From: Minisyncoccia bacterium
GTDB taxonomy: Bacteria > Patescibacteriota > Minisyncoccia > Phycocordibacterales > PALSA-1337
Length of the DNA: 64,000 nt
Reading direction: 5' to 3'
Assembly (NCBI GenBank): GCA_044228445.1
Contig: JBGAUV010000001.1
Location: 250,495 to 314,494, forward strand
In this document: positions 1 through 64,000 of the stretch, in pieces
Layout of the letters: every line of letters begins with the position of its first letter
Position numbering within the stretch: position 1 is the stretch's first letter
Program-made: the position numbers and the translations under genes
Notes under the pieces: model-generated
What the model was told of the DNA's origin: nothing
Seen by the model: the letters and a program-made list of their open reading frames with translations, nothing else
The model's database searches: none

Positions 1-47
1 CTTTATTCTATTTCTTTCCTAGTTTTGGAGTTACGCCAAAAACAACA

Positions 48-1052
48 TTGTTTATATATATTGTTTTATCAACAGTATTTACTCTATTTTGGAGAATTCA
101 TAGTTATTCAATATTAAATTTGAGAAAGAAACAGCCGAGTTTAATAATAGGTAGTGGAAAAGAAGTTTCAGAATTGATCACTGAAATAAATCATAATCCA
201 CATATTCCAATATATTGTAAGGATAATGTTGATCCTTCACAGTCTGTTTCAGATATAAATAAATTATTTGAAAATGAGAATAACTATAGATTTATTGTAG
301 CAGATATTGATGATCCAAGAGTAAATAACTTTTTGCCCGAATTGTATAAAAATTTATTTCCAAATGCTTCAATTATAAACTTGCATGATTTATATGAAGA
401 TATATTTGATAAAATTCCTTTATCAAGAATTGATTATGCTTGGATTATGAGTCATGTTAGTTCAATATCTCCAAAAATATATGATATTGGGAAAAGATTT
501 GTAGATTTAGTATTGGCAAGTTTTGTAGCATTATTTGGTTTATTAATTTATCCTTTTGTAGCTATTGCAATAAAAATCGAAGACGGCGGTCCAGTATTAA
601 TAAGTCAATTTAGAATCGGTAAAGATAATCATGTTTTTCCAATATATAAATACAGAAGTATGACTCGTAGTGATAATGGTAAATGGTTGCCTGAAAGTGA
701 AAATAAAGTGACAAGAGTTGGTAAATTTATAAGAAAAACCAGAATTGATGAATTACCACAAGCATTGGCAATAATAAAAGGTGATATGTCTCTTATTGGT
801 CCAAGAGCAGATATTATTGATCTTGGTAAAAGATTGGAAAAAGAAATTCCATATTACACTATTCGTACAGTTATAAAACCTGGTCTTTCTGGTTGGGCAC
901 AAGTAAATCAAGAAAAACCACCTCAATCAATAGAAGAAACAAAGATTCGTCTATCTTATGATCTTTACTATATAAAGCATCGTTCTTTGAGTCTTGATTT
1001 ATTAATTGCTCTAAGAACTCTCAAGACTTTATTGTCTAGAGAGGGTATGTAA
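48..1052 (+). CDS. Polyprenyl glycosylphosphotransferase (bacterial sugar transferase, WbaP/WcaJ-like); N-terminus may lie upstream of the window
   Basis: C-terminal bac_transf motifs PIYKYRSM, DELPQ and GDMSLIGPR; TM helix before the catalytic domain. Confidence 0.8.
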   Translation: MFIYIVLSTVFTLFWRIHSYSILNLRKKQPSLIIGSGKEVSELITEINHNPHIPIYCKDNVDPSQSVSDINKLFENENNYRFIVADIDDPRVNNFLPELYKNLFPNASIINLHDLYEDIFDKIPLSRIDYAWIMSHVSSISPKIYDIGKRFVDLVLASFVALFGLLIYPFVAIAIKIEDGGPVLISQFRIGKDNHVFPIYKYRSMTRSDNGKWLPESENKVTRVGKFIRKTRIDELPQALAIIKGDMSLIGPRADIIDLGKRLEKEIPYYTIRTVIKPGLSGWAQVNQEKPPQSIEETKIRLSYDLYYIKHRSLSLDLLIALRTLKTLLSREGM

Positions 1053-1068
1053 TATATAATTCCAAAAT

Positions 1069-2130
1069 ATGAATACTATATTTATAACTGGTGGAGCAGG
1101 GTATGTTGGTGCAATGTTACTTGATATTTTTTCAAGACGTTCAGATGTTAATAAAATAATTGCACTAGATACTCAACCTTTTCCTGATTTCCTAAAAACA
1201 AGTGGTGCACAAATAGATAAGATAAAGTTTATAGTAGCAAATACCTCTGACAATACTTGGCAAGATGAAGTTGCAAGTTTTAAACCTAATATTGTAATAC
1301 ACACAGCTTGGCAAATAAGAGAAATGTATGGAAAGAAAAAAACACAATGGAAATGGAATATTACAGGAAGTGATAATGTATTTGATTTTGCTTTAAATAC
1401 ACCTTCAGTAGAAAAATTAATTCATTTCTCTACTGTAGCTTCTTATGGTGCTTTTAGTACAAATGAAATTACTCATTTATTTAAAGAAGATGAACCATTT
1501 AGAAAATCACCATATCTTTATGCAGAAGAGAAGAGAATTGCTGAAGAGCACCTTATAGAAAAATATAATAATGCAAAAAAGAATAATTCTAAAGTTAAGA
1601 TTGCAATTATAAGACCTGCCGCAATAACAGGTCCAAGAGGAAGATATATGAGAATAAGATTCGGTCTTCAATCTGCTTTATCTGGAAAATTAAAGGGATC
1701 ATTTATATACAATATTGTAAGTCTTCTTGTTTCTTTTGTGCCTATTACAAAAAAATGGTGCAGACAGTTTATACATGAAGATGATATTGTGGGAGTTGTA
1801 ACTACTTTAGCTTTTGATAATTTAAAGAATGATTTTGATATATTCAATGCTTGTCCATCAGGACCAGTTGTTACTGGTAATGATATGGCACAAGCAGTAG
1901 GTAAAAGATCAATTATGGTTAGTCCATATTTAATTAGGTTTGTATTCTTTTTAATGTGGAATTTAACTTTGGGTAAAATACCAACTTCAAAGGGAGGATG
2001 GAAATCGTATTCATATCCAATAGCTGTAGATGGTACCAGGATTACAAAAATTTATGGTTATAAATACAATTGGCAATCAAAAGAGGCATTTACAACCAAA
2101 AGTGGATATTATTCAAAATATGCTGTTTAA
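1069..2130 (+). CDS. NAD-dependent epimerase/dehydratase (SDR family)
   Basis: N-terminal Rossmann motif FITGGAGYVG; length and layout typical of nucleotide-sugar epimerases. Confidence 0.75.
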   Translation: MNTIFITGGAGYVGAMLLDIFSRRSDVNKIIALDTQPFPDFLKTSGAQIDKIKFIVANTSDNTWQDEVASFKPNIVIHTAWQIREMYGKKKTQWKWNITGSDNVFDFALNTPSVEKLIHFSTVASYGAFSTNEITHLFKEDEPFRKSPYLYAEEKRIAEEHLIEKYNNAKKNNSKVKIAIIRPAAITGPRGRYMRIRFGLQSALSGKLKGSFIYNIVSLLVSFVPITKKWCRQFIHEDDIVGVVTTLAFDNLKNDFDIFNACPSGPVVTGNDMAQAVGKRSIMVSPYLIRFVFFLMWNLTLGKIPTSKGGWKSYSYPIAVDGTRITKIYGYKYNWQSKEAFTTKSGYYSKYAV

Positions 2131-2223
2131 TATGTTTTTTGTTGCAAAATAGCACCAAATACCTATAATAAACTCACAAGTTGATTCATTAATATTTAAG
2201 AGCTGTCAATAAAATAAAATTAT

Positions 2224-3129
2224 ATGTTTGTCGTAAAATACAGAAAATTTTTCTACGCACTATCAAGTATCCTAATTCTAGGTTCAGTTTTTTCAATGGT
2301 TTATTGGGGTTTCAATCTAGGTATAGATTTTAAAGGAGGATCAATACTTGAAGTAGAATATAAAGACGTAAGACCAGCTCAAACAGATTTAATAACAGCT
2401 ATTACTCCACTAAATTTAGATGCTTCTGTTAGGCCAACAGGGGATAAAGGTTTTATTATAAGAATGAAATCTATAAATCAGGATGAAAAGAAATCATTAG
2501 TTGAAGCTTTGGCTATACCAAAGGATGCAAAGTTTGAAGAAAAGAGATTTGATTCAATAGGTCCAGTTCTTGGTGTTGAGGCACTTAGAAAATCTCTTTC
2601 ATCAATTGCTCTAGTTCTTTTGGCAATAGTCCTATTTATTGCTTATGCATTCAGAAAAGTTTCAGAACCTATATCATCTTGGAAATACGGTTTTGTTGCT
2701 ATTATTGCTCTATTTCACGATGTAATAATTCCAACTGGAGTATTCTCTATACTAGGACATTTTAAGGGATATGAAATTGATACATTGTTTGTTACAGCAT
2801 TACTAGTTGTACTTGGTTTCTCTGTTCACGATACTATTGTGGTATTTGATAGAGTTAGAGAAAATCTTGGACATGCAAGTTCAAAAAAGCCTTTTATAGA
2901 AATAGTAGGAGAGAGTGTAAGTCAGACTTTTACACGTTCTATAAACACTTCACTTACGACACTACTTGCACTGATTGTTCTGTACTTTATTGGAGGTGAA
3001 TCAACACAACACTTTTCTTTAGCGCTGATAATAGGTATTGTTGCAGGAACATATTCTTCTATATTTATAGGTTCACCATTACTTGTAACTATTGAGAGAT
3101 GGCAATCAAAAAGAAAGAATAATAAATAA
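2224..3129 (+). CDS. secF: Protein translocase subunit SecF
   Basis: N-terminal TM followed by FNLGIDFKGGS motif and six C-terminal TM segments; about 300 aa. Confidence 0.8.
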   Translation: MFVVKYRKFFYALSSILILGSVFSMVYWGFNLGIDFKGGSILEVEYKDVRPAQTDLITAITPLNLDASVRPTGDKGFIIRMKSINQDEKKSLVEALAIPKDAKFEEKRFDSIGPVLGVEALRKSLSSIALVLLAIVLFIAYAFRKVSEPISSWKYGFVAIIALFHDVIIPTGVFSILGHFKGYEIDTLFVTALLVVLGFSVHDTIVVFDRVRENLGHASSKKPFIEIVGESVSQTFTRSINTSLTTLLALIVLYFIGGESTQHFSLALIIGIVAGTYSSIFIGSPLLVTIERWQSKRKNNK

Positions 3130-3133
3130 TGCT

Positions 3134-3361
3134 ATGGCTAGTAAAGGTGGGGATGAAACAGTGGGAATTATAGGAGCGTTTAAAGGAATAATATTTGAGC
3201 TTATTTCTCTTATATTTGGTGCTATTAAAGATACTCTGGCTTTATTATGGGAATTTATATCGGGCGTTTGGAAGAATATTACTGATATTATAGCTGTTCC
3301 ATTTACGGATTTTGTTATAAATTTCGCAAAAATCACTGTAAAAGAACTAAAAGGTAAATAA
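3134..3361 (+). CDS. Small hypothetical protein; start re-assigned to the ATG just after the secF stop
   Basis: ORF-track frame; hydrophobic C-terminal half; no recognisable family. Confidence 0.3.
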   Translation: MASKGGDETVGIIGAFKGIIFELISLIFGAIKDTLALLWEFISGVWKNITDIIAVPFTDFVINFAKITVKELKGK

Positions 3362-3465
3362 GGTTTTATACCAAGTATTCAGGTATTTTTTATAGCATAT
3401 TTAACCCTAATCATAGCCTTATTTTGAATTGTATTGTTAAGTATTTTATATATATAGAAAAAGCT

Positions 3466-3494
3466 TGACTTTATTTTCTATATGAGTAGAATGA
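3466..3494 (+). promoter_or_regulatory. Candidate sigma70-type promoter for the 16S rRNA (TTGACT-N16-TAGAAT)
   Basis: Sequence cttgactttattttctatatgagtagaatg about 230 nt upstream of the 16S 5' end. Confidence 0.35.
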
Positions 3495-3721
3495 TATCCA
3501 CGCCTTAAGTAAGGCTGTGTTTATTGAAAATTTTAAGTTATGCATTAGAAAATTATGAGAACGTTTCTTAACAATAACATTGTTGAGAAGTCGAATTGAA
3601 AAGGTTCTTGTGAAGTCTAATGTCTATTTCAAATGATTCCTTAGAGCGGAATCAAACTCTATAGCAATTAAAAAGTGCTCAAAGTTTTACACTATACTGT
3701 GTTTTATTTTGTTCCATTCAT

Positions 3722-5250
3722 TTTAGTTAAGAGTTTGATCCTAGCTCAGGATGAACGCTGGCGGCGTGGATAAGGCATGCAAGTCAAACGGCTTAGCACT
3801 GTGCTCGCAAATTAATATTTGTTAGTAGAGTGCTAAGCAGTGGCAGACGAGGTAGTAATAAGCAGGTATCAACCTTCGAGTCAAGAATACCTCATCGAAA
3901 GATGAGTTAATACTTGATAGTCTCGAAAGAGTAAAGATTTATCGCTCGAAGATGAGCCTGTTCAGTATCAGCTAGTTGGTAGGGTAATGGCCTACCAAGG
4001 CTTCGACGCTTAGGGGAGGTGAGAGCCTGACCCCCACCGATGGAACTGAGACACGGTCCATACACCTACGGGTGGCCGCAGTCGAGAATCTTCCGCAATG
4101 GACGAAAGTCTGACGGAGCGACGCCGCGTGGATGATGAAGCACTTCGGTGCGTAAAATCCTTTTGCCAGGGAGAAAGTTTATTGATAGTACTTGGCGAAT
4201 AAGAGGTTGCTAAACTCGTGCCAGCAGCAGCGGTAATACGAGTGCCTCAAGCGTTATCCGGAATCATTGGGCGTAAAGGTTGTGTAGGTGGTTATATTAG
4301 TCTTTTGTTAAATTCTTCGGCTTAACCGGGGGCATGCAGAGGAAACGGTATAACTAGAGGATGCGAGGGGTTTCTGGAACTCATAGTGTAGCGGTAAAAT
4401 GCGTTGATATTATGGGGAACACCAAAAGCGAAGGCATGAAACTAGAGCACTCCTGACACTGAAACAAGAAAGCGTGGGTCGCGAATGGGATTAGATACCC
4501 CAGTAGTCCACGCCCTAAACGATCTTCTCTTGCTTTTCGGAGTATCGACCCTCCGAGAGGCGAAGCTAACGCGTTAAGAGAAGCGCCTGGGTAGTACGAC
4601 CGCAAGGTTAAAACTCAAAGGAATAGACGGGGACTTGCACAAGCGGTGGATCATGTGGCTCAATTCGACGGTAAACGAAGAACCTTACCAGGGTTTGAAA
4701 CCTAGCTGAATACTTTAGGAAACTAGAGTAGTCGCAAGACAGTTAGGCAGGTGATGCATGGCCGTCGTCAGTTCGTGGCTTGAGTTGTTCCCTTCAGTGG
4801 GGTAACGAACGCAACCCTCGTTGTCTGTTATATTTGTCAGGCGAGACTGCCCACGACATAGCGCATAAACTAAGTTTGTGCTCTGCGTCGTGGGAGGAAG
4901 GTGAGGATGACGCCAGGTCAGCATGTCCCTTTGATACCCTGGGCTGCACACGTGATACAATCGTATCTACAACAGGACGCAATACCGATAAAAGGTGGAG
5001 CAAATCCTTAGAAAAGATACGTCAGTTTGGATTGAGGTCTGCAACTCGACCTCATGAAACCGGAATCGCTAGTAATCGCAGATCAGCTATGCTGCGGTGA
5101 ATACGTTCTCAAGTCTTGTACTCACCGCCCGTCAACTCAAGGGAGTTGGGAGTACCCGAAGTCCGCGCTTGTCGCGGCCTAAGGTAAGCTCAATGACAGG
5201 GAGTAAGTCGTAACAAGGCACGGGTAGCGGAAGCTGCTCGTGGATTATTT
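3722..5250 (+). rRNA. rrs: 16S ribosomal RNA, divergent; 3' tail lacks CCUCC
   Basis: AGAGTTTGATCCTAGCTCAG at the 5' end; GTGCCAGCAGCAGCGGTAATAC, ATTAGATACCCCAGTAGTCC and AAGTCGTAACAAGG blocks; helix 45 with GGAA loop, then tail GATTATTTCAA. Confidence 0.9.
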
Positions 5251-5445
5251 CAAATTGAATCTTGATAATCCCTCAGGGATTATCTTACCGAGTCGATTTT
5301 TGTACTTAATTGTACAAACAAGGGATATTGTTCTACTACCTTACAGTGAACACTCAGTCTGCGAGAGAAAAGACAAAGATCGGTGTCCTCTATAGAGACA
5401 CTGATCGGATGAATGGAACAAAATAAAGTACAGTAATATGAAAGA

Positions 5446-5468
5446 ACCGCTTAAAAGGCGGTTTTTTC
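5446..5468 (+). terminator. Rho-independent terminator closing the 16S transcription unit
   Basis: accgcttaaaaggcgg hairpin followed by TTTTTT; no 23S follows. Confidence 0.4.
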
Positions 5469-5563
5469 TTTTTATAAATAATTATTTCCACATTTACTAT
5501 ATTTGATATGTGTGATATGTTTTTAGTGGAAATCTAGACATAGAGTCTAGTTAGAAAGGAGAT

Positions 5564-5722
5564 ATGAACAGACTTCAACTTGCTCGTAGGGTTGAGTATA
5601 GTCAACCCTCTGTTAAAGAACAAAAGCAATCAATCAGTGTTGGTTCATTTTTGCTTGCTTTGTTTATATTTATATTGGCTTTTGGGCCAATGGTAGTAGA
5701 AGGATTTCTTACAACATTTTAA
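5564..5722 (+). CDS. SD-led 52-codon ORF encoding a small hydrophobic peptide (MNRLQLARRVEYSQPSVKEQKQSISVGSFLLALFIFILAFGPMVVEGFLTTF); not in the ORF track
   Basis: AAAGGAGATATG start context; one predicted TM helix; the same SD+ATG is duplicated before a 5-codon mini-ORF at 5738-5755; hairpin terminator at 5756-5785. Confidence 0.3.
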   Translation: MNRLQLARRVEYSQPSVKEQKQSISVGSFLLALFIFILAFGPMVVEGFLTTF

Positions 5723-5799
5723 GGAGAGAAAGGAGATATGTTTCAATTTTTATAACCACGCGATTCTTTATGCGCGTGGTTTGTCATCTAGTTTAATAT

Positions 5800-6486
5800 A
5801 TGAAAATAAAATTTTTCAAAATAATAGTTTTAATAATAGCAATATTGTTCTCAAAACATGCTTTTGCAAAAGAAGTTATATGTCCTGAGGGGTATATTTG
5901 CTTACCAAAAAATGATCCACTTATACTTGCTTCAACAAGTCCTTGTTTTATAGGTTCAAGCATGACAACCTCTTTTAAGGATTTAGATTCAAAAGCTAAA
6001 TCAATAGGTGATAGTATTTCATTTAAATTATTAAATAAGAATAAAGATTACGCTGGTACTTGGGGAGTATTTAAAAGTGGAAGTGGATCAAGTCCTGATT
6101 ACAATAAAGATTGGGGTTTTGAACTAAGTCTAAATCTTTCAAAATTAAAAACCATAAAGTCTATTACAATTATAAACGATGATGGTAATGAAGGTTGGTC
6201 AACTAGTGCGGATGAAAAGTTATTTGGTAAAAAGCCTTATCCTCTTGTTGTTATAGATAAAAATGGAGAGCAATTAAATTATGAATATGAAGATACTATT
6301 TTTATACCAAAAGGTGAAAGTATTTTAAATCTATACGGTCAGATTGAATATAGTGACTTAAGAAATACGGAAATTGTTGTTATTTTCACTGATAATACTT
6401 ATTTGAATAGTAAGATTATTGAAAATGCTTCAACTCAAGCAAATAATAGTCTTTGGGCTAAGTTAAAATCTAAGTTTGGATTTTAA
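5800..6486 (+). CDS. Secreted hypothetical protein with N-terminal signal peptide
   Basis: MKIKFFKIIVLIIAILFSKHAFA followed by a Cys-containing mature region; no family recognised. Confidence 0.55.
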   Translation: MKIKFFKIIVLIIAILFSKHAFAKEVICPEGYICLPKNDPLILASTSPCFIGSSMTTSFKDLDSKAKSIGDSISFKLLNKNKDYAGTWGVFKSGSGSSPDYNKDWGFELSLNLSKLKTIKSITIINDDGNEGWSTSADEKLFGKKPYPLVVIDKNGEQLNYEYEDTIFIPKGESILNLYGQIEYSDLRNTEIVVIFTDNTYLNSKIIENASTQANNSLWAKLKSKFGF

Positions 6487-6531
6487 TTGATGTTTAGTCG
6501 TATTTTTGGTATATTCAACAATGTTTTAAAT

Positions 6532-6573
6532 GCGCGTATAGCTGACTTGGTAGGGTTGAGTGTCACTTATACG
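6532..6573 (+). other. Degenerate duplicate of the tRNA-Ile 5' half (pseudo-tRNA fragment)
   Basis: gcgcgtatagctgacttggtagggttgag matches acceptor and D-arm of the tRNA 60 nt downstream but has no anticodon or T arm. Confidence 0.4.
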
Positions 6574-6591
6574 TTTTGAGATTTTTACCAT

Positions 6592-6664
6592 GCGCGTATA
6601 GCTCAGTTGGTAGAGCACACCACTGATACTGGTGGGGTCCCTGGTTCGAGTCCAGGTACGCGCA
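6592..6664 (+). tRNA. tRNA-Ile (anticodon GAU)
   Basis: Cloverleaf: acceptor gcgcgta/tacgcgc, D-arm tagctcagttggtagagca, anticodon loop cuGAUac, T-arm cctggttcgagtccagg; CCA not encoded. Confidence 0.85.
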
Positions 6665-6756
6665 CAAAGTTTTTATATTTCAAAAAATGTGGTAATGTAT
6701 TTGTGGAAAGGAGAAAAAATGACCGCATATACATTCGAAGGAAAAAAATAAAAAAT

Positions 6757-6790
6757 CAAAAAGCGCGCCTCTTCAGGTGGCGCTTTTGTT
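6757..6790 (+). terminator. Rho-independent terminator after the tRNA
   Basis: aaaagcgcgcctcttcaggtggcgcttttgtttt. Confidence 0.5.
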
Positions 6791-6823
6791 TTATTTAAGT
6801 ACTTTTATTGTTAAAATACCTTT

Positions 6824-7354
6824 ATGCGTTCAAATAAGAACTATGTAAAGCTTTTGATTTCAGGACTACTCGCTTGGTATTTTATAGAATACGCTTTAGG
6901 AGAAAAAACAGAATTCAAATGGAATATACTTGATGGAGTAGATTTAATTATACATGAAGCAGGGCACACCATATTTATGTTTTTTGGAGAATTTATTCAT
7001 GTGCTCGGAGGATCATTTTTCCAAGTTTTTGTACCAGCAGTATTTGTATTTTATTTTCTATATTTCAGAAAAGAGTATTATTCAGGATCACTTTTATTAT
7101 TTTGGTTAGGACAAAGTGTATTAAATTTATCAGTATACGTAGGAGATTCAATAAGACAAGAATTACCACTTTTAGGTGGAGATAATTCAATACATGATTG
7201 GAATTATATATTATCCAAACTAGGACTTTTAAGACAGACTTATCATATAGCAACAGGTTTTTATGATATAGGGTTCTTTATAATCATTACAGCAATAGTG
7301 CTTTCATGCTATTTTGCTTGGTACGGAGAACTTTACACTACAACTGATAAATAA
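6824..7354 (+). CDS. Polytopic membrane protein with HExxH motif (putative membrane metalloprotease-like)
   Basis: LIIHEAGHTIF within a predicted TM region; several TM helices. Confidence 0.4.
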   Translation: MRSNKNYVKLLISGLLAWYFIEYALGEKTEFKWNILDGVDLIIHEAGHTIFMFFGEFIHVLGGSFFQVFVPAVFVFYFLYFRKEYYSGSLLLFWLGQSVLNLSVYVGDSIRQELPLLGGDNSIHDWNYILSKLGLLRQTYHIATGFYDIGFFIIITAIVLSCYFAWYGELYTTTDK

Positions 7355-7426
7355 TCATATAACGTTGATTTTAAGCCTTATTTAATGTATAATCCCTCTA
7401 CATTTTTATAATTAAATAATAATTAA

Positions 7427-8842
7427 ATGAAACCAGTAAAGAAGACAAAGATAGTTTGTACTATAGGACCAGCAACAGAAAGTTATGAAAAACTCTCATC
7501 ATTAGTTGATGCAGGTATGAATGTAATGAGACTAAATTTTTCTCACGGTGATTTTGCTGAACATCAAAAGAGGGTAGATAATCTTAGAAAATTAACTGCA
7601 AAGACAGGTGATATAGTTACAATATTTCAAGATTTAGGTGGTCCAAAGATTCGTATTGGTGATTTTGAAAATGGAGCTATTATTCTAAAAGAAGGTGAAA
7701 CTTTTACTCTTACGACAGAAAAGATAATTGGAAATGAAAAGAAAGTTCATGTTAATTATCCATTATTACCAAAGGAAGTAAAAGTCGGAGGTTATATATT
7801 ACTTCACGATGGAAAGAAAAAATTACAAATTACTGGAATAAAAGGTAATGAAGTAATAACAAAGGTTATAGTAGGAGGAGAAATCAAAAATAGAAGAGGC
7901 GTAAATCTTCCTGGAGCTTATCTTTCAATAAGTTCAATAACAGAAAAAGACAGAAAAGATTTGGAATTTGGAATTAAAAATGAACTAGATTATATTGCTC
8001 TTTCTTTTGTAAGACGTCCAGCCGATGTAATTGAATTAAGAGAATTACTTAAAAAGGCAAAATCAAAAGCAGGAATAATATCAAAAATCGAGACACCAGA
8101 AGCACTGGAAAATATTGATGAAATTATAAAATTATCTGATGCAATTATGGTAGCAAGAGGGGATCTTGCGATTGAAATTCCAGCTGAAGATGTACCAATG
8201 GCTCAGAAAATGATTATAAGAAAATGTAATGCACTTGGAAAACCTGTTATTACAGCAACTCAAATGCTTGAATCTATGATAAAAAGTCCTGTTCCAACAA
8301 GAGCAGAAGTTTCTGATGTTGCTAATGCAATAATTGATGGTACTGATGCAATAATGTTGTCTGAAGAGACTACACTAGGAGATTTTCCAGTTGAAGCAGT
8401 TAGTATGATGACAAGGATAGCTAAGAGAATTGAAGGAGAAATATATACAAATAAAACAATATCAGAATATGACCATTCTCATGGTATTACTGATGTAGTT
8501 TCAAGATCAGCAGTCTTAACAGCACATGAGCTAGAAGCAAAGACAATAGTAGCTTTAACAGCAACAGGTAAAACTGCGCGTATGGTTTCTAGATATCACC
8601 CAGCTGAAATTATAACAGCTTTTACTACAGATGAAACTGTTGCAAGACAATTAAGTCTATCATTTGGTTGCTATCCAGTAGTTGTGCCATCATTTACATC
8701 AATAAATACAATTGTAAATACAATAAAGAAAATTGCTCCAAAAAAGGATATTGCAAAGAAAGGAGATAAAATTGTAATAGTAGCTGGTATGCCTTTTGCA
8801 AAAGGGCAAGAGACAAATACAATTCTAGTTGAATCAATATAG
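7427..8842 (+). CDS. pyk: Pyruvate kinase
   Basis: KIVCTIGPAT, MNVMRLNFSHG and the K/Mg-binding region; 471 aa. Confidence 0.92.
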   Translation: MKPVKKTKIVCTIGPATESYEKLSSLVDAGMNVMRLNFSHGDFAEHQKRVDNLRKLTAKTGDIVTIFQDLGGPKIRIGDFENGAIILKEGETFTLTTEKIIGNEKKVHVNYPLLPKEVKVGGYILLHDGKKKLQITGIKGNEVITKVIVGGEIKNRRGVNLPGAYLSISSITEKDRKDLEFGIKNELDYIALSFVRRPADVIELRELLKKAKSKAGIISKIETPEALENIDEIIKLSDAIMVARGDLAIEIPAEDVPMAQKMIIRKCNALGKPVITATQMLESMIKSPVPTRAEVSDVANAIIDGTDAIMLSEETTLGDFPVEAVSMMTRIAKRIEGEIYTNKTISEYDHSHGITDVVSRSAVLTAHELEAKTIVALTATGKTARMVSRYHPAEIITAFTTDETVARQLSLSFGCYPVVVPSFTSINTIVNTIKKIAPKKDIAKKGDKIVIVAGMPFAKGQETNTILVESI

Positions 8843-8957
8843 TTATCCCCAAAAAACTATAAAAATAAGGTAGTTATCCACAAAAGATAAAATTTTGATA
8901 AAATTTTTATCTTTTCTGGTATTGTTTTAACAAAAGCGTGATTGCTATAATCACGTA

Positions 8958-9695
8958 ATGAAAACACAAACATATACACTAAAGGACAATAATCTATTTT
9001 TGGATGGATCGATAAGAGAATACGTATATAAAATTCGAGACTTACCACTAGATAGAAAACCTAGAGAAAAACTTATAAAACAAGGACCAGAATCATTGTC
9101 AGTCCAAGAGCTTTTGGCAGTGATTTTAAATGTTGGAAGTAAAAGTGAAGATGTTCTTGCTATGTCCAATAGGATAATGAGAGAGTATGGAGAGAGAAGT
9201 ATTATTGCAGAAAAGAATGCAGAAAAGCTCTCACTTGATTTAAACATACCTATCATAAAAGCTTGTCAGATTATTGCTTGTGGAGAAATAGGTAGAAGAT
9301 TTTATGAAAAAAATAAATCTGGTTTTACTGTAATAAGAAATGCACGTGATGTATATGAGTACCTTATTGATATGAGAAATTTACCGAAAGAGCATTTAAG
9401 AGGGCTATATTTAAATAGTCATAATAGAATAATTCATGATGAAGTAATATCTATAGGTACGATAAATACAAATATCGTTCACCCAAGAGAAATATTTAGA
9501 CCAGGAATAGAGTATACATGCGCAGCTGTTGTCTTGGCTCACAATCATCCTTCAGGCGTGTGTACTCCAAGTACTCAAGATATAGAAATTACAGAACAAA
9601 TAATCCAAGCAGGAAAAGTTGTAGGAATAAATGTCTTGGATCATGTGATTATTACAAAAGATAGTTTTGTAAGTATTAGTGCAAATTATAATTAA
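8958..9695 (+). CDS. radC: RadC-like JAB/MPN domain protein
   Basis: C-terminal JAMM motif AHNHPSG with upstream E and S; HhH-like N-terminus. Confidence 0.8.
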   Translation: MKTQTYTLKDNNLFLDGSIREYVYKIRDLPLDRKPREKLIKQGPESLSVQELLAVILNVGSKSEDVLAMSNRIMREYGERSIIAEKNAEKLSLDLNIPIIKACQIIACGEIGRRFYEKNKSGFTVIRNARDVYEYLIDMRNLPKEHLRGLYLNSHNRIIHDEVISIGTINTNIVHPREIFRPGIEYTCAAVVLAHNHPSGVCTPSTQDIEITEQIIQAGKVVGINVLDHVIITKDSFVSISANYN

Positions 9696-9704
9696 TAAAA
9701 ATAT

Positions 9705-10019
9705 ATGAGAACAATATACAATACACCACCAAATATATACGGAATTCTTTCTGATGATCATATGTTTTTCGAAGGAGTAAATAGGCCTAGTGAAATATAT
9801 AGCATTAGAGATGGAATAAATGAAAAAGATAATATTTTGATTTTAGAAAAATATTTAAATGATTTATACAATCTCTTTTTGAGAAAGATATCAACTTATG
9901 TAACTATACAAACCAATATTGTTGAAGATTCAATAAAACTCCAAGCATTATTACAAGAAATAATAAAGGTAAAAGATCTCATTGAAAAAGCTTCATCTCC
10001 GGATATAATGAAAGAGTGA
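9705..10019 (+). CDS. Hypothetical protein
   Basis: Uninterrupted ORF co-directional with neighbours; no family recognised. Confidence 0.35.
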   Translation: MRTIYNTPPNIYGILSDDHMFFEGVNRPSEIYSIRDGINEKDNILILEKYLNDLYNLFLRKISTYVTIQTNIVEDSIKLQALLQEIIKVKDLIEKASSPDIMKE

Positions 10020-11353
10020 ACTATAAAGAATATTTCAAGGATAAAAACATAGCTATAGTGGGTTTGGGTCAATATGGTGAAATGATACCCGATATCAAGT
10101 TTTTAAAGGCTTTAAAGGCCAATATAACGATATATGACCCTAGAAGTGAGAGTAAGTTACGCTCTATAATATCAAAAATGGCTCCAAACCTTAAAAAACT
10201 GCTTTTAACAGGCAGTATTCCTAGTCAGGATCTTGCTTTAAAAGATCTCATAATACTATCTTCAGATATAAATTCTAAGTCCCTTTTTTTGAGAAAAGCT
10301 AGAGAAGCTGGTGTTCCAATAGAATATCAAGAGATTCTTTTCTTAAAATATTCACCAAATATTACTTTACTGGGTATTGCAGGTTCTTATGGAAAGACAT
10401 CTATATCAAAGATGTTAAATTCAATTTTTAAACAATCATTGTCACTAGATTCAAATCAAAGCTTATTTTATATCGATCATGAATCAAGTTCAGGTTATAT
10501 ATCAAATTTAAAAAAGATAAAACCAGGAGATATAGTATTGTCTGAAATACCTGAGCATATGATAAAAGAGTATAGAAAGGCTCGTATCAACCCACACATA
10601 GCAGTTATAACATCATTAACATCAACAGGAGAAGGTGGAGACAATGAAGTCTTTGGTTTACTTGAATATCAAACTTATAATAACTTTATTATTGCACCAG
10701 ATATTGTTATTGATAATTTAAGAAAAAGGGCAGGTTTTACAGCTAGAGCAAAAATATTTAGAACTAGAGTCGGTATAGTTCCAAATAATTGGAATTTATC
10801 AAAACATTCTCCACATGATTTAGAAAATTTATCCTTGGTATTACAAGTGTGTGAAATATTAAAAATTGAAAAAGATACTATTAGATTGGTTATTGAAAAA
10901 TTCAAAGGTATAAAAGGACATATGGAATATGTAAAGAATATTCGTGGTATAGATTTTTATAATGATGGTGCATCCATAAGCCCATATGCAACAGAAAATG
11001 CAATTATAAATATTTCAAATGGTAATGAAGAAAAAAATATAGTTCTTATACTTGGTGGAGCATATACAGGTTATGAATATGATAGGCTAATAAATATTGT
11101 GAAAATCAAGGTTAAAACAGTAATATGTTTACCTGGTAGTGGAACTGTTGGATTTAGAAATATGCTTTTAGATATTCAAGATTTAAATTTCAAGCAAGTA
11201 TTAAATATAGAAGAAGCAATAAAATATGTAAAAGATAGTGCTATAAAAGGGGATAAGGTAGTCTTTAGTCCAGCTTGTCTTGCTATTGGTTTATTTGAAA
11301 ATAGAATAGATAGGATTGAAAAATTTAATAAAATAATAAAGAGTTTTAAATAA
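10016..11353 (+). CDS. murD: Mur ligase family protein, MurD-like (GTG start)
   Basis: N-terminal IAIVGLGQYG Rossmann segment and central LLGIAGSYGKTS P-loop typical of Mur ligases. Confidence 0.6.
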   Translation: MNYKEYFKDKNIAIVGLGQYGEMIPDIKFLKALKANITIYDPRSESKLRSIISKMAPNLKKLLLTGSIPSQDLALKDLIILSSDINSKSLFLRKAREAGVPIEYQEILFLKYSPNITLLGIAGSYGKTSISKMLNSIFKQSLSLDSNQSLFYIDHESSSGYISNLKKIKPGDIVLSEIPEHMIKEYRKARINPHIAVITSLTSTGEGGDNEVFGLLEYQTYNNFIIAPDIVIDNLRKRAGFTARAKIFRTRVGIVPNNWNLSKHSPHDLENLSLVLQVCEILKIEKDTIRLVIEKFKGIKGHMEYVKNIRGIDFYNDGASISPYATENAIINISNGNEEKNIVLILGGAYTGYEYDRLINIVKIKVKTVICLPGSGTVGFRNMLLDIQDLNFKQVLNIEEAIKYVKDSAIKGDKVVFSPACLAIGLFENRIDRIEKFNKIIKSFK

Positions 11354-11354
11354 A

Positions 11355-12245
11355 CTAGTCACCACAAATGATACATACACTTATACCTGTTAAATCTCTT
11401 GTATAACTATCTTTCATAAGTCCAACTATCGATAAAGCACTATTTGTAGAAATATCTAAACCTGTATTATTTTTTACTAAAACAATAGCATTATTTATTT
11501 CTTCATTTGTAGCTATATATCCTTTTCCTCCAGTCTGTTTTATTAATTCAATAACCTTTTCTTTTCTAATTACTGTTTGATCGACTATTGCATCAGCTAC
11601 TGATATTTCATTTTTTGGTATGTCTTCTGTAATTTCATTTACCATAAAATGACAACTTGAAGTTTGTATAATATTTACTTCTATTTTATTTTTATTATTA
11701 ATAAAGTATTGTGCTAAAGCTTGTGCAGTAGTACCAGATGAAGTACCAATGTAAATCCTTTTTATATCTTTTATTTTTGATATTTCTTGAGCAAGACTCT
11801 CATAACCTAATAATGCTATATCATCTGTTGATTGTCTTAAGCTTTTTATATTTTGATCTTTTATTCTTTCAAATAATGATTGAAGAGGTTTTTCTACCTG
11901 ACTAATTCTTATATTTTCATCTTTTATTTTATAAAGTTTATTAAGTTTATTTTTATTTACTTTATTACCAATAAGAATTTCAAGTTTTATTTTTTCTTGG
12001 TTTTTATCATTTATTTCTTTTATATATAGAGCTGAAGCTAAACCTGCATTACCAGAAGAAGAAATAGCAAATTCCTTATAACCATGTTTAATATAATGAT
12101 CTATCATAAGAGGTAGAGATCGTCCCTTGTGAGAACCGTATGGGTGCATATCCTCCCTTTTTAATACTATACTCGCTCCTATTGCTAAGTTTAAGTCCTT
12201 GTATTCTTCATTTGGGGTGATGTTTTTTATTGATGACTTTTGCAT
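11355..12245 (-). CDS. PLP-dependent enzyme of the Trp-synthase-beta fold (threonine synthase/cysteine synthase-like)
   Basis: HPYGSHKGRS resembles the PxGSFKDR lysine motif; SSGNAG glycine-rich loop. Confidence 0.5.
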   Translation of the reverse strand: MQKSSIKNITPNEEYKDLNLAIGASIVLKREDMHPYGSHKGRSLPLMIDHYIKHGYKEFAISSSGNAGLASALYIKEINDKNQEKIKLEILIGNKVNKNKLNKLYKIKDENIRISQVEKPLQSLFERIKDQNIKSLRQSTDDIALLGYESLAQEISKIKDIKRIYIGTSSGTTAQALAQYFINNKNKIEVNIIQTSSCHFMVNEITEDIPKNEISVADAIVDQTVIRKEKVIELIKQTGGKGYIATNEEINNAIVLVKNNTGLDISTNSALSIVGLMKDSYTRDLTGISVCIICGD

Positions 12246-12293
12246 ATTGATATACTACACTCTTTTGTGTACTATTAGAAGACATAGAAATAT

Positions 12294-12458
12294 ATGAAAT
12301 CAATTTGTCCAGAATGTAAAAACAGTATCGACATTTCACGATATCCAAATATTAAAGAGGGTATGGTTATTGAGTGTAATCATTGTGGTATCACTCTTCT
12401 TGTAAAAAGTATAAAAGATAACAATATAGTTACAGATATAGTTGATGAAAGTAAATAA
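12294..12458 (+). CDS. Small zinc-ribbon protein with LysW-like pattern (amino-group carrier-like); not in the ORF track
   Basis: CPEC...CNHC pair of CxxC motifs; 54 aa with acidic C-terminus TDIVDESK. Confidence 0.4.
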   Translation: MKSICPECKNSIDISRYPNIKEGMVIECNHCGITLLVKSIKDNNIVTDIVDESK

Positions 12459-12461
12459 TAT

Positions 12462-13841
12462 TTATTTACTTAGTCTCTTTACTGTTTCTTCTATCATACC
12501 TCTAAAACCGTGAGATCCTAAAAAGGCGATAATATCTCCTTTTTTTGTATTTAATAATAAGAAGTTTATTAATTCTTCATCATCTTCTATGTATAGGGTG
12601 TTTTTATGTGTATTTGAAATTACGTTAGCAAGTTCTTTTCCATCCATAGGCTTTTTATCTTCATTCTCATTGATTTTCAATTTTGATAATCTAGGTATTA
12701 TTACTATGTCTGAATCAATAAAAGCATTTTTATAACTTCCACTTGCATCAATCTCTCTTCCTCCAATATTTGGTTCGAATACCGTAATAATTTTGCCTTT
12801 ATATATAGATCTTAAACAATTCAAAACTGAAATTGCTTTTTCTCCAGAATGAGCAATATCATCTATTACTTTTATATCACCATCATATCTTTTTTCTAAT
12901 CTTCTTTTCATACCTTTGAATTTTTCTATAGATGATATTATTTTTTCTGGTGATAGTCCTATATTGTGTGCCATAGCAAAAGCGCCAGTAATATTCTCAG
13001 CTTGAAAACTTCCTAATAATTGAGATTTAATATCATATGTATTATCTTTATGTTTTATTTTAAATTCCAAACCATTTTCATTTTGAATTATGTCTTTATA
13101 AACATAGTCAGCATTTTCTTTACCATAAAATATTGCTTTATCTAGTATCTTTTTTATTCCAGAATTATCTTTATTGGCAACGATCACTCCATTTTCTGGA
13201 ATGCTATTTATTAAATTTTTAAATACATCAAAATAACTTTTTTCACTAGGGTAAAGATCAGCATGATCCCAAGACACGGCTGTAAGTATTAAATGACTTG
13301 GTTTATAGTAATAAAACTTCGGTTTATTATCCCAAATAGCTGTTTTATATTCATCTCCTTCAACAACACTTATATTTGAATCAGACAAACTACCAGATTT
13401 ATGTGAAAGGGAAACACCACCAGTAAAATAACTGGGCTTCATATTATTATCAAGTAAAATAAAAGATAAAAGGGAAGATATGGTAGTTTTTCCCCAAGTT
13501 CCTGTTACTACTATTGATGTATCTTTTACGATGTATCTACCTATTGCTTCAGCAAATGATAAAACTTCTATACCTTTTTCTTTAGCATACATTATTTCAG
13601 GATTTGAAAGACTTGTCCCACTTCCTCCTGCAATTATCACATTTGGCTCACCAATATTTTCAGGGTGCCAACCCGCATAAAAATACACACCATTTTTTTC
13701 AAGATCTGTTGAAACTGGCGGAAAAAACCCTTTATCAGAACCGGTAACTTTATATCCTTGATCTTTTAAAGCAATAGCAATGGCGCTAGTAGCTACACCG
13801 CAAATTCCTACTATATGAATATGAAATGGTCCTGTGGACAT
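12462..13841 (-). CDS. UDP-N-acetylmuramate ligase, MurC/Mpl family
   Basis: HIHIVGICGVATSAIA...YKVTGSD N-terminus; TGTWGKTT P-loop. Confidence 0.7.
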   Translation of the reverse strand: MSTGPFHIHIVGICGVATSAIAIALKDQGYKVTGSDKGFFPPVSTDLEKNGVYFYAGWHPENIGEPNVIIAGGSGTSLSNPEIMYAKEKGIEVLSFAEAIGRYIVKDTSIVVTGTWGKTTISSLLSFILLDNNMKPSYFTGGVSLSHKSGSLSDSNISVVEGDEYKTAIWDNKPKFYYYKPSHLILTAVSWDHADLYPSEKSYFDVFKNLINSIPENGVIVANKDNSGIKKILDKAIFYGKENADYVYKDIIQNENGLEFKIKHKDNTYDIKSQLLGSFQAENITGAFAMAHNIGLSPEKIISSIEKFKGMKRRLEKRYDGDIKVIDDIAHSGEKAISVLNCLRSIYKGKIITVFEPNIGGREIDASGSYKNAFIDSDIVIIPRLSKLKINENEDKKPMDGKELANVISNTHKNTLYIEDDEELINFLLLNTKKGDIIAFLGSHGFRGMIEETVKRLSK

Positions 13842-13842
13842 A

Positions 13843-14502
13843 TTATTGTAAATTATTAAGTAAATCTTTTATTTGTTTTAAATCTTGTTTCCATTCTTTT
13901 CCATCGAACCATTCTATGCCTTCAAATTGAAGTTTATATACATCACTTGGTCTTTGTAGTGAACCTAGGTAAACATATTTTAATCCAATATTTTTTGCAT
14001 ATTCAATAGTCTTTGTCATCATTATTATACCCATATCTCTCGGAGATTTTTCTATATCGTAGAATGGATAACAATAATGTATAAAGTCACTGTTTTTATA
14101 ACATATAGCATAACCGCTATTGTTGAAATTTAATAATACATTAAAATTATGTTCTGTGGTAATTATTTCTTTTATTTTATTTGCAGAAAAAGCACCACCA
14201 GCTTTTTTATCATAAAAGTCTTTTGCAATTTTTCCTATCTGCCAAGAATAATTAGAATAGGGAATTGTTTCAATTTTCATATCAATGTTTTCACCTTTTC
14301 TAAGTATCCTTCTATTTTCACTAGTTAAATTAAATTTATTTAAATTAATTCTAACTGATCTAGTTTGTTGAATAGTGTCTTTTTGTATACGAGTAAATAC
14401 ATAACCGTTATTGTATAAACTAGTTATATCATCATCATGTTTTATATCCTTTTGATCCCAGTGTAAATATTCCATACTAGTGAAGTGCAAGCCAAACTCC
14501 AA
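13843..14502 (-). CDS. Hypothetical protein in the cell-wall cluster (possibly Fem/aminoacyl-transferase-like)
   Basis: Position between murC-like and mraY; weak resemblance only. Confidence 0.3.
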   Translation of the reverse strand: MEFGLHFTSMEYLHWDQKDIKHDDDITSLYNNGYVFTRIQKDTIQQTRSVRINLNKFNLTSENRRILRKGENIDMKIETIPYSNYSWQIGKIAKDFYDKKAGGAFSANKIKEIITTEHNFNVLLNFNNSGYAICYKNSDFIHYCYPFYDIEKSPRDMGIIMMTKTIEYAKNIGLKYVYLGSLQRPSDVYKLQFEGIEWFDGKEWKQDLKQIKDLLNNLQ

Positions 14503-15604
14503 TTACAACAAAAATAAAATGTATAATCCAGAATCTCATTATTGTTTTTTCTTCACTCCAACCAGTCATTTCAAAATGATGGTGAATTGGTGCCATTTTA
14601 AATATTCTTTTACCAAATACATATTTACTAAATACTTGTATCAAAACTGATATTGCTTCTATGTAGAACATAAAACCTAAAAAGAATAATGCACTTATTT
14701 CTCCAATTGCCAAAGTATTTACAGCAAGTAAAGCTCCAAGCCCTAAAGATCCAACATCACCCATCATAAATCTAGCGGGTTTAATATTGAAATATGTATA
14801 TGATACAAGTGCTCCAACTACAGTAGAATTTAATACTGCAATTTCACCAAAACCATTTATCCAAGACATTAGTGTTAAAGCTGAAAAAGTGGGTATAAGC
14901 ATTCCACCAGCAAGTCCATCCATACCATCAGCAATATTTACTGCATTTGCAGTGAACATAACTATAAAAATAACAATTGGTATTATAAGCCAACCTGCAT
15001 ACCATTCGAAACCAAAAGGAAAATATATATTATGCCAAGCTGGACCTAGTTTGTCATAAACCCACCAAGCTGTAATTGAACCAGCAATAAACTGTAGTAC
15101 AAGTTTTTCATGAACTGCCACACCTCTTACTGTTCTTGATCCAATCCAAACTGAAGTTCTTTTAAATATAGTCCAAGGTAGAGTTACGGTATACCATAGT
15201 CTCATTTTAAATTCTTTATGAATTTTAATTAAATTTAAAACATGACTTAATTTTCTTGATCTTCTTTCACTACCAAATATATTCATTAAATCATCTATAC
15301 CACCAAGCATTGCAGAAAGTATCATTACTCCCACAGGTACCCATGTAAAACTTCTAGACCAATTAAAAAGTAAGGTCATAATTGCTACAACTATTATTAC
15401 TAAAAGACCTCCCATTATGGGCGTATTCTCTTTTCCAGTTCTTGAATCAAAACTAGTTAATTCAATTTTAGGTTGTTTGATAACTCTATACTTTTTTAAT
15501 ACATGTATAAGTAAAGGTGCACAAAGGAAAGCTATTAGACAGCTAAAAATAGAAAAACCTAGAATATAGCCAAGATCGGCCGTTCCTTCAAGTATGCTTA
15601 TCAT
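14477..15604 (-). CDS. mraY: Phospho-N-acetylmuramoyl-pentapeptide transferase (GT4 MraY/WecA family)
   Basis: NAVNIADGMDGLAGG motif; about 10 TM helices; cell-wall gene context. Confidence 0.7.
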   Translation of the reverse strand: MISILEGTADLGYILGFSIFSCLIAFLCAPLLIHVLKKYRVIKQPKIELTSFDSRTGKENTPIMGGLLVIIVVAIMTLLFNWSRSFTWVPVGVMILSAMLGGIDDLMNIFGSERRSRKLSHVLNLIKIHKEFKMRLWYTVTLPWTIFKRTSVWIGSRTVRGVAVHEKLVLQFIAGSITAWWVYDKLGPAWHNIYFPFGFEWYAGWLIIPIVIFIVMFTANAVNIADGMDGLAGGMLIPTFSALTLMSWINGFGEIAVLNSTVVGALVSYTYFNIKPARFMMGDVGSLGLGALLAVNTLAIGEISALFFLGFMFYIEAISVLIQVFSKYVFGKRIFKMAPIHHHFEMTGWSEEKTIMRFWIIHFIFVVIGVWLALH

Positions 15605-15657
15605 ATTCTGTAATATTAGCCTAAAATAAGCCTTTTTTCAAACTTTATTTATGTGTA

Positions 15658-16437
15658 TTATTTAAAGAAATTTAACCTCAAAAGTTCAGTTGTAGAGTTC
15701 TTTGCGCCTATGTAAGTATAGTTATCTTCACCCGTTTTATCTGATTCTATCCATTTTTGTTCAATTAGACTTTTATTTATGTCAATGATTTCAATTATTC
15801 CATCATTTATACCATGACCATATTCTCCATGACTTGGCCAAGCTATGGAGTGTGTATAATGTATTTTTATAGGTATAAAGTTTTGATATTCCACTTGATA
15901 TACAACTAAAATATGATTTCTTTCTCCTGCTCCAGAATTTCTTTGCATAGTTATTATATCTCCAACTTTTACATCCTTTATTTCTATAGGGTGAGAATTT
16001 TCTTTTGATGCAAAAGTTTCAACATTGGTATTTTCAATTGGTCTCATCATTGATCTTATTTTTCCAATTATTCCTTTTGAAAAAGGAAAGGATAAATGTT
16101 TGTCTAAACTACCTTTACCCAAACTTATACTTTCAGCATTTAAAATATAATAAGCATAACCCGAACAATCTATTCCAATATTATGCATTACTAATATTTT
16201 TTTTAATTCTTCACTAGTAATATCTTTTATAGATATCTTTTCTTTCATTATTATTTGTTCAATCTCTTCAAATATTTCCTTTGGACTACCTTTACCATTT
16301 TCTACACGGAGTTTTGCTCTACCACCTGAGTGGCGATTGTTATAATAAGGTATAGAACAAATTGCATTACCAAGTTTGAAATTTTTATATTGATCAATTA
16401 TAGAAATAGCTTTTTCACTTAAAAATTTTGTATTCAT
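15658..16437 (-). CDS. NlpC/P60-like putative cell-wall peptidase
   Basis: IDCSGYAYYIL resembles the DCSGF catalytic-Cys motif; downstream His residues. Confidence 0.45.
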   Translation of the reverse strand: MNTKFLSEKAISIIDQYKNFKLGNAICSIPYYNNRHSGGRAKLRVENGKGSPKEIFEEIEQIIMKEKISIKDITSEELKKILVMHNIGIDCSGYAYYILNAESISLGKGSLDKHLSFPFSKGIIGKIRSMMRPIENTNVETFASKENSHPIEIKDVKVGDIITMQRNSGAGERNHILVVYQVEYQNFIPIKIHYTHSIAWPSHGEYGHGINDGIIEIIDINKSLIEQKWIESDKTGEDNYTYIGAKNSTTELLRLNFFK

Positions 16438-16443
16438 ATTGAG

Positions 16444-17616
16444 TTATATTATACATTCAAGTATAGACTTACCTCTTTTATTGAATTTATTATGTGTTTC
16501 CATTATACCCATAATACTTTGTATTCTAAACTCATCGCTATTTATCTTTGTATTATTATATTTAATTATATTATACCCATTCTCTTTTAAGGTATTTATA
16601 TCAATGGCAAAATCTTTTTTTGTTATTCTTTTAATAATTTGGGCTCCATCATTTATTTCAATAATATCTTCACTAATATCTTCATCTCTCAAAGCTTTTA
16701 TATGTGCTTCAAAAATTGTAATTCCTTTTATTCCTTCATTTCTATTCATCTTTTGAATTTCAGATTCATATGTAGTTGAAGCTGGTTGTCGAGCATTAAT
16801 CTCAATTAAAAATATTTTATCTCTCTGCTCATCATATATTACATCTATACCAAATAAGCCTTTCCATCCAGAATCTTTCATTTTTTGACCAATTTTATTT
16901 GCTATAGATTTTATTTCTTCAATTTGCAAATCTGTGAGTATGCTTGGCGGCACACTCCAATCATTACCAATTGTACTCATCATGTTTTCTGTAAAAGGTA
17001 ACATGCCGGTTATTTGATAACTTATATTTCCAAGTAGAATCTTATTTTTTCCAACAACAATGTTTAAAGTAAACATTGGCCCTTTTATGTATTCTGTAAC
17101 TCTTGCTTGTCTGTTTGGAAAGCTTGAAACTATAGTTTTTAATTCTTTCTCGCTATTTATTAGATATGTACCTTCACCAGTATGACTATGAGCCCATTGC
17201 AATATAAATGGTTTTTCTTTCCATACAATATCATTTCCTAATACTAAACTATGTTCCGGTAGTAAGTTTTCTAATTCTTTAAGCCAAGTAACTTGAGTTA
17301 TTTTATTTTCAATCATTTCTGATAATTCAGCTTTAGGGTTTAGTATTTCAAAATTATTCTCTTTAGCAATATTTTCTATTTGTATATTATTTTTAAATAC
17401 CAAAACCGAATATTTACCCTTTTTTATTTTATCGATATTTTTTTGATCCCTCAGTATATCAAGGGTGCTTTTTGTACCCTCAGAACTAAGTATTTCATAG
17501 GTATTATCTTGAGCCAGACTTTGAGCTCTTTCAGTATCTTTTGTTACATATAAGATTTTATTCTTCATATATTTCCACACTATACCATATATATAAAATA
17601 CCGTGTATAATGTCAC
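16444..17616 (-). CDS. ATP-grasp domain protein
   Basis: GLFGIDVIYDEQRDKIFLIEINARQ C-terminal ATP-grasp signature. Confidence 0.55.
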   Translation of the reverse strand: MTLYTVFYIYGIVWKYMKNKILYVTKDTERAQSLAQDNTYEILSSEGTKSTLDILRDQKNIDKIKKGKYSVLVFKNNIQIENIAKENNFEILNPKAELSEMIENKITQVTWLKELENLLPEHSLVLGNDIVWKEKPFILQWAHSHTGEGTYLINSEKELKTIVSSFPNRQARVTEYIKGPMFTLNIVVGKNKILLGNISYQITGMLPFTENMMSTIGNDWSVPPSILTDLQIEEIKSIANKIGQKMKDSGWKGLFGIDVIYDEQRDKIFLIEINARQPASTTYESEIQKMNRNEGIKGITIFEAHIKALRDEDISEDIIEINDGAQIIKRITKKDFAIDINTLKENGYNIIKYNNTKINSDEFRIQSIMGIMETHNKFNKRGKSILECII

Positions 17617-17640
17617 TACATTAATTTAATATTAATTTTT

Positions 17641-17838
17641 ATGTCAAAAAGACAATTACTTTCTCTGATAGGTATATGGAATATATTCTTTTTATTTCTA
17701 GGAATTCCAGATACTTGGGATAAGATTATATCCGGAATTATGGGATTAATAATAATTTTAATTGCATACAAAATACCGCATGAATATAAAAAGACTGAAA
17801 TAAATAAAACCGATGGTGCATTTATAGAAAATAAATAG
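17641..17838 (+). CDS. Small membrane protein
   Basis: Two predicted TM helices; no family recognised. Confidence 0.3.
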   Translation: MSKRQLLSLIGIWNIFFLFLGIPDTWDKIISGIMGLIIILIAYKIPHEYKKTEINKTDGAFIENK

Positions 17839-17840
17839 TA

Positions 17841-19019
17841 ATGAGCTTTAAGGAAATTTATAAAAATAAGCTCTTATTAAATGGAACTGTATTCATAATA
17901 TTTCTTGTCGTCTCTGTAAAAATTTCTAACATACCTTTTATATATAATGCATATACTAGTTCAATAACTGATGCACTCGGTACAACAACAATACTTTTAA
18001 ATAAAAAGAAAATTGTTCATATACAAACCCCTGAACCAGTAAAAGCTGTTTATATGACTAGCTGGGTAGCGGGGAATATAAAATTAAGAAATAAAGTTAT
18101 TGATTTAATAGATAAGACAGAAATAAATTCCATTGTAATAGACATAAAGGATTATACAGGCAGAATAAGTTTTAAAGTTGATGATGAAAAATTAAAAGAA
18201 ATTGGTTCTGTAGAAGAAAGAATACCAGATATTGTTGGTTTGATTGATATGTTACATGAAAAAAATATTTATGTAATTGGTAGAATATCTAGTTTTCAAG
18301 ATTCATATTTTGTAAAGAAATTCCCTCAATATTCTGTAAAGACAAAGAGTGGGGAAGTTTGGAAGGATTATAAAGGAATAAGTTGGCTTGATGCTGGTGC
18401 CGAACCCGTATGGGATTATCTGGTTAATATAGGTAATGAAGCATATTCAAAAGGTTTTGATGAATTAAATTTTGACTACATACGTTTTCCTTCAGATGGA
18501 AACATGATAGATATTTCATATACTTTCGGTAAAGGTAGAAATAGAGTAGATGTAATGAAAGATTTTTATGCTTTTATTGATAAATCTTTTAGACCAAAAG
18601 GAATTCCAATTTCAGCAGATTTATTTGGTATGACAACTTCAAATAGTGATGACTTGGGAATAGGACAAATTCTTGGAAATGCACTTATGCATTTTGATTA
18701 TGTTGCGCCAATGATATATCCATCGCACTACCCACCAAACTTCAATGGTTGGCCAAATCCTGCAAAGAAACCATATGATGTTATCAAGTTTGCCCTTGAA
18801 AGGGGAGTGAATAAAGCTGCAATTGCTAGCACAAGTCCAAATAAACTACGTCCTTGGTTACAAGACTTTGGTATAAATGGTGTTCCATATACTCCAGATA
18901 TGGTTCGTGAACAAATTAAGGCTACATATGATGTTGGTCTTACGAGTTGGATGATGTGGAATGCTTCAAATAATTATTCTCTACCAGCATATGAAGTTGC
19001 AACTAGTACGGGAGTTTAG
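17841..19019 (+). CDS. Putative glycoside hydrolase-like TIM-barrel protein (GHL/DUF4015-like) with N-terminal TM anchor
   Basis: VKAVYMTSWVAGN and LNFDYIRFPSDG motifs resembling GH-like families. Confidence 0.4.
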   Translation: MSFKEIYKNKLLLNGTVFIIFLVVSVKISNIPFIYNAYTSSITDALGTTTILLNKKKIVHIQTPEPVKAVYMTSWVAGNIKLRNKVIDLIDKTEINSIVIDIKDYTGRISFKVDDEKLKEIGSVEERIPDIVGLIDMLHEKNIYVIGRISSFQDSYFVKKFPQYSVKTKSGEVWKDYKGISWLDAGAEPVWDYLVNIGNEAYSKGFDELNFDYIRFPSDGNMIDISYTFGKGRNRVDVMKDFYAFIDKSFRPKGIPISADLFGMTTSNSDDLGIGQILGNALMHFDYVAPMIYPSHYPPNFNGWPNPAKKPYDVIKFALERGVNKAAIASTSPNKLRPWLQDFGINGVPYTPDMVREQIKATYDVGLTSWMMWNASNNYSLPAYEVATSTGV

Positions 19020-19022
19020 CTG

Positions 19023-19052
19023 TTGACAGAAAAGGTTGTTGCGTGCTAATAT
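19023..19052 (+). promoter_or_regulatory. Consensus sigma70 promoter TTGACA-N18-TAATAT driving the small RNA
   Basis: ttgacagaaaaggttgttgcgtgctaatat. Confidence 0.5.
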
Positions 19053-19058
19053 ATTTTT

Positions 19059-19190
19059 GCCACCCCAGAGGTATGAAATTGTTCCGTCGTCACCTCCTAG
19101 TGACCACAGGGTCATACCCCACGACGGGATGATCGATTACCTCTGAGGGTGGTATACGGCTTGCAGAATTTTTCTGCGGCCTTTTTTATT
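19059..19190 (+). ncRNA. Candidate structured small RNA carrying the CACCUCCU motif; family unassigned
   Basis: 14-bp outer stem ccaccccagaggta/tacctctgagggtgg; inner stem ccgtcgt/acgacgg; internal loop cacctcctag; 3' hairpin plus T-run; GC-richer than its flanks. Confidence 0.45.
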
Positions 19191-19216
19191 TATATTATAT
19201 TTATACACAATAAGTA

Positions 19217-19245
19217 TTGCCTTTTTCATATATTAGATGTACTAT
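19217..19245 (+). promoter_or_regulatory. Candidate promoter TTGCCT-N17-TACTAT for the small-ORF transcript
   Basis: ttgcctttttcatatattagatgtactat. Confidence 0.35.
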
Positions 19246-19344
19246 ATTTATCCGGATGCACTCTACCTCGGTTTACTACTAGGAGGTGGTAGACTCAATA
19301 GGGGTAAGGGGGAGCATTGAACCTAGTTAAGTTAGGAGGTCAAA

Positions 19345-19530
19345 GTGTCAAAGGAAAATCCTGTGACGTCATGGAGGGTGATCGGGAAGCCGGTAGTCCG
19401 AAGTGACGGACACAATATTGTCAAAGTCGATAATGGAGGAAAGAGGCCGAGAGAAGTCCTTGTACCAAAGGGCACTCCAGCCAAAAATTTCAACGCCTTT
19501 ATCAAGCAGGCATTGTATCCCACTTATTGA
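19345..19530 (+). CDS. Small SD-led hypothetical protein (61 aa, GTG start)
   Basis: TAGGAGGT 5 nt before GTG; GC-rich codons; followed by a GC-rich terminator. Confidence 0.45.
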   Translation: MSKENPVTSWRVIGKPVVRSDGHNIVKVDNGGKRPREVLVPKGTPAKNFNAFIKQALYPTY

Positions 19531-19566
19531 CATGACTGACACTTCCCCTACGGGGGAAAACTACAC

Positions 19567-19595
19567 CGCCGGGCCCAGTGGACCCGGCGGTTTTG
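19567..19595 (+). terminator. GC-rich rho-independent terminator
   Basis: ccgccgggcccagtggacccggcggtttt. Confidence 0.6.
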
Positions 19596-19657
19596 CATAT
19601 GTGGATAAATATTTCACCAATATAAAATATGGTATAATAGTATGAGTATAAAATCTC

Positions 19658-21517
19658 ATGAATGAAGAAAGAATTACATATTTTGCTCAAACAGACGCTA
19701 GAAATAAAAAGGTTTCCTTTGGAATAAAAGCAAAGGATAGAACTCGTCATGTTTATGTAATAGGAAAAACAGGTATGGGTAAATCAACCCTACTTGAAAA
19801 CATGGCTGTACAAGACATAAAGAATGGTGAAGGAATGGCTTTTATAGATCCACACGGTAAAACAGCAGACTTACTTTTGGAATATGTACCAAAAGAAAGA
19901 ATAAAAGATGTAATATATTTTGCTCCTTTCGATCTAGATCACCCAATATCATTTAATGTGCTTGAAAAAGTAGATGCAGATAAAAGACATCTAGTAGTAT
20001 CAGGTTTGATGAGTACATTTAAAAAGATTTGGAAAGATGCTTGGTCAGCAAGAATGGAATATATTCTTACAAATACACTTTTAGCACTTCTTGAATATCC
20101 AGAAGCAACTTTGCTTGGTGTAAATAGAATGCTTTCAGATAAAGAGTATAGAAAAAAGGTTGTAGCTTCAGTAACTGATCCAGCAGTAAAAACATTTTGG
20201 GTAGAAGAATTTGCAAACTATACAGAACGTATGGCAGCAGAAGCAGTACCTGCAATACAAAATAAAATAGGACAGTTTACAGCAAATGCACTAATTAGAA
20301 ATATGATTGGTCAGCCAAAATCTTCTTTTGATATAAGAAAAGCAATGGATGAAAAGAAGATTATGATTATAAACCTATCAAAAGGTAGAATAGGAGAAAC
20401 AAATGCAAATCTATTGGGAGGTATGCTTATTACAAAAATATATCTAGCAGCACTTTCGCGAGCAGATGTACCTGATAGAGTATTAAAAACACTACCAAAC
20501 TTCTATTTATTCGTAGACGAGTTTCAATCTTTTGCAAATGAATCTTTTGCAGATATTCTATCAGAAGCAAGAAAGTATAAATTGAATCTAACAATAGCCC
20601 ATCAATACATTGAACAAATGGAAGAGGAAGTTAGAGCTGCTGTATTTGGAAACGTCGGAACAATGATTGTATTTCGTGTTGGTTCGTATGATGCTGAGGT
20701 TTTAGAAAAAGAATTTGCTCCGCAGTTTACAGCTGAAGATATTGTAAATCTTGGTTTTGCTCAAATATATTTAAAACTTATGATTGATGGAATAAGTTCA
20801 CTACCATTTTCTGCTACAACACTACCTCCAATTCCACAACCAGAGATTTCAAATGCAGATGAAGTTTTAGCTACTTCCAGAGCACAATTTGCAAAAAATA
20901 GAGATGAAGTTGAAAAGAATATTGCAGATTGGCATGCACCCATTACACCTCCACAAAAGAATAAAATACCAAAACCTCCAGAAAATACAAAAACAGATAA
21001 TTTACATAAAAATCAAGATAATAATCCAGCTCATAATATTCCGAAACCAATTCCTATACCAGTAAAACCACAAATGGAAGTAAATAATATTCCAAAACCT
21101 CATGTTGTTCAAAATCCAACAGTAAATCAAGCACAATTGGATAATAAAAATAACACACAAATACAAAATAACAATCATGGCAATATGGAAAATCATAAAG
21201 TTCATACTGAAGTTAATAATCACAAAACTGAAGAAAAAAAAGATGATTTTATTTCACTTGAAAGTTTAAAGAAACAGGTTACAAATACAGCTCCACAAAG
21301 TCAACACAAACCTCACGAAGTTCATGTAAAAAATGTAAAAGAACAAGATCCAAAAAATGTCAGTGAACTTAGAAATGCTTTAGCTTCAGTACTAAAGAAT
21401 AATAATTTACCTAAAAAAGACGAGGTAGATAAAAAAGAAAAAAATGAGGTAAAAAATGAGGTTCAAAAAGGTGAGGTTTCAGAGGATGTACTAAAACAGG
21501 TACTTAAGGTAGAGTAA
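19658..21517 (+). CDS. TraD/VirD4-like (DUF87/HerA-like) P-loop ATPase with long low-complexity C-terminal tail
   Basis: Walker A GKTGMGKST; LFVDEFQSF Walker B-like; C-terminal 200 aa rich in N, K, P, Q and H. Confidence 0.6.
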   Translation: MNEERITYFAQTDARNKKVSFGIKAKDRTRHVYVIGKTGMGKSTLLENMAVQDIKNGEGMAFIDPHGKTADLLLEYVPKERIKDVIYFAPFDLDHPISFNVLEKVDADKRHLVVSGLMSTFKKIWKDAWSARMEYILTNTLLALLEYPEATLLGVNRMLSDKEYRKKVVASVTDPAVKTFWVEEFANYTERMAAEAVPAIQNKIGQFTANALIRNMIGQPKSSFDIRKAMDEKKIMIINLSKGRIGETNANLLGGMLITKIYLAALSRADVPDRVLKTLPNFYLFVDEFQSFANESFADILSEARKYKLNLTIAHQYIEQMEEEVRAAVFGNVGTMIVFRVGSYDAEVLEKEFAPQFTAEDIVNLGFAQIYLKLMIDGISSLPFSATTLPPIPQPEISNADEVLATSRAQFAKNRDEVEKNIADWHAPITPPQKNKIPKPPENTKTDNLHKNQDNNPAHNIPKPIPIPVKPQMEVNNIPKPHVVQNPTVNQAQLDNKNNTQIQNNNHGNMENHKVHTEVNNHKTEEKKDDFISLESLKKQVTNTAPQSQHKPHEVHVKNVKEQDPKNVSELRNALASVLKNNNLPKKDEVDKKEKNEVKNEVQKGEVSEDVLKQVLKVE

Positions 21518-21521
21518 ATAC

Positions 21522-22727
21522 ATGGAAAAGGGGTTAAATACAGAGAAAAAGAGCAAAATACTGGTCTTTTCAGTAGCTTATTATCCTTATCTAATAGGAG
21601 GTGCCGAACTAGCGCTAAAAGAGATAACAGACAGAATCGGTGGAGATATGGATATTGATATGATTACTCTATATGCCGGAGAATCAAGATTGGAAAGAAT
21701 AGGGAATATAAATGTATATAGAGTTGGTCCAAAGATAAAATTAGTAAATGGAAAAATAACTCACATTCCTCTTTATGTGAAGTTATTGTATATGTTTTTT
21801 GCTTTCATAAAATCTTTATCACTCGAAAGACAAAAGAATTATGATTTTATTTGGTCTATGATGGCAAGTTTTTCTGGTTATGTTGCTTTATTTTTCAAAT
21901 TAATTAAACCAAAAAAGAAATTTTTATTAACACTACAGGAAGGTGACTCTCTTGAACATATAGAAAAAGCTATGGGTATTACATATCCAATTGCTAAACC
22001 TTTATATAGAAAAATATTTGAAAAAGCAGATATGATTCAAGCGATTTCAAAATTTCTCGGAGAATTTTCAAGAGATATGGGTTCAAAATGTCCAATTGAA
22101 ATAATTCCAAATGCAGTAGACTATAAACTTTTCTCAATGTCTCAACAGCAAGGTCAAATGAATGCACTTAGATCAGAACTAGGTTTAACAGAGAATGATA
22201 ATGTAATAATTACCACATCAAGATTGGTAATGAAAAATGCTATTGGAGATATTATAGATGCACTTACATATTTACCTTACAATACAAAGCTACTTATACT
22301 TGGTATTGGTTCTCAAGAAAAACTCTTAAAAGAAAAAGTTCAATTATTAAAACTTGATAATAGAGTACAGTTTATTGGTTATGTTCCATATAAAGAAATA
22401 CCACTATATTTAAGTATTTCAAATATATTTATTAGACCAAGTATATCAGAAGGTTTCGGTAATTCTTTTATTGAAGCAATGGCATCTGGAATACCAGTAA
22501 TAGCAACACCTGTAGGAGGAATAGTTGATTTTCTTTTTGATAATGAAACAGGTTTCTTTTGTAAGGTAAAAGATCCAAAAAGCATAGCTGATAAAATAGA
22601 CTATATAACTAACAATGTTGAAATAAGAGAAAAAGTAATAAAGAATGCAAAGAAAATGGTTAGTGAAAAATATGATTGGGATAAAATTGCTCAAGATATG
22701 AAGGTTAAAGTAATAGAAAAAATGTAA
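21522..22727 (+). CDS. Glycosyltransferase family 4
   Basis: GFGNSFIEAMASGIPVIATPVGG C-terminal GT-B motif. Confidence 0.8.
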   Translation: MEKGLNTEKKSKILVFSVAYYPYLIGGAELALKEITDRIGGDMDIDMITLYAGESRLERIGNINVYRVGPKIKLVNGKITHIPLYVKLLYMFFAFIKSLSLERQKNYDFIWSMMASFSGYVALFFKLIKPKKKFLLTLQEGDSLEHIEKAMGITYPIAKPLYRKIFEKADMIQAISKFLGEFSRDMGSKCPIEIIPNAVDYKLFSMSQQQGQMNALRSELGLTENDNVIITTSRLVMKNAIGDIIDALTYLPYNTKLLILGIGSQEKLLKEKVQLLKLDNRVQFIGYVPYKEIPLYLSISNIFIRPSISEGFGNSFIEAMASGIPVIATPVGGIVDFLFDNETGFFCKVKDPKSIADKIDYITNNVEIREKVIKNAKKMVSEKYDWDKIAQDMKVKVIEKM

Positions 22728-23762
22728 ATGAAAATATTAATATCTACAGGTATATATCCACCAAAGACTTCCGGTCCAGCACAATATGCAAAAAACATGC
22801 ATGATATTTGGACTAGTTCTGGGTATGATGTAAAGGTAAAAACATACGATATAGAAAATAAACTACCAAGTGGTATAAGACATTTATATTATTTCTTTAA
22901 AATATTACCTAGTGTTATAAAATCAGACTTTGTATTTACACTTGATACTTTCAGTGTAGGTTTACCAACCGCAATGGCTTGTGCTTTATTCAATAAAAAA
23001 TTTATCATTCGTACAGGCGGAGATTTCCTATGGGAAGGATATGTTGAAAGGACAGGTGATCTTGTTTTATTAAAAGATTTCTATAAAACAAGAATAGATA
23101 ATTTAAATTTAAAAGAAAAAATAATATTTAATCTTACAAAATGGGTTTTAAATAAAACTGATATTCTAATATTCAGTACAGAATGGCAAAAAGATATATT
23201 TATGGAGCCATATGAACTTCAAAAGAAAGACAATGATGGAAAAATTAAAATTGTAGAAAATAGATATGGAGAAAAGGAAATAAATGATACACAGAGTTTT
23301 GATACAATAAAGAATTTTGATTTTATTGCTAGCACTAGAGTTTTGAAATGGAAGAATATAGATTTCTTAAAAAAAATATTTGATAGTGAAGAATTGAAAT
23401 CAAAAGGTGTAAGACTTATAACTCAAGAAATGAAATATGATGATTTTATGAATGCTATGAAAAAGTCATACGCAACTATACTTATATCTTTAGGTGATAT
23501 AAGTCCTCATATGATACTTGATTCTATTAGATTAAATAAACCTTTTATAATTACACAAGAAAACGGTCTCTTAAATAGAATAGAAAGAATTGCTTTAAAA
23601 GTTGATCCAAAGGATGAAAATGATATAAAAAATAAAATAAATTATTTATTAGATAAGACAAACTATGATCGCCAAGTTTCACTTATAAAATCTTTTGATT
23701 TCAAGAGAACTTGGGAAGAAATATCAAAAGAGATTTTAGAAATAGTAAAAAATATTAAATAA
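22728..23762 (+). CDS. Glycosyltransferase-like protein (GT-B fold)
   Basis: N-terminus resembles the GT4 N-domain; no clear EX7E motif. Confidence 0.45.
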   Translation: MKILISTGIYPPKTSGPAQYAKNMHDIWTSSGYDVKVKTYDIENKLPSGIRHLYYFFKILPSVIKSDFVFTLDTFSVGLPTAMACALFNKKFIIRTGGDFLWEGYVERTGDLVLLKDFYKTRIDNLNLKEKIIFNLTKWVLNKTDILIFSTEWQKDIFMEPYELQKKDNDGKIKIVENRYGEKEINDTQSFDTIKNFDFIASTRVLKWKNIDFLKKIFDSEELKSKGVRLITQEMKYDDFMNAMKKSYATILISLGDISPHMILDSIRLNKPFIITQENGLLNRIERIALKVDPKDENDIKNKINYLLDKTNYDRQVSLIKSFDFKRTWEEISKEILEIVKNIK

Positions 23763-23763
23763 T

Positions 23764-24744
23764 ATGAAGCTATTATCAATTTCAACAGATAGAAAAATAT
23801 TTGATAAAAATAGTGCAGTAGCATTAAGACAAATTGAATATGCAAAAAGTTATGAAGAAATGCATATTATTGTTTTTAGTGATAAAAGCTATAGTGAAAT
23901 ATCACTAGCACCAAATATTTGGGTTTATCCAAGTCATTCTAGCAATAGATGGATGTATATATTCGATGCTTTAAAACTCGGTAGATTTATCGTTGAAAAA
24001 AGAAATATTGATAATATAACTTGTCAGGATCCATTTGAAACAGGTTTGGTTGGAGCACTTATAAAAAGTCGACATAATGTAAAACTTGAAATTCAAATTC
24101 ATACTGATTTAGGAAATAAATATTTTAGAAATTTTAATACTTTAAATAAAATTAGATCAATTATTTCAAACTTTGTTTTACCTAGAGCAGATCATGTTAG
24201 GGTAGTATCAAATAGAATAAAGGATTACGTTAAGAGATATATTGATGAAACGAAGATAGAAATAAGACCTATTAAAGTCGATATAGATAAAATAGAAAAT
24301 ACTCCAATCAGTGTTGATTTACATAAAAAATATCCACAATTTGAGAAAATTGTTCTAATGGCTAGTAGAATAGAAAAAGAAAAAAATATAGATATGGCTA
24401 TTAGATCTTTTTCTGTATTATCAAAAATGCGACAAAATGTCGGTCTTATAATAGTTGGAAGTGGTAAAGAGAAAGAATACTTAAAAAATTTAGCAAAAGA
24501 ACTTTGTATAGAAAAACTTGTAATATTTGAAGATTGGAATGATGATATTGTATCTTACTATAAAACTTGTGATATATTTCTACTAACTTCATGGTATGAA
24601 GGGTATGGTATGTCACTAGTTGAAGCTCAAGCTTGCGGGGCAAAAGTAGTTTCAACTGATGTGGGTATTGCAAAAGAATTGGCAATAAAGACTGTTAAAT
24701 ATAATGAAGATTCTATAGCTTGGGGAATAATGGAATATCTTTAG
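23764..24744 (+). CDS. Glycosyltransferase family 4
   Basis: EGYGMSLVEAQACGAKVVSTDVG. Confidence 0.75.
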   Translation: MKLLSISTDRKIFDKNSAVALRQIEYAKSYEEMHIIVFSDKSYSEISLAPNIWVYPSHSSNRWMYIFDALKLGRFIVEKRNIDNITCQDPFETGLVGALIKSRHNVKLEIQIHTDLGNKYFRNFNTLNKIRSIISNFVLPRADHVRVVSNRIKDYVKRYIDETKIEIRPIKVDIDKIENTPISVDLHKKYPQFEKIVLMASRIEKEKNIDMAIRSFSVLSKMRQNVGLIIVGSGKEKEYLKNLAKELCIEKLVIFEDWNDDIVSYYKTCDIFLLTSWYEGYGMSLVEAQACGAKVVSTDVGIAKELAIKTVKYNEDSIAWGIMEYL

Positions 24745-24763
24745 TTTTTTAGTATAAATTTTA

Positions 24764-26251
24764 ATGAAAAAAATACTGAATAATACAATAATTAAATATT
24801 TAATTTCAGGCAGTACATCTGCTTTTATTGACTTATTTATTTTACATTTACTTGATACATATACAGGATTTCATTATCTTATAAGTGTAAATATTGCTTT
24901 TCTTTGTGCATTTTTTATGAGTTTCTTTTTGCAAAAGTATTGGACTTTTAGTGATAAGACTCAAGGAAGAACAAAAGTGCAAATGATAATGTATTTTACA
25001 ATTTCTGTAATAAATGTTTTTGTAAATAGTTTTTTAATTCATGCAATATTAAATAATTTTTCAGTTCCAAGTATATTTTTATTAAGACCAGTTGTAATCG
25101 CTCAGATAATTGCAGCTTTCTTTGTTGCTACAGAGTCTTTCTTTATATATAGATATTTAATTTTCAAGAAAAAGCATGTATTTGAAAATAGTAAAAGAGA
25201 TAAAGATATATTAATAATTACTCAAAAAATAGATAAGAATGATAGTTATTTTGGTTTCTTCCATGATTGGGTAGTTGAATTTGCAAAGAATTGCAATAAG
25301 GTAAATATAATTTCTTTAGAAACATATAGTTACGATTTTCCTTCAAATGTTAGTGTATTTTCACTTGGTAAAGAAAATTATAAAAGTAAGTTTAATTATT
25401 TAAAAAATCTATATAAATATATTTATAAATATAGGGACAATTATGATGTAGTTCTATGTCATATGAGTCCACTTTATGTTATTGCTGGATATCCAGTTTG
25501 GAAATTATTAAATAAAAGAATTGTACTCTGGTATGTTCATAGATCGGTTGATTTAAAATTGAAAATTGCAAATATTTTAGTAGATAAAGTATTAACTGCT
25601 ACAAAAGAAAGTTATAGAATAAATAGTGAAAAAGTACATTATTTAGGTCAAGCAGTTAATATTGAACATTTCTCAAATAAAATAGGGGAGAGAAAGCCTG
25701 ATGGATATTTCAATATAATTACAGTTGGTAGAATAACTCCAATAAAAAGACTAGATATTTTAGTTGAAGCTATATCAATTCTTGATAAACAAAATGTACC
25801 TGTAAAGTTATTTATTGCAGGAGCTCCAACTGTACAAACTGATCTTGAATATGAAACAAAAATTCAGAAGAAAATAAAAGAATTAAATCTAGATGAAAAA
25901 ATAATATTCTTAGGTCCAGTACCATATATAGATATACCAAAGCATTATTGGAATAGTGATGTATGTGTAAACCTAGCACCAACTGGAGGCCTTGATAAAA
26001 CAGGTTTAGAGGCAATGATGGCAGGTATACCATTAATTACCTCAAATACAGCTTTTGAGGCCCATTTTGGGCAGTTTTCAAAGGATTTGATAGTAAATGA
26101 CCATGATCCACAAGATACAGCTTTTAAACTATTTAATCTATATAATTCAAAGAAATATACATTTATTGGTTTCACTTTGAGAAAAGAAGTTATAAAAAGA
26201 TCTAGTCTCGACAATTTAATAGCTAATATTGTAAAAGAACTTTATATATGA
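24764..26251 (+). CDS. GtrA-like membrane domain fused to a GT4 glycosyltransferase
   Basis: N-terminal 130 aa with 4 TM helices and GtrA-like pattern; C-terminal EAMMAGIPLITSN. Confidence 0.6.
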   Translation: MKKILNNTIIKYLISGSTSAFIDLFILHLLDTYTGFHYLISVNIAFLCAFFMSFFLQKYWTFSDKTQGRTKVQMIMYFTISVINVFVNSFLIHAILNNFSVPSIFLLRPVVIAQIIAAFFVATESFFIYRYLIFKKKHVFENSKRDKDILIITQKIDKNDSYFGFFHDWVVEFAKNCNKVNIISLETYSYDFPSNVSVFSLGKENYKSKFNYLKNLYKYIYKYRDNYDVVLCHMSPLYVIAGYPVWKLLNKRIVLWYVHRSVDLKLKIANILVDKVLTATKESYRINSEKVHYLGQAVNIEHFSNKIGERKPDGYFNIITVGRITPIKRLDILVEAISILDKQNVPVKLFIAGAPTVQTDLEYETKIQKKIKELNLDEKIIFLGPVPYIDIPKHYWNSDVCVNLAPTGGLDKTGLEAMMAGIPLITSNTAFEAHFGQFSKDLIVNDHDPQDTAFKLFNLYNSKKYTFIGFTLRKEVIKRSSLDNLIANIVKELYI

Positions 26252-27312
26252 AAAAGATATGTTTTTTTGGAATATTTGATGAAAATTATTCTAGAAATAG
26301 AGTCTTAATTAAAGGCTTTAAAGAAAATAATTTTGAAGTACATTTTTGTAAAATTGATCCAAATGTTCATAAGGGTTTAAAAAAGTTTTATGAACTATAT
26401 TTACAATATAAAAAGATAAATGAAAATAAATTCGATCATGTTTTAGTTGCTTTTCCGGGACATAGTGTTGTTTGGTTAGCTAGAATATTATTTGGAAAAA
26501 ATATAATATTTGATGCTTTTGTTTCTCTTTATAATTCAAACTATCAAGACAGAAGAAAGTATTTTAAACACTCATTATTTGCTTTCAAAGATAAAATATT
26601 GGATTGGTTTTCAATAAGACTATGTAAATACGTACTTCTAGATACAAATGCTCACATTGATTATTTTGTCGAAAATTATGGTTTAAAAAGAGAAAAAGCA
26701 AAAAGAGTTTTTGTGGGTACTGATGATAGTGTTATGTACCCTAGAAAAATAGAGAATAAAACAAAAGATTTTATCGTCCATTTCCATGGAAGCTTCATAC
26801 CACTTCAAGGAATTGAATATATAATTCACGCTTTTAATTTAATAATTAATAAATATGAAGTTAAAGATATAAAGTTGAGACTTATAGGTAAGGGTCAAGA
26901 AAGTGAAAAAATAAAAAGACTTATAAATAGTTTAAATTTATTCGATAATATTGAACAAATAGATAAGGTTAGTTATGAAACTCTGCCTGAATACATTTGT
27001 AATTCCGGTGTTGCACTAGGTATATTTGGTAAAAATATAAAATCAGATATGGTTATACCAAATAAAGTTTATGAAGCAATAGGTTGTGGTAAGATCTTGA
27101 TAACTTCAAATACAAAAGCTATTAGAGAATTATTAATTGATAAAGTTAATGCTGTATTAGTAGAACAAGGCAATGCAGTAGAATTAGCTCAAGCAATAAT
27201 AGATATAAAACGAAATAATTTAGACATTATAAATATACAAAAAAATGTAGAAATTTTGAGAAAAGAAATATATCCAAAAAATATTGTAAATAATTTAATT
27301 AAAACAATATGA
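26248..27312 (+). CDS. Glycosyltransferase (GT-B, GT4-like)
   Basis: YEAIGCGKILITSN C-terminal motif. Confidence 0.55.
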   Translation: MKKICFFGIFDENYSRNRVLIKGFKENNFEVHFCKIDPNVHKGLKKFYELYLQYKKINENKFDHVLVAFPGHSVVWLARILFGKNIIFDAFVSLYNSNYQDRRKYFKHSLFAFKDKILDWFSIRLCKYVLLDTNAHIDYFVENYGLKREKAKRVFVGTDDSVMYPRKIENKTKDFIVHFHGSFIPLQGIEYIIHAFNLIINKYEVKDIKLRLIGKGQESEKIKRLINSLNLFDNIEQIDKVSYETLPEYICNSGVALGIFGKNIKSDMVIPNKVYEAIGCGKILITSNTKAIRELLIDKVNAVLVEQGNAVELAQAIIDIKRNNLDIINIQKNVEILRKEIYPKNIVNNLIKTI

Positions 27313-28289
27313 TAAAAATATCTTGCATAATTCCACAGATAAAAGACGATTATCTCGTAAATACAGTAATAGATGGACTATCAATTTTAGAACAAGAAAA
27401 TAAAATTGAATGGCTAGTTTCATCATTATCTTATAAGAATACATATATAAAGGAAAAAAATAGACCAAGTTCAATACAAGATTTTATTAATAAAGCTAAA
27501 CAAGCAGATATAATATTATTATTTTGGAGTAAGTCTGGAGTTGATTTAGATTTAATTAAACAAATTAATTGTTTTAATAAGACTATATTTATCGATGGTT
27601 CTGAACTGGGTAGAAATAAAAGATTGGATAAAGATATCGTTCAAAAATTAAATAATCTAACTTGGGAAGGGCAGGGTAAAATAGATCAAGATTTATTAAA
27701 TAAATGCGCTGGATATTTTAGAAGAGAAAAACCATATATAAATGGTATAAAGCCTTTTCCTTTTGGTATTGAAAGAAAATATATAGGTTGGAATAAAAAT
27801 ATAGTAAAGGATATAGACTTTGTATGTATATTTGGACAAGAGCAATATCCACCGCTTAGAAAAAAAGTTAGAAAAATATTGGAAAGTTTTTGTAAGAAAA
27901 ATGAATTAGTTTATGTAACAGAAAAAACTAAAACAAGAGATGAATTTTATAATATTTTAGCTAGAGCAAAAGTTGGAATATCTGTAAGTGGGGGAGGATA
28001 TGATACTGCTAGATTTTGGGAAATACTAGGTAATAATTGTATTTTATTAACTGAAAAGATCGATATATATAATGATGAAGATAAGAGATTGCAATATAAC
28101 AATATATATGAATTCAATAATGAAAATGATTTTGAAGATTTATTAATAAAAATCACTCAGTATTTACGAACTGATTATAATATAAATGATTTGAAAAAAG
28201 ATTATCAAAATATAATAAATAATCATTCAAGTAAAGCCAGAGTAAATGAAATAATTGATTATTGTAAAGATAAGGGTATTATTAAATGA
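27309..28289 (+). CDS. Hypothetical protein in glycan cluster
   Basis: Uninterrupted ORF with start/stop overlaps to its neighbours; weak Rossmann-like GT features. Confidence 0.4.
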   Translation: MIKISCIIPQIKDDYLVNTVIDGLSILEQENKIEWLVSSLSYKNTYIKEKNRPSSIQDFINKAKQADIILLFWSKSGVDLDLIKQINCFNKTIFIDGSELGRNKRLDKDIVQKLNNLTWEGQGKIDQDLLNKCAGYFRREKPYINGIKPFPFGIERKYIGWNKNIVKDIDFVCIFGQEQYPPLRKKVRKILESFCKKNELVYVTEKTKTRDEFYNILARAKVGISVSGGGYDTARFWEILGNNCILLTEKIDIYNDEDKRLQYNNIYEFNNENDFEDLLIKITQYLRTDYNINDLKKDYQNIINNHSSKARVNEIIDYCKDKGIIK

Positions 28290-29197
28290 TGGAAAATAAG
28301 TGTACAATATGCGGAAATATATCTAGTTTTCTTTTAAATAAAGACGGTTTTGATCTATATAAATGTAAAAAATGTAGTTTAGTCTTTGTACACCCACAAC
28401 CAAAACAAGATTTTCTAAAAAATGAAGTCTATTCTTTTGAATCAGGTTATCAATCAAATAAAGCCAAAGATCTTTCAAAAGTACCAATTACAAAATCATA
28501 TAAAAAAATATTTGATTATTTAAATAAAAATAATATTAAAGGAAGTATGTTGGATATTGGTTGTTCAAATGGAGAATTTTTATATCATGCAAAAAAATAT
28601 GGTTTTCAAGTTGCAGGAATAGAATTAAATAAACGTACAGCAGAAATAGCAATTCAAAATGGTATTGATATTTTTATAGGTACAATTGAAACAGTAAATT
28701 TAAATCAAAAATATGATTGTATATTTTTAGGAGATATTATTGAACACGTAACTGATCCACAATCTTTTCTAAATAAATGCGTAAGTTTATTAAATAATAA
28801 TAGCCATATAATAATATCTACACCAAATCTCGATTGCTTTTGGTCAAAATCAAGTTTTTTACTATATAAATTATTTAAAATACCTTGGTCTTCACTTACT
28901 CCACCTTATCATTTATTCCAATTTAGTCATGAAAATTTAATTAGTCTTGCTCAAAATAATGGATTAAATTATGTAGATTCTTGGTATACAGGTAGACCAA
29001 GACTTATGTATGAACTCGGTTCATTACATTTGGTCAAAAAGATTAAAAATTCAAAAGGGATTATGAAAGTTTTCTATTTTATTTATACAGTAAAATCTTT
29101 TTTACTTTATTCAATTCTATATTTTATTGCAGATATATTGAGTCTATTTAGGATAACTAAAAGGGATTTTGCTATGGTTATAGTATTTAAGAAATAA
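28286..29197 (+). CDS. Class I SAM-dependent methyltransferase with N-terminal zinc ribbon
   Basis: CTICGN...CKKCS; motif I MLDIGCSNGEF. Confidence 0.75.
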   Translation: MMENKCTICGNISSFLLNKDGFDLYKCKKCSLVFVHPQPKQDFLKNEVYSFESGYQSNKAKDLSKVPITKSYKKIFDYLNKNNIKGSMLDIGCSNGEFLYHAKKYGFQVAGIELNKRTAEIAIQNGIDIFIGTIETVNLNQKYDCIFLGDIIEHVTDPQSFLNKCVSLLNNNSHIIISTPNLDCFWSKSSFLLYKLFKIPWSSLTPPYHLFQFSHENLISLAQNNGLNYVDSWYTGRPRLMYELGSLHLVKKIKNSKGIMKVFYFIYTVKSFLLYSILYFIADILSLFRITKRDFAMVIVFKK

Positions 29198-29198
29198 T

Positions 29199-30248
29199 AT
29201 GGAAAAGATTAAAGTATATATTGGAAAACCATTTGATAAATTACCAATAATAGAAGTTTTATCTGCGCCACCAAGGTTGGTAAAAGATAAAAATATATTT
29301 GAAGAGAAAGATCTATTTTCTTCAAGTGAAGGCTATGTTGAAATTGTAAATAATCCCGAAGAGTGTGAATATTTCCTATTACCACATTCATATAACTTTA
29401 TCTCAAATAATAAAAATTACATTAGGGACTTTGAAGATTTAGCAAATAAATATAATAAAAAGATTATAGTTTTTCTTTTAGGTGATTCAAATGAAAAAAT
29501 TTATTTTAAGTCTTCTATTATATTTAGAATGTCTCAATACAAGACAAGTTTAAATAAAAATGAGTTTATAATGCCTGCTTATGCTCAAGACTTGGGTGGT
29601 TTATATGGGGTAAATTATAAAGATAAGAGTGAAATACCCACAGTTGGCTTTTGTGGTTGGGCAGATGTACCAAGCCCTTATATGAATTTCAAATATAATT
29701 TAAAGTATTTATTTTGGAATATTTCAGGAAAATTTATAAATAAACTCGGCGCTAGAGTTCCAGGAGTTATTTTAAGAGAAAAATTAATTAAAATAATTAA
29801 TTCAAATAAAGATATTAATAAAAATATAATAATTAGAAGATCTTATGGTGGAAGTATAAAAACTATAGGTATACCACCAGTTCAAGCTAGAAAAGAATAT
29901 GTTGAATGTATAAAAAACTCAGATTATTTTCTTTGTCCTAAAGGTGATGGTAATTTTTCAGTTAGATTTTATGAAACTCTTAGTCTAGGTAGAATTCCAG
30001 TGCTTATAGATACTGATATAGAGCTACCTTATCCTGATCTTATTGATTACAATTCTTTTTTAATCAAAATAAATATGAAAGATATTAACAATATTGATAG
30101 TATCATTTTAAATTTTCATGAGGGAATAAATAAAGAACAATTTAAGTCAATACAGAATAAATGCAGACAAGCGTTTGACCAATACCTTAATATTCATGTA
30201 TTCTTTAGGAATGTTCTCAAAAGAGAGTTTTTGGCTAAGATTCACTAA
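29199..30248 (+). CDS. Exostosin-like (GT47-like) glycosyltransferase
   Basis: FLCPKGDGNFSVRFYETLSLGRIPVLID resembles the exostosin C-terminal motif. Confidence 0.5.
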   Translation: MEKIKVYIGKPFDKLPIIEVLSAPPRLVKDKNIFEEKDLFSSSEGYVEIVNNPEECEYFLLPHSYNFISNNKNYIRDFEDLANKYNKKIIVFLLGDSNEKIYFKSSIIFRMSQYKTSLNKNEFIMPAYAQDLGGLYGVNYKDKSEIPTVGFCGWADVPSPYMNFKYNLKYLFWNISGKFINKLGARVPGVILREKLIKIINSNKDINKNIIIRRSYGGSIKTIGIPPVQARKEYVECIKNSDYFLCPKGDGNFSVRFYETLSLGRIPVLIDTDIELPYPDLIDYNSFLIKINMKDINNIDSIILNFHEGINKEQFKSIQNKCRQAFDQYLNIHVFFRNVLKREFLAKIH

Positions 30249-31743
30249 ATATGCAATAAGCTCGGTATCTCTAATTCTTGCTTTCGCTTTTTTACTATAT
30301 TTTTCACTAAATAAGCTTATTGAAACTCCTCCTACATGGATGGATGAAGGTATAATAATAGAAACTGCTAGAAATATAGCTTCACATGGTAGTCCTAGTA
30401 TAAGAATTAGTCCAACAGAATTAGTCTCTGGTGGTTATGTTACAACAAGCTATCCTGTAACCTATCCAATAAGTATTTTATTTAAAAAATATGGAGTAAA
30501 TATATATTCAGCAAGAATTGTAATGGTTATATACTTGTTACTATTTGCTATTTCAAGTTTATTACTAACAATTAAAGTTGGAGAAAAGAGTAAATACTCA
30601 TACATATTATCTTTATTATTAATTGTAAGTTTTGCTCCACTGTATGGACATGGTAAAAATGTACTAGGTGAAGTCCCTGGTATGTTTTATTTATTTATTT
30701 CAATTATACTAATATCTTTTTTATCTGATATTTTAAATAGAACTGATATAAGAATAAGATATAAAATTTTATTAAATATATTAACAGGTGTATTTATAGG
30801 TTTAACTGTTGTTACAAAACCGATCTTTATTTTATTAATTCCATCAATAGTTCTAGGGTTAATTGTTTATCTTTTTGCTAGACATAAATATAGTAAGATG
30901 TTTGAAGTAAGGTATTTAGCACTAAAAAATTCTCTATATTTATACTTAGTATCGGGTCTATTATCTGTATTTTTACCCATATATATATGGTTTAAACACC
31001 AGTTCAATGGGGAAAGTCTTTCTTTTATACTGTCTGTTTATGCTAACCCGCATAAGAATGCTATTTTCGAATCAATTATTTCAAATTCATTAAGATTTTT
31101 TACAGAGTATCAACCAAGTTACATGCTAATACTATTTTCAGTATTTAGTTTGGCAATAATAGTTAAATTTAAAAAATATAAAGAATTAAATTTAGCTAAT
31201 ATTATTTTATGGTTTTTTTCCGGTTTAATACTATTGGCTTATGTTAGAACTCCAGGATATTATAGATACTTTTTTGAAGCACAAATAGTATGTTTAACAT
31301 TATTACCTGGAAATATAATATTTTTATTTAATCAAATTAATCCTAAGCTAAAGAAATTCGGTATATTAGTAGTTTTACTTTTACTTGCTATTCATATTAG
31401 ACAATTATTCTATGGAAGTTGGATAAATCAATATAAAGATAGTAAGAGATCTGAAATATTAATAAAAGAACTTTCAGATACACCATCTAGTAGTGAGGTG
31501 TTTATATATCAAGCACCTGAAGTTGCTACATTTATACCAAATGAAAATTATTCACAATATATCGAAATTACAAAAGATATTATACAAGGAACATCATCAC
31601 TACAAAGACTTGAAAAAGGAATTCCAGATATTGTCGTAACAAAGGATGATCAAGTTATACTTGATAAAGTTAAACTTTTAACAAAGAATAAGTATAAAAA
31701 TGTATATACTTTAGATAGGTATACTTTCTTAAGGAAAAAATAA
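30175..31743 (+). CDS. GT-C membrane glycosyltransferase (GT39/ArnT/PMT-like); start may be at a downstream Met
   Basis: About 12 TM helices, N-terminal loop with acidic residues; overlaps the previous gene at the track start. Confidence 0.5.
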   Translation: MTNTLIFMYSLGMFSKESFWLRFTKYAISSVSLILAFAFLLYFSLNKLIETPPTWMDEGIIIETARNIASHGSPSIRISPTELVSGGYVTTSYPVTYPISILFKKYGVNIYSARIVMVIYLLLFAISSLLLTIKVGEKSKYSYILSLLLIVSFAPLYGHGKNVLGEVPGMFYLFISIILISFLSDILNRTDIRIRYKILLNILTGVFIGLTVVTKPIFILLIPSIVLGLIVYLFARHKYSKMFEVRYLALKNSLYLYLVSGLLSVFLPIYIWFKHQFNGESLSFILSVYANPHKNAIFESIISNSLRFFTEYQPSYMLILFSVFSLAIIVKFKKYKELNLANIILWFFSGLILLAYVRTPGYYRYFFEAQIVCLTLLPGNIIFLFNQINPKLKKFGILVVLLLLAIHIRQLFYGSWINQYKDSKRSEILIKELSDTPSSSEVFIYQAPEVATFIPNENYSQYIEITKDIIQGTSSLQRLEKGIPDIVVTKDDQVILDKVKLLTKNKYKNVYTLDRYTFLRKK

Positions 31744-32886
31744 ATGGCTCTAATTTATATATCTCAAAATCGAATACCAAGTGATAAGGGATATGCAATT
31801 CAAATTATGAAAATGTGCGAAGCCTTTTCTATAATAGGTATTGATATAAAACTATTTGTTTTAAACTATAAAAGTGATAATAAGGATAAACAAAATATCT
31901 TTGATTATTTTAATATTAAAAAGACCTTTCCAATTATACAAATACAAAGTCCTTTTATTATTAAGTTGGGTAAAATTGGTTATATAATTCAAGGAATCTT
32001 TTTCTCAATTAAAACTTTATTAAATGGAAGGTTTGGTTTAGATGATAAAATTTATACAAGAGATTATATACCTGCAATTATATTTTCAATTCTTGGTTAT
32101 AAAGTATATTTTGAAATACATACTCATCATGGTTCTTTCGGAATAAAAATAGCTCAAAGGCTCGCAAAAGGAATAATTGTAATTTCAAAAGGTTTAAAAG
32201 ATTTCTATATTGAAAAGGGTTTTGATGAAAATAATATATTCATAGCACCAAGTGGGGTAGATATAGAAGAGTTTGATGAGCTAGGCCCAATAAAAGATAT
32301 TAGAAAAGTACTAGGTTTAAATGAACAAGTTAAAATTGCCTTGTATACAGGGCATTTATACAAATGGAAGGGAATAGATACACTTATAAAAGCTTCAAAA
32401 ATTATAAAAGATAATATTAAAATAGTTTGTATAGGCGGTACTGAATACGATTTAAATAATATTAGAAAAGATGAAGATTTAATTGATAATAAAAATATAT
32501 ATTTTATAGGTTCAAAACCTTTTAAGGATATTAGTTCATATATGAGATCAGCAGATGCATTTTTATTACCCAATTCAAATAAAAGTATAATTTCAGAGAG
32601 ATTTACCTCTCCATTAAAATTATTTTCATACATGGCTATAAAAAAACCTATAGTAGTTTCAGATCTTCCTTCGATGAGAGAAATACTTGATGAAAATATG
32701 GTTTATTTCTTTGAACCTGGTAGTGAAAAAGATTTAGTTGATAAGATAGAGCAAGTTTTTAAAGATAAAGCTTTATCAGATAAAAGAATACAAAATGCAT
32801 ATAAAAAAGTTCAAGATTTTTCTTGGATAAATAGAGCTAATAGACTTTTAAAATTTATCGGATATACTGAGGCAAATATTAAATAA
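31744..32886 (+). CDS. Glycosyltransferase family 4
   Basis: GT-B architecture; C-terminal nucleotide-binding domain pattern. Confidence 0.65.
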   Translation: MALIYISQNRIPSDKGYAIQIMKMCEAFSIIGIDIKLFVLNYKSDNKDKQNIFDYFNIKKTFPIIQIQSPFIIKLGKIGYIIQGIFFSIKTLLNGRFGLDDKIYTRDYIPAIIFSILGYKVYFEIHTHHGSFGIKIAQRLAKGIIVISKGLKDFYIEKGFDENNIFIAPSGVDIEEFDELGPIKDIRKVLGLNEQVKIALYTGHLYKWKGIDTLIKASKIIKDNIKIVCIGGTEYDLNNIRKDEDLIDNKNIYFIGSKPFKDISSYMRSADAFLLPNSNKSIISERFTSPLKLFSYMAIKKPIVVSDLPSMREILDENMVYFFEPGSEKDLVDKIEQVFKDKALSDKRIQNAYKKVQDFSWINRANRLLKFIGYTEANIK

Positions 32887-32887
32887 T

Positions 32888-33832
32888 ATGAAAAAAGTAT
32901 CAATAATCACTCCCATATATAATGAATCAAAAAGTCTCGGTATTTTGATTGATGAAATATCAAGTGTCTTAAATAATAATTTTGATTATGAAATAATTGC
33001 TGTAAATGATGGTTCAAAAGATGATACAGAAAAAGTGCTTACCGACATTGCTTCAAAAAATAAAAGACTTAAGGTCATAAATTTTAGTGTAAATAGAGGG
33101 CAAAGTTCAGCTCTTTCTGCTGGTATAGAGAAGGCAAGTGGGGATATTATTGTAACTATAGATAGTGATTTAGAAAATGATCCAAAAGATATTTTGACAC
33201 TAATAAAAAAAATGGATCAAGGTTTTGATGTTGTATCAGGTTGGAGGAAGGATAGATGGGAGGGTAATTTTATATCTAGAAAACTACCTTCAGTATTAGC
33301 AAATTCACTCATATCATTTATAACAGGAGTTTATTTACATGATTATGGCTGTACATTAAAGGCATATTCAAGAAAAGTCATAGATGGTTTAAAAATATAT
33401 GGAGAAATGCATAGATTTATTCCTGCTTATGCTTCATGGAATGGTGCTTCTGTTACTGAAGAAATAATTTCATTTAGACAAAGACGATTTGGAAAAAGTA
33501 ACTACGGAATATCTAGAACATTTAGAGTTGTACTTGATCTAATAACTATTAAATATTTTATTAAATATTTTAATAAGCCAATGCACTTTTTTGGAGGCAT
33601 AGGTTTTATTTCACTATCAGTTGGTATATTTGCAGGTTTATTTTCTATTATTTTAAAAATAACTCATATAAGAAACTTTGTTGCAACTCCTCTACCAATA
33701 TTTTCTGCTTTACTAATTATTGTTGGTATACAACTTATTACAATGGGTATTATTGCTGAAATACTCATGAGAACATATTATGAATCACAAGGTGGTAGAC
33801 CATATAATATTAAAAATACAATAAACTTCTAA
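32888..33832 (+). CDS. GT2 polyprenyl-phosphate sugar synthase (GtrB/DPM1-like) with C-terminal TM helices
   Basis: VSIITPIYNE, DSDLEND (DxD); two C-terminal TM helices. Confidence 0.8.
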   Translation: MKKVSIITPIYNESKSLGILIDEISSVLNNNFDYEIIAVNDGSKDDTEKVLTDIASKNKRLKVINFSVNRGQSSALSAGIEKASGDIIVTIDSDLENDPKDILTLIKKMDQGFDVVSGWRKDRWEGNFISRKLPSVLANSLISFITGVYLHDYGCTLKAYSRKVIDGLKIYGEMHRFIPAYASWNGASVTEEIISFRQRRFGKSNYGISRTFRVVLDLITIKYFIKYFNKPMHFFGGIGFISLSVGIFAGLFSIILKITHIRNFVATPLPIFSALLIIVGIQLITMGIIAEILMRTYYESQGGRPYNIKNTINF

Positions 33833-33833
33833 A

Positions 33834-35717
33834 ATGTGTGGAATAGCTGGATTTAAAGGTCAAGGTAATATAGAAAATATAGAGAGTATGATAAATACTC
33901 TTAAGCATAGAGGACCAGATGATACTGGAATTAGTATTGATGGAGATATGTTCTTTGCTCAATCAAGACTGAGTATTTTGGATTTAAGTGCTTTAGGTCA
34001 TCAACCAATGTCTGATTCAAGTGAAAGCGTAAATATAATATTTAATGGGGAAATTTATAACTTTAAAGAAATAAGAAGAGAACTTGAAAATAAAAATTAT
34101 AAGTTTAAAAGTAATTCCGATACTGAAGTAATAATTTATAGTTATATTGAATATGGTTTGAAATGTTTTTCAATGTTTGAAGGTATGTTTGCAATTGCTA
34201 TACATGATAAAAGAAGTGGTGATTTGATTTTATCTAGAGATAGAATGGGTAAAAAACCACTATATTATTTTATTAAAAATAAAAATATTGTTTTTGGTTC
34301 AGAATTAAAAGCAATAAAAAAACACCCACTATTCATAAAAAAGATTTCTGATATAGGTTTAAAATTATATTTAAAACATGATTATATTCCTACACCTTTA
34401 ACAATATATGAAGATGTTTATAAACTTGAACCTGGATCATATCTTGTTTTTGATAAAGAAAATAAGGTACATACAGAAAAGTTTTGGGATTTAAATATAA
34501 AAGAAAATATAAATAAAGATAAAAACTTAAGACATTATGTTGAAGAATTTGATAATATTTTTTTGCAAAGTATAAAAAGAAGAATGATATCTGATGTTCC
34601 TTTGGGTATATTTTTAAGTGGAGGAATAGATAGCTCACTAATTGCACTTTATGCAATAAAATTGGTAAAAAACCCAAAAGATATAAAGACTTTTTCTATA
34701 GGATTTGAGAATAAGAGTTTTGATGAAACAAATTTTGCAAATGAAGTTGCTACAGTTTTAGGTACTGATCATTATTCAAGAATTGTAAAACAAGATGAGG
34801 TTATAAATATTATTGAAGAAGTCGGTGAAATATTTGATGAACCAGTAGCAGACGCTTCAGTTATTCCAACATATATATTATCCAAGTTTTCCAGAGAAAA
34901 AGTGACTGTTGCTTTAAGTGGTGATGGTGCAGATGAATTATTCTTAGGCTACCCTACATTTCAAGCAGATAAAGTTGTAAAATTATTTTTACCTATACTC
35001 TTATTTTTCAAGAAATTTTTAATAAAAATTATAAATATTTTACCATTCAGTACTGATAATTTTTCTTTTGCTTTTAAAGCCAGAAAGTTTATTGAAGGAA
35101 TACATACTGATGATTTTATAAGGCATAATAATTGGCTTGGAAGCTTTGATGATAAAACTATAAAAAATATTTTATCTAATAAATATAATGATAATGAAAA
35201 TGAATTTGAAAACTATTTAAATAGTAAGTATTCTAATTATAGGAAACTAGGAAAAAATAACAGTTTATCTAGTTTATATTTAAGAACATATTTAATGGAT
35301 CAGGTTATGGTAAAAGTCGATAGAGCAAGTATGAGGGCTAGTCTAGAAGCTAGAGCGCCATTTTTGGATTCAAAAATTGTGGATTTCGCCTTATCTTTAC
35401 CACATAGTCTAAAGATAAAAAAATTTAAGACAAAGTATATACTTAGACATATAGCAAGTAAGTTTTTTTCAAAAAATATATTTAAAAGACCTAAAAAAGG
35501 TTTTGGTTTACCTATATCAGAATGGTTAAGAAAAGATTTAAAACCAATACTAAATGAGTATTTGAGTAAAGAAAATATTGAAAAATACGAAATCTTTAAC
35601 TACGAAGAAATAAAGAGATTAATTGATGACCATGTGCAAGGTAAGATAGAAAGAAGGAAGGAGCTTTGGAATTTATTAACTTTGCATATTTGGCTTAAGA
35701 AAAATTTTGATAATTGA
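33834..35717 (+). CDS. asnB: Asparagine synthetase (glutamine-hydrolysing)
   Basis: MCGIAGF N-terminal nucleophile; SGGIDSS PP-loop. Confidence 0.9.
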   Translation: MCGIAGFKGQGNIENIESMINTLKHRGPDDTGISIDGDMFFAQSRLSILDLSALGHQPMSDSSESVNIIFNGEIYNFKEIRRELENKNYKFKSNSDTEVIIYSYIEYGLKCFSMFEGMFAIAIHDKRSGDLILSRDRMGKKPLYYFIKNKNIVFGSELKAIKKHPLFIKKISDIGLKLYLKHDYIPTPLTIYEDVYKLEPGSYLVFDKENKVHTEKFWDLNIKENINKDKNLRHYVEEFDNIFLQSIKRRMISDVPLGIFLSGGIDSSLIALYAIKLVKNPKDIKTFSIGFENKSFDETNFANEVATVLGTDHYSRIVKQDEVINIIEEVGEIFDEPVADASVIPTYILSKFSREKVTVALSGDGADELFLGYPTFQADKVVKLFLPILLFFKKFLIKIINILPFSTDNFSFAFKARKFIEGIHTDDFIRHNNWLGSFDDKTIKNILSNKYNDNENEFENYLNSKYSNYRKLGKNNSLSSLYLRTYLMDQVMVKVDRASMRASLEARAPFLDSKIVDFALSLPHSLKIKKFKTKYILRHIASKFFSKNIFKRPKKGFGLPISEWLRKDLKPILNEYLSKENIEKYEIFNYEEIKRLIDDHVQGKIERRKELWNLLTLHIWLKKNFDN

Positions 35718-35748
35718 TTAAATATTTCCTGAGTGATATATTTACCAT

Positions 35749-36519
35749 ATGGCTTCAACTGAGAGATTTGGATATGAATGGGATAAATATTCTTATATAG
35801 ATCAAAAATACGAAGATCAGCTAGAGAATTGGCTTGGACCAATTAAAAAAGAGTATTTTGAAGATAAAACTATTCTTGATGCAGGTTGTGGTATGGGTAG
35901 AAATAGCTATTGGTCACTAAAATGGGGAGCAAGAAAACTCACTGCTTTCGATTTTGATCATAGATCAGTAAATAGAGCAAAAGAAACGCTAAAAGAATTT
36001 GGAGATAAGGCTGAAGTTTTATACAAAAGTATATATGATATAAATTGGAAAAACAGTTTTGATATAGTTTTTAGTATTGGAGTTATACATCATTTAAAAG
36101 ACTATGAAAAAGCATTAAACAACCTTTATCAAAGTTTAAAACCGGGAGGAAAAATGATAGTTTGGGTATATGGTAGAGAAGGAAATGAATGGATAGTTAG
36201 ACTAGTAGATCCAATTAGAAAAAATATTACATCAAAACTTCCTTTACCTATAGTTCATTTTTTAAGCTATTTTTGTTCAATCCCACTTTATTTTTTTGTA
36301 AAAATATTTAGAGGTCCAAGTGGATATTTAAAACAAATTTCTAGTTTTAAATTTAAACATATACATAGTATTGTTTTTGATCAATTAATACCTGAAGTAG
36401 CAAACTACTGGCCAAAACAAGAGATAAATGAAATCTTTTCAAAAATAAATGGAATAAAAGATTTTTCTATAAATAGACCAAAGAATAATCTTGGTTGGAC
36501 TATTGTTTGTAATAAATAA
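35749..36519 (+). CDS. Class I SAM-dependent methyltransferase
   Basis: Motif I ILDAGCGMGRN. Confidence 0.75.
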   Translation: MASTERFGYEWDKYSYIDQKYEDQLENWLGPIKKEYFEDKTILDAGCGMGRNSYWSLKWGARKLTAFDFDHRSVNRAKETLKEFGDKAEVLYKSIYDINWKNSFDIVFSIGVIHHLKDYEKALNNLYQSLKPGGKMIVWVYGREGNEWIVRLVDPIRKNITSKLPLPIVHFLSYFCSIPLYFFVKIFRGPSGYLKQISSFKFKHIHSIVFDQLIPEVANYWPKQEINEIFSKINGIKDFSINRPKNNLGWTIVCNK

Positions 36520-38146
36520 TCTTATGAATAATGATTTGAAACAAAGCATTGGCTGGGGTAAGTATAAAAATGTAATTGTAATTCCTACATATAATGAAAA
36601 GGATAATATTAAAGTAATAGTAAATAGTGTTTTAAATAATATTGATAATCAAACAAAAATCCTAGTTGTTGATGATAATTCTCCAGATGGTACAAAGTAT
36701 GTGGTTATGGATATGATGAAAGAAATACCAAATCTCTTTCTATATAATAGAGAAAAGAAACAAGGATTAGGTAAAGCATATACATCGACTTTTATATTTT
36801 TAATAGAGGATGAAAATATTGAAACCATAATAAGTATGGATGCTGATCTTTCTCACGATCCAATAAATATTCCTATAATGCTTGAGAAAAGAAAAAACTT
36901 TGATGTCGTAATAGGTTCAAGATATATAAAAGGAGGTAGTATTGAGGGTTGGGAATTATGGAGAAAATTATTGAGCTATGGAGGTAATTTTTATACTAGA
37001 AATATAGTTAGAGTTCCAATAAAGGATTTTACAAGCGGTTTTATGGCTATGTCAGCTGGTTCATTAAAACAAGTTGATTTAAATGCAATTGGAAGTTCTG
37101 GTTATGCCTTTTTAATTGAATTAAAACACGCTCTTTATTCACTTACACCTCGTATAAATGAAATACCAATAGTATTTAGAAATAGAGTGGAAGGTGAATC
37201 AAAGATATCAAATCATATAATTAAAGAGGGAATTAGAGCTCCTTGGAGATTGTTAATGAAGAAAAAAATAACAAATATTAATTGTCCAAGCTGTGGTACT
37301 GTAATTCATAAAAGAATAGGTAGTAAAAATTACTATCATTTCTATAAATGTTCAAATTGCAGTATGTATAGAATAAATCCTTTACCAAGTAATAATGCAG
37401 ACATTTACAGTGAGGATTATTTCTTTGGTGCAAATAAAGGTTTTGGCTATTCTGATTATGATAATAATAAAAAAGCTATGTACAATACTTTCCTTAAATA
37501 CATAGATATTATTAAAAATAATATTAAAAAGAATAAAAAAACAAAAATAAAATTACTTGATATAGGTTCTGCAACAGGTTATTTTCTAAATATTGCAAGT
37601 GAAAATGGTTTTGACGTTCAGGGTATAGAAATATCAAAGGATGCGAGTGAAATAGCAAATAATAAAGGTATAAAAACATACAATGGTATATTAAAAGATT
37701 TTAAAACAAAAGATAAATTTGATGTTATAACAATGCTTGATGTTATAGAGCATGTAAATGATCCAGTAAAAGATATAGAAATTGCTAATAAATTACTTGA
37801 TAACAATGGTTTACTTATAATAAATGCACCAGATTCAGGAAGTCTTATCGCTAGTACTTTAGGTAAAAACTGGCATTTAGTTGTACCACCAGAGCATGTT
37901 TTTTATTTTAATAAAAAATCTATTTCAGAAGTTTTAAAGAAAAATAATTTTGAGATAATAAATATTACAAATATAGGCAAGACATTTAAGATTGATTATA
38001 TATTTTTAATGTTATATAAATGGTTTAAGCTTAGTCCAATAAAATCTATTATAAATTTTTCAATGAATAATAAAGTTATAAACAAAATAAGTATACCTAT
38101 AAATTTAAGAGATAATATGTTTGTTATTGCTAGAAAAAATAAATGA
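36491..38146 (+). CDS. Bifunctional GT2 glycosyltransferase (DPM1-like) fused to zinc-ribbon SAM-methyltransferase
   Basis: VIPTYNEKDNI and DADLSHDP in the N-half; CPSCG...CSNCS and LLDIGSATGYF in the C-half. Confidence 0.75.
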   Translation: MVGLLFVINNLMNNDLKQSIGWGKYKNVIVIPTYNEKDNIKVIVNSVLNNIDNQTKILVVDDNSPDGTKYVVMDMMKEIPNLFLYNREKKQGLGKAYTSTFIFLIEDENIETIISMDADLSHDPINIPIMLEKRKNFDVVIGSRYIKGGSIEGWELWRKLLSYGGNFYTRNIVRVPIKDFTSGFMAMSAGSLKQVDLNAIGSSGYAFLIELKHALYSLTPRINEIPIVFRNRVEGESKISNHIIKEGIRAPWRLLMKKKITNINCPSCGTVIHKRIGSKNYYHFYKCSNCSMYRINPLPSNNADIYSEDYFFGANKGFGYSDYDNNKKAMYNTFLKYIDIIKNNIKKNKKTKIKLLDIGSATGYFLNIASENGFDVQGIEISKDASEIANNKGIKTYNGILKDFKTKDKFDVITMLDVIEHVNDPVKDIEIANKLLDNNGLLIINAPDSGSLIASTLGKNWHLVVPPEHVFYFNKKSISEVLKKNNFEIINITNIGKTFKIDYIFLMLYKWFKLSPIKSIINFSMNNKVINKISIPINLRDNMFVIARKNK

Positions 38147-38874
38147 AAATAGAACAATATAGAGATATATATGAATATGAATTAAATGGATTTTGGTACA
38201 GAGTAAGGAGAAGTATGATTCATTATTTTATAAAAAAGTATTTTCCTTTAAGAGAAAATATCACTATTTTAGACTTGGGTTGTGGTATGGGTGCTTTAAC
38301 AAAAGAGCTTATGGTTTATGGTGATGTATACGGTTTAGATTTTTCAGCAGAATCAATAAAGTTTTGTAAAGAAAGAGGATTAAATAATGTATTTCAAGGG
38401 GATGCTACAAATATACCTTTTGATGATAAAAAGTTTGATATCGTACTATCTTTAGATGTACTAGAACATATACAAGATCATGATAAAGCAGTAAAAGAAG
38501 TTAAAAGAGTATTAAAACAAGACGGACTATTTATAGCATTTGTACCTGCCTTTATGTCTTTGTGGAGTATTAATGATGATTTAAGCGAACATAAAAGGAG
38601 ATATACAAAAAGAGAATTAAATAATGTTTTATTAAATAATGCCTTCACAGTTAAAAGATCATCATATTTTAATACAGTATTGTTTATTCCAATATTTTTA
38701 ATTAGAAAGTTTAATAATATATTTAAAATAAAGGTTAAAAGTGAAATTAAAATGATTCCAAAATGGACTGATAAAATACTATATTCACTATTCTATTTTG
38801 AAAGTTTAATTTTAAGATATATAAACCTACCATTTGGTGTTTCATTATTTTCTATTTCAAATAAAAATAAATGA
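38143..38874 (+). CDS. Class I SAM-dependent methyltransferase
   Basis: ILDLGCGMGALT. Confidence 0.75.
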   Translation: MKIEQYRDIYEYELNGFWYRVRRSMIHYFIKKYFPLRENITILDLGCGMGALTKELMVYGDVYGLDFSAESIKFCKERGLNNVFQGDATNIPFDDKKFDIVLSLDVLEHIQDHDKAVKEVKRVLKQDGLFIAFVPAFMSLWSINDDLSEHKRRYTKRELNNVLLNNAFTVKRSSYFNTVLFIPIFLIRKFNNIFKIKVKSEIKMIPKWTDKILYSLFYFESLILRYINLPFGVSLFSISNKNK

Positions 38875-40037
38875 ATTATTTAAAAAACGTTGTATTAAAT
38901 TTATATAGAATAATTGAAGTCTATTTATATTTTATAAAAAGAGGTAATGCAAAAAACAAAGTTAATGATATAAAAACTATAGCCATAATACACAATGGGA
39001 AACTAGGTGATATGGTCTGTACAACACCTTTATTCATAGCAATTAATAAAAGTTTTCCAAATAGTAAAATCATACTATGTGGAAATAAAGTAAATAAAGA
39101 ATTAATGGAAAATGAGGCTTATATTGATCAATATATTGTTATTGATAAAAAAAATCCTAAAGATTTAATTAATAATTTAAAAAAACATAATATTGATATA
39201 GGTATACTCATAACTCCAGATTTTCTAGGAGCATATAGTTTATTTATGTCTAATGCTAAATATATAACTGTGCCCAAAATTTATAATGGTTTTAGTCCTT
39301 ATGAAACTATTTCATATAAAATCATTAGAAAGTTATTGAATACTGTACCACATGTTATGGGTGAATATGCACCTAGGCAATATATGAATTTCTTAACTGA
39401 TCTTATTGTATTGAATGAAAATGAAATAAATACAAAAAAGGCATTATCACAACCAAAACCTATTTCAATAGATAAGATTGATCAATTATTTATTGAAAAT
39501 AATATTAAAAAAGATAACTTTAATATTGTAATATCAAGTTCTGTTGCAAATAAAATTAAGAAATGGCCAAATAAAAAATGGGCAATGTTAATTGATAAAA
39601 TTTACGATAAATATAAAAGTAATATTATTTTAATAGGTATTAAAAATGATATACAAGATATTAATCATATTAAATCATTATTAAAACCTAGTACAAAAGT
39701 CTATGATTTTTGTGGTTTATTTAGTTTGGATGAATTAAAGGCTTTGATTTCAATTTCAAATCTATTCATAAGTGTTGATACAGGACCAATATATATTGCT
39801 GAAGCTTTTGATATACCGAGTATCGATATAATTGGTCCTATGGATGAAAATGAACAACCACCAAAAAGTGATAAAAATATGTTGGTAATACCTAAAAGAG
39901 AAAAACCCGAAATACATATAATGAATGCTAGACAATATGACAAAGATGAAGCCTTAAGACAAATAAATTCTATTGAAATTAGTGATGTTTATATTCAATT
40001 TGAAAAACTAATTGAAAGTGGTATCATCAAGCCATGA
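38871..40037 (+). CDS. Glycosyltransferase family 9 (heptosyltransferase-like)
   Basis: IAIIHNGKLGDMVCTTPLF N-terminal GT9 pattern. Confidence 0.55.
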   Translation: MNYLKNVVLNLYRIIEVYLYFIKRGNAKNKVNDIKTIAIIHNGKLGDMVCTTPLFIAINKSFPNSKIILCGNKVNKELMENEAYIDQYIVIDKKNPKDLINNLKKHNIDIGILITPDFLGAYSLFMSNAKYITVPKIYNGFSPYETISYKIIRKLLNTVPHVMGEYAPRQYMNFLTDLIVLNENEINTKKALSQPKPISIDKIDQLFIENNIKKDNFNIVISSSVANKIKKWPNKKWAMLIDKIYDKYKSNIILIGIKNDIQDINHIKSLLKPSTKVYDFCGLFSLDELKALISISNLFISVDTGPIYIAEAFDIPSIDIIGPMDENEQPPKSDKNMLVIPKREKPEIHIMNARQYDKDEALRQINSIEISDVYIQFEKLIESGIIKP

Positions 40038-41065
40038 AAGATTTAAATGATATAGGTTTTGAGAATTATGAACCAGGTTTACCAGGTACTCCAGATCTTA
40101 CAAAGCTAAAGTCAAAACAGGGTGTAACTTGGCTTCAATTTAGAGAAACTCTAACTCCAAAATATCATATTGTATGGAGAGATGTGGCAATATGTTATTT
40201 TCTTATAATACTAGGAATAGTATTATCAATTTACACAGAGACAAAGTCCGGTCTATTTATAACTATTCCTGTAACAATTATTTCAGGATTATGGATAGGA
40301 TATTGGTTTCATTCACTTAGTCTGTTCTTACATGAAGCTGTTCATTATCTTATTCATAAAGATAAAAAAATGAATGATATATTAACTGATGTCATAATAT
40401 GTCCATTTATTTTTATTGATACAGCCGGATATAGAAAAATACACTGGCAACATCATACAAACTTGGGTACAACAAAGGATACTGAGAAATCATATTTTAA
40501 TGCTTTATCTCCAAGATTCATACTAGAATCTTTAACGGGTATACATGCTGTGAGAACTCTATTAGTTTATTTCTCTCCTGACAATCACACTGATCATAAA
40601 GAAAAAACATTATCAGAAAAAATAAAGGGTTTTGATTTTAAAAAAGCTCTAAGGTTAATAGTTAGTCAATCAATAGTATTATTGATACTTGTACTTTTCG
40701 GAAAATATTTTACAGCAATTGCTTGGATAATAGGTATTGTTATATTCTGGCCTTTCTTGGGTTCACTTAGACAAATTCTTAGACATAGAGGAGAGTATAC
40801 AAGTGTAAAAGTAGATTATTATAAGACTGATCAAGGAGCTTTCCTTAGAATGTTCGGTGATGATCTATTCTCAAAATCATTTGGTGCAGCAGGTTTTAAT
40901 AAGCATATGCTACATCACTGGGATCCACATGTTTCTTATACTAGACTCGATGATATGGAAAAGTTTATGTTATCAACTGAACTTGGACCTATTATAGATT
41001 CAGGTAGAACAAGTTATAAAAATATATTTTTTAAATTATTAAAACAAGGATTAGGCGATGAGTAA
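40034..41065 (+). CDS. Membrane fatty-acid desaturase/hydroxylase superfamily protein
   Basis: His boxes HEAVHYLIH, HWQHH and HHWDPH with TM helices. Confidence 0.6.
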   Translation: MKDLNDIGFENYEPGLPGTPDLTKLKSKQGVTWLQFRETLTPKYHIVWRDVAICYFLIILGIVLSIYTETKSGLFITIPVTIISGLWIGYWFHSLSLFLHEAVHYLIHKDKKMNDILTDVIICPFIFIDTAGYRKIHWQHHTNLGTTKDTEKSYFNALSPRFILESLTGIHAVRTLLVYFSPDNHTDHKEKTLSEKIKGFDFKKALRLIVSQSIVLLILVLFGKYFTAIAWIIGIVIFWPFLGSLRQILRHRGEYTSVKVDYYKTDQGAFLRMFGDDLFSKSFGAAGFNKHMLHHWDPHVSYTRLDDMEKFMLSTELGPIIDSGRTSYKNIFFKLLKQGLGDE

Positions 41066-41984
41066 CATATCGTTTAAAGATATATGTCCAATATGTGGTG
41101 ATAAGCCAGAGTTTTATACTAAAGCTCAGGATTTGGAATATAGAAGTTCTGATACATTTTTTACATATTTAAAATGTAAGAATTGCAAGTCTATATTTAT
41201 AAGTAATCCACCAAGTGAAGAGCTCGATATAATTTATCCAAAAAATTATTATTCTTTTTCTGAAAAGAGTAATAGTTTTATATATAAGATAAAGGATAAG
41301 ATTGAGGTTTTAATGTTTAAGAAAATAACCAAAAACATTAAAGGGAATGAACTTTCTGTACTCGATGTTGGTGGTGGTACAGGTTGGCTTATAAATACTC
41401 TAAAAAAGGCTGATAATAGATTTATTGATTGCAATATAGTTGATATAGATGAAAAAGCTAAAAAGATAGCTCAAGATAAAGGATATAATTTTTATCTTGG
41501 AAGAATCGAAGATGTAAATTTTAATAAGAAATTTGATCTTATTTTAATGCTAAATCTCATTGAACATGTTGTAGATCCATTAATAATATTAAAAAAAGCA
41601 AAAGAATTATTAAAAGATAATGGACTAATACTTATAAAGACACCAAATGTATCAAGTTTAGATTCAATTTTATTTAAAAATAATAATTGGGGAGGATTAC
41701 ATACACCAAGACATTTTATTTTATTTAATGCAAAATCTTTTGAATTATTATCAAAAAAATCTGGTCTAAATATAGTTAGTTTGAAATATACTCAAGGTGC
41801 ACCACAATGGACAACAAGTATAATGGGTTTATTGTATAAATATAAAATAATAAAAATTGATAAAAATATATCAATGCCAGAACATCCTTTGTATAAATAT
41901 ATATCTATAGTTTTTGCAGGTTTTGATTTTATTATTTCAATTTTTGCAAAAACATCACAAATGTTTATTATTCTTTCAAAATAG
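41058..41984 (+). CDS. Class I SAM-dependent methyltransferase with N-terminal zinc ribbon
   Basis: CPICGD...CKNCKS; VLDVGGGTGWL. Confidence 0.7.
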   Translation: MSNISFKDICPICGDKPEFYTKAQDLEYRSSDTFFTYLKCKNCKSIFISNPPSEELDIIYPKNYYSFSEKSNSFIYKIKDKIEVLMFKKITKNIKGNELSVLDVGGGTGWLINTLKKADNRFIDCNIVDIDEKAKKIAQDKGYNFYLGRIEDVNFNKKFDLILMLNLIEHVVDPLIILKKAKELLKDNGLILIKTPNVSSLDSILFKNNNWGGLHTPRHFILFNAKSFELLSKKSGLNIVSLKYTQGAPQWTTSIMGLLYKYKIIKIDKNISMPEHPLYKYISIVFAGFDFIISIFAKTSQMFIILSK

Positions 41985-44283
41985 TTATATGAATAAATTT
42001 GCTAAAATTACTTTATTTTTATTACCTATAACTCTATTATTTTTAATTTTCTTTAAGATAATTTTTGAAAAGGGTTTCTTTATGAATGGTGATAGTGTAT
42101 TTGGATATTTCACTTATTTTTATTATTTTGTTCATGATGGTCCTTTAGTTAGTCAAAATCTTCTATTGGGTTTTCCAGTTTTTTCTTCAAATACAGGTAC
42201 TTGGTTTTATCCTATAAATACTTTATTTTTTAATCTTTTTGGTGATGTTTCTGGTTATGTAAACTTAGTCATTATTAATATTATATTAACCTATATATTT
42301 TCTTTTTTATTTTTTAAAAAACATACAAAGAGCTTTATTGCTTCAGTATTGTTTGGTTTAGTCTTTTTATTCAATGGACAAAATATGCTTTGGATAGAGA
42401 CACTGGGTAATACAAATTATTATTTTGTTTTACCTTTAATACTCTATCTTTATGAATTTATAAAAAATGATAATAAGTATAAATGGATATTTAGAATACT
42501 TATAGGTATTTTCTTAGGAACTATATGGTTATCAGGACATGTGCAATATGTACTATATATACATACGATATATGCAATTTATGCTCTATTTATAAATGGT
42601 TTTAATTATAAAAAATATAAGCAATACGTAGGTGATATAGTTTTACCAAATATAATTTCTTTTATATTAGGTTATAGTCAAATAATTTCTATACTTAATT
42701 TTAAACCAAATTCAATAAGAGAAAGTGGGGTAATGATAAGTGATGTATTTTCTGGAGCTTATGGTTTTAATGATTTAATACACTTTGTATTACCTTTTTT
42801 TAGAACACCAATACTTTCTTGGAGTAGTCCAAGTTTATATATAGGAATACTCCCATTTTTACTGCTTATAACCTCTATAATTGCAATTAAGAATAATTGG
42901 CAGGATAAACTATATAGGTTCTCTTTTTTCACCTTTCTATTCTGTTTCATAGCATCATTTAAATATTCACCTATAGCATATTTATTACACTATTTACCTT
43001 TATTTAATTCACTTAGAGAAGGACCAAGAATAATGTTTATTGGTTTTATGTTCGGTGCAATTCTTATAGTTAAGACTATTATTAATGTTGAAAATAAAGA
43101 CTTTGAATTAAACATTTTAAATAAAGTAAATAATATATTTGGAAAGATTTTTCTTTTAATAGTATTACCACTAGTATCTATTTTTTCAATAGGCTATGGT
43201 TTTTTCTTCAATAAAATTTCAGATCTTATAAATAATTATTTTATTAATAATATTTATAATTCATCATATAAACTATCAAAAGAACATTATATAAATGTAT
43301 TAAATCAATATATAAAAGAATTGAATATATTTACCATATTCAATTATCAAATTGTGGTTTTTATTGTATTCTCTTTATTAACTTATATCTTTATTAAGAA
43401 TATAAATAAAATCAGAAACAGAATATTACCTATATCAATAGTTTTTATCTCATTAAATATATTATTTGTTTATATGTTTAATTTTAAGTCTATTCCAAGA
43501 GAGGAAATGTTAAAATTACCAAGTACAGCACAGTTTATTAAAGATAATGGTGGCAATATGCCATATAGAGTTTATTCAGTATTTCCTGGATTAAGTTTAT
43601 ACAATAAATACTCTGTAAACTGTAAGAATCATAATGATAGCGATGCTTTCTATATACAAAAAGAAATGATGGCACCAAATATAAACATGATATATGGAAT
43701 AGATATTATTGATGGTTATGATAACTTTATCCCAAAGATCTTATCAGATAAGCTTGCATATATAGGATCCGAAAATTCATTTTCAAAGAATAATATAATA
43801 AATAAAGATACATCTATACAAGAAAAAATAATTGAAATTCAAAATAATAAGGATTTATTAAAATTGATGAATGTTAAATATATTATTTCAATGTATAAAT
43901 TTAATGATATTGATTTTAAATTAGTTAAAACAAATGAATTGCCTTGTAATAATGAACTATATATTTATGAATTAAAATCATATTTACCAAGATATTTTTA
44001 TACCGATTCAATTGATAATATTAAAAAAGGTATAAATATAAATGAAATTAATCCCGATTATAAAAAAGAAGAGACCGTATTCAATTTTACTAGTGAAAAA
44101 GATGGATATGTATTTATCGGTAATACATATTTACCTAGTTATGAAATTTATATAAATAGTAAAAAAGAAAAACCAAGTATATATGAAAATTTATTTATGA
44201 TAATACCAATTAAAAAAGGTGAAAATAAAATCATAATAAAATATCCAATAAATCACAGTATTTTGGATATATTTAAAAAATAA
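41914..44283 (+). CDS. Large polytopic membrane protein (YfhO/GT-C-like putative glycosyltransferase)
   Basis: 789 aa; many N-terminal TM helices; soluble C-terminal domain. Confidence 0.4.
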   Translation: MQVLILLFQFLQKHHKCLLFFQNSYMNKFAKITLFLLPITLLFLIFFKIIFEKGFFMNGDSVFGYFTYFYYFVHDGPLVSQNLLLGFPVFSSNTGTWFYPINTLFFNLFGDVSGYVNLVIINIILTYIFSFLFFKKHTKSFIASVLFGLVFLFNGQNMLWIETLGNTNYYFVLPLILYLYEFIKNDNKYKWIFRILIGIFLGTIWLSGHVQYVLYIHTIYAIYALFINGFNYKKYKQYVGDIVLPNIISFILGYSQIISILNFKPNSIRESGVMISDVFSGAYGFNDLIHFVLPFFRTPILSWSSPSLYIGILPFLLLITSIIAIKNNWQDKLYRFSFFTFLFCFIASFKYSPIAYLLHYLPLFNSLREGPRIMFIGFMFGAILIVKTIINVENKDFELNILNKVNNIFGKIFLLIVLPLVSIFSIGYGFFFNKISDLINNYFINNIYNSSYKLSKEHYINVLNQYIKELNIFTIFNYQIVVFIVFSLLTYIFIKNINKIRNRILPISIVFISLNILFVYMFNFKSIPREEMLKLPSTAQFIKDNGGNMPYRVYSVFPGLSLYNKYSVNCKNHNDSDAFYIQKEMMAPNINMIYGIDIIDGYDNFIPKILSDKLAYIGSENSFSKNNIINKDTSIQEKIIEIQNNKDLLKLMNVKYIISMYKFNDIDFKLVKTNELPCNNELYIYELKSYLPRYFYTDSIDNIKKGININEINPDYKKEETVFNFTSEKDGYVFIGNTYLPSYEIYINSKKEKPSIYENLFMIIPIKKGENKIIIKYPINHSILDIFKK

Positions 44284-44306
44284 GATTTTGTGCTATATTT
44301 TACTTA

Positions 44307-44954
44307 ATGACATATATATTTCAACCAGATAGATACCTACTTGTAGAGCAAATAAAGAAGAATTCACACTATATTAAAGGTAAGGTTTTGGATGTTGGTG
44401 CAGGACATTATTCTAGATATGAAAAGTTTTTTAAGGCTGAAAAATATATAAAAATGGATATTAACCATTCAGAGCATGTAGATATTGTAGGTAGTGTTGA
44501 TAATATCCCAATGGAAGATAATTCAGTCGATTCTATAGTTTGTACTCAAGTTTTTGAACATATTAGATATATCGATAAAAGTGCAAGTGAACTTTATAGA
44601 GTATTAAAAAAGGGAGGTCATGTAATATTAACTGTACCTCAATTGAATGAATTACATGAAGAGCCTCATGATTATTTTCGATATACAAAGTATGGTTTAA
44701 AAAGCGTTTTTGAAAACGTTGGTTTCAATATAGTAGAAATGGATCAAAGAGGAAGTTTCTTTTCTTCTACTGCTCAAATGATAATAAGGTTTTTATCAGA
44801 TTATTTTGATTTATATAATAGAAAAATCTTAGGTAAAATACTTGGTAAATTTATATATTTATTTGGTATGTTAAGTATCAAACTTGATAGTTTAGTAAAA
44901 CACAGTGCAAATAAAAAGCATGCAATAGGTTGGTGTTGTGTATTAAAGAAATAA
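44307..44954 (+). CDS. Class I SAM-dependent methyltransferase
   Basis: VLDVGAGHYSRY; EPHDYFRYT. Confidence 0.7.
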   Translation: MTYIFQPDRYLLVEQIKKNSHYIKGKVLDVGAGHYSRYEKFFKAEKYIKMDINHSEHVDIVGSVDNIPMEDNSVDSIVCTQVFEHIRYIDKSASELYRVLKKGGHVILTVPQLNELHEEPHDYFRYTKYGLKSVFENVGFNIVEMDQRGSFFSSTAQMIIRFLSDYFDLYNRKILGKILGKFIYLFGMLSIKLDSLVKHSANKKHAIGWCCVLKK

Positions 44955-44955
44955 T

Positions 44956-46125
44956 ATGAAAATATTAATACTATCTGATGATTTCCCCCCAAAAAGCTTC
45001 GGTGGAGCAGGAATTATAGCAAGTGTACAAGCACAAGAACTTCAAAAAAGAGGTCATGAAGTTAGGATTTTTACCATAACTGATGATGAAGATAAGATCG
45101 ATCCACGATTCAGATCATATTTAAGTTTATATAATATAAAAACTATAAAAAAGATTAGAAAAATCCTGAATGAATTTAAACCTGATATTGTTCATGCGCA
45201 CAATATTCATGAACATATATCATATGCTTCACTTTATTATGCAAAAAAGAGCGGAGCAAAAATCTTTATTACCTTGCATGATGCTATGAGTGTTTATTAC
45301 GGTAAAGTACCACAAAATTATATAAATACTGATAAACCTATTAGTTTAATAGATTGTTTTAAAACTTTTGGAATAAGAGTAAATCCTTTTAGAAATTTAA
45401 TAATTAGAAAATTATTTAATTATGCAGATAAAATATTTGTAGTTAGTGAGGCTCTAGGAAGATTTCTATCAAATAATGGAATAAAAAATACCATAGTAAT
45501 GCATAATGGTATAAATACAAATAATTGGAGAGTGCCAGATATTATTAAAAATGAATATAAAAAATCCTTAGGTATAAATAATGATACAAAGATAGTTATG
45601 ATTGCAGGTAGACTTAATAATATGAAAGGAGCTAAGGTTAGCTTAAAGGCTTTTGCTGAAGTGTTAAAGAAGTATAGGAATGTAGTTCTACTTATAGTTG
45701 GTAATAAACCTGAACAAAATAATGAGTTTAATTCAATAATTAATCAATTAAATATAGTCGATAAAGTAATATTTACTGGTTGGGTGAGATATGAAAATAT
45801 GCCAACAGTATATTCTATATCTGATATCGTCATTGTGCCTTCGTTATACTTGGATCCATTTCCAACGATTAACCTTGAAGCAATGGCTAGTAAAAAGCCT
45901 GTAATTGGTACAAAGTTTGGTGGTACTCCAGAAATAATTAAAAATGGTAATAATGGTTATATTATTGATCCAAATAATATTGAGCAATTTAAAAATAAAA
46001 TACTAGATTTATTAAATGATGAACAATTAACAATAAACATGGGTAAAAGAGGGTATGATATTGTTAATGATGAATTTAATTTAGATAAAAAGATTGACTA
46101 TCTTATATCATGTTATAATCATTAA
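44956..46125 (+). CDS. Glycosyltransferase family 4
   Basis: EAMASKKPVIGTKFGGTPEII. Confidence 0.8.
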   Translation: MKILILSDDFPPKSFGGAGIIASVQAQELQKRGHEVRIFTITDDEDKIDPRFRSYLSLYNIKTIKKIRKILNEFKPDIVHAHNIHEHISYASLYYAKKSGAKIFITLHDAMSVYYGKVPQNYINTDKPISLIDCFKTFGIRVNPFRNLIIRKLFNYADKIFVVSEALGRFLSNNGIKNTIVMHNGINTNNWRVPDIIKNEYKKSLGINNDTKIVMIAGRLNNMKGAKVSLKAFAEVLKKYRNVVLLIVGNKPEQNNEFNSIINQLNIVDKVIFTGWVRYENMPTVYSISDIVIVPSLYLDPFPTINLEAMASKKPVIGTKFGGTPEIIKNGNNGYIIDPNNIEQFKNKILDLLNDEQLTINMGKRGYDIVNDEFNLDKKIDYLISCYNH

Positions 46126-46131
46126 AATAAA

Positions 46132-46887
46132 ATGACAAACGATATAAAACATAAAAATACCATTGTTGATTATTATAATAAAGAGAGTACTCAATATTCA
46201 AAAAAGAGATATGAGGGTAGTCTAAATACATATACCCAATATCTTTTTAGAAAAAGAATGAATATATATTTTAACTATATATTTTATGTTAAAAATGCAT
46301 TAAAACACCCAATTGACTTATTTGATATAGGTTGTGCTGATGGTGTAGTTTTATTTAATACTGAAGATAAATTTAGTGATTTTATAAAGTCATTTGATGC
46401 AGTCGATGTTTCAAGTTCTATGGTTGATATTGCAAATAAAAATAAAATAAATAATAAATTTAATTTTTATTTACGTGGTCAAGAACCAGATAAAAAATAT
46501 GACTTGGTTACTGAACTAGGTGTACATATATCTGATCCAGATTCAGAATATAAATACGTTAAAAATAAATTAAATAATAGTAATTCTTTTTATATATTTT
46601 CAGTTTCAAGTAAAAATTCTCTACATACAATATTTAAATTAAAGAATGATCCAAAAGCAAAACACTATACAGATTTAAAAACATTTAAACAGACTGAAGT
46701 TATATTAAATAGACATTTTAAAATTATAAAGAAGACACCATACGGTTTATTTATACCAAAACTATGGTCAATATCTATTTTGGGTTCATTATTTCAACCT
46801 ATAATTGATACTGTATTTAGTTTTATTACACCTAGTTTATTTCACGAGACTATATACCTTGTTTCTCCTTTGGATAAAAAAGAATAG
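46132..46887 (+). CDS. Methyltransferase-like protein
   Basis: LFDIGCADGVVL motif I-like. Confidence 0.5.
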   Translation: MTNDIKHKNTIVDYYNKESTQYSKKRYEGSLNTYTQYLFRKRMNIYFNYIFYVKNALKHPIDLFDIGCADGVVLFNTEDKFSDFIKSFDAVDVSSSMVDIANKNKINNKFNFYLRGQEPDKKYDLVTELGVHISDPDSEYKYVKNKLNNSNSFYIFSVSSKNSLHTIFKLKNDPKAKHYTDLKTFKQTEVILNRHFKIIKKTPYGLFIPKLWSISILGSLFQPIIDTVFSFITPSLFHETIYLVSPLDKKE

Positions 46888-48108
46888 ATTGACTAAAAGC
46901 ATAAAGGTCCAAGATATTCCATTTTCAATAACAGCACCGAGTATTCCTAGTTTTGGGATCAAAATTAAACCAAATATTATAGTAGCAACATTACCAATAA
47001 TATTTAGCATATAAAGTGTCTTTGTATCTTTTATTATTTGGAAATAAGTAGCAAATAAAGATATTCCAGGGAAAGTTATAAGGCCTAGCATGTATATTTG
47101 TGAATAGAATATTGATTCCATATATTTTGGGAAAAATATCTTATAAATATATGGAGAAACAAAGTAATAAGCAATAACTATTAGAAATGATATTGCAGTA
47201 AGTCTAATTATTTTATCTGTTATACTTTTTCTTAATTTTATTTCTTCAAGTTCAGCAAACTTGGGAAAACCAATATTAAATATATTTTTAAAAAACGATC
47301 TAGCCTGCTCAGGTATAGCATTTGCAAAAGAATATACAGCAAGTGGAGCAGAACCTATAAAATGAAATAATAATATTTTATCTACTTGATTTGCTATAGT
47401 ACCTATAAAACCCATAATACTTAAATGATGTCCGTATTTTATCATTGAGCTATCATTTGTATTTGGATCAGGTTTATATAGTCTTATTACTCTAATATAG
47501 AAAATTATTGATAATATAAATGTACTACCGAAATAAGCTCCAATTAAAAGAATTATATTTGGATTGTATATCGCAACAATACTTATTGTTATTACATTGA
47601 TTAATTGAGTAATTATCCAATATATTGTACTTCTTTTAAAATCTTTCATTCCAGAAAGAAAAGCTCCATATAAACTAAAACTATTTGTAATAGGTAAGGT
47701 TAAACTAACTATTATAAAAGCAATTGCAAAATTTATATGATCATTTAAAAAATAGTATAGGGAAGCACCTAGTGATACTATACTCAATAAACTTCCCCAT
47801 ATTAATTGAGTTTTAAAAGATTCGTATACCGTTCCATTATTTCCTTTTGCTACTGCTTGAGTTAGACTCGAACCGAGTCCAGATAAAGATAATCCACCAA
47901 TTATTCCTGCTAAAGATAGTATAAATTTATAATCACCATAAAGTTCTTGTGATATTGTTCTTGCCAATACAATAGACAAAAATAGAGATGATAAAACTGC
48001 AATACCTTGACCAATAGTCATCCAGAAACTTCCTTTGGCAATGTATACCATATCAGTTTTTAGGTATTTTTCGCTAAAACGCAAAAACCTATAAATGACC
48101 TGTTTCAT
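46837..48108 (-). CDS. Oligosaccharide flippase (Wzx-like, MOP superfamily)
   Basis: 423 aa with about 12 TM helices; polysaccharide-biosynthesis-protein pattern; lies convergent to the cluster. Confidence 0.6.
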   Translation of the reverse strand: MKQVIYRFLRFSEKYLKTDMVYIAKGSFWMTIGQGIAVLSSLFLSIVLARTISQELYGDYKFILSLAGIIGGLSLSGLGSSLTQAVAKGNNGTVYESFKTQLIWGSLLSIVSLGASLYYFLNDHINFAIAFIIVSLTLPITNSFSLYGAFLSGMKDFKRSTIYWIITQLINVITISIVAIYNPNIILLIGAYFGSTFILSIIFYIRVIRLYKPDPNTNDSSMIKYGHHLSIMGFIGTIANQVDKILLFHFIGSAPLAVYSFANAIPEQARSFFKNIFNIGFPKFAELEEIKLRKSITDKIIRLTAISFLIVIAYYFVSPYIYKIFFPKYMESIFYSQIYMLGLITFPGISLFATYFQIIKDTKTLYMLNIIGNVATIIFGLILIPKLGILGAVIENGISWTFMLLVNLFFFIQRRNKVYSLVK

Positions 48109-48173
48109 ATAGACAAATCTACCATAATATTTGGTTTTTTACACTACATAATATTTTTACTTTATGCTATAGT

Positions 48174-50411
48174 TTGGCCACTATGAATTCAAAAACATTA
48201 GAGAGTATTTATAAATATATTACATTAACGGGTTTATTTGCTGTATTATTTCTGCCACTTTATATAGAAAATAGCTTTTTCTTTCCATTTATAACAGGTA
48301 AGGGTTTCGCTTTCAGAATAATTGTTGAAATAATATTTGCTTCATGGATATTATTATTTCTAAGAAACAATACTTATTTACCAAAATGGTCTAGTATACA
48401 AGTCTGTTTTACAATATTTACTGTTGTATTACTTATTGCAGATATATTAGGTGTAAGCTTTCTAAGAAGTTTTTGGTCAAACTTTGAACGTATGGATGGT
48501 TGGTTGACCTTAGTACATCTTTGGGGTTACTTTATGGTTTTGAGTTCAATGTTCTCTGTTAGAGAAGGAGATAGAAGAATGTGGAATAATTATTTTAATG
48601 TAAGTCTTTTTGTTGCTGGTATAGTAGGTATATATGGTTTTTCTCAATTATTTGGCTTTGCAAAAATTCACCAAGGTTCAGCTCGTATAGATGCTTCACT
48701 AGGAAATGCTATATATCTAGCTGTCTATATGATGTTCAATTCTCTTTTAGCTATTTATATGGCTTTTGATTCAGCAGAGAAGAAAAATAATGATACATCT
48801 CTATATGCTGTATCTCTATATAGTATATTAGCTATAGTATTTGCTTTCTTAATGTTTGAAACATCAACTAGAGGAGTTGTTCTAGGATATATTTTGGGAA
48901 TAATAGTTGGTCTTATTATGCTTGCAATATCAGGTAAGAATAAACAAACTAAGTTAATTTCAGTTGCATTAATTGCATCTATACTTATTGTTGGAGGAAT
49001 ATTCTGGTCAATTAAAGATACAAAGTTTGTGCAAAACAATCCAAATCTAAAACGTTTTGCTGAAATATCATTAAGCGATACAAAGACTCAAGCTAGAGGA
49101 TATATATGGCCAATGGCTGTAAAAGGTGTATTTAGTACGCCAAAAACATCAATAATCGGTTGGGGTCAAGAAAACTTTAACTATATATTCAATGCAAACT
49201 ATAACCCTGAAATGTGGAGACATGAACAATGGTTCGATAGAGCACACAATACTTATTTAGATTGGTTAGTTGCAGGTGGGGTAATAGGATTACTAGCATA
49301 TTTATCAATATTTATATTCACTCTAGTATCAATAGCTAAGAGTAATTTAAATATAAATGAAAAAGCTGTAATTGTAGCAATACTTATTGGTTATAGTGTC
49401 CAAAGTATATTTACTTTCGATAACCTTATAAGCTATATGTATTTATACATAGTTCTAGGTTTCATATCTGGTATTAGATCAAGTAAGGAACATGTTTGGA
49501 TAAAAAAGATAACTCTTCATAATTCAAAAAATTATCATATATATAGAGATTATTTCTATACTCCTGTAATTGCCATTGCTTTCATAGTTGTAATGTTCAG
49601 TGTAAATATTCGTCCAATACAAGCTAATACAAGTCTTATAGATGCTATGATTACATGTTCAGGAGGAAATCAACTACCTTCAGTTTCTGCTTTCCAGAAA
49701 GTTGTGGACTATGATAAATATATGGCAAGTCAAGAGGCTAGAGAACAGACTTTATCTTGTGCAACAAACGTCATAAATAGTGGTTTACCTCAAAATTTAA
49801 AGGTAGATTTTGCAAACCTTGCTGGAAGTCAAATTGATGCACAAATGAATGTAACACCAAATGATGCGAGAATATATTACCTAGGCGGAGTATTCATGAA
49901 CAATGCTGGTAGCTATAGTGCAGGAAAATTATTATTGGAAAAAGCAAATACACTATCTCCAAATAAACAATCTATAATACTTGAACTAGCTACAAATTAT
50001 GTAAACACAGGTGATGTAAAGGGCGCACTTGAAATAATAAAGAAAGCATATGAAGGTACACCAGATAATGATAATGTTAGATCTGCATATATGTCTTTAT
50101 TGATTTTAAATGGTGAAGAGTCAAAACTTAAAACTATATTTAAGGATAAATATGAAAATACATACTATGATGAAAAAATAGTTGGTGTATATATGAATAA
50201 AAAGCAATACAATAAAGCTATAGAAATATATAATTATCTAATAGGTAAGTATCCAAGTATGAGTAAATACTATCTTGGCATAGCTGGAGTTTATTATTCA
50301 AGTGGTGATAAATATAGTGCTATAAATGAATTAAAAATAGTTGGTGATAAATTCCCTGAGCTAAAAAAGCAAACAGAGGACGCTATAAAAGAAGTACAAA
50401 AAGTAAAATAG
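48174..50411 (+). CDS. O-antigen ligase/polymerase-like (Wzy_C) membrane domain fused to C-terminal TPR repeats
   Basis: About 11 TM helices with a large periplasmic loop; C-terminal 250 aa of TPR-like repeats. Confidence 0.6.
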   Translation: MATMNSKTLESIYKYITLTGLFAVLFLPLYIENSFFFPFITGKGFAFRIIVEIIFASWILLFLRNNTYLPKWSSIQVCFTIFTVVLLIADILGVSFLRSFWSNFERMDGWLTLVHLWGYFMVLSSMFSVREGDRRMWNNYFNVSLFVAGIVGIYGFSQLFGFAKIHQGSARIDASLGNAIYLAVYMMFNSLLAIYMAFDSAEKKNNDTSLYAVSLYSILAIVFAFLMFETSTRGVVLGYILGIIVGLIMLAISGKNKQTKLISVALIASILIVGGIFWSIKDTKFVQNNPNLKRFAEISLSDTKTQARGYIWPMAVKGVFSTPKTSIIGWGQENFNYIFNANYNPEMWRHEQWFDRAHNTYLDWLVAGGVIGLLAYLSIFIFTLVSIAKSNLNINEKAVIVAILIGYSVQSIFTFDNLISYMYLYIVLGFISGIRSSKEHVWIKKITLHNSKNYHIYRDYFYTPVIAIAFIVVMFSVNIRPIQANTSLIDAMITCSGGNQLPSVSAFQKVVDYDKYMASQEAREQTLSCATNVINSGLPQNLKVDFANLAGSQIDAQMNVTPNDARIYYLGGVFMNNAGSYSAGKLLLEKANTLSPNKQSIILELATNYVNTGDVKGALEIIKKAYEGTPDNDNVRSAYMSLLILNGEESKLKTIFKDKYENTYYDEKIVGVYMNKKQYNKAIEIYNYLIGKYPSMSKYYLGIAGVYYSSGDKYSAINELKIVGDKFPELKKQTEDAIKEVQKVK

Positions 50412-50441
50412 TTGCAATAGAAATATTGTTTGGTGTATAAT
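50412..50441 (+). promoter_or_regulatory. Strong sigma70-like promoter TTGCAA-N18-TATAAT in the intergenic region
   Basis: ttgcaatagaaatattgtttggtgtataat. Confidence 0.4.
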
Positions 50442-50575
50442 ATCTTGGTGTGAGTATCACAATTGTGTTGGTACTTTCCAAATAATATGTCTACGAAAGC
50501 TCCTGCCTTGGCAGGATTTTTCGTTGCATAAAATCAATAAATGTTGTATAAATATAGTCGAAAAATAGTACACAT

Positions 50576-50782
50576 ATGGCGAAAAAAACGAAAAACGGCG
50601 CAGGTCCTAGAAGTCGGCTTGCTGAAACCAATATTCTACTTAAACAAAACCTCAACACATCTCCAGTAATGAAATATGGAAAGAATGGGGTTCCATTATC
50701 TAGAAATGGAACCCGTATCATTTCTTTCTCTGATAGGGAAAAGGTTGCACCACCTGACCCAAAAGGATGTCCGGTTGAGTAG
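50576..50782 (+). CDS. Hypothetical 68-aa basic protein; could instead be a non-coding transcript
   Basis: ORF with GC-richer composition and no SD, flanked by a promoter-like element and the terminator at 50802. Confidence 0.25.
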   Translation: MAKKTKNGAGPRSRLAETNILLKQNLNTSPVMKYGKNGVPLSRNGTRIISFSDREKVAPPDPKGCPVE

Positions 50783-50801
50783 ATGGAAGTTTTAACAAAG
50801 C

Positions 50802-50829
50802 ACGAGGGAAATTCCCTCGGCTTTTTTTA
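50802..50829 (+). terminator. Rho-independent terminator
   Basis: acgagggaaattccctcggcttttttt. Confidence 0.55.
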
Positions 50830-50992
50830 TTTTAAAGTTATTAACATTTCAAAAACTATAAATTATGCTAAAATAATTCCGGATTGTTCCAAATGCTGGT
50901 GGTGGCTGTACTCACATATTAATTAGACATTATATTTGGAGCTAACACCCATCACCAACATTTGGCGCAATCCCTAACATACACTTTTAAAA

Positions 50993-52021
50993 GTGAATAT
51001 AATTTCTGGTCTCAGTTTGAATAATTTGACAACTTTTCGTATCGGGGGCAAAGCCCGATTTTTTTGTATTATAAATAATATAAATGATGTTAAGGAGGGT
51101 ATAGATTTTGCAAAAAATAATAATTTAGATATTTTTATACTTGGTGGTGGTTCAAATATCTTAGTTTCTGATCAAGGTTTTGATGGTTTGGTAATGAAAA
51201 TGGAAATAAAAGGTATTGAACTAAACATAATTGATGAACAAGAAGTAATTGTTAAGGCTTATGCAGGGGAAAATTGGGATGATTTAGTAAAATATACAGT
51301 TGATAAAAATTTAAGAGGTTTAGAAAATTTATCATATATACCTGGAACAGTTGGTGCTAGCCCTATCCAAAATATAGGTGCTTATGGTAGTGAAGTAAAA
51401 GATAGTATCGATTTCGTTGAAGTATATGATATAGAAAATGATAAAATTTTAAAATTAAATAATTCTGATTGTGATTTTTCATATAGAAACAGCATATTTA
51501 AAAAGCAAAAAGGTAAGTATATTGTGATCTCAGTAGGATTTTTATTACATAGAGATAATAAATTTAATATTGAGTATAAGGACTTGAAGGATTATTTTTT
51601 AAAAAATAATGTAGGTATGTTAACAGTACAAAAGATTAGAGATGCTGTTGTTGATATTAGGAAAAATAAATTACCAGATATTAAAGATATAGGTACAGCA
51701 GGATCATATTTTAAAAATCCAATTGTAAGTATCGATAAAGCTCAAAGTTTAAAGAATAAATGGAGTGATTTACCGATCTATCCATATACATATGATAAAG
51801 TAAAACTGTCTCTAGCTTGGATAATTGATAAAGTTTGTGGTTTTAAAGGTGTATCTAGAGGTAATGTTGGAACATATAAGAATCAAGCTTTAGTGATTGT
51901 AAATAATGGTAATGCTAGCGCAAAACAAGTGTACGAATTTGCAAATGAAATAACAAAAGCAGTTAAAGAAAAAACCGATATAAATATTGAAACAGAAGTG
52001 GAATGGGTTGGAAAATTATGA
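50993..52021 (+). CDS. murB: UDP-N-acetylenolpyruvoylglucosamine reductase (GTG start)
   Basis: TFRIGG, ILGGGSNIL and C-terminal MurB domain pattern. Confidence 0.8.
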   Translation: MNIISGLSLNNLTTFRIGGKARFFCIINNINDVKEGIDFAKNNNLDIFILGGGSNILVSDQGFDGLVMKMEIKGIELNIIDEQEVIVKAYAGENWDDLVKYTVDKNLRGLENLSYIPGTVGASPIQNIGAYGSEVKDSIDFVEVYDIENDKILKLNNSDCDFSYRNSIFKKQKGKYIVISVGFLLHRDNKFNIEYKDLKDYFLKNNVGMLTVQKIRDAVVDIRKNKLPDIKDIGTAGSYFKNPIVSIDKAQSLKNKWSDLPIYPYTYDKVKLSLAWIIDKVCGFKGVSRGNVGTYKNQALVIVNNGNASAKQVYEFANEITKAVKEKTDINIETEVEWVGKL

Positions 52022-52037
52022 TATAGTGGCCTGACAT

Positions 52038-54548
52038 ATGGCTTTTTCATTAAAGACAATTTTTGGGGATCGTAATACAAGCTTATTAAAGAAGTATTCA
52101 ATTATAGTACCTAAGGTAAATGCACTTGAAACAAGCATAAGTGCACTTTCTGATAAAGAATTAAAGGATAAAACTAAGTCTTTTAAGGATAGACTTCATG
52201 GAAAGACCCTTGATGAACAAAAAATTATTCTAGAAGAAATACTTCCTGAGGCTTTTGCTTTAGTTAGAGAAGCTTCAAAGAGAACACTGAAACAGAGACA
52301 TTTCGATGTTCAGCTTATAGGAGGAGCAATATTAAATGGAGGTAATATTGCAGAAATGAGAACAGGAGAAGGAAAAACTCTCGTTGCAACTTTACCAGCA
52401 TATTTAAATGCTCTTACAGGTCGTGGAGTACATATAGTTACTGTAAATGATTATCTATCAAGAAGAGATGCAGTGTGGATGGGACAAGTTTATGATTTAC
52501 TAGGTCTAACTACAGGTGTCATAAATCATGAATCTTCATATATTTACGATCCAGAACATAAAAATAAAGGTGATGATGCAGTTTTAGATGAAAAGAGAGA
52601 TGAAACTGGTTCATTTCATGTTGTTCATGAATATCTTCGTCCAGTAACTAGACGTGAGGCTTATTATGCAGATATAACTTACGGTACAAATAATGAATTT
52701 GGTTTTGATTATTTGCGTGACAATCTAGAATATGAACAATCAAAATTAAGACAAAGAGACTTTTATTATGCAATTGTAGATGAAATTGATTCAATTCTTA
52801 TAGATGAAGCTAGAACTCCACTTATCATATCTTCACCAACAGTTGATTCAGAAAAACTTTATACTTCATTTGCAGAATTAGTAAAAGATTTTGAAAAGGA
52901 TATTGATTTTACAGTTGATGAAAAACAAAGAAGCATATCACTTACACCAAAAGGAATAGAAAAAGCAGAAAAAAGATTAGGTGTTGAAAATATATACACA
53001 GAAAAGGGAATAAAGTTTGTTCATCATTTAGAAACTGCCGTAAGAGCAAAAGCGCTTTTCCATTTAAATAAAGAATATGTAGTTAAAGATGGAGAAATAG
53101 TAATAGTTGATGAATTTACAGGTAGACTCCAACCTGGAAGACGTTGGTCAGAAGGTCTTCATCAAGCGATTGAAGCAAAAGAAAAAGTAGAAATACAGAA
53201 AGAATCAAGAACATTTGCTTCTATTACTTTCCAAAACTATTTTAGACTTTATAAAAAACTATCCGGTATGACAGGTACAGCTATTACTTCTAGTGAAGAA
53301 TTTTATAAAGTATACGGTCTTGAAACAATAGTAGTTCCAACAAATAATCAAATAAAAAGAAAAGATCAAAATGATTTAATATTTCAAACAGAAATTGGAA
53401 AATATAAAGCAATTGCTAGAAAAGTAAAAGAAATACATTCAAAGGGTCAACCTGTCCTTATAGGTACAGTTTCAATTGAAAAAAACGAAGTATTATCACA
53501 ATTCTTAAAGGCAGAAGGAATACCACATGAAGTTTTGAATGCTAAAAATCATGAAAGAGAAGGAGAAATTGTTGCTCAAGCAGGTAAAAAAGGTGCAGTA
53601 ACAATAGCTACAAACATGGCTGGTAGAGGAGTAGATATAAAACTTGGAGGAAACCCAGGAAGTAAACAGGTTTATGAAGAAATAAAATCATTAGGAGGAC
53701 TATTTGTTTTAGGAACTGAAAGACATGAAGCAAGAAGAATAGACAATCAGTTGAGAGGTCGTTCAGGACGTCAGGGAGACCCAGGAGAAACACAATTCTT
53801 TGTTTCGCTCGAAGATTCACTTATGCGAGTATTTGCAGGTGATACAGTAAAGAGTCTTATGGGTAAGTTAAATCTTGCTGAAGATGAAGCAATAGAGAAT
53901 AGACTTATAACAAGATCACTTGAAAGTGCTCAAACAAAGATAGAAGGTTTCAATTTTGATTCAAGAAAACATGTTTTGGAATATGATGACATTCTAAATC
54001 AACAAAGAAAAGTAGTTTATGAAAGAAGAAGAGCAATTCTAACTGGTAGTTTGGATGAAATAGAGAAAAGACTCAATGAAATAATTGGTGATAATGAAGA
54101 TATAAAGAAAATAGTAAAAGAAAAGAACGATACAATGGGTCGTGAGAGATTCCTTATTACAGCAAGACAGCTCATGCTTCAGACTATAGATATGTTCTGG
54201 GTAGAACACTTAGAAGTAATGGATTATACACGTTCTAGCGTAAATCTACGTGCTTACGGTCAACGTGATCCACTAGTTGAATACAAAAAAGAAGGCGTAA
54301 GATTGTTTAAAGAAATGCAAAGTGCAGTAGAAAATCAAGTTATAAATCTATTGCCTCACATAGGCGCAGGTGTAGCCAACCCAGAAACAGTTAAATTAAA
54401 AGAAATACATGATGAAGCAAAAACAATAGGTGAAGGAGATGGAAATAAAAATACTAATAGTGGCACTATTTCAAAACCAGAAGTAGGAAGAAATGATCCT
54501 TGCCCTTGTGGAAGTGGTAAAAAGTATAAGAAGTGTCATGGGAAATAA
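52038..54548 (+). CDS. secA: Preprotein translocase ATPase SecA
   Basis: Walker A MRTGEGKT; DEAD-like [13 protein letters not shown]; C-terminal zinc finger [14 protein letters not shown]. Confidence 0.95.
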
Positions 54549-54562
54549 GGTTTAAATTGTAT

Positions 54563-55072
54563 CTAAACCTTCATTCCTCTCTTTTTTCTATACCAATAAA
54601 CTATATAAATAATTGCTAATGAAATTATATTAGTAAAGAAAATAATTGGTGTAGACCAAGGTATACCATCTATAGGTGTAAAACTAAAAGGCCAAAGATA
54701 TGGAGTAGGGAAGAAGCTTGTTGAATGAGTAAATAAATCCAAGAAAATATGGAAAGCCCAAGCAAACATTTCCCATATGGGTTTTTTCATTATGAACCAT
54801 ACAATACCGAAGACTAAAGCAAATACAACAAAACTATGAGTGATATTATATAAAGTATGAACATAAGAATCGATTTCTATCATTCCAGGAGGACGCATGC
54901 TCCAGTGAACAGATTCAGGATCAAATATTGTCTGTATTAATCTAGAGCCCGTATAAATTCCGAAAGAAAAAAAGTCAGGAGCAATTCCAAGTAAAAAAGC
55001 TAACCAAAAACTCTTTTTATTTTTTCTACCGAAAGCAATGCTACCCCAAAGTCCATGTGAAACTATGTCCAT
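54563..55072 (-). CDS. Membrane protein (possible membrane-bound metal-dependent hydrolase-like)
   Basis: Four to five TM helices; N-terminal MDIVSHGLWG. Confidence 0.4.
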   Translation of the reverse strand: MDIVSHGLWGSIAFGRKNKKSFWLAFLLGIAPDFFSFGIYTGSRLIQTIFDPESVHWSMRPPGMIEIDSYVHTLYNITHSFVVFALVFGIVWFIMKKPIWEMFAWAFHIFLDLFTHSTSFFPTPYLWPFSFTPIDGIPWSTPIIFFTNIISLAIIYIVYWYRKKRGMKV

Positions 55073-55111
55073 ATACTGGTATAATACTACATATATTCAT
55101 TAATTAAAAAT

Positions 55112-55573
55112 ATGAGACCACTTTTATTTAAATTTGATATTTGGTTTATTAATTTATTAAGAAAAATAAGTATACCATTTTCTAGATTCGCATTATTTAC
55201 TGTATTTTTTTGGTTTGGAATATTAAAAATAATTGGAACAAGCCCAGCAAACCCTATGGTTTCTGATTTATTACACAGGACTATGCCTTTTATGTCTTTT
55301 GATGTATTTATATTGCTATTTTCAATTTATGAAATGATTATTGGTATAACATTTCTTATACCTAGATTAGAAAGACTAGCTATTGCTTTACTTATACCTC
55401 ATATGTTTATGACAATGATGCCTTTATTTTTATTAAAAGCTATGACATGGCAAGGGTTTCTTACACCAACACTTGAAGGTCAATATATAATAAAAAATCT
55501 AGTTATTATTGCTTTAGCAATGGGAATTGCTGGGCATTTAACACCTTTAGGTAAAAAGAATAATGAAAAATAA
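55112..55573 (+). CDS. Small polytopic membrane protein
   Basis: Four TM helices; no family recognised. Confidence 0.4.
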   Translation: MRPLLFKFDIWFINLLRKISIPFSRFALFTVFFWFGILKIIGTSPANPMVSDLLHRTMPFMSFDVFILLFSIYEMIIGITFLIPRLERLAIALLIPHMFMTMMPLFLLKAMTWQGFLTPTLEGQYIIKNLVIIALAMGIAGHLTPLGKKNNEK

Positions 55574-56006
55574 GGTTTTATTATATTTTTTATCTATACT
55601 TACTCTACTCATAATTGCATTTGTATTGTCTAAAAACTTTTACACAGGAAAAAGTGATATTGATTTAAAAAAATTTGATACAATACTTGCAGATAATTCT
55701 AATTTAAGGGATTTGGGTTTAGGTAAAAGAGATTCATTATCAGAAAATTCAATAATGCTTTTTGTATTTGATTATCCAAGCAATTATGCTTTTTGGATGA
55801 AGGATATGAAATTTAATATAGATATCATTTGGTTAGATGAGTCATATAGGGTCGTCTATATTTTAGAAAATATATCACCCAATACCTATCCTCAAGCCTT
55901 TTCACCAGATAAAAAAGCAAAATATGTAATAGAAGGTAATGCATTTTTTGCTCGAAAAAATAAAATTAAAATTGGTGATAAGGTTTTATTGAATAAAACT
56001 CAATAA
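55563..56006 (+). CDS. DUF192-like protein with signal/anchor
   Basis: FNIDIIWLDESYRVV pattern resembling DUF192 (COG1430). Confidence 0.5.
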   Translation: MKNKVLLYFLSILTLLIIAFVLSKNFYTGKSDIDLKKFDTILADNSNLRDLGLGKRDSLSENSIMLFVFDYPSNYAFWMKDMKFNIDIIWLDESYRVVYILENISPNTYPQAFSPDKKAKYVIEGNAFFARKNKIKIGDKVLLNKTQ

Positions 56007-56205
56007 ATTAGTTTTTGTTTTTTAATAATTTTAAAAATTTTCACGATAGTAAATACTTGTTTTAAATTTATATTATTGTCCAGTGATTTTTTTTGAAGTT
56101 ATCCACTTTTTTTCTTTGTTTGTGAGAAGTAAAATACTACTCACTGTGTGTAAAAGTTTTTGTAGAAATCTGTAATTATTAATTAATTTAAATTAACTAA
56201 ACTAT

Positions 56206-59121
56206 ATGAGTATATCAATAAGAAGAGCCGACGGTAGTCTAGCCCCATTTAATGCAGATAAAATAAATCGTTCTATAGAACGTGCATGTATTGGACTTAC
56301 AGATCCAATATCAATGGTTACTCAAATAGCTACAGAAACACAACTTACACTTCATGAAGGTATTACAACTGAAGAAATGGATAAAGCTACAATAAATGCC
56401 GCAGTACAAAATATAAAAGAGGATCCAGAATACGATAAGGTTGCAACTAGATTGCTTTTAAAGACTATATACAGAAAGGTTGTAGGAGAATACGATAAGG
56501 ATGATTATGAAGATTTAAAAAGAAAACATAGAGATGCATTTATAACTTATATAAAACAAGGGGTAAAAAACAAGACTCTTCATTCCAATATGGAAAGTCT
56601 TTTTGATCTTAATGCTTTAGCTGATACTTTAAATATAGATAGAGATGAATTATTCCTATACGCAGGATTAGATGGTTTGGCGCATAGATATATGATAAAA
56701 GATACTAAGGGTAATGTAATTGAAACACCACAGTATTTTTTTATGAGAGTAGCTATGGGTTTGTCTTATGTTGAGAAAAATCCTACAGAATACGCAAAGA
56801 AGTTTTATCATAAAATGTCAAAACATGAATATATCGCTGGAGGTTCAGCAAATCTCGGTGCAGGAACTCCAAGTTCTTCATTATCAAACTGTTTTTTACT
56901 AGAAGTTCATGATGATATGCAACATATAGCAAAGTCTGTATCAGATGTACTTCTACTTTCAAAGAGCTCAGGGGGGTTGGGAGTTTCTATAACAAAGTTA
57001 AGATCTTCCGGTTCACCACTAAAATCAGGTTTTGGAGGAAGTTCAAGCGGTCCTACACCTTTTGCAAAAATAATGGATACATCTATTCGTGCAGTTATGA
57101 GAGGTGGTAAAAAGGTAGGTGCATTGTGTTTCTATATGGAACCATGGCATTTGGATTTTACAGAATTCATAGATTGGAAGAACAATAGCGGAGATGATTA
57201 TGCTCGTATGAGAACAGCAAATACCGCTGTATACATTTCTGATGAATTCATGAAGAGATCTAGAGATGGAAAGGATTGGTATATGTTTGATCCAGCAGAA
57301 ACACCAGATTTAAATGAATTATACGGACAAGCTTTCAGTAAAAGATATATCGAATATGTAGACATGGCTGATAAAGGAATGATGAGAACATTCAAGAAAA
57401 TTCCTGCAAATGAATTATTTAGAAAAATTCTAGTATCAATGCAAACAACATCACATCCTTGGTTAGTTTGGAAAGATACCATAAATCTCCGTGCCTTGAA
57501 TAACAATACAGGAACAATACATATGTCTAATCTATGTACTGAAATATGTTTACCACAGGACAGAGAAAATGTTGCTGTATGTAACCTGGCATCAATAAAC
57601 TTAGCTGCTCACGTAAGCAATAAACAAGTAAACTGGGGAAAGCTAGAAGAAAGTGCAAGACTAGCAGTAAGACAACTCGACAATCTTATCGATATAAACA
57701 TGCTACCTATTCCAGAAGCAGTAAAATCAGATAAAGAAAATAGAGCAATGGGACTAGGGGTAATGGGTTTTGCAGATGTAATAGAAAAACTAGGTATGGC
57801 TTATGACAGTGAACATGCTTGGGATTTTGCAGATAGAATATTTGAATTTGTAAGCTATATGGCTATAGATGAAAGTGCAAATCTAGCTCAAGAAAGAGGT
57901 ATATATAAACATTTTGAAGGATCTATGTGGTCAAAGGGTAAGGTCCCAATAGATTCAATTGAAAATTTAGAAAGAGATAGAGGAATAAAAGTAAGTGTTA
58001 TTAGAGATAGTAAGCATCGTGGTTTAAACTGGAATTTACTTAGAGAAAAAGTTAAAAAAGGAATGAGAAATTCTACTTTAATGGCTGTGGCTCCAAATGC
58101 AAACATTGGTCTTGTTGCAGGTACCACTCCAGGAATAGATGCACGTTTTGCTCAAGTCTTTTCAAGAAATAAAATATCAGGAAAGTATATGGACCTAAAC
58201 CATAACCTAGTAAATGATTTGAAGAACATGGGTATATGGGAAAAAGTGAGAGATCAAATAATTGAAAATCAAGGCGATATTGCACATATAGAAGGAATTC
58301 CACAATATTTGAAGGATATATACAAAACTTCATTTACAACTTCACCTTATGCATATATAGAAGTTGCTGCTAGAGCTCAAAAGTGGGTTGATCAAGCACT
58401 TTCTAGAAATATGTATTTGGAAACAAGAGATCTAGATGAAACTATGGCTATATATGCTACAGCTTGGGAAAAGGGTTTGAAATCAACTTATTATTTACAC
58501 CTAAAACCTCGTCATACAGCAGAACAAAGTACAATAAGAGTAAATAAAGCAGAGAAAATGGGTAAGATAGGCTTTGCTGCTGTAGCAAAAGCAAAAACAG
58601 AGAGCCAATCTCCAATAGAAAAAGAAACAGAAGTAGCTTTCTCTATGCCAAAGCAAACAAGCATACCAGTTTCAAATATAATAGCTAAACCTACCAATAC
58701 CTTTAGCCCTTCAAATACATCTATGTATACTGGAGTACAAAATATTAATTCAAATAAGCCAGTTCAAAAAGATTCTGAACCAGTTGTTTCTATATATAAT
58801 GAACCAACAATATCAAATATAATGTCAGAAGTTCCAGCAAAGGTGCCTGCTATGGTTGGTTTCGGGGCAGTAAAAAAACAAGAAAATATAGAAGTTAAAA
58901 CAGAAGTTAAGAGTCCTCAAATAATAGAAAATGATATAAAACCTCAATTCACAGAAAATAATTTGAACACAAGTTTTACACAAAATAAATATTCAGATAT
59001 ATCATCAATTGGTATGATACAAGCAAAAGAACAAAATGTAGTTCAAAATAAGGTAAAGATGGCTCCCAAGGTTTGTCCAATAGACCCAGCAGAAAGAGCA
59101 CAGTGTGATAGTTGTCAGTAA
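56206..59121 (+). CDS. nrdA: Class I ribonucleoside-diphosphate reductase alpha subunit with ATP-cone and a long low-complexity C-terminal insertion
   Basis: ATP-cone N-terminus; NLCTEICLP catalytic motif; terminal CPIDPAERAQCDSCQ. Confidence 0.9.
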   Translation: MSISIRRADGSLAPFNADKINRSIERACIGLTDPISMVTQIATETQLTLHEGITTEEMDKATINAAVQNIKEDPEYDKVATRLLLKTIYRKVVGEYDKDDYEDLKRKHRDAFITYIKQGVKNKTLHSNMESLFDLNALADTLNIDRDELFLYAGLDGLAHRYMIKDTKGNVIETPQYFFMRVAMGLSYVEKNPTEYAKKFYHKMSKHEYIAGGSANLGAGTPSSSLSNCFLLEVHDDMQHIAKSVSDVLLLSKSSGGLGVSITKLRSSGSPLKSGFGGSSSGPTPFAKIMDTSIRAVMRGGKKVGALCFYMEPWHLDFTEFIDWKNNSGDDYARMRTANTAVYISDEFMKRSRDGKDWYMFDPAETPDLNELYGQAFSKRYIEYVDMADKGMMRTFKKIPANELFRKILVSMQTTSHPWLVWKDTINLRALNNNTGTIHMSNLCTEICLPQDRENVAVCNLASINLAAHVSNKQVNWGKLEESARLAVRQLDNLIDINMLPIPEAVKSDKENRAMGLGVMGFADVIEKLGMAYDSEHAWDFADRIFEFVSYMAIDESANLAQERGIYKHFEGSMWSKGKVPIDSIENLERDRGIKVSVIRDSKHRGLNWNLLREKVKKGMRNSTLMAVAPNANIGLVAGTTPGIDARFAQVFSRNKISGKYMDLNHNLVNDLKNMGIWEKVRDQIIENQGDIAHIEGIPQYLKDIYKTSFTTSPYAYIEVAARAQKWVDQALSRNMYLETRDLDETMAIYATAWEKGLKSTYYLHLKPRHTAEQSTIRVNKAEKMGKIGFAAVAKAKTESQSPIEKETEVAFSMPKQTSIPVSNIIAKPTNTFSPSNTSMYTGVQNINSNKPVQKDSEPVVSIYNEPTISNIMSEVPAKVPAMVGFGAVKKQENIEVKTEVKSPQIIENDIKPQFTENNLNTSFTQNKYSDISSIGMIQAKEQNVVQNKVKMAPKVCPIDPAERAQCDSCQ

Positions 59122-59210
59122 TTAGTGTAAGTAAATTTACAATTAGTATTAAAAGAATATAAAGAATTCGAGTTTTTGTAGTCCAAATTATTATTTAATA
59201 AAATAAAATT

Positions 59211-60224
59211 ATGTTAATAGGAAAAGCATCACCAGAAGATACAAGTCTACACCCAATAAAGTATAAATGGGCTTATGATCTATACAATCAAGCAGTTAGA
59301 AATACTTGGTTTCCACATGAAATTACTCTAAAAGAGGATATGGATGATTGGAAGAAGATGACTGATGATGAAAGACATGCAGTTACATTCCTAATGGCAT
59401 TCTTTAACCCTGCAGAACTTATTGTAAATCGTTCAATTGCTTTAGGAATTTACCCTTATCTAAAGTCTCCAGAGTGCCATCTTTATCTAGCAAAACAAAT
59501 GTGGGAAGAGGCAAATCACTGTGTGGCTTTTGAATATGTTCTAGAAACATTTCCTTTTGATAGAGAAAAAATATATAACCTTCATCTTGAAGTTCCTTCA
59601 ATGAAAGCAAAAGAGGATTATATAAATAAATACATGAAGAGAATGACCGATGTTTCTCTAGATGTAAGTACTACAGAAGGTAAAAAAGATTTTATACGAA
59701 ATCTTGTTGCTACAAACATTGTGATGGAAGGAATATGGTTCTATTCAGGTTTTATGGTTGCTCTTTCATTCCGTCAGAGAAAACAACTTAGAAACTTCGG
59801 TTCTATGATTAACTGGGTTTTGAGAGATGAAAGTCTTCACTTAAAATTCGGTATGAACCTTATTCACAATATCTTGGAGGAAAATCATGATCTATTAACT
59901 GAAGATTTTGCAAATGAAATAAGAAATATAATCATAGAAGGAGTTGATAAAGAAGTTGATTATAATATGGATCTTTTCCCAAACGGTATTCTTGGTCTAA
60001 ATGCTGATTATGTTAATCAATACGTAAAGTATGTTACAGATCGTCGCCTAGAAGAACTAGGTTTTCCTCCACACTACAATGCTACAAACCCAGCAAAATG
60101 GATGTCTACTGCTACAGATGTTTATGAGCTTGTTAATTTCTTTGAAGCACAAAATACAAGTTATGAAGTAGATGTAAGAGCACATTCAGAAAAGAAAGAG
60201 GAGAAGAAAGAGGCGGGGGAGTAA
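59211..60224 (+). CDS. nrdB: Ribonucleotide reductase beta subunit
   Basis: Di-iron ligand pattern EEANHCVAFEY and MEGIWFYSGF; 337 aa. Confidence 0.9.
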   Translation: MLIGKASPEDTSLHPIKYKWAYDLYNQAVRNTWFPHEITLKEDMDDWKKMTDDERHAVTFLMAFFNPAELIVNRSIALGIYPYLKSPECHLYLAKQMWEEANHCVAFEYVLETFPFDREKIYNLHLEVPSMKAKEDYINKYMKRMTDVSLDVSTTEGKKDFIRNLVATNIVMEGIWFYSGFMVALSFRQRKQLRNFGSMINWVLRDESLHLKFGMNLIHNILEENHDLLTEDFANEIRNIIIEGVDKEVDYNMDLFPNGILGLNADYVNQYVKYVTDRRLEELGFPPHYNATNPAKWMSTATDVYELVNFFEAQNTSYEVDVRAHSEKKEEKKEAGE

Positions 60225-60226
60225 TT

Positions 60227-60646
60227 ATGTTAGTTGTTAAGACTAAAATTAAAAATAGTGAAATTGAAGGACTAGGTCTATTTGCTGATCAGTTTATACC
60301 TAAAGGTAGTGTAATTTGGAAATATGATCCAAGTTTTGATATTTATTTTGATCCTAAGGAGGTAGAAAAAATGTCAGAACCGCAAAAAGACCTGATAATA
60401 CATTTTGCTTATCTTTCAAAAAAAAGTGGTAAATATGTTTATTCAATAGATAATACAAGATTCACAAATCATTCAAATAAACCAAATACCGTAGAAGATG
60501 AAAATGTTTGTAGTGATGATTTAGAAATATGTACTATTGCTGTTAAGGATATTCAAATAGGGGAGGAAATTACTATTGATTATCGGGTAATTGACGCAGT
60601 GGATGAAGGTAGTAATGAGGAGTATTTGAAGACGGTAGTTCTATAG
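60227..60646 (+). CDS. Small SET-domain protein (putative lysine methyltransferase), co-operonic with nrdAB
   Basis: EIEGLGLFA...NHS..PN...IQIGEEITIDY SET motifs. Confidence 0.6.
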   Translation: MLVVKTKIKNSEIEGLGLFADQFIPKGSVIWKYDPSFDIYFDPKEVEKMSEPQKDLIIHFAYLSKKSGKYVYSIDNTRFTNHSNKPNTVEDENVCSDDLEICTIAVKDIQIGEEITIDYRVIDAVDEGSNEEYLKTVVL

Positions 60647-60748
60647 AGTTTTTATGGTTTAGGAATAAAAGTGGGCTCACCGAAACGAATTTCAGTGAGC
60701 CCAGGGACAACCTTTTTCTCATGTTTCGCTCGCCACTACTTAGATACC

Positions 60749-60921
60749 TAAGATTTAGGCAAAAATTTACCCCACTTACATTTCCGTAAGTGGGGCGTAC
60801 CTAGGAATTTAGGATGACTTGAATCGTCTTGCGACGAATGATCAGAGCCATAAAAACCTAGATATATAAGATACTGACTTCTACATCACAGCAAACTACT
60901 ATAACTTTGTCAAGTGACAAA
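60749..60921 (+). repeat. Direct repeat copy 1, 173 bp, with GC hairpin ccccacttac/gtaagtgggg and palindrome TTTGTCAAGTGACAAA
   Basis: Identical to 62711-62883 except for a single C/T mismatch; similarity continues with an indel for about 40 bp more. Confidence 0.9.
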
Positions 60922-60969
60922 TGTGTGTACCTAAAACAGTGGTCTCATAGAGTTTAAGGTCTAGCTATA

Positions 60970-60998
60970 TTGACATACTAAACTAAATGTGCTATTTT
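60970..60998 (+). promoter_or_regulatory. Promoter-like TTGACA-N17-TATTTT before cassette ORF A
   Basis: Part of the recurring module tagagtttaaggtNtagNta-ttgacata. Confidence 0.4.
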
Positions 60999-61050
60999 TG
61001 TATGTAATAGCACATTTCAACGATTTCAACCCAAAACCATTAGGAGAACC

Positions 61051-61425
61051 ATGAGCAAGCCTTCTTTCACCGTATTTGTTGGCATAAAGGGCGAATTCTC
61101 AGAAGAAGATTACGCCAAACTTCCGTCCGAGCTTCGAAAAGCATACTCGCCGTGTCCTGAATGGGATCTGGGAGAGGAAATCATTATCGACGGATTGGAA
61201 TTTGATTCCTTTGACCTTGGTCGCGATGACACTGCTGATCCGGGAGAATATGTGGGCTTCGGCGTCCATATCTTCGGTCAGTGGTATGACAGCGGAGCTA
61301 CTTGCTTCGCTCTTGATGAGCTTCAAACAATCGAATCTGTTCGTCAGAAGATGACAACTCTCTTCGATCAATGGAAGCTCGATGCCAAAGTCGAAGTGTT
61401 CTGCTTTGCAGGATACAATTCATAA
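61051..61425 (+). CDS. Cassette ORF A: acidic 124-aa hypothetical protein with SD
   Basis: TTAGGAGAACC-ATG; GC-rich codons; net acidic (many D/E). Confidence 0.5.
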   Translation: MSKPSFTVFVGIKGEFSEEDYAKLPSELRKAYSPCPEWDLGEEIIIDGLEFDSFDLGRDDTADPGEYVGFGVHIFGQWYDSGATCFALDELQTIESVRQKMTTLFDQWKLDAKVEVFCFAGYNS

Positions 61426-61692
61426 CCCATCAACTCACTCCAGAAAACCCCTGTCGCGAGATGGTGGGTTTTCTGTTTTATAAAATTCCAATATGTTGAT
61501 ACTAACAGACTTGAACGGCATCCTAAATAGATGTCATTTATTGTTACTTGCTATATAAAAATCTCGTTGATATGTTGTTAGGTAAGACGAGCTTGAAATC
61601 AAAATAAAAACTAGAGCATCTTCTATGGGGAATTCAATCAGTATTTAACTCTGTGAAGACGGTAGTATTATAGAGTTTAAGGTTTAGACTAC

Positions 61693-61720
61693 TTGACATA
61701 TGACCATGTCGTGATATAAT
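61693..61720 (+). promoter_or_regulatory. Near-consensus sigma70 promoter TTGACA-N16-TATAAT before cassette ORF B
   Basis: ttgacatatgaccatgtcgtgatataat. Confidence 0.55.
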
Positions 61721-61779
61721 TTAAAAGGACTAGGATTTTTCCTAATGCTGTCCAGCAAAATCATACTTGGAGGATAGAA

Positions 61780-62139
61780 ATGTACTCTGACGATAAAACT
61801 CTAAAAGAGTTCATGACTGTACTTGTAAGTACAGCTGCGGCTCGGAGAAACTACTTGGATGTCCCTAGCGATTTCATTTTGAGACATCCCTGGACACTGA
61901 AATACCTTTCCAATTTCGCTGAGGCTGACGATTTCATGCAGATCGCGAAAACGGAAGGAGTCCAGATTGTTTGCGAGGATGAACCCAAAAACATTCAAGA
62001 GTTTCGCCGGGACCATGGTCTCAAACCACAGGTTCGCTACAAAGTGTTTGTTCCAGCCGAAACAAAAATCAGAACAAAAGAACAGATCTTCAAGTTCGAA
62101 AGACAAGGAGATGGTTCATATGTTCCACTCAATGGCTGA
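61780..62139 (+). CDS. Cassette ORF B: 119-aa hypothetical protein with SD
   Basis: CTTGGAGGATAGAA-ATG; followed by terminator aaaaccccatct...agatggggtttt. Confidence 0.5.
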   Translation: MYSDDKTLKEFMTVLVSTAAARRNYLDVPSDFILRHPWTLKYLSNFAEADDFMQIAKTEGVQIVCEDEPKNIQEFRRDHGLKPQVRYKVFVPAETKIRTKEQIFKFERQGDGSYVPLNG

Positions 62140-62142
62140 ACC

Positions 62143-62186
62143 AAAACCCCATCTACGCTTTCATGAGAAGATGGGGTTTTGTCTTT
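62143..62186 (+). terminator. Rho-independent terminator after ORF B
   Basis: Stem ccccatct/agatgggg followed by ttttgtctttt. Confidence 0.55.
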
Positions 62187-62522
62187 TAGAAGATGGTGGT
62201 TTAATGTAGTTTAAAATTTAGATAAAAGAAAGCCGGCCAAACCTTATGGGTCTGGCCGGGAAAGTGATGGGTATGCGCCCATCTGCGGATCATTTACGAT
62301 CATTTTGCCAGTAAAATAAGGTTATTTCTGGTTACGTATCCCTGGTATTGTGTCCAGACACGTAACTTATGAATACTAACCTTATTCTTTTACCATCATA
62401 GCAAATTACTATAACTTTGTCAAGTATTCAAAGATGTCGGTGTTATGGAGTTCAAGTTCTAACCTCTATTGATATAATTAATCTAGAGTGTTAATCTTCT
62501 TTTTAAGAAAGGAGAGTACATC

Positions 62523-62720
62523 ATGATCAAAATTACTGTCCGTAAAGAAGGAGAGAGAACCTTTGCGGCCTATGTGGACGATGAAAATATGCGGCGCATA
62601 GGTGAGTCTCGAGGAGAAGCTGTTGGCAAAGTCGTATCTGATCTCATTGAACAAAGGTCAGTACGGTTGGAAGATTGTCAAGTGCATCAAATCGAGATTA
62701 AACAAAAATATAAGATTTAG
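62523..62720 (+). CDS. Cassette ORF C: 65-aa protein resembling HicB/UPF0150-type antitoxin N-domain
   Basis: ITVRKEGERTFAAYVDD...GESRGEAVGKV resembles the HicB-like pattern; SD AAAGGAGAG; stop codon lies inside repeat copy 2. Confidence 0.4.
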   Translation: MIKITVRKEGERTFAAYVDDENMRRIGESRGEAVGKVVSDLIEQRSVRLEDCQVHQIEIKQKYKI

Positions 62721-62883
62721 GCAAAAATTTACCCCACTTACATTTCCGTAAGTGGGGCGTACCTAGGAATTTAGGATGACTTGAATCGTCTTGCGACGAA
62801 TGATCAGAGCCATAAAAACCTAGATATATAAGATACTGACTTCTACATCATAGCAAACTACTATAACTTTGTCAAGTGACAAA
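62711..62883 (+). repeat. Direct repeat copy 2 (173 bp)
   Basis: See copy 1; offset exactly 1962 bp. Confidence 0.9.
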
Positions 62884-62981
62884 GATAGTGGTCTCATCGG
62901 GTTTAAAATAACCAGTATTTACAATTTGTATAATTTAGTATATAAAAAATGTAGACTTAATTTAACACTGAAAGGTGCATC

Positions 62982-63200
62982 ATGAGTATTCTAAGAGAAT
63001 TCCGTAACGCCAGCCCAAGTGAAAAAGACCCTGCAAAACTTATTTTATTCACAGTATTTGCTGACCTTAATGCTCGGCACGGCTTCGGGGATTTCTGGAG
63101 CGGTATTAACAATGATATAAAAGAAGAAATTTTGAAAACAAATCTCGAAAAGATAAGAGAAATACTGAAGAAAAAGACTCAAACCAAAAACAAAGATTGA
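62982..63200 (+). CDS. Cassette ORF D: 72-aa hypothetical protein
   Basis: AAAGGTG before ATG; extended -10 TGTATAAT upstream; terminator hairpin at 63224-63268. Confidence 0.4.
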   Translation: MSILREFRNASPSEKDPAKLILFTVFADLNARHGFGDFWSGINNDIKEEILKTNLEKIREILKKKTQTKNKD

Positions 63201-63336
63201 AAAAAAGTGACTGAATCAATCCAGGCCTCGTGTATATACATAAAAGTAAACACGAGGCTTTGAATTTTATATATCACACTTATATTTTAATAAATAACCA
63301 TTTGCCATAATATATTAAGATATGGTATAATTATTA

Positions 63337-63672
63337 GGTACCAGACAGTTGCTATGATACGAAAGTATCGTAGAGGAAAGTCCGAACATTGGCCTGACGC
63401 AAGTTAGGCAGAAAGGTAGCGGGTAACGCCCGTCAGTCGAAGGACTAGAGGTGCGAACAGAGACGTCTTTATTGGAAACGATAAAGAGACCCTTCGGGGT
63501 TAGCTTGTATAGAAATATATGAGGTGCAACGGCAAAATCCTTACCCCAATGCAAGGCCGTGCTTTATAGGAAACTATAAAGAGTGCCGCTTGAGGTTAAT
63601 TGCAAAATTAATCCCAGATAAATGACTGTCGTTCGTTTTTAACGAATACAGAATTCGGCTTACAGGTACAAT
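63337..63672 (+). ncRNA. rnpB: RNase P RNA (bacterial type A)
   Basis: CR-I AGAGGAAAGTCCG; CR-II AAAGGTAGCGGGTAACGCCCGTCAG; CR-IV ACAGAATTCGGCTTAC; P1 pairing ggtacc/ggtac; extended -10 TGGTATAAT just upstream. Confidence 0.75.
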
Positions 63673-63813
63673 ATGAAAAAACTCTCCTTAGCGGTGAGTT
63701 TTTTCATTTATATAGCCAAAAAATACAACATATTATCAACAAAATTAACCTATTTTCGGGTGTATTTATCTGGTATAATCAAATTATATAAATTATATTT
63801 AAAATAGAAAAAA

Positions 63814-64000
63814 ATGAACCCAACAACACAAAATGCAACCTTTTTTGAAAGAGTCGAATCGATCTTGGTGTACACAACTACACTTTTGGTGATAATAGGT
63901 TTCATTCCTTCAAATATAATACCTTTTGATTCAGCAAAAACTGTATTTATTTCAATCGGTATGATATTGGCTTTTATCGCCTATATGATAGGTGTAGTAA
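63814..64000 (+). CDS. 5' part of a membrane protein gene that continues beyond the window
   Basis: ATG at 63814 then an open frame to the window end, with hydrophobic segments. Confidence 0.35.
   Translation, partial: MNPTTQNATFFERVESILVYTTTLLVIIGFIPSNIIPFDSAKTVFISIGMILAFIAYMIGVV

Follow-up and report, generated by a model that had tools for sequence, protein, structure and literature searches.

The 16S rRNA gene encoded in the window, by which we mean the whole 64,000-nucleotide stretch of DNA analyzed here, ended in a tail devoid of the anti-Shine-Dalgarno (anti-SD) core CCUCC, and the same loss was observed throughout its clade. The native genes of the window started without SD motifs and with the signatures of other initiation routes. 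SD-independent initiation in the host, as the sequence-only reading had suggested, was thus supported by the clade-wide loss of CCUCC, the SD-less native starts, and the lack of complementarity between leaders and tail, and further by marks of coupling, predicted leaderless transcripts, and open A-rich leaders.

These observations are, in our judgment, probably best explained as a whole by an anti-SD-less clade with SD-independent native starts, in which the SDs of two islands are relics of transfer. The host appears to be a Parcubacteria-type CPR member, the entire clade of which has lost the 16S anti-SD, and SD pairing could not dock mRNAs on the ribosome because of this loss. Native genes would start by re-initiation or coupling at abutting or overlapping genes, from leaderless or near-leaderless mRNAs having a -10 box a few bases before the ATG, or by direct choice of the start codon in A-rich, G-poor, weakly folded leaders. 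Strong SDs appear to be confined to short G+C-richer units with their own promoter and terminator, which, at least in island 2, would be horizontally moving cassettes, and the SDs would have been inherited from a gene pool where SDs are read. In the host, the ribosome would ignore these presumably unread relics, and translation, if any, would follow an SD-independent route. The core loss of the anti-SD is already published for a subgroup of Parcubacteria, and the window is a further genome showing it.

The 16S rRNA 3' end and its relatives

The elements of the 16S transcription unit were located as follows.

3723..5255, plus strand: full-length 16S rRNA gene (cmscan RF00177, 1341 bits, model positions 1-1533)
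5219..5242, plus strand: intact helix 45, cacgggtagc-GGAA-gctgctcgtg (cmscan 3' alignment)
5242..5255, plus strand: 16S 3' tail, GGAUUAUUUCAAAU (cmscan alignment)
3695..3721, plus strand: 5' leader strand of the pre-16S processing stem (read from the sequence)
5409..5435, plus strand: 3' trailer strand of the processing stem, AUGAAUGGAACAAAAUAAAGUACAGUA (sequence and relatives)
5444..5470, plus strand: intrinsic terminator of the solitary 16S transcription unit (read from the sequence)

Helix 45, which had been described as intact, was fully paired in the cmscan 3' alignment (5219-5228 with 5233-5242 around GGAA at 5229-5232), and represented a clade-specific compensated variant of the consensus. 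The tail read GGAUUAUUUCAAAU where GGAUCACCUCCUUU is expected, and its alignment to the consensus GGAUcACCUCCUUu placed UUUCA (5248-5252) opposite CCUCC, in good agreement with the earlier reading of the core. The further claim that no CCUCC occurs in the next 200 nt holds because the plus strand is free of CCTCC from 4550, within the 16S gene, to 11527, leaving approximately 6 kb past the gene without CCUCC.

The sequence-only reading had proposed an inspection of relatives, which revealed that the loss is a common trait. The same 24-mer of helix 45 was found in at least 130 public sequences, and CCUCC was absent from 127 of 130 among the matches listed, in which all named sequences carrying the variant were Patescibacteria (CPR) genomes. 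A genome scan was performed with a pattern broad enough to match Solirubrobacterales, Chloroflexi, and others, so that the non-variant loci served as an internal control; among the matches listed, CCUCC was lacking at all of the variant loci (10/10) and present at all of the other helix-45 loci (110/110). A tail-agnostic 39-mer scan of metagenomes yielded 120 further loci, 117 of which were without CCUCC. The 16S identities within the anti-SD-less clade extended down to about 73%, and the nearest genomes were labelled as Patescibacteria group, Ca. Paceibacterota or, loosely, Ca. Saccharibacteria. Groundwater and lake hypolimnion are the source habitats. Conservation extended over 12-20 nt in the replacement tails, which read GGAUUAWUUCAA... 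and GGAUCAUUUWUUUU...; in 53 distinct sequences of the subclade, GGAUUnWUUCAA was conserved, and conservation was gone after approximately 20 nt.

The leader strand of the processing stem (3695..3721) is the reverse complement of 5409-5435 save for two mismatches or wobbles, the 150-nt trailer ahead of the latter is conserved among relatives, and the relatives have an equivalent hairpin and T-run at the end of the 16S unit. An anti-SD hidden in the 3' trailer was considered and rejected, as the candidate, CCUCU, lies in a palindromic hairpin in some relatives and an unrelated hairpin is found in others.

Since the window covers 64 kb of a several-hundred-kb genome and the mature 3' end is known from the gene sequence alone, another rrs copy or an extended mature 3' end might still supply an anti-SD. 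We give this very little credence, considering that conserved CCUCC was absent from the trailer up to the processing stem in the window and 12 relatives, that conservation of the tail stops after those 20 nt, that each of 10 genome assemblies gave a single match with this helix 45 among the matches listed, and that the native genes offer no SD to be read. An artefact of sequencing or assembly, or decay of the 16S gene into a pseudogene, would be a practically negligible explanation: the gene is full length and high-scoring, independent assemblies (L199, L224, L211, and others) have this tail too, which is conserved over the 53 subclade sequences, and both islands recur with identical junctions in independent assemblies, that of island 2 with the host gene being present in assembly L241. 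Because the trait is common to relatives, the loss is not a sequencing error.

Loss of the anti-SD has been reported for a Parcubacteria subgroup (Tsurumaki et al. 2022, RNA 28:1041; PMC9297842), about half of Parcubacteria reportedly retaining it (PMC9297842), and for Campbellbacteria, Wolfebacteria, and SR1 (PLoS One 2024, e0289914; PMC10783764), where Ca. Campbellbacteria and Wolfebacteria are entered as "SD-scarce, lacking CCUCC" (PMC10783764). In organisms without an anti-SD, the SD is absent too (PMC6107228). Era binds GAUCACCUCC, and era has been lost in most CPR (PMC10582724).

Starts of the native genes

Pfam identified SecF, pyruvate kinase, RadC, SecA, NrdA, and NrdB among the native genes, confirming the names secF, pyk, radC, secA, nrdA, and nrdB given earlier, and none of them was preceded by a purine-rich SD, as had been claimed. 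SD strength was then expressed as the duplex energy of positions -20 to -1 with the canonical tail, with a cut-off of -7 kcal/mol. The native genes of the window showed a mean of -2.0 kcal/mol, and the cut-off was reached by 2 of 48. The pairing of the real 16S tail with the native leaders was no better than that of shuffled tails (z = -0.8 and +0.3), which ruled out a co-evolved AU-rich SD. AAAUA, AAUAA, and AUAAU were enriched upstream of the native genes because of composition, stop codons, and -10 boxes.

The same starts displayed the marks of alternative routes. The gap to the upstream gene was 5 nt or less in 22 of the 48 genes, and a -10-like box ending 4-12 nt before the ATG was found in 18/48, corresponding to 18 of the 26 uncoupled genes; the extended -10 form was observed at 6 starts as compared with 0.48 expected (Poisson p = 1e-5). 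This promoter geometry would fit leaderless transcription at native genes. The native leaders contained A at a frequency of 0.5-0.67 at most positions from -13 to -2 and G at no more than 0.12 from -7 to -1, and the start regions were more weakly folded (-5.1 kcal/mol) than internal regions (-6.8 kcal/mol). Across the clade, 424 ORFs gave -2.8 kcal/mol upstream vs. -4.1 kcal/mol within genes, a value that is suggestive only: on anti-SD-positive loci, taken as the positive control, the home-made ORF caller failed, choosing wrong starts in high-GC DNA and calling ORFs within 23S. Magasanikbacteria-like loci hint that SDs were lost before the anti-SD.

Two islands with strong SD motifs

The earlier claim that the island genes carry strong SDs throughout was borne out: the cut-off of -7 kcal/mol was reached by all five small island ORFs vs. 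2/48 native genes (Fisher p = 7e-6), and the mean duplex energy of the island genes with the canonical tail was -9.0 kcal/mol as compared with the native -2.0. The SDs and starts were AGGAGG-5-GTG (19345), AGGAGA-3-ATG (61051), GGAGGA-5-ATG (61780), AAGGAGA-7-ATG (62523), and AAGGTG-4-ATG (62982). With the real 16S tail, these SDs gave only -1.9 to -3.2 kcal/mol, which equals background, and rescue by G-U wobble pairing (GAGGUG with UAUUUC) was thus dismissed. The islands had also been called GC-rich, which is true in relative terms only (G+C of 0.40-0.50 vs. about 0.27). Island 2 consists of the following elements.

60627..63300, plus strand: island 2, an array of self-contained units with a 25-45 nt head repeat, situated between the SET-domain gene and the RNase P RNA gene
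60931..61476, plus strand: cassette A, with repeat, promoter, leader, AGGAGA (61042-61047), ORF A (61051-61425), and terminator (aligned with six copies from other genomes)
61654..62188, plus strand: cassette B, with repeat, perfect TTGACA-16-TATAAT, GGAGGA (61769-61774), ORF B (61780-62139), and terminator
62431..62720, plus strand: cassette C, with repeat, promoter, AAGGAGA (62509-62515), and ORF C (62523-62720)
62882..63263, plus strand: cassette D, with repeat, promoter, AAGGTG (62972-62977), ORF D (62982-63200), and terminator hairpin
60749..60921, minus strand: copy 1 of the 173-nt repeat, encoding a structured RNA that has a promoter and a terminator of its own (z = -6.0)
62711-62883: 173-nt repeat copy 2, 99% identical to copy 1

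Cassette A is mobile and its protein is under selection. Homology over approximately 560 nt runs from the repeat and promoter to past the terminator in seven unrelated CPR contexts, the cassette has a G+C of 0.45-0.48 in hosts of 0.29-0.48, and one copy (L245) adjoins a phage-type integrase and a Bro-N gene; an integrase was absent from island 2 of the window. The unit-head repeats, among them the one at the SET gene's 3' end, might represent att-like sites. ORF A had 9 homologues, and dN/dS was 0.05-0.14 for most pairs at a dS of about 1 (synonymous sites saturated). Because of this strong purifying selection on the protein, ORF A must be translated somewhere, which partly answers the question, raised in the sequence-only reading, of whether the island genes are translated; they may be translated in the host cell, presumably without their SDs being read. 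ORF A belonged to no Pfam family, and its AlphaFold model (pLDDT 80) had no PDB match at E <= 0.001 and resembled uncharacterised phage proteins only weakly. A phage or plasmid origin of island 2 was rejected, as no relative was found in IMG/VR, where motif matches were at chance level and without extended similarity, and INPHARED phages and PLSDB plasmids yielded no match either.

Island 1 is composed of a small RNA and a short ORF.

19023..19195, plus strand: small RNA with promoter TTGACA-18-TAATAT, 140-nt hairpin, and terminator
19091..19101, plus strand: CACCUCCUAGU, interior loop of the RNA (predicted fold)
19278..19288, plus strand: ACUAGGAGGUG, leader segment of the small ORF that is perfectly complementary to the RNA loop over 11 nt
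19334..19530, plus strand: AGGAGG (19334-19339) and a 61-codon ORF (GTG 19345), putatively coding

The hairpin is predicted to be very stable (MFE -64.4 kcal/mol, z = -8.2) and to display CACCUCCUA in its loop, the sequence of which, CACCUCCUAGU, is that of the canonical anti-SD. The relatives of island 1 were found at the strain level only, and no Rfam family was obtained for the island RNAs at E <= 1. As these relatives are near-identical strains and the G+C of island 1 may derive from structured RNA rather than foreign origin, the term "foreign" is unsupported for this island.

Against the view of the SDs as relics, AGGAG was kept at a fixed spacing in 5 of the 7 cassette A copies despite a dS of about 1, which could reflect continuing selection. 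The island SDs would then be functional, either because the cassettes shuttle between anti-SD-positive and anti-SD-less Parcubacteria, or because the purine motif aids initiation without the 16S tail, e.g., through an open start or via a protein. Anti-SD-positive hosts do exist, given the half of Parcubacteria reported to keep the anti-SD (PMC9297842), and the G+C of the cassette is still 0.46 in a host of 0.29, with no drift toward the latter, which fits a recent arrival from a different pool. We nevertheless consider functional SDs, in either form, unlikely, since the housekeeping neighbours were SD-less in all seven contexts recovered, the motif was eroded in two cassette A copies in which the -35 box, invariant in all, was retained, and an SD was missing from one and weak in the other of the two ORF B homologues inspected, leaving the strong SD to the copy in the window. 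Because the whole leader of cassette A is conserved, its SD is inseparable from other constraints.

For island 1, the GGAGG motifs could be sites of RNA-RNA interaction rather than ribosome-binding sites, the "SD" of the ORF belonging to an antisense-type module with the CACCUCCUA loop and the 61-codon ORF perhaps being non-coding. In silico, the features of an SD-occluding antisense RNA were found, namely an independent transcript with a stable fold and an exposed C/U-rich loop complementary to the SD region of its target. A complement of at least 11 nt arose in 0.5% of 2000 shuffles (p about 0.005), the target, situated at a hairpin loop, would allow a kissing contact of 11 bp, four GGAGG motifs fall within 160 nt, and the loop motif was invariant across three strain variants while the apical hairpin changed and stem changes preserved pairing as G-U. 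This reading is tentative and somewhat doubtful to us, although less so than functional SDs, as it is drawn from near-identical strains without an Rfam family, and leaves the four island 2 SDs unexplained, the minus-strand antisense RNAs there being devoid of CCUCC loops. It would be a decidedly improbable extension that the island brings its own SD-binding RNA, the 140-nt hairpin being a trans-acting repressor, or conceivably adaptor, of island mRNAs that bear GGAGG, so that imported SDs would still be used by a reader that is no longer the ribosome; if so, a mobile element would import an SD/anti-SD pair into a cell that abandoned the system.

Significance and comparison with known systems

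The SD/anti-SD interaction, the textbook bacterial default, has been abandoned by a deep CPR clade, and the window represents one more genome of this kind. In such genomes, starts will be misplaced by any gene caller or expression design built around the SD, and the 16S 3' end is unusable as an anti-SD reference. The islands, the replacement tails, and the marks of coupling and leaderless initiation at native starts are new here. The presence of strong SDs points to imported self-contained cassettes and could be a cheap marker of recent transfer in these genomes, and if the SDs or the anti-SD-like small RNA were functional, they would provide a natural test of SD action without its ribosomal partner.

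The window shows no essential difference from the anti-SD-less Parcubacteria, Campbellbacteria, and Wolfebacteria, with which it shares CPR membership, an intact helix 45, a CCUCC-less tail, genes without SDs, and clade-wide occurrence. In those reports, the loss is given in one sentence or a table row, and replacement tails, initiation signatures, and SD-bearing mobile genes are not described (PMC9297842, PMC10783764). The anti-SD-less Parcubacteria group is also missing ribosomal protein uL1, the locus of which lies outside the window.

Lim et al. 2012 and Amin et al. 2018 are said to have described Ca. Carsonella, Hodgkinia, some Mycoplasma, Blattabacterium, and some Flavobacteriia as being without an anti-SD. 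The clade resembles these bacteria in that anti-SD and SD were lost together in small AT-rich genomes with no compensating new SD/anti-SD pair, and the window itself has the CCUCC-less tail after helix 45 and neither SD enrichment nor a tail-complementary motif; it differs in being an unrelated lineage and a large, deep, environmentally widespread clade as opposed to scattered endosymbionts. Bacteroidetes reportedly employ another type of SD-independent initiation, associated with Baez et al. 2019 and Jha et al. 2021. SD-less mRNAs and starts in A-rich unstructured leaders are common to both, whereas Bacteroidetes retain an anti-SD that is sequestered in the ribosome and the 16S rRNA of the window has no CCUCC. 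Actinobacteria, Deinococcus, and many archaea initiate on leaderless mRNAs, retaining the anti-SD and using SDs for internal operon genes; the likeness, in geometry only, is the -10 box a few bases upstream of the ATG at many promoter-proximal genes.

The units of island 2 resemble prophage "morons" or integrative cargo in that each consists of one small ORF between a promoter and a terminator of its own, with a deviant composition, varied insertion sites, and one copy by an integrase. Unlike morons, they have no phage or plasmid relative found and no integrase within the window's island, the 25-45 nt repeat at their heads is common to them, and structured antisense-strand RNAs lie between them.

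The 3' end of 16S rRNA and its relatives

Alignment with the bacterial SSU model located the 16S rRNA gene and its helix 45, and the flanking elements of its transcription unit were read from the sequence, as follows.

3723-5255, plus strand: 16S rRNA gene, matching the whole bacterial SSU model (1341 bits)
5219-5228, 5229-5232 and 5233-5242, plus strand: helix 45 (cacgggtagc, loop GGAA, gctgctcgtg), paired throughout
3695-3721, plus strand: leader strand of the leader/trailer stem, reverse complement of the trailer strand 5409-5435
about 5444-5470, plus strand: intrinsic terminator

In the 3' model alignment, the tail GGAUUAUUUCAAAU (5242-5255) stood against the consensus GGAUcACCUCCUUu, with UUUCA (5248-5252) in place of CCUCC, and the sequence-only description of an intact helix 45 followed by a tail without the anti-Shine-Dalgarno (anti-SD) core was thus exact. 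The claim that no CCUCC follows within 200 nt also stood, as plus-strand CCTCC occurs once within the gene (4550) and next only at 11527. This was the single 16S gene found in the 64-kb window, which is part of the genome, and it is solitary, no 23S gene following it in the window (58 kb). The tRNA-Ile(GAT) gene lies 1.3 kb downstream, past an inserted ORF (5800-6486). The universal 515F primer site (4219-4237) reads GTGCCAGCAGCAGCGGTAA, with A instead of the expected C, a mismatch that would bias standard amplicon surveys against this organism.

The structured 150-nt trailer was 74-80% conserved among relatives, always ending with the stem strand GAAYGGAACAAAAUAAAG and the terminator. No conserved CCUCC was found in the trailers of the window and its relatives, and CCUCU in a palindromic hairpin was rejected as a hidden anti-SD upon finding a different hairpin there in two loci from other assemblies (L203 and L205). 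These comparisons argue that the trailer hides no anti-SD.

A loose helix-45 pattern, searched in genomes, matched at least 120 loci. Among the matches listed, CCUCC was absent in 10 of the 10 whose helix 45 is identical to that of the window, each from a Patescibacteria (CPR) metagenome-assembled genome, and the 110 of 110 with other helix-45 sequences, from Solirubrobacterales, Chloroflexi, Saccharimonadales and others, ended with GGAU(C/U)ACCUCCUU. Metagenomes were searched with a 39-mer taken from the window, which ends in GGAU and is thus blind to the tail; this search gave at least 120 further loci, and CCUCC was absent in 117 of the 120 listed. The 16S identity of the listed loci to the window, from about 73% up to 97% or more, indicates a deep clade, which has further members beyond those listed. 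Two tail types dominate, GGAUUAWUUCAA (that of the window) and GGAUCAUUUWUUUU; in each, only the first 12-20 nt are conserved, which fits a mature 16S end of about normal length with some constraint remaining. Era recognises GAUCACCUCC and has been lost from most CPR (PMC10582724), from which we infer one constraint fewer on the tail. Two Magasanikbacteria-labelled genome loci (L001 and L019) with a related helix-45 variant retain GGAUCACCUCCUU, yet the few ORFs adjoining their 16S genes likewise lack an SD (n = 7 ORFs only), hinting that, in this part of CPR, genes ceased to use SDs earlier than the 16S lost the anti-SD.

Native gene starts

The gene names assigned by the sequence-only reading were upheld by Pfam. 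When positions -20 to -1 of the 48 native ORFs in the window were paired with the canonical tail (a 16S 3' end having CCUCC), the mean duplex energy was -2.0 kcal/mol and only two ORFs reached -7 kcal/mol, confirming that native starts lack SDs. The real tail, i.e., the window's own, paired with the native leaders no better than shuffled tails did (z = -0.8 and +0.3 with tails of 13 and 18 nt, respectively).

At the native starts, most positions between -13 and -2 had an A fraction of 0.5-0.67, the G fraction was at most 0.12 from -7 to -1, and folding was weaker than inside genes (-5.1 vs -6.8 kcal/mol). An upstream gene ended within 5 nt or overlapped in 22 of the 48 genes, and 18 further genes had a -10-like box whose end lies 4-12 nt ahead of ATG. 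For the stricter extended -10 (TGnTAnWWT), 6 occurrences were counted at this distance, where 0.48 were expected (p = 1e-5). Such geometry points to translational coupling, leaderless or near-leaderless mRNAs and open A-rich leaders as the likely routes of native initiation, and supports the SD-independent initiation proposed for the host. Across 424 ORFs from 107 loci of the clade, SD-like pairing was weaker upstream (-2.8 kcal/mol) than in-gene (-4.1 kcal/mol), a statistic from a crude pipeline that is no validated test because no enrichment appeared even in anti-SD-positive loci. The roughly 25-kb run of glycosyltransferase, methyltransferase, flippase and O-antigen-ligase-like genes at 21522-47000, which mostly abut or overlap by 4 nt, is a surface-glycan cluster, very large for so small a genome.

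SD-bearing islands

All five small ORFs of the two G+C-richer stretches, island 1 near 19 kb and island 2, are preceded by SDs (mean -9.0 kcal/mol with the canonical tail). At -7 kcal/mol, the difference between island (5/5) and native ORFs (2/48) was clear (Fisher p = 7e-6), in agreement with the reported contrast. With the real tail, the island SDs gave -1.9 to -3.2 kcal/mol, equal to background, and therefore cannot use it.

60627-63300: island 2, flanked by a SET-domain gene and the RNase P RNA gene
61051-61425: ORF A, the small ORF of cassette A, one of the self-contained units of island 2
60749-60921 and 62711-62883, minus strand: 173-nt structured RNA repeat, two copies 99% identical, with a promoter (TTGACA-17) and terminator of its own (fold z = -6.0)
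62222-62390, minus strand: third structured RNA, unrelated to the 173-nt copies, with promoter and terminator (z = -6.1)
19023-19195, plus strand: island 1 small RNA of 140 nt, with promoter and terminator

Island 2 is an array of units, each ordered as a 25-45 nt head repeat (AAGAYGGTRGT..ATAGAGTTTAAGGT), sigma-70-type promoter, leader, SD, ORF and terminator, alternating with the minus-strand structured RNAs. The first head repeat is formed by the SET gene's own 3' end, and the island with its junction was found again in independent assemblies. The arrangement looks like repeated site-specific insertion beside the RNase P RNA gene. The 64-kb window contains no integrase, and no phage or plasmid relatives of the island were found in IMG/VR, INPHARED and PLSDB. 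The SET-domain (lysine methyltransferase-type) protein gene (60227-60646, plus strand) is translationally coupled to nrdB.

ORF A has nine same-length homologues (63-83% identity), and its dN/dS of 0.05-0.14 for most pairs indicates strong purifying selection on the protein. ORF A matched no Pfam family, and searches with it, including one of the PDB with its AlphaFold model (pLDDT 80; E <= 0.001), gave no structural match and only weak similarity to uncharacterised phage proteins. In seven unrelated genomic contexts, homology extends from the repeat and promoter to just past the terminator, with G+C constant at 0.45-0.48 in host loci ranging from 0.29 to 0.48; one of the copies is separated by 470 nt from a phage-type integrase and adjoins a Bro-N gene (L245, a contig from another assembly). 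Cassette A thereby appears to be a mobile, translated gene. Its housekeeping neighbours (LeuRS, YchF, sigma factor, MurA, DUF5671, RpoB/C) lack SDs in every context, and several other small G+C-richer neighbours bear them.

Among the seven cassette A copies, the -35 box is invariant and the SD is AGGAG in five, the other two having the broken forms AGGAU and AGUAG. Of the ORF B family, the window copy has GGAGGA, one homologue a weak AAAGGG and another none. We read this pattern as island SDs that would have been inherited from a gene pool where SDs are read and would now be decaying. Continued selection on them seems unlikely in view of these broken copies, even though persistence of the motif in five of seven copies at saturated dS speaks for it. 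Perfect SDs (AAGGAGG, GGGAGG) also occur in other SD-less CPR contigs (L245 7213-8235; L246 7744-7938 and 11125-11295; L255 3919-4113), again before small or G+C-richer hypothetical genes near a cassette A homologue, and therefore a strong SD may serve as a marker of imported DNA in SD-less CPR genomes.

The island 1 RNA is predicted to form an irregular hairpin of very high stability (-64.4 kcal/mol, z = -8.2), with CACCUCCUA(GU) unpaired in its interior loop. CACCUCCUA is the canonical anti-SD sequence, absent from the genome's own 16S (window copy). Over 11 nt, the loop region is a perfect complement of ACUAGGAGGUG (19278-19288), a match of at least 11 nt arising in 0.5% of shuffles (p about 0.005); the target falls at a predicted hairpin loop in the leader of an SD-bearing putative 61-codon ORF, and GGAGG occurs four times in the surrounding 160 nt. 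The RNA matched no Rfam family and its relatives are strain-level only; in these, the motif does not vary, the apical hairpin is much changed, and stem changes still pair as G-U. No homologues of the putative ORF were found beyond strains. The sober reading would be an antisense-type RNA-RNA module with the 'SD' as an interaction site; in that case, the G+C of island 1 may come from RNA structure and not from a foreign source. Directly downstream of island 1 lies a TrwB/VirD4-type coupling-protein ATPase (19658-21517, plus strand) with a 200-residue low-complexity N/K/P-rich tail.

Relation to published anti-SD losses

Neither the occurrence of cassettes with SDs in a host that lacks the anti-SD nor the small RNA resembling an anti-SD is an established novelty; both are leads of modest interest. 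Anti-SD loss of this kind is already known: the motif was detected in only 48% of Parcubacteria and is missing from a subgroup that overlaps the group lacking uL1, in which SD helices are probably not formed (Tsurumaki et al. 2022, PMC9297842), and 'SD-scarce organisms lacking CCUCC' include Ca. Campbellbacteria, Wolfebacteria, SR1 and Peregrinibacteria (2024 survey, PMC10783764). Over 128 taxa, anti-SD-less organisms also lacked SD motifs and never evolved a matching new pair (Amin et al. 2018, PMC6107228). The anti-SD loss in the 16S described herein is another case of this published phenomenon.

What the first reader, a model, noticed from the sequence alone, without database searches (positions are those of the whole stretch)
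19020..19600. GC-rich mini-island: promoter-driven structured sRNA displaying the canonical anti-SD octamer CACCUCCU, paired with a downstream SD-led small ORF carrying perfectly complementary sites
A consensus promoter (TTGACA-N18-TAATAT) drives a roughly 130-nt RNA (19059-19190). It folds into a 14-bp outer stem and a 7-bp inner stem and exposes cacctcctag (19091-19100) in an internal loop. It ends in a hairpin plus T-run. That 10-mer is the perfect reverse complement of ctaggaggtg at 19279-19288 in the 5' leader of the next transcript. It is an 8/10 complement of the SD, gttaggaggtc at 19331-19341, of the 61-codon GTG-initiated ORF at 19345. CACCUCCU is the very sequence missing from this organism's own 16S 3' end. 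The geometry resembles a trans/cis antisense RNA controlling translation of a small protein, a type-I-TA-like or sRNA-regulated module. An alternative reading is an RNA decoy for SD-bearing foreign mRNAs. The segment is distinctly GC-richer than its flanks and ends in a GC-rich terminator, which suggests horizontal origin.
Basis: partly seen in the sequence, partly recalled or inferred. Interest (0 to 1): 0.75.

Follow-up and report, generated by a model that had tools for sequence, protein, structure and literature searches.

The report
Anti-SD small RNA beside its target
In a tiny-genome bacterium whose ribosome has lost the usual mRNA-docking sequence, that same sequence sits on a separate small RNA and matches two sites in the leader of the neighbouring small-protein gene, so it most likely acts as a dedicated RNA switch for that gene.

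Summary
A promoter-to-terminator unit (19023-19187) encodes a hairpin RNA, RNA1. It exposes CACCUCCUAGU (19091-19101), an 11-nt perfect complement of 19278-19288. That target sits in the apical loop of the 5' leader of the next transcript, RNA2. RNA1 can also form 9 bp with the GGAGG box 5 nt upstream of the GTG start at 19345.

The organism is a 29% GC Paceibacteria (Parcubacteria) genome. Its 16S ends GGAUUAUUUC, with no anti-SD, and its genes carry no SD.

Related genomes hold seven RNA1 allele types. The RNA1 body is hypervariable, but the hairpin is kept, with four compensatory pairs. Every allele shows ACCUCC unpaired. In every locus the longest RNA1:leader complement (7-11 nt) falls on CCUCC/GGAGG.

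RNA2 is a real mRNA. Its product has distant homologues and gives a confident AlphaFold model.

Best reading: a neighbour-encoded antisense sRNA that occludes the start region of a small-protein mRNA. It reuses the SD:anti-SD pair that the ribosome gave up.

A type I toxin-antitoxin role is unproven, because the protein is hydrophilic. Foreign origin is not supported, because the slot is syntenic across the clade. No Rfam family matches. This is a new sRNA family of a known mechanistic kind, in an unusual setting.

The parts
19023..19052 (+). RNA1 promoter: TTGACA (19023-28), 18-nt spacer, extended -10 TGcTAATAT (19044-52)
   Evidence: 10/12 match. The same TTGACA-N15-TGcTAnnnT is present in all RNA1 alleles: L061, L062, L008, L009, L066.
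19059..19153 (+). RNA1 body: long hairpin with a 15-bp outer stem, a UGAA/CGAU internal loop, a 13-bp stem, an internal loop and a 6-bp apical hairpin
   Evidence: -64.4 kcal/mol, z = -8.0. RNAalifold gives 22 pairs, 4 of them with compensatory double changes. Wobble-preserving changes in close strains fit the + strand only.
19091..19101 (+). Exposed anti-SD-like seed CACCUCCUAGU (core ACCUCC 19092-19097)
   Evidence: Unpaired probability 0.86 against an RNA mean of 0.31. ACCUCC is present and unpaired in all 7 allele types.
19158..19187 (+). RNA1 intrinsic terminator (hairpin plus T6)
   Evidence: Identical in L007 although the RNA1 body differs.
19217..19245 (+). RNA2 promoter: TTGCCT (19217-22), 17-nt spacer, TACTAT (19240-45)
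   Evidence: Read from the sequence. The position is conserved upstream of the CCRGAUG 5' end in relatives.
19252..19344 (+). RNA2 5' leader: single-stranded CCGGAUG, then a long stem-loop (19255-19318), then the start region
   Evidence: L052 has two wobble-preserving changes. L061 has one compensatory A-U to G-C change.
19278..19288 (+). GGAGG box 1 (ACUAGGAGGUG) in the apical loop and 3' shoulder of the leader hairpin; an 11-nt perfect complement of the RNA1 seed
   Evidence: P = 0.001. Duplex energy -22.1 kcal/mol.
19331..19341 (+). GGAGG box 2 (GUUAGGAGGUC), 5 nt upstream of the GTG start; 9 bp (8 Watson-Crick plus 1 G-U) with the RNA1 seed
   Evidence: Sequence. Duplex energy -14.2 kcal/mol. 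In L007, L009 and L063 this box is the best-matching site.
19345..19530 (+). Small ORF (61 aa, GTG start), 'type A' small protein
   Evidence: Homologues P0122 (53% identity, E = 8e-13) and P0123 (44%, E = 2.8e-9) in a full HMMER scan. AlphaFold2 pLDDT 81, beta-beta-beta-alpha. No Pfam, PHROG or PDB match.
19543..19594 (+). RNA2 3' UTR: hairpin 19543-19558 and intrinsic terminator 19565-19594
   Evidence: Kept at 97% identity between L062 and L063 although their ORFs differ.

Best explanation
RNA1 (about 19059-19187) is a stand-alone, promoter- and terminator-bounded small RNA of about 125 nt. Its stable hairpin scaffold presents an unpaired ACCUCC motif; in this genome the motif is CACCUCCUAGU.

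The motif base-pairs with the GGAGGU boxes in the 5' untranslated region of the adjacent mRNA, RNA2 (about 19252-19594). RNA2 encodes a 61-aa protein of unknown function. One box lies in the apical loop of the 5' stem-loop. The other lies 5 nt upstream of the GTG start codon.

Pairing at the start-proximal box would sterically block 30S binding and so repress translation. Pairing at the loop box would give a fast loop-loop first contact and/or alter the 5' stem-loop that probably protects the mRNA.

This organism's 16S rRNA has no anti-SD and its genes have no SD. The GGAGG boxes are therefore not ribosome-docking sites. They are operator sites for the sRNA, and the SD:anti-SD pair has become a private recognition code for one sRNA-mRNA pair.

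Shown: the sequence anatomy, the structure with covariation, conservation and accessibility of the motifs, allele-specific extension of complementarity, and the coding status of RNA2.

Inferred: transcription of both RNAs, pairing in vivo, and the direction of the effect (repression).
For: (1) Anatomy and fold.

(2) Seven RNA1 allele types were found: window/L005, L001-3/6, L007, L008/9, L061, L062/63 and L066. All have TTGACA-N15-TGcTA promoters, a long hairpin and a terminator, and all carry ACCUCC in an unpaired stretch. The unpaired probability of ACCUCC is 0.74-1.0 in nine of the ten sequences and 0.48 in L008, against RNA means near 0.3. The chance of ACCUCC appearing in a shuffled allele is 0.02-0.04.

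(3) The RNA1 body is otherwise free to change: 52% identity between the window and L007, while the flanks are 97-98% identical. The helices are nevertheless kept: 22 consensus pairs, 4 with compensatory double changes.

(4) In all 9 loci tested, the longest Watson-Crick complement between RNA1 and its own leader includes CCUCC:GGAGG. It reaches 11 nt in the window (P = 0.001), 9 in L001 (P = 0.02), 10 in L009 (over the RBS and start, P = 0.002) and 11 in L063 (the RBS up to the GUG, P = 0.001). The extensions use allele-specific flanking bases. Cognate pairs beat non-cognate pairs for the window, L009 and L063.

(5) Duplex energies are -14 to -24 kcal/mol.

(6) RNA1 occurs only next to leaders that carry a GGAGG apical loop.

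(7) The 16S lacks the anti-SD. The clade is SD-less: 0-2 of about 10 genes per locus and 3 of 46 in the window have an SD-like tetramer. Loss of the anti-SD in about half of Parcubacteria is published (PMC9297842).

(8) RNA2 encodes a real protein.
Against: - In four allele types (L007, L061, L062, L066) the complement is only 7 nt. That is the length expected by chance; only its position on the motif is non-random.
- L061's RNA1 matches the L008/9 leader (9 nt) better than its own (7 nt).
- Leaders with a GGAGG apical loop exist with no RNA1 between the DUF4015 gene and the leader: L032, L055, L059 and L019. The boxes therefore have, or had, another partner, or the sRNA is unlinked in those genomes.
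- There is no expression data.
- No RNA chaperone was identified. No Hfq or CsrA was found in the 64-kb window, which is not decisive.
- The sign of the regulation is inferred only from geometry.
Confidence: 0.55

Rival explanations
1. Type I toxin-antitoxin or conflict module. The small ORF product is growth-inhibitory or a defence/offence effector. RNA1 is its RNA antitoxin and keeps translation off. The hypervariable ORF and RNA1 cassettes reflect diversifying selection typical of conflict loci. This is a special case of the best explanation with a specific biological role added.
For: - A neighbour-encoded sRNA is complementary to the leader and RBS of a small ORF that has a highly structured 5' UTR.
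- The ORF body is swapped between otherwise 97-99.7% identical loci: L062 against L063, and L008 against L009.
- The RNA1 body is swapped between the window and L007.
- Type B cassettes (L061, L063) carry a cationic amphipathic C-terminal helix, judged by sequence inspection.
Against: - All the small proteins are hydrophilic (GRAVY -0.2 to -0.8) with no membrane-like segment.
- Type A has a confident soluble beta-beta-beta-alpha model.
- There are no Pfam, PHROG or PDB matches to toxins.
- The two genes are in tandem, not divergent or overlapping.
- The small-ORF slot exists widely without RNA1. That is hard to reconcile with an unguarded toxin.
Confidence: 0.15
2. The GGAGG boxes are binding sites for a protein, for example a CsrA-like regulator that recognises GGA in hairpin loops and at the RBS, or another RNA-binding factor. 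RNA1 is either unrelated, or acts as a competitor that masks those sites rather than as the primary regulator.
For: - The two-box layout (one GGA in an apical loop, one over the RBS) is the classical CsrA target architecture, as in the B. subtilis hag leader (established knowledge).
- GGAGG-loop leaders occur without an adjacent RNA1: L032, L055, L059 and L019. The boxes therefore predate RNA1 or are independent of it.
Against: - No CsrA homologue was found in the window, although that is only 64 kb.
- A protein partner does not explain why every RNA1 allele keeps an exposed ACCUCC.
- It also does not explain why complementarity extends to 9-11 nt with allele-specific flanks.
Confidence: 0.12
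3. RNA1 is a trans-acting substitute for the lost 16S anti-SD tail. It bridges SD-bearing mRNAs to the ribosome, or otherwise activates their translation. This would give selective translation of the few GGAGG-led messages.
For: - The RNA1 motif matches the canonical 16S tail beyond the CCUCC core: CACCUCCU in the window and CACCUCCUUA in L061.
- The organism's own 16S lacks that sequence.
- The start-proximal box sits at canonical SD spacing.
Against: - RNA1 has no feature that suggests ribosome binding.
- Its scaffold is hypervariable, unlike a ribosome-docking RNA.
- An sRNA duplex over the RBS normally blocks initiation rather than promoting it.
- RNA1 is restricted to one ~30-33% GC subclade.
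Confidence: 0.04
4. Coincidence or relic. The small gene was acquired from an SD-using donor and still carries a decaying SD. RNA1 is an unrelated structured RNA, or only a strong terminator region, that happens to contain CCUCC.
For: - The island is GC-rich, and the ORF's third-position GC (about 51% by my hand count of the 61 codons, not a tool result) is atypical for a 29% GC genome.
Against: - The 11-nt match has P of about 0.001.
- The motif pair is kept in seven diverged allele types.
- The slot, its promoter and its leader are syntenic across the clade.
- There are no phage or plasmid matches.
- The RNA1 promoter is perfectly conserved.
Confidence: 0.05

Closest known systems
C-rich-motif sRNAs of Firmicutes (RsaE/RoxS, Rfam RF01820) and similar anti-SD-seed sRNAs
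   Same: A short terminator-ended sRNA that displays unpaired C-rich motifs. These pair with the G-rich ribosome-binding regions of target mRNAs and block initiation.
   Different: No sequence or structure homology (the Rfam scans are negative). RNA1 has one or two ACCUCC motifs on a long hypervariable hairpin. Its apparent target is a single adjacent gene rather than a regulon. The host ribosome has no anti-SD, so the target boxes are not functional SDs.
Neighbour-encoded, non-overlapping type I antitoxin sRNAs (IstR-1/tisB, OhsC/shoB, Orz/zor, AgrB/dinQ in E. coli)
   Same: The sRNA gene lies next to a small ORF. There is short complementarity (about 10-20 nt) to the structured 5' UTR of the small-ORF mRNA, and control is at the level of translation initiation.
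   Different: Those pairs are divergently transcribed and their toxins are hydrophobic membrane peptides. Here the genes are in tandem, the proteins are hydrophilic, and toxicity is unknown.
The 3' tail of 16S rRNA (anti-Shine-Dalgarno, ...GAUCACCUCCUUA-3')
   Same: The same sequence (CACCUCCU) and the same partner sequence (AGGAGGUG).
   Different: The motif is not part of the rRNA. It lies in an internal loop of an independently transcribed sRNA, about 14 kb from a 16S gene that lacks it.
CsrA-controlled leaders (e.g. B. subtilis hag) and the STAB-SD 5' stabiliser of B. thuringiensis cryIIIA
   Same: A GGA/GGAGG element sits in a 5'-proximal hairpin loop, with a second one at the RBS. An SD-like sequence is used for something other than start-site selection.
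   Different: The inferred partner here is an RNA. It is neither CsrA nor the 16S tail, which is absent in this organism.

Membership tests
Type I toxin-antitoxin system | Small (usually under 60 aa) hydrophobic, membrane-active toxin | tested here: not met
   GRAVY is -0.58 and the maximum 15-aa hydropathy is 0.27 for the window protein. All six cassettes tested are hydrophilic. The AlphaFold2 model is a soluble beta-beta-beta-alpha fold.
Type I toxin-antitoxin system | RNA antitoxin with base complementarity to the toxin mRNA leader or RBS | tested here: met
   11 nt to the leader loop and 9 bp to the start-proximal box. Complementarity is 7-11 nt in all alleles.
Type I toxin-antitoxin system | Toxicity of the protein when the RNA is absent; stable mRNA and labile antitoxin | not testable with these tools
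   Needs expression and half-life experiments.
RsaE/RoxS and other curated sRNA families (Rfam 15) | Match to the family covariance model | tested here: not met
   No family matches RNA1 or the RNA2 leader, at gathering score or at E <= 10 in the window, or at E <= 1 in six other loci.
RsaE/RoxS-like mechanism (C-rich seed sRNA) | Unpaired C-rich motif complementary to G-rich RBS of targets | tested here: met
   ACCUCC is unpaired in all alleles and complementary to the GGAGGU boxes.
Ribosomal anti-SD (16S rRNA 3' tail) | CCUCC located at the 3' end of 16S rRNA after helix 45 | tested here: not met
   The 16S gene (3723-5255) ends GGAUUAUUUCAAAU. No CCTCC lies between 5255 and tRNA-Ile. RNA1 is a separate gene with its own promoter and terminator.
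Housekeeping hairpin RNAs (SRP 4.5S, 6S) | Conserved sequence and structure core detectable by the Rfam model; slow evolution | tested here: not met
   No Rfam hit. The RNA1 body is only 52% identical between strains whose flanks are 97-98% identical.
CsrA/Rsm regulon target | GGA motifs in a hairpin loop and overlapping the RBS | tested here: met
   Box 1 is in the apical loop and box 2 is 5 nt from the start.
CsrA/Rsm regulon target | CsrA encoded in the genome | tested here: inconclusive
   tblastn with E. coli and B. subtilis CsrA finds nothing in the window. The window is only 64 kb of a contig of at least 371 kb.

The most novel reading that the evidence does not exclude
After this Paceibacteria lineage lost the anti-SD from its 16S rRNA, the anti-SD function moved to a free-standing sRNA. 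That sRNA acts as a trans adaptor or activator and lets the ribosome selectively translate the few messages that still carry GGAGG. This would be an 'outsourced' anti-SD giving specialised translation, rather than a repressor.
Probability: 0.04. Interest if true: 0.95.

Novelty: new member of a known kind. Interest (0 to 1): 0.6.

Why it matters
Regulatory RNAs of Candidate Phyla Radiation bacteria are almost unexplored. My literature searches found no described base-pairing sRNA for Parcubacteria.

This locus offers a compact, testable sRNA-mRNA pair. It also makes an evolutionary point. Once the ribosome gave up the SD:anti-SD interaction, the genome became almost free of SD sequences. The same 6-11-nt duplex could then be reused as a highly specific private code between one sRNA and one mRNA.

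The locus also shows a conserved 'expression platform' (promoter, leader, 3' UTR) into which unrelated small ORFs are swapped among close relatives. It lies next to type IV pilus and TraD-like genes, so it is a candidate conflict or host-interaction locus in episymbionts.

Tried and rejected
- Rfam at gathering and permissive thresholds, on the window and on six related loci: no family.
- ARAGORN: no tRNA or tmRNA in the region.
- SRP, 6S, tmRNA or RNase P identity for either RNA: rejected. There are no model hits, RNA1 is hypervariable, and RNase P is elsewhere, at 63333.
- blastn against phages and plasmids: nothing.
- Viral contig scans with the 3' UTR and the leader 5' end: none, or only chance 15-mer hits.
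- Whole-length RNAduplex of RNA1 against RNA2: uninformative, because it forces unrealistic full-length duplexes.
- MAFFT/RNAalifold on all ten RNA1 sequences: the alignment failed because L008/9 and L066 are too diverged. The seven-sequence subset worked.
- Covariance model R1 built from that subset: it finds only its training sequences, so no further RNA1 copy was found in 596 kb of window plus related loci.
- A descriptor scan for unpaired ACCUCC in non-coding, strongly folding DNA: it recovered the known RNA1 genes (all but L061) plus one unrelated repeat region in L049.
- RNA2 as a non-coding structured RNA: rejected. It has protein homologues and a confident fold.
- DGR or retron origin for the hypervariability: considered, judged unlikely, not tested. 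By eye the substitutions are not adenine-specific, and the adjacent genes checked are not reverse transcriptases.
Full report
**1. The observation**

The region was read directly. A near-consensus sigma-70 promoter starts 4 nt after the stop codon of a DUF4015 gene (17841-19019; Pfam E = 4e-95). It reads TTGACA 19023-28, an 18-nt spacer, and TGcTAATAT 19044-52, and it was the best promoter-like site in the scan.

The transcript predicted from about 19059 folds into one long hairpin (19059-19153). It has a 15-bp outer stem, a UGAA/CGAU internal loop, a 13-bp stem, an internal loop and a 6-bp apical hairpin. The fold energy is -64.4 kcal/mol, z = -8.0 against 200 dinucleotide shuffles. An intrinsic terminator follows (19158-19181 plus T6).

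CACCUCCUA is the unpaired 5' side of the inner internal loop. CACCTCCTAGT (19091-19101) is the exact reverse complement of ACTAGGAGGTG (19278-19288). Only 1 of 1000 shuffles of RNA1 gives an 11-mer match to the leader. The same loop can form 9 bp (8 Watson-Crick plus 1 G-U) with GUUAGGAGGU at 19331-19340, 5 nt upstream of the GTG of the 61-codon ORF (19345-19530).

CACCTCCT occurs only once on the + strand of the 64-kb window. TAGGAGGT occurs three times, two of them in this 350-nt stretch. The island is 48-50% GC against 29% for the window.

**2. The organism has no anti-SD and no SDs**

The 16S gene (3723-5255; Rfam 1341 bits) ends ...GUAACAAGGCACGGGUAGCGGAAGCUGCUCGUGGAUUAUUUCAAAU. Helix 45 is present, but the tail is UAUUUC where CACCUCC is expected. 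No CCTCC follows before tRNA-Ile.

Only 3 of 46 long ORFs in the window have any GGAG, GAGG or AGGA at -22 to -4. In 40 related loci the figure is typically 0-2 of about 10.

The relatives are Paceibacteria/Parcubacteria MAGs: Nomura-, Taylor-, Zambryski- and Niyogibacteria. Loss of the anti-SD motif in about half of Parcubacteria has been published (Tsurumaki et al. 2022, PMC9297842). That part is therefore known biology. It means the GGAGG boxes here cannot work as ribosomal SDs.

**3. RNA2 is an mRNA for a real small protein**

A second promoter (TTGCCT 19217-22, 17-nt spacer, TACTAT 19240-45) precedes a transcript that starts around CCGGAUG (19252). It ends at a strong terminator (19565-19594), with a second hairpin at 19543-19558.

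A word-indexed search found only a 97% identical protein, P0001. An exhaustive HMMER scan of 1.84 billion representatives found two distant homologues: P0122 (53% identity, E = 8e-13) and P0123 (44%, E = 2.8e-9). Both are encoded in the same slot, downstream of DUF4015 and upstream of type IV pilin and PilD genes.

**4. Comparative evidence for RNA1**

Related loci were fetched in five ways:
- through the small protein;
- through the DUF4015 protein in GTDB genomes;
- through a DNA pattern in the TraD-like gene in metagenomes;
- through DUF4015 homologues;
- through the small-protein homologues.

RNA1 is present in the window and in L001-3, L005, L006, L007, L008, L009 (the same as L056), L061, L062, L063 and L066. 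That makes seven allele types, all from genomes of about 30-33% GC.

All alleles share the promoter TTGACA-N15-TGcTAnnnT, a hairpin of 85-120 nt and a terminator.

The body evolves very fast. The window and L007 are 52% identical in the body, while the promoter, the terminator, RNA2 and the spacers are 97-98% identical. The helices are nevertheless kept. RNAalifold on seven sequences gives 22 pairs, four of them with compensatory double changes (C-G to U-A; A-U to U-A or C-G; U-A to C-G; C-G to A-U), plus many G-U-neutral changes. L008 and L009 differ by a U-A to C-G exchange in the outer stem. The G-U-preserving changes fit the + strand only.

Against this background, every allele keeps ACCUCC, always in an unpaired stretch. 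Its position in the structure moves:
- 5' side of the internal loop: window and L001;
- 3' side: L007, L008/9 and L061;
- both sides: L062/63;
- apical loop: L066.

The unpaired probability is 0.74-1.0 (0.48 in L008), against RNA-wide means of 0.25-0.38. A shuffled allele contains ACCUCC with probability 0.02-0.04.

**5. Comparative evidence for the leader and for pairing**

The unit 'promoter, CCRGAUG 5' end, long 5' stem-loop, small GC-rich ORF, strong terminator' occupies the same position in more than 25 related loci. It lies after DUF4015 and before a TraD/TrwB-like ATPase or pilin genes.

In the subclade nearest the window, the apical loop of the stem-loop contains GGAG(G). This holds for the window, L008, L009, L061-63, L066, L032, L055, L059 and L019, although the stems differ in sequence. 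Stem changes preserve pairing: two wobble-neutral changes in L052 and one compensatory change in L061.

RNA1 is found only next to leaders of this GGAGG-loop type.

In all nine RNA1/leader pairs, the longest Watson-Crick complement includes CCUCC:GGAGG:

| Locus | Length (nt) | Site | P (shuffles) |
|---|---|---|---|
| window | 11 | loop box | 0.001 |
| L001 | 9 | loop box | 0.02 |
| L007 | 7 | start-proximal box | 0.29 |
| L008 | 8 | 5' end of leader (equal 8-nt match at the start-proximal box) | 0.06 |
| L009 | 10 | UAGCACCUCC:GGAGGUGCUA, abutting the AUG | 0.002 |
| L061 | 7 | loop box | 0.35 |
| L062 | 7 | loop box | 0.35 |
| L063 | 11 | CUGUAACCUCC:GGAGGUUACAG, abutting the GUG | 0.001 |
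| L066 | 7 | loop box | 0.25 |

The extensions beyond the shared core use bases specific to each allele. Cognate pairs beat non-cognate ones for the window, L009 and L063. Local duplex energies are -14 to -24 kcal/mol.

This is the pattern expected for a seed-type sRNA-mRNA interaction that is maintained by selection.

**6. Mechanism proposed**

RNA1 is a neighbour-encoded, trans-acting antisense sRNA. Its ACCUCC seed pairs with the GGAGGU boxes of the RNA2 leader. Binding over the start-proximal box should occlude the initiation region and repress translation. This is a steric effect and does not depend on SD recognition.

The loop box offers a fast loop-loop first contact and may affect the 5' stem-loop. 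Because the ribosome has no anti-SD and the genome has almost no SDs, this short duplex is effectively private to the pair.

Transcription, pairing in vivo and the sign of the effect are inferences.

**7. What weakens it**

- Four allele types have only the 7-nt core, which is chance length.
- L061's RNA1 fits a foreign leader better than its own.
- GGAGG-loop leaders exist without an adjacent RNA1 (L032, L055, L059, L019). The boxes may therefore have another partner, or the sRNA may be unlinked there.
- There are no expression data.
- The rival readings (a protein partner such as CsrA, a type I TA module, a trans anti-SD adaptor, coincidence or relic) are scored separately.

**8. Comparison with known systems and novelty**

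In mechanism this resembles two known groups. One is the C-rich-seed sRNAs such as RsaE/RoxS. The other is the non-overlapping type I antitoxins (IstR-1, OhsC, Orz, AgrB). It is not a member of any curated family: Rfam is negative on seven loci. The type I TA criterion of a hydrophobic toxin is not met.

The motif copies the 16S tail but is not part of the rRNA. I found no description of such an sRNA in CPR bacteria.

I file it as a new sRNA family of a known mechanistic kind. Two things make it unusual: the ribosome has lost its anti-SD, and both the sRNA body and the target ORF behave as exchangeable cassettes.

**9. Verdict**

Interest is 0.6.

Noticed in passing
L062:3990-4230 vs L063:1660-1960; L008:5470-5740 vs L009:7600-7930; window 19345-19530: The small-ORF body behaves as an exchangeable cassette. 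L062 and L063 encode the identical DUF4015 protein. Their RNA1, leader and 3' UTR are 97-99.7% identical, but they carry unrelated ORFs (63-aa type A against 89-aa type B; 17% alignment identity). The break points lie exactly at the start codon and at TGACACTTTCCC. L008 and L009 behave the same way (31% aa identity inside about 95% identical flanks).
   Followed up: partly
window 19059-19157 vs L007:7219-7313: The RNA1 body is replaced as a block. It is 52% identical, while the promoter, the terminator, the spacer and all of RNA2 are 97-98% identical. Several metagenome contigs (L004, L052, L056) end at or near RNA1, as expected if strain heterogeneity there breaks assemblies.
   Followed up: partly
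window 19252-19258 and leaders in more than 25 loci (e.g. L010:7110, L021:7160, L055, L057, L188-L191): A conserved single-stranded 5' start, CCRGAUG (CCGGAUG, CCAGAUG or CCGGAGG), precedes the leader stem-loop across a wide range of Paceibacteria, whatever ORF follows. The RNase P RNA gene in the window (63333) also starts ...ACCAGACAG. Its meaning is unknown; it could be an initial transcribed sequence, a processing site or a protein-binding site.
   Followed up: no
window 3723-6665: The 16S rRNA lacks the anti-SD, which is known for part of Parcubacteria. The 16S is followed by a 228-aa ORF with no Pfam hit (5800-6486), then tRNA-Ile (6592-6665), then pyruvate kinase. No 23S rRNA is present in the window.
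   Followed up: partly
window 19331-19334 vs L001-L007: A 2-nt indel and a substitution just upstream of GGAGG box 2 distinguish the window (AAGUUAGGAGG) from all sister strains (A--UGAGGAGG). In those strains the upstream frame stays open, so gene callers report an 80-aa product (P0001) starting inside box 1. This is probably an annotation artefact.
   Followed up: partly
window 21595-21603: A third TAGGAGGTG lies 73 nt inside the GT4 glycosyltransferase gene, where it encodes I-G-G-A. It is complementary to the RNA1 seed over 9 nt. It is probably a coding constraint rather than a target.
   Followed up: no
L049:560-1010 (- strand): A GC-rich intergenic island with three copies of the 21-nt repeat GGAATGATTCACGTCTAAATG and an unpaired ACCUCC. 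It appears unrelated to RNA1.
   Followed up: no
window 60200-60646: A SET-domain protein gene (139 aa, Pfam E = 9e-16) is one of the very few window genes with a purine-rich, SD-like stretch upstream (GAGGCGGGGGAG).
   Followed up: no

Follow-up and report, generated by a model that had tools for sequence, protein, structure and literature searches.

A methyltransferase-rich glycan assembly locus with a predicted WaaL/PglL-type ligase in a Minisyncoccia bacterium

Organization of the locus

The DNA analysed here (the window) is a 64,000-nucleotide stretch of contig JBGAUV010000001.1 from a Minisyncoccia bacterium, and its ORF layout places 24 back-to-back, tightly packed genes (g1 to g24) at positions 21522-50411. 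The original prediction, a locus for surface-glycan assembly in which SAM methyltransferases are unusually numerous, is supported by the domain content, and its domain calls hold in Pfam annotation. It had also described 23 consecutive + strand genes on a single strand. The + strand does carry 23 genes, but there are 24 in total, the sole - strand gene encodes the Wzx flippase, and the + strand run consists of 22 consecutive genes from 21522 to 46887. Intergenic gaps within g1-g22 range from -53 to +31 bp and 4-nt overlaps between genes occur all along the block, which is one conserved operon-like unit of this Patescibacteria (CPR) bacterium. Three further features lie outside the block.

48..2130, +: distal candidate initiation pair, a Bac_transf phosphoglycosyl transferase (48-1052; PF02397, 6.7e-51) and an NAD epimerase/dehydratase (1069-2130; PF01370)
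19658..21517, +: TrwB/VirD4-like P-loop ATPase with a low-complexity C-terminal tail (Pfam TrwB_AAD_bind, DUF87, TraG-D_C)
50501..50819, +: cluster of terminator-like hairpins (50501-50516, 50688-50714, 50803-50819), closing the unit before murB

The ATPase gene ends 4 bp upstream of the first glycosyltransferase gene, g1, and has an equivalent position in the relative loci L002 and L003, although it is uncertain whether it is part of the glycan system. Six terminator-like sites were observed in the scanned region versus 1.4 expected, and the gap after g24 holds four of the six (50501-50516, plus a further two hairpins that each score once per strand). No initiating transferase is encoded inside 21522-50411; the Bac_transf enzyme lies 20 kb upstream, and we infer only that its gene pair may be tied to the locus.

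Glycosyltransferases

Cytoplasmic GT-B enzymes and candidates are encoded by ten genes.

21522..22727, +: g1, GT4 (Glycos_transf_1, 5e-40)
22728..23762, +: g2, divergent GT-B, GT4-like (Pfam 18 bits, below cutoff; hhalign)
23764..24744, +: g3, GT4 (Glycos_transf_1, 3e-30)
24764..26251, +: g4, GtrA-family membrane domain (residues 11-134; GtrA_DPMS_TM, 1.2e-16) fused to GT4 (Glycos_transf_1, 1e-19)
26248..27312, +: g5, GT4 (Glycos_transf_1, 7e-20)
27309..28289, +: g6, borderline Glyco_trans_1_2 (CgeB-like) protein (25.5 bits, cutoff 25)
29199..30248, +: g8, exostosin (GT47)-like GT-B (Exostosin_GT47, 58.9 bits, cutoff 33.4)
31744..32886, +: g10, GT4 (Glycos_transf_1, 2e-26)
38871..40037, +: g16, GT9 (heptosyltransferase-like) GT-B (Glyco_transf_9, 4.6e-18; RfaQ-like, 1.9e-19)
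44956..46125, +: g21, GT4 (Glycos_transf_1, 1.3e-45)

At least eight GT4/GT-B enzymes had been expected. Glycos_transf_1 lies well above the Pfam cutoff in six genes (21522, 23764, 24764, 26248, 31744 and 44956), and a divergent seventh, g2, is upheld by its orthologue profile, which aligns with the GT4 paralogue profile over 307 columns at an hhalign probability of 95.9%. The remaining candidate, g6, is borderline in Pfam and reaches an hhalign probability of 1% against GT4, leaving its assignment as a glycosyltransferase from sequence uncertain. The predicted GT9, exostosin-like and GtrA-GT4 fusion proteins were all borne out by Pfam, the top PDB match of g8 being EXT1 (5e-4).

A second set of enzymes pairs polyprenyl-phosphate sugar synthases with membrane-embedded GT-C enzymes.

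30196..31743, +: g9, GT-C of PMT_2/ArnT (GT39/GT83-like) type (homolog Pfam content, TM prediction)
32888..33832, +: g11, GT2 polyprenyl-phosphate sugar synthase, ArnC/GtrB/PgfS-like (full-length matches to ArnC, 1.8e-54, and PgfS, 1.6e-43)
36524..38146, +: g14, fusion of DPMS-like GT2, Zn ribbon and SAM methyltransferase (Glycos_transf_2, Methyltransf_23)
41992..44283, +: g19, YfhO-like GT-C (orthologues carry PF09586; own YfhO match weak)

The ORFs of g9, g14 and g19 open at TTG codons (30175, 36491 and 41914), the database protein start of g9 being 30196. Both predicted GT2 enzymes, one fused to a methyltransferase, were recovered by Pfam. The synthase g11 ends in two TM helices, the top PDB match of g14 is the P. 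furiosus Dol-P-Man synthase 5mlz (1.6e-31), and AglJ is among the NCBIfam matches of both; the counterpart of g14 is two separate genes in relative loci L003 and L007. The two GT-C predictions also stand. No Pfam match of its own was found for g9, which has about 10 predicted TM segments, but most of its 102 homologs carry PF13231/PF02366 (PMT_2/PMT). Fusions to GtrA or GT2 occur among the homologs of g9 and give Rosetta-stone support for a GtrA/GT2/GT-C link. For g19, the PF09586 domain of its orthologues is joined by an AF2 model (pLDDT 82) whose Foldseek matches are GT-C enzymes only, led by AftA, STT3, ArnT and PglB. A polyprenyl-phosphate-sugar/GT-C route, with two synthases and two GT-C enzymes, is thus present beside the Wzx route, as predicted.

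Methyltransferases and other modifying enzymes

28286..29197, +: g7, Zn-ribbon and class I SAM methyltransferase with C-terminal hydrophobic segment (Methyltransf_23, 3e-18)
33834..35717, +: g12, AsnB-type glutamine amidotransferase (Asn_synthase, 3e-90; TIGR01536 above cutoff)
35749..36519, +: g13, SAM methyltransferase (Methyltransf_25/11, 2e-17)
38143..38874, +: g15, SAM methyltransferase (Methyltransf_11, 5e-26)
40034..41065, +: g17, membrane di-iron desaturase/hydroxylase (FA_desaturase, 1.5e-20)
41058..41984, +: g18, Zn-ribbon and SAM methyltransferase (Methyltransf_23, 5.5e-23; CPIC/CKNC)
44307..44954, +: g20, SAM methyltransferase (Methyltransf_11, 2e-12)
46132..46887, +: g22, weak methyltransferase-like protein (top match Methyltransf_12, 22 bits, below cutoff)

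Seven class I SAM methyltransferase domains had been counted. Six exceed Pfam cutoffs (28286, 35749, the C-terminus of 36491, 38143, 41058 and 44307), while the seventh, g22, is weak, and its orthologues likewise give weak or faint methyltransferase matches. The CxxC...CxxC zinc ribbons described N-terminal to three of these domains are present (in g7, CTIC/CKKC at residues 6 and 27), and several of the methyltransferases have hydrophobic tails. Pfam also agreed on AsnB and the desaturase. The top match of g12 is the EPS-associated amidotransferase TIGR03108; g17 has three His boxes (HEAVH, HWQHH and HMLHH) and is 97, 90 and 66% identical to its orthologues.

Flippase and predicted ligase

46837..48108, -: g23, Wzx-type flippase (Polysacc_synt, PF01943, 3e-21)
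48183..50411 (alternative start 48174), +: g24, predicted WaaL/PglL-type glycan ligase with Wzy_C, 13 predicted TM helices and an extracytoplasmic C-terminal TPR domain of about 240 residues

The flippase gene is convergent with g22, overlapping it by 51 bp, and its orientation is kept in relative loci L006, L007 and L008. Wzx and a Wzy-like polymerase with TPR repeats had been predicted, and the domains are as described, but for g24 the role of ligase is favoured over that of polymerase. Full-length homologs of g24 number more than 3,800, at 43-50% identity and with many outward-facing residues invariant, and 1,946 representatives are found at E<=1e-30. As in the window, murB and/or secA lies 3' of the orthologue in 43 of 52 loci, and the genes 5' are wholly different from lineage to lineage; this type of ligase occupies one chromosomal site across the phylum, beside very different sets of sugar genes. 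The adjoining exporter is Wzx in 22 loci, a Wzt-type ABC transporter in nine and a fused ABC transporter in eight, and three Wzt-type pairs checked by Pfam are true Wzm and Wzt with a Wzt_C domain. In ABC-transporter-dependent pathways polymerisation takes place in the cytoplasm and a ligase, not Wzy, is required. Because of its phylum-wide conservation, fixed murB/secA site, changing upstream genes and Wzm/Wzt neighbours, g24 is probably a WaaL-like ligase and not a polymerase. Its top fold match is WaaL, and sequence-profile searches with g24 reached no solved ligase.

Proposed pathway

Building on the observed domain identities, folds, synteny and phylum-wide ligase context, the best reading by analogy is a ligase-dependent pathway that would resemble S-layer or pilin O-glycosylation. 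We give an even chance to the proposal that the polyprenyl-linked product of the locus is a defined oligosaccharide with heavy O-methylation, destined for en bloc transfer to a conserved extracytoplasmic acceptor. Initiation would fall to the Bac_transf enzyme upstream of the locus and cytoplasmic elongation to up to ten GT-B enzymes (six GT4, one divergent GT4-like, GT9, GT47-like and one doubtful), which could equally make a polymer via processive steps. Six or seven SAM methyltransferases would methylate the glycan, g12 may amidate a carboxylate, and Wzx would flip the product. Transfer would be carried out by g24 as a WaaL/PglL/WsfB-type ligase, with catalytic loops and TPR domain facing outward. 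Side decoration outside the membrane may be added by g9 and g19, supplied by g11 and the DPMS-like N-terminal domain of g14, with the GtrA-family domain of g4 the likely flippase of this branch. The acceptor is most likely a surface protein (pilin or S-layer), judging from Wzy_C and TPR-containing O-oligosaccharyltransferases; no gene for such an acceptor was found in the window, where a pilin motif search found none.

The same pathway might instead serve a non-protein acceptor, a reading that we consider unlikely but worth weighing. On peptidoglycan or lipid II the product would be a secondary cell-wall polymer formed with no LCP enzyme; on a membrane glycolipid it would be a lipoglycan akin to LTA or lipomannan. 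The acceptor of WaaL, whose fold g24 shares, is a lipid, the ligase gene is fixed beside murB across the phylum, no LCP gene occurs among the scanned ORFs of the window, the locus includes a lipid desaturase/hydroxylase, and GT-C enzymes of the YfhO type are known in Firmicutes for decorating teichoic acids. However, terminator-like hairpins part g24 from murB, so that the two are neighbours in position but not in one operon; an external TPR domain is common to g24 and the protein-directed WsfB and PglL; and lipid-anchor synthesis genes are absent from the locus.

It seems improbable that g24 is the repeat-unit polymerase of a classical Wzx/Wzy-dependent heteropolysaccharide (capsule, EPS or O-antigen-like), as originally proposed. 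Wzy_C is indeed common to some polymerases, Wzx directly adjoins g24 and glycosyltransferases are many, but the conservation of g24 beside completely changing glycan genes, the Wzm/Wzt systems next to its orthologues and its top fold match, WaaL, all speak against this role. In addition, the scanned ORFs of the window include no Wzz/PCP co-polymerase, and ten sugars would make an uncommonly large repeat unit.

Relationship to known systems

For the ligase-dependent pathway, a close parallel comes from S-layer protein O-glycosylation, namely the slg clusters known from Geobacillus stearothermophilus and Paenibacillus alvei. The S-layer O-OTases WsaB and WsfB carry Wzy_C, with C-terminal TPR in WsfB and PglL, and slg clusters encode an AsnB homolog (WsfA) and the methyltransferase-glycosyltransferase fusion WsaE, Wzt being the reader of a methyl cap in these systems (PMC2943079). 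The window shares with them a monoderm-type envelope, a Wzy_C protein, AsnB, a methyltransferase-GT fusion and, as proposed, lipid-carrier assembly with subsequent en bloc transfer; the slg layout of Wzm/Wzt plus ligase also occurs in its distant relatives. It differs in having Wzx instead of Wzm/Wzt, seven methyltransferase domains rather than one, no rml or other NDP-sugar genes and no adjacent S-layer gene, and it adds two GT-C branches, GT9, a GT47-like enzyme and the desaturase. The polycistronic cluster for general protein O-glycosylation in Tannerella forsythia (27 kb, 26 ORFs), which encodes Wzx, five glycosyltransferases, three methyltransferases and AsnB, yields a methylated decasaccharide (PMC6120980). 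The locus resembles it in size and in having Wzx, several glycosyltransferases, methyltransferases and AsnB, whereas this diderm's cluster has nonulosonic-acid and ManNAcA synthesis genes and lacks a ligase/OTase gene and GT-C/Gtr modules.

Compared with the O-antigen ligase WaaL of C. metallidurans (PDB 7tpj), g24 has no sequence similarity detectable by profile search, and has a 13th TM helix as well as the TPR domain. The window showed no genes for LPS or lipid A, and Patescibacteria are in general considered to lack LPS. Three-component Gtr-type systems (GtrA/GtrB/GtrX; CsbB-GtcA-YfhO; PgfS/PgfM; ArnC/ArnT) are matched by g11, the GtrA domain and the YfhO and PMT_2 types of GT-C. In the window, however, GtrA is fused to GT4, the second, DPMS-like synthase carries a Zn-ribbon methyltransferase in place of membrane helices, and both modules sit within a larger Wzx/ligase operon. 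The Haloferax volcanii Agl N-glycosylation pathway uses cytoplasmic glycosyltransferases on a polyprenyl carrier, the SAM methyltransferase AglP and a Wzx-like flippase, and a GT-C enzyme places the last sugar on the outer side, with Dol-P-Man as donor. It resembles the pathway proposed here in these respects but has the AglB/STT3 oligosaccharyltransferase, not a Wzy_C ligase, and far fewer methyltransferases.

Conservation of the locus

Gene order is kept in independent assemblies at 93%, ~75%, ~50% and ~37% identity, indicating vertical conservation. This synteny excludes the chimeric assembly that had been considered a possible artefact, and within the clade, where a comparison among strains for variability had been suggested, the locus keeps its gene order and is not strain-variable. 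It is very doubtful that the 29 kb are a mosaic of at least two independent co-located pathways (e.g. Pmt-like direct protein O-mannosylation, YfhO-type polymer decoration and a separate Wzx/ligase glycan): synthases and GT-C enzymes occur here as two pairs, Gtr-type modules are autonomous elsewhere, and the more distant loci L008 and L012 rearrange or lose some genes, e.g. the desaturase, but against this stand the tight packing with 4-nt overlaps throughout and the conservation of the entire block, order unchanged, down to ~50% identity. A reduced genome had been thought an unusual place for so many methyltransferases; similar glycan islands rich in them, however, precede the g24 orthologue in most Patescibacteria loci sampled. 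Since methyltransferases are the commonest family in these islands, the locus is typical in kind for the phylum, and only at the large end of the range.

Organization of the glycan locus and its flanks

The surface-glycan locus is an AT-rich stretch (GC 0.22-0.32) with 24 genes, g1 to g24, within positions 21522-50411 of the window. From g1 to g22 the gaps between genes are -53 to +31 bp, and 4-nt overlaps are frequent. The layout, with a distant gene pair discussed below, is as follows:

21522-46887, plus strand: g1-g22, 22 genes in series
46837-48108, minus strand: g23, Wzx flippase, overlapping the end of g22 by 51 bp
48183-50411, plus strand: g24, protein with Wzy_C and TPR domains
48-2130: Bac_transf phosphoglycosyl transferase and NAD-dependent epimerase/dehydratase, 20 kb from the locus, with rRNA and housekeeping genes between

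The original prediction of 23 consecutive genes on a single strand was slightly off, in that g23 lies on the minus strand between the 22 plus-strand genes and g24, also on the plus strand; the remainder of that observation stands in the Pfam matches and the ORF layout. Neither a nucleotide-sugar pathway gene nor an initiating transferase was found inside the locus (21522-50411). The Bac_transf/epimerase pair at 48-2130 is a candidate for the initiation step, and an MraY-like gene is present in the window's mur cluster.

The gene upstream of g1 encodes a TrwB/VirD4-like coupling-protein ATPase (19658-21517) with a long N/Q/K/P-rich tail. It stops 4 bp short of g1, is found at the equivalent position in two related loci (L002 and L003), and may be co-transcribed with the glycan operon. 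In the 638-bp gap 5' of this gene there is a 12-bp stem with 10 G-C pairs (19565-19591), in a genome of approximately 30% GC, and farther upstream of the glycan unit is a DUF4015 protein, a putative glycoside hydrolase with an N-terminal hydrophobic segment (17841-19019). At the other end, the 581-bp gap between g24 and murB (50412-50992) contains three G+C-rich hairpins with T-runs (50501-50516, 50688-50714 and 50803-50819), two of which are palindromic on both strands; no Rfam match was found in this gap. Since these hairpins are terminator-like, the adjacency of murB to g24 is considered positional.

Glycosyltransferases and polyprenyl-phosphate sugar modules

GT4 domains scored well above the Pfam cutoff in six proteins: g1, g3, the C-terminus of g4, g5, g10 and g21. 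The g2 protein is below the Pfam cutoff, and its orthologue profile matched the GT4 profile at 95.9% in hhalign; g6 was dropped as a solid GT4 after the same kind of test and remains doubtful. In g8 the C-terminal half only matches the exostosin (GT47) family (PF03016, 58.9 bits, cutoff 33.4), and the best solved relative in a PDB search is EXT1 (5e-4), with EXTL3 at 0.04. GT9 is represented by g16 (PF01075, 65.9 bits, cutoff 22), for which the NCBIfam equivalogs are all far under their cutoffs; no lipid A-Kdo acceptor pathway or ADP-heptose synthesis genes were seen in the 64-kb window. NCBIfam gave no match for g2, g6, g8, g9 or g19, and PDB sequence searches gave nothing useful for g9, g19 or g17.

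GT2 domains occur twice, in g11 and at the N-terminus of g14. The g11 protein, with two predicted TM segments, matches ArnC (1.8e-54) and PgfS (1.6e-43) over its full length, and for g14 residues 25-256 the nearest match is 5mlz, an archaeal Dol-P-Man synthase (1.6e-31). A GtrA domain (PF04138, 61.3 bits, cutoff 26.1) is fused to GT4 at residues 11-134 of g4. The g9 protein has no Pfam match itself, but the majority of its 102 homologs carry PMT_2/PMT, and several are fused to GtrA or GT2. Because g19 scores 18.4 bits with PF09586 (YfhO), at its C-terminus only and below the cutoff of 28.5, it was filed as YfhO-like GT-C; several of its orthologues carry precomputed PF09586, and its first-loop Asp is invariant. 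The AF2 model of g19 (pLDDT 82, pTM 0.83) has structural matches solely to GT-C proteins, namely AftA, STT3, ArnT, PglB and Pmt4. From these GT2, GtrA and GT-C matches, the locus is predicted to encode two polyprenyl-phosphate-sugar synthases (g11 and g14), one GtrA domain and two GT-C transferases (g9 and g19). All three components of a Gtr-type system are found: a GtrB/ArnC-like GT2 (g11), a GtrA domain (g4) and GT-C enzymes (g9 and g19). More speculatively, the fusion of synthase and methyltransferase in g14 may supply a GT-C enzyme with a polyprenyl-phosphate sugar donor that is already methylated.

Methyltransferases, AsnB and desaturase

Six methyltransferase domains are above the Pfam cutoff (g7, g13, the C-terminus of g14, g15, g18 and g20), and the match in g22 is sub-threshold. 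CxxC...CxxC ribbons are found N-terminal to the methyltransferase domains of g7, g14 and g18, which are paralogues with 28-33% identity. Recent local duplication as the source of the methyltransferases and GT4s was rejected because the paralogues share only 21-36% identity. Pfam identifies g12 as AsnB. The locus of this lineage is without nucleotide-sugar modification genes, and its glycan appears to be diversified by methylation in their place, which would be cheap for a small genome.

The g17 protein (40034-41065) is an FA_desaturase of the O2-dependent, di-iron His-box desaturase/hydroxylase type, with all three His boxes visible in the sequence. Few genes of the locus are as well conserved as g17, with 97, 90 and 66% identity to orthologues and a 90%-identity cluster of 12 members. 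The lineage of the window is usually regarded as fermentative, and an O2-dependent desaturase is odd in such a setting.

Conservation in independent assemblies

Variability among strains was something that the original prediction proposed to look for, and the same gene order was recovered in independent assemblies with small differences. Gene order is shared with L009 at about 93-99% identity, with L002 and L006 at 68-91%, and with L003, L007, L010 and L011 at 47-75%, while L008 and L012 hold a rearranged version at 33-66% identity that is missing the g17 desaturase. The flanking genes are conserved too: the TrwB-like ATPase precedes the locus, and murB and secA follow it. This synteny excludes a chimeric assembly. 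L002 has one additional methyltransferase compared with the window and L007 has two g20-like methyltransferase genes in place of one; in the L003/L007 lineage g13 is missing and the g14 fusion is two separate genes. All versions compared retain 6-8 methyltransferases per locus. Divergence is faster in the genes of the locus than in SecA, whose identity was 94% and 90% at the two levels of the comparison.

A conserved ligase-like protein beside murB and secA

The g24 protein belongs to the Wzy_C/O-antigen-ligase superfamily (PF04932, 61.9 bits, cutoff 31.7, residues 219-377) and has a polytopic fold of the WaaL type; 13 TM helices are predicted. Residues 576-721 match TPR_19 and further TPR families, and the predicted topology places this domain outside, so that g24 combines Wzy_C with an outer-face C-terminal TPR domain as do PglL/WsfB-type O-oligosaccharyltransferases. 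An alignment of 31 g24 sequences has many invariant residues (e.g. GQENFNY...EQWFDRxH), all in outward loops; the candidate catalytic residues R291, R305, R353 and H355, in the outward loop 277-356, do not vary within the family. A PDB search with the membrane-domain profile gave nothing useful, and the full g24 profile matched TPR proteins only. The family is large: more than 3,800 homologs match g24 over the full length with 43-50% identity, far more than for g19 (13 homologs) or g9 (102), and there are 1,946 representatives at E<=1e-30, mostly of 710-800 aa, among 1.84 billion cluster representatives. The named homologs of g9 and g24 are from Parcubacteria or Paceibacterota.

In two distant genomes, different glycan genes are followed by the g24 orthologue, murB and secA in that order. 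Scanning metagenomes with the g24 family gave at least 475 relatives, from which 80 loci were kept; neighbourhoods were counted in 52 non-duplicate loci with enough downstream sequence and 49 with enough upstream sequence. Directly downstream of the g24 orthologue we found murB and/or secA in 43 of the 52 loci, and both in 35. The nearest exporter (n = 49) was Wzx in 22 loci, a Wzt-type ABC ATPase in 9 and a fused ABC transporter in 8, and in 10 none was recognised; all three Wzt-type loci checked by Pfam have a true Wzm (ABC2_membrane) and Wzt (ABC_tran and Wzt_C).

The original prediction read g24 as a Wzy-like polymerase fused to TPR repeats. Its domain composition holds, but the polymerase role does not fit a conserved family that is also found beside ABC exporters. 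The sequence of Wzy polymerases co-varies with the repeat unit and is for that reason poorly conserved between different glycan loci, whereas g24 orthologues keep 43-50% identity despite unrelated upstream glycan genes, and a polymerase would not remain 45% identical while the genes for its substrate are replaced. Nor are the orthologues confined to Wzx loci with the usual Wzz/PCP partner of a polymerase; the window ORFs that were scanned contain no Wzz domain. ABC-transporter-dependent pathways finish the polymer in the cytoplasm and require a ligase, not Wzy. Given the orthologues adjacent to Wzm/Wzt and the identity maintained despite swapped glycan genes, we interpret g24 as a ligase of the WaaL/PglL/WsfB type whose acceptor is conserved. 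We found nothing relevant in the literature on an O-antigen ligase or O-OTase of Patescibacteria, and no paper on this ligase family or its fixed position there.

A minority of ligase loci depart from the common arrangement. Four (L017, L039, L040 and L059) have no murB/secA downstream; an opposite-strand ORF of approximately 222 aa, which in L017 is an OmpR-type response regulator, lies directly downstream in their place, suggesting a second paralogous context. In L055 the ligase and murB are separated by a gene for a histidine kinase. L087 and L092 have a run of many small ORFs 5' of the ligase and no glycan island there, so the island is not invariably directly upstream.

Methylation in other ligase-adjacent islands

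When 143 ORFs lying upstream of the ligase were scanned with Pfam across 15 diverse loci, the commonest families were Methyltransf_23 (16) and FkbM-type Methyltransf_21 (13), followed by GT2 (8), ABC_tran (8) and GDP-Man dehydratase/epimerase (6), and then GT11 (5), Wzx (5), NeuB (4) and GT4 (4). At least one methyltransferase is present within 10 kb upstream of the ligase in 32 of 42 loci by our own classification (median 1, maximum 4); the window has 4 in the 10 kb upstream of g24 and 7 overall. The methyl-rich locus had been thought unusual for a reduced genome, and these counts show that it is not an oddity. With methyltransferases the commonest family in such islands, the locus is typical in kind for the phylum and at the upper end in size. 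Islands with FkbM-type methyltransferases include a GT2-DUF5672-Methyltransf_21 fusion (L014, 1-1586), and also hold carbamoyltransferase, GT11, GT17 and NeuB genes.

Proposed pathway and significance

The pathway set out here is inferred. An enzyme encoded outside the locus would begin an oligosaccharide on a polyprenyl carrier, and up to ten GT-B enzymes would extend it. Several positions would be O-methylated, AsnB would amidate the chain, Wzx would flip it across the membrane, and g24 would transfer it to an acceptor. Outside the membrane, g9 and g19 would add sugars from the polyprenyl-phosphate donors made by g11 and g14.

We favour a protein as the acceptor of g24; it may instead be peptidoglycan or a lipid. 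The window holds no pilin motif or S-layer-like gene, and the neighbours 3' of g24 are murB and secA. Luef et al. are said to have described, in 2015, CPR cells with S-layers and pili. Among described systems, the S-layer O-glycosylation clusters of Bacillales, with their Wzy_C O-OTases, come closest (PMC2943079). A C-terminal TPR domain on the Wzy_C protein is known from WsfB and PglL, and these clusters include an AsnB homolog, the methyltransferase-glycosyltransferase fusion WsaE, and a methyl cap that is read by Wzt (PMC2943079). The 27-kb O-glycosylation cluster of T. forsythia is also close to the window locus (PMC6120980). In Saccharibacteria, pilin O-glycosylation is a prediction, and the paper on their pili calls glycosylation 'unexplored' (PMC11623550). 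Each part of the window locus belongs to a kind already known; the novelty lies in how the parts are combined, and in an architecture, found across the phylum, that places a conserved ligase beside a variable methyl-rich island.

It is possible, if rather doubtful, that g24 is a general glycan ligase of the Patescibacteria: one conserved, promiscuous enzyme fixed beside murB-secA, which glycosylates pilins or S-layer proteins with any lineage-specific methyl-rich glycan of the adjacent hypervariable island, irrespective of its export by Wzx, by Wzm/Wzt or by a PglK-like ABC transporter. In that case the variability of the cell surface in CPR episymbionts would stem chiefly from these islands, with effects on how hosts are recognised and phages evaded. 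Members of the CPR/Patescibacteria live attached to other microbes, and to our knowledge next to nothing has been learned of the chemistry of their surfaces, for which this locus offers a concrete, testable pathway leading to a methylated surface glycan. The ligase, conserved beside murB/secA, can also serve as a marker with which to locate the variable glycan island in the genome of any member of the Patescibacteria, and if it is a promiscuous O-oligosaccharyltransferase it could have a use in glycoengineering.

Other features of the window

Elsewhere in the window are genes for a bacterial 16S rRNA and RNase P, together with peptidoglycan genes. An ORF of 219 aa (13843-14502, minus strand), flanked by a Mur ligase gene and the MraY-like gene, weakly matches ATE_C, the C-terminal domain of arginyl-tRNA-protein transferase, and may encode a tRNA-dependent peptidoglycan-modifying enzyme. 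Two TM7/Saccharibacteria 16S primers had no match to the window 16S within 3 mismatches, so the window is assigned here to Patescibacteria/CPR and a Saccharibacteria label was not adopted. No 23S gene lies beside the 16S within the window. The 16S rRNA gene itself is complete (3723-5255), and is followed by an ORF at 5800 and a tRNA at 6592.

Follow-up and report, generated by a model that had tools for sequence, protein, structure and literature searches.

Mobile elements are usually said to be scarce in CPR bacteria, whose genomes are tiny. In integrons, a Xer-related tyrosine recombinase of the IntI type is encoded beside a primary site, which is followed by a unidirectional array of single-gene cassettes. 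These cassettes come from a pool common to many hosts, are mostly promoterless and depend on a platform promoter, and are bounded by attC sites, which are imperfect inverted repeats with a conserved structure rather than a conserved sequence. ICEs, IMEs and CIMEs carry att sites whose sequence repeats the target gene's 3' end, so that its reading frame is restored, and they form tandem arrays in direct orientation, as in the ICESt1/CIME arrays accreted at the fda 3' end in Streptococcus thermophilus; members without a recombinase rely on one acting in trans, and CIMEs are decayed ICEs on the kilobase scale. IMEX elements lack an integrase and exploit the housekeeping Xer at dif, where two 11-nt arms in inverted orientation flank a 6-nt spacer (28 nt in all); difSL adjoins its recombinase gene, xerS. 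The pdif modules of Acinetobacter plasmids are likewise short and recombinase-less, and are assorted as mosaics between ~28-nt Xer-type sites of alternating orientation. In T4-type phages, PeSLs (promoter-early stem-loops) form hyperplastic regions of repeated regulatory sequences and small ORFs of unassigned function, each with its own promoter and terminator. Among integration targets, ychF is known from a pneumococcal prophage (PMC6375853).

Here we describe an array, found in a 64-kb stretch of chromosomal DNA (the window), that has features in common with integrons, with CIME accretion and with IMEX arrays, and belongs to none of these classes. Positions 60227-63265 probably represent at least eight miniature mobile cassettes, joined head to tail via a 33-nt motif, M (GAAGATGGTGGTnnnATAGAGTTTAAGATTTAG), by accretion driven by a site-specific recombinase. 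Since M also adjoins a conserved recombinase in other CPR genomes, the arrays have an integron-like, gene-capturing appearance. They could amount to a gene-capture system of the CPR/Patescibacteria's own, analogous to integrons and independent of them, comprising a dedicated Xer-like recombinase, M and shared self-expressing cassettes; we offer this wider proposal tentatively, as a serious possibility that falls a little short of probable. Our literature search yielded no account of such arrays from CPR. If the proposal is true, a site-specific cassette system would provide a specific path by which genes could pass from one CPR lineage to another.

Organisation of the array

Four small ORFs of 124, 119, 65 and 72 codons occupy the spacer between nrdB and rnpB (63333-63678), at 61051-61425 (ORF1), 61780-62139 (ORF2), 62523-62720 (ORF3) and 62982-63200 (ORF4), in agreement with a preliminary description of the locus. 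Their composition is foreign, as that description had proposed: GC3 is 0.46, 0.44, 0.36 and 0.34, respectively, compared to 0.153±0.026 for native genes. A GGAG/AGGA-type Shine-Dalgarno (SD) sequence precedes ORF1, ORF2 and ORF3, and the same is seen for 4 of 48 native ORFs. ORF4 has AAAGGTG upstream and no AGGAG, and the strong SD first attributed to every ORF is thus confined to the other three. The 3' end of the host 16S rRNA (GGATTATTTC) was correctly said to lack an anti-SD, as CCTCC is absent. The presence of SD-led cassettes in an anti-SD-less host makes the locus a natural experiment on whether horizontal transfer is constrained by translation signals. A promoter-like box for each ORF was also found: plus-strand sites matched at 12/12 positions for ORF2 and 10/12 for ORF1, and an extended -10 (ORF3) and TTTACA-17-TATAAA (ORF4) were read straight off the sequence. 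Short motifs recur far above chance and are restricted to the island, with three exact occurrences of ACTATAACTTTGTCAAGT against 0.17 expected. One of these recurring modules, catcaYagcaaa...ttgtcaagt, had been placed ahead of the ORFs; it is instead a minus-strand promoter, TTGACA-17-TATGAT.

When the whole 64 kb was scanned with a position weight matrix for M, six sites were obtained, all inside 60628-62913. Counting two sites (M1 and M6) that are restored by metagenome variants, every module boundary carries M, except that the left end of the array, at nrdB-SET, has none. The array begins 2 nt behind nrdB with a SET-domain gene on the plus strand (60227-60646; Pfam SET, E = 9e-16), which has a native-like GC3 of 0.171 and whose last six codons and stop lie within M0 (60628-60660; score 18.1) in the +1 frame. 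The 3' half of M0 is mutated, and in frame 0 it reads EDGSSIEF. The 3' end of the SET gene (60627-60651) had been noticed to recur in the spacer, and does so at 61654-61678 and, more weakly, at 62188. Two minus-strand units follow: module A, a conserved hairpin cassette (60661-60748; terminator 60703-60672), and the first copy of cassette B (60749-60921; terminator 60796-60769), in front of which metagenome variants carry the M1 that is deleted in the window.

M2 (60932-60964; score 34.5) precedes the plus-strand ORF1 cassette (60965-61484), in which a promoter (60970-60998), the SD AGGAGA, the ORF and a terminator (~61440-61471) are arranged in order. Element T, a plus-strand noncoding remnant (61546-61654), leads to M3 (61655-61687; score 43.9), which is the best-preserved M and reads EDGSIIEFKV*. 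The ORF2 cassette (61688-62188, plus strand) has its 12/12 promoter, with TG, at 61693-61720, the SD GGAGGA and a terminator at ~62145-62181; it is followed by M4 (62189-62221; score 37.6), which contains an internal stop. Cassette E (62222-62429) is on the minus strand, with a promoter at 62423->62395 (11/12, with TG) and a terminator at 62259->62233, and is followed by M5 (62430-62462; score 30.8). In the ORF3 cassette (62463-62710, plus strand; extended -10 TGATATAAT at 62470-62478, SD AAGGAGA), a 79-nt deletion has removed the cassette's own terminator and M6, and as a result the C-terminus of ORF3 has changed from ...IKQK* to ...IKQKYKI*. The second, minus-strand copy of cassette B (B'; 62711-62883; promoter 62875->62847, 11/12; terminator 62758->62731) runs into M7 (62881-62913; score 24.9), which is degenerate and has lost its in-frame stop. 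The plus-strand ORF4 cassette (62914-63265), with its promoter at 62918-62946, a weak SD and a terminator at 63220-63263, completes the series SET, A, B, ORF1(+T), ORF2, E, ORF3, B' and ORF4.

With two M deleted and several degenerate, the array in the window is an ectopic copy that is decaying and yet is still polymorphic in the population. Because its nrdB-SET end lacks M, it did not arrive by simple M x M integration, which counts against accretion at M. The closest relatives have no island, and in one of them (L008) the gap from nrdB to rnpB is 58 nt, the outcome of a comparison of this interval that the preliminary description had suggested. Since the nrdB-rnpB spacer varies among relatives, adjacency to rnpB is probably incidental; insertion at a stable-RNA gene, as originally proposed, is not borne out, as it is the 3' end of ychF that M imitates, and ychF is where most arrays are found. 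Two haplotypes, L129 and L144, were found in one metagenome sample: the ORF1-3 block is present in L129 and absent from L144, and both contain the ORF4 cassette. The view of the island as a modular recombining cassette array was upheld; it is lineage-specific and polymorphic within one metagenome. The polymorphism is equally explicable by homologous recombination between the 173-nt repeats formed by the two B copies.

Site M and the 3' end of ychF

A scan of metagenomes for the M pattern yielded 59 loci, and zero in viral contigs. About 28 of the 59 lie directly 3' of a ychF gene ending in KEY[IV]VKDGDV.EF[KR][IV]* and form direct-repeat arrays with one to four M copies; altogether M is known from ychF, a recombinase block, rnc-smc and nrdB-rnpB. 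The sequence of M, conserved in 69 distinct copies, corresponds to the final ten codons of ychF together with the stop, so that, as with the att sites of ICEs and CIMEs, a target gene's 3' end is copied and its frame restored. Translated, M gives EDGG[VAL]IEFKI*, whereas native ychF ends with KDGDV.EF[KR][IV]*. In contrast to ICE-type elements, the M consensus is common to many genera, with a consistent D to G change relative to the local ychF end, and M arrays also occur at non-ychF loci. An in-frame stop (TAG, TAA or TGA) is kept in 52/69 copies. M is constant at wobble positions where genuine ychF ends vary, and the constraint therefore acts at the DNA level. A recombination site can also serve as the end of an essential gene's coding sequence, and supplies stop codons in two frames.

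M copies are always in direct orientation, at spacings of 137-1223 nt. This matches the unidirectional arrays of integrons and the tandem arrays of ICEs and CIMEs, whereas pdif sites alternate. No arm symmetry was evident by eye on the logo of M, the arms AAGATGGTGGT and ATAGAGTTTAA not being inverted copies, and a search of the island for inverted repeats gave no palindrome at the boundaries. M is therefore unlike the cores of dif, loxP and attC, which counts against the accretion of cassettes at M, and as a conserved 33-nt sequence it differs from attC. The central variable triplet of M was considered as a matching overlap and rejected, since neighbours agree in 4/43 cases against 14.5% expected. 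No convincing M or M-like core was found at the nrdB-SET junction or at the left edge of the recombinase block described below.

A Xer-like recombinase linked to M

At 13 loci, a conserved gene for a Xer-like tyrosine recombinase (~90% amino-acid identity) lies ~350 nt upstream of M, within a 3.1-kb block of homology that holds two conserved structured RNAs and stops at the last base of M. As in integrons, an array of single-gene cassettes starts at a primary site beside a recombinase gene, and platforms that are otherwise the same can differ in their first cassette, as do L088 and L147, whose recombinases are identical. The M-linked recombinase, in contrast to IntI, scores 56 bits with TIGR02249 (cut-off 265) and 26 bits with NF011946 (cut-off 435), and is co-oriented with the array. 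The enzyme has no arm-binding domain. It belongs to a CPR-wide family, with 341 matches at 53-60% identity, and had a match of only 24% identity among annotated phages. A 74%-identity homologue on an IMG/VR contig has an M-like site behind it. Near homologues of 54-59% identity we found no M, and no repeat-bounded arrays beside them at L152 and L154; at L154 the homologues adjoin R-M and defence genes. The preliminary description had reported no integrase, which holds within the 64-kb window, where no recombinase gene was found, and does not hold elsewhere, where a dedicated-looking recombinase is linked to M. Among the loci found, the recombinase and a ychF array never shared a contig, and enzyme and site are therefore linked by adjacency alone.

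Three kinds of cassette

Cassettes of the first kind are self-expressed, with their own sigma-70 promoter, SD and terminator, whereas integron cassettes are mostly promoterless. Promoters are enriched across 43 cassettes elsewhere: matches of >=11/12 were found in 10, compared to 1.6% of shuffles, and of >=10/12 in 17, compared to 13.6% of shuffles. The ORF1 cassette recurs at ~80% identity in L088 (9891-10427), exactly from M to M, and both it and module A recur, delimited by M, in unrelated genomes; the cassette pool is common to several hosts, as it is in integrons. At L089, however, the homologue of ORF1 and M are in opposite orientation, which counts against the accretion of cassettes at M. 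Cassettes of the second kind are promoterless genes that are read through from the upstream gene. The SET gene is itself a cassette gene, judging from homologues that are cassettes in ychF arrays: that of L145 (39% identity) ends in M in the same frame, and others occur in L133/L119 (32% identity). Array G+C is 0.36-0.44 (~40%) in hosts spanning 0.30-0.54, and array composition is therefore independent of the host.

Cassettes of the third kind are candidate small structured RNAs on the opposite strand, and are a further difference from integrons. The 173-nt direct repeat (60749-60921 and 62711-62883; spacing 1962 nt) was confirmed with its single mismatch. It had been taken to bound the island and is rather one cassette, B, present twice, which probably encodes a minus-strand small RNA, with a candidate of ~119 nt. 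The mismatch falls in the -10 box of copy 1 (TGTGAT), and the fold z-score of copy 2 is -7.2 on the minus strand and -4.65 on the plus strand. Cassette E holds a minus-strand candidate of ~165 nt (z-score -4.6). Module A (z-score -3.6) is probably a short minus-strand RNA with a terminator end. It was found in three contexts, including the integrase-linked L096 (95% identity over 86 nt) and the ychF-linked L111/L124 (84% identity, with compensatory stem changes), and not in viral contigs. Element T is 87% identical over 105 nt to L133/L119, with further copies in L104, L107 and L103, in every case immediately 5' of an M; its counterpart in the integrase block is the promoter and 5' portion of the ncRNA located ahead of M, to which it is homologous. 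Cassettes A, B and E and the recombinase-block RNAs matched no Rfam family.

The identifiable cargo of the arrays consists of SET, NUDIX, NTP_transf_6, deaminase, DUF7660 and PsbP_2, with no transfer genes. ORF1-4 had no matches in PADLOC, Pfam, PHROG or NCBIfam, and no fold match was obtained for ORF1 or ORF2. ORF1 encodes an acidic protein (124 aa, pI 4.2; AF2 pLDDT 80) from a tiny family of 21 representative clusters, and ORF4 a basic one (72 aa, pI 9.4). ORF3 belongs to a small, four-member family with members in other arrays. It had been called HicB-like, which found no support: ORF3 and its three relatives had no Pfam match, a PDB profile search gave nothing at E < 0.1, and no HicA partner ORF lies beside it.

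Alternative explanations

Shuffling by RecA or microhomology between repeated regulatory sequences, as in PeSLs, would require no dedicated recombinase. It would fit the promoter-proximal repeats of up to 45 nt at 76% identity, the 173-nt repeat that flanks exactly the block missing from L144, and the window-specific deletions, which end in the microhomology TAAGAT. We nevertheless consider it unlikely, as M is kept across genomes that are otherwise 70-80% identical or unrelated, with conserved wobble positions and an invariably direct orientation, and homology breaks exactly at M where it abuts the conserved recombinase block. PeSLs and M units are alike in their small self-expressed ORFs and repeated regulatory sequences; M units, however, are delimited by a distinct, non-regulatory, recombinase-linked site and are hosted by a bacterial chromosome. 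GC skew bears on the IMEX-like explanation, in which M is the chromosomal dif of CPR and integrase-less cassettes exploit the housekeeping Xer. The skew keeps its sign on both sides of the array at 7/7 long loci and in the window, so M is not at the replication terminus, and M as dif was rejected on this ground. M also overlaps the ychF coding sequence, lacks two inverted arms, is absent near the 54-59%-identity recombinase homologues and occurs at several kinds of locus. Against this stand the CPR-wide, Xer-like recombinase family, the dif-like length of M, the lack of a recombinase in the cassettes and a site that adjoins a recombinase gene, as difSL does; taken together, we judge the explanation improbable. 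The arrays share short, recombinase-less, mosaic modules with pdif, and differ in being chromosomal and overlapping a coding sequence.

The functional interpretation first given, an anti-defence island or orphan immunity/antitoxin array targeted to rnpB, is very unlikely. Small proteins on mobile DNA, one of them acidic, the recurrence of ORF3-like proteins in arrays and the R-M and defence genes at L154 would suit it. The database, profile and fold searches gave it no support, however, the cargo that could be identified elsewhere (SET, NUDIX, NTP_transf_6, deaminase) is of a metabolic or miscellaneous nature, and rnpB is not the target. It is extremely unlikely that a small circular element or repeats were collapsed or mis-joined into the chromosome during assembly. 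The 1962-nt spacing of the repeat would suit such an artefact, short metagenome contigs do break within the repeat, and the first 61 nt of L001 mismatch the window; yet independent assemblies contain the junctions nrdB-SET-A-B (L144, and L001 from within SET), B-ORF1-ORF2-E-ORF3-B' (L129) and B'-ORF4-rnpB (L144), all 99.5-100% identical apart from two clean indels. The flanks of the array are chromosomal.

A model for cassette accretion at M

In the accretion model that we favour, a recombinase whose gene lies at another genomic locus or on a helper element would recombine M with M, much as recombinase-less ICE relatives rely on an enzyme in trans. Circular cassettes with a single M would enter at the end of ychF or at any existing M, and the same enzyme would excise or reshuffle them; no circular intermediate was seen, which counts against the model. 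The 5' half of M would move with the left-hand cassette, and for this reason SET, NUDIX and ychF would end inside M. The 3' half would move with the right-hand cassette and supply ychF with a correct C-terminus and stop on landing. The main landing site would be the 3' end of a housekeeping gene, in contrast to integrons. The units, at 0.14-1.2 kb and usually one gene, are smaller than CIMEs and have no remnants of conjugation or mobilisation functions. The cassette pool, small-RNA genes included, would spread across genera and seed arrays at new loci. The M system can be recognised by its 33-nt signature, has a candidate recombinase and is represented by dozens of environmental loci, and the signature could be used to mine the accessory-gene and small-RNA pool of CPR.

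A 33-nt site marks the module boundaries of the array

The four small ORFs that a preliminary description had placed in the array (60227-63265) were found at the same positions (ORF1-4; 124, 119, 65 and 72 codons), as was the 173-nt repeat (modules B and B', 60749-60921 and 62711-62883) with its single mismatch. Short motifs noticed there recur far more often than by chance and are restricted to the island. The promoters reported for each ORF also held up: strong plus-strand sites precede ORF1 and ORF2, and direct reading of the sequence gave an extended -10 for ORF3 and TTTACA-17-TATAAA for ORF4. The strong Shine-Dalgarno (SD) sequence described for all four precedes only ORF1-3 (AGGAG/GGAGG-type), ORF4 having AAAGGTG.

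Short metagenome contigs 99.9% identical to the window hold exact copies of ORF1 and ORF2, and two of their junctions are longer than the window's, by 45 and 79 bases. Both extra pieces terminate in AAAGATGGTGGTCTCAYAGAGTTTAAG|ATTTAGG. Once they are restored, every module boundary is marked by a 33-nt site, M, which resembles the 3' end of ychF and reads GAA GAT GGT GGT CTC ATA GAG TTT AAG ATT TAG (EDGGLIEFKI*). The window holds M0 at 60628 (the 3' end of SET, the SET-domain gene behind nrdB), M2 at 60932, M3 at 61655, M4 at 62189, M5 at 62430 and M7 at 62881; M1 and M6 are lost from it and were restored from the metagenome contigs.

Modules B and E (62222-62429) look like minus-strand genes whose products would be small structured RNAs, since a minus-strand promoter (TTGACA-17-TATGAT) is paired with minus-strand terminators at 60796-60769, 62758-62731 and 62259-62233. 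The previously described module catcaYagcaaa...ttgtcaagt does recur and is actually this promoter. The RNA fold z-score of B was -7.2 on the minus strand versus -4.65 on the plus strand, and the sole mismatch between its copies lies in the -10 box.

M recurs behind ychF and is constrained as DNA

Metagenomes were searched for M by an exact-pattern scan, followed by position weight matrix re-scoring and tblastn. The exact-pattern scan returned 59 metagenome loci and no viral contigs. At ~28 loci, a ychF ending KEY[IV]VKDGDV.EF[KR][IV]* is followed by one to four M copies in the same orientation, spaced 137-1223 nt apart. On contigs that are long enough, the usual downstream neighbour, a NUDIX gene in several loci, follows the ychF array. 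Six M copies occupy the rnc-smc interval of locus L109, the interval that also holds the ORF1 homologue of L091/L092.

We compared 69-70 distinct cassette copies of M with 18 real ychF ends. Wobble positions that are free in ychF are fixed in M (GGT has T in 95% of copies; ATA and GAG are fixed), the central triplet is variable, and M consistently differs from ychF by GAT to GGT (D to G). On this pattern, M is a DNA site and not merely a leftover of coding sequence. A role for the central triplet as an overlap needing to match between neighbouring sites was rejected. The in-frame stop (TAG, TAA or TGA) is retained in 52 of the 69 copies, and in 55 the TAG within ATAGAG provides a second stop, in the +1 frame. 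Genes ending at the second stop include the SET genes of the window (...LKTVVL*) and of L145 (...KKMVV*) and NUDIX genes (...KMVVS*). Such a pattern is expected if the halves of M travel with separate units: the 5' half would move with the left-hand unit, and the 3' half, which would have to complete ychF after insertion, with the right-hand unit.

An Xer-like recombinase adjoins M in 13 loci

A 305-aa tyrosine recombinase gene ends ~350 nt upstream of an M in 13 loci, with mutual identities of about 90% (amino acid) and 70-80% (DNA). The enzyme is Xer-like: its best NCBIfam matches are XerA, XerC and XerD (113-129 bits, all under cut-off), and on the integron-integrase model it scores 56 bits (cut-off 265). 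The gene lies in a conserved 3.1-kb block. TrpR-like and PRTase-like genes come first, in that order, then a structured leader of ~300 nt and the recombinase itself, and after it a basic protein of 46 aa, a hairpin ncRNA with its promoter, and M. Between any two of these loci, homology runs out at the last bases of M; the recombinases of L088 and L147 are identical and their first cassettes differ.

The leader, conserved over ~300-380 nt (L088 8240-8615; also L094, L098, L099, L110, L122, L137 and L150), is visibly structured, with its own promoter (TTGACAATAG...) and apparent compensatory changes, and had no match in Rfam. In L088 (9720-9883) and eight further loci, the stretch from the basic protein gene to M contains the promoter, the conserved hairpin ncRNA and then a terminator; the hairpin has two covarying base pairs. 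Element T of the window (61546-61654) is a truncated copy of this element, homologous to its promoter and ncRNA start, and recurs in five loci, immediately 5' of M.

Distant recombinase homologues (54-59% identity) border islands in L154 (1-9600; type I R-M, Fic and SMC-like ATPase genes) and L152 (1-17600; relaxase, transposase, HEPN/NTase and serine-recombinase genes), and M is absent from both islands. A predicted viral contig of 35.6 kb (L156, IMG/VR UViG_3300049489_000672) has near its end (5001-6434) a recombinase gene of 74% identity, a small gene and, after the recombinase, a degenerate M (6306-6338); it also encodes a second integrase at 958-1788. The sequence after this M resembles that of L147, and no clear phage genes were found in the 6.4 kb examined. 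The recombinase with its degenerate M suggests that this clade may also ride larger mobile elements.

Cassettes are shared between genomes

An ORF1 cassette ~80% identical to that of the window, with promoter, ORF and terminator, lies between two M sites in L088, and the homologous stretch is exactly the interval from M to M. Module A (60661-60748) is also present in the recombinase-linked L096 and the ychF-linked L111 and L124, with compensatory stem changes. The first cassette behind ychF in L145, a locus from the sample that also yielded the window's lineage, encodes a SET protein of 39% identity, and L133/L119 hold another SET cassette; SET is, by these comparisons, a cassette gene. Arrays have a G+C of 0.36-0.44 irrespective of host G+C (0.30-0.54), and promoter enrichment is general among cassettes.

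No Pfam match was obtained for 19 of 26 cassette proteins; identified cargo comprises two SET proteins and one each of NUDIX, NTP_transf_6, cytidine deaminase, DUF7660 and PsbP_2. ORF1 is acidic (pI 4.2) and belongs to a family of 21 clusters among 1.84 billion representatives. AF2 models of ORF1 (pLDDT 80) and ORF2 (pLDDT 87.5) had no informative fold neighbour. ORF3, once thought HicB-like, gives no HicB signal; the small family to which it belongs is found repeatedly in arrays. Anti-defence and antitoxin readings of the cargo are unsupported rather than disproved.

Proposed mechanism and comparison with known systems

What was observed is the site with its distribution and orientation, homology breakpoints at M, cassettes shared between genomes, and a recombinase next to the site. 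From this we propose that the recombinase would act on M and that cassettes would pass through circular single-M intermediates. The crossover would fall in or near ATAGAGTTTAA, because, beginning at position ~27, polymorphisms go with the right-hand partner (L088 versus L147, L137 versus L098).

In their way of working, the arrays are similar to integrons and to ICE/CIME accretion at gene 3' ends; like IMEX and pdif modules, they consist of modules without a recombinase, edged by short Xer-type sites. They miss defining features of each of these systems, and a dif/IMEX reading was rejected since the sign of the GC skew is constant at arrays. ychF is already known as a prophage target in pneumococcus (PMC6375853), and our literature search found no description of such arrays in CPR. 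That they represent a dedicated, CPR-wide gene-capture system is a serious possibility, which we place somewhat short of probable.

The window array is a polymorphic, lineage-specific insertion

In the close relative L008, nrdB is followed directly by the rnpB promoter (58 nt), and in L009 and L011 one unrelated surface-protein gene lies between nrdB and rnpB. These secreted/surface proteins, of 329 aa (L009 11020-12009) and 1363 aa (L011 10988-15079), have a homologous domain in common. The spacer is a hot spot for variable genes, independent of M cassettes. Neither SET nor any cassette adjoins nrdB in close relatives, so the 3.07 kb from 60227 to about 63295 are an insertion specific to this lineage, in a spacer that is itself variable. 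Insertion at the stable-RNA gene had been suggested; the target is probably not rnpB. The left edge has no M, SET starting 2 nt after nrdB.

Compared with the metagenome haplotypes, the deletions that removed M1 and M6 share one end point within M (GAGTT|TAAGAT), a possible sign of a cleavage site there or of the microhomology around it. In sample ERZ724505, L144 reads nrdB-SET-A-M1-B-M7-ORF4-rnpB and L129 has the ORF1-ORF2-E-ORF3 block, showing that the array is polymorphic. This polymorphism does not single out a mechanism, since M1 x M6 and B x B' recombination yield the same product. In one low-coverage metagenome contig, the stretch within SET that lies upstream of 60499 (L001 1-61) does not match the window; this divergent stretch includes GGAAGACGGTA in reverse orientation and could be another junction or a chimera.

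SD-led cassettes reside in a host without an anti-SD

The window has a G+C of ~27% and contains a 16S gene (3723-5255) and a class-A RNase P RNA gene (rnpB, 63333-63678). NrdB is 90-91% identical to that of Patescibacteria/Paceibacteria-type MAGs, which indicates that the host is a CPR bacterium. Much as the preliminary description had it, native genes are nearly devoid of SDs (an SD-like 4-mer upstream of 4 of 48 ORFs) and the 16S lacks an anti-SD: its 3' end (window 5200-5260) is ...GGATTATTTC in place of GGATCACCTCC and contains no CCTCC. The SD-led cassettes must therefore rely on ribosomes unable to pair with their SD. Foreign composition was likewise confirmed, with a GC3 of 0.46, 0.44, 0.36 and 0.34 for the ORF1-4 cassettes versus 0.153±0.026 for native ORFs; the cassettes thus exceed the genome by 7 to 12 native standard deviations.

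Downstream of the 16S gene come a 228-aa ORF (5800-6486) and then tRNA-Ile (6592-6665), the region spanning 3723-6665. Rfam detected neither a 23S nor a 5S gene in the other 57 kb of the window, which suggests that the rRNA operon is split. The NrdA ORF (971 aa, 56206-59121) has a ~250-aa low-complexity insertion before its C-terminal CxxC tail. In another CPR MAG, a group I intron (Rfam, 59.9 bits; L085 12524-12903) lies ~1.5 kb downstream of nrdB.
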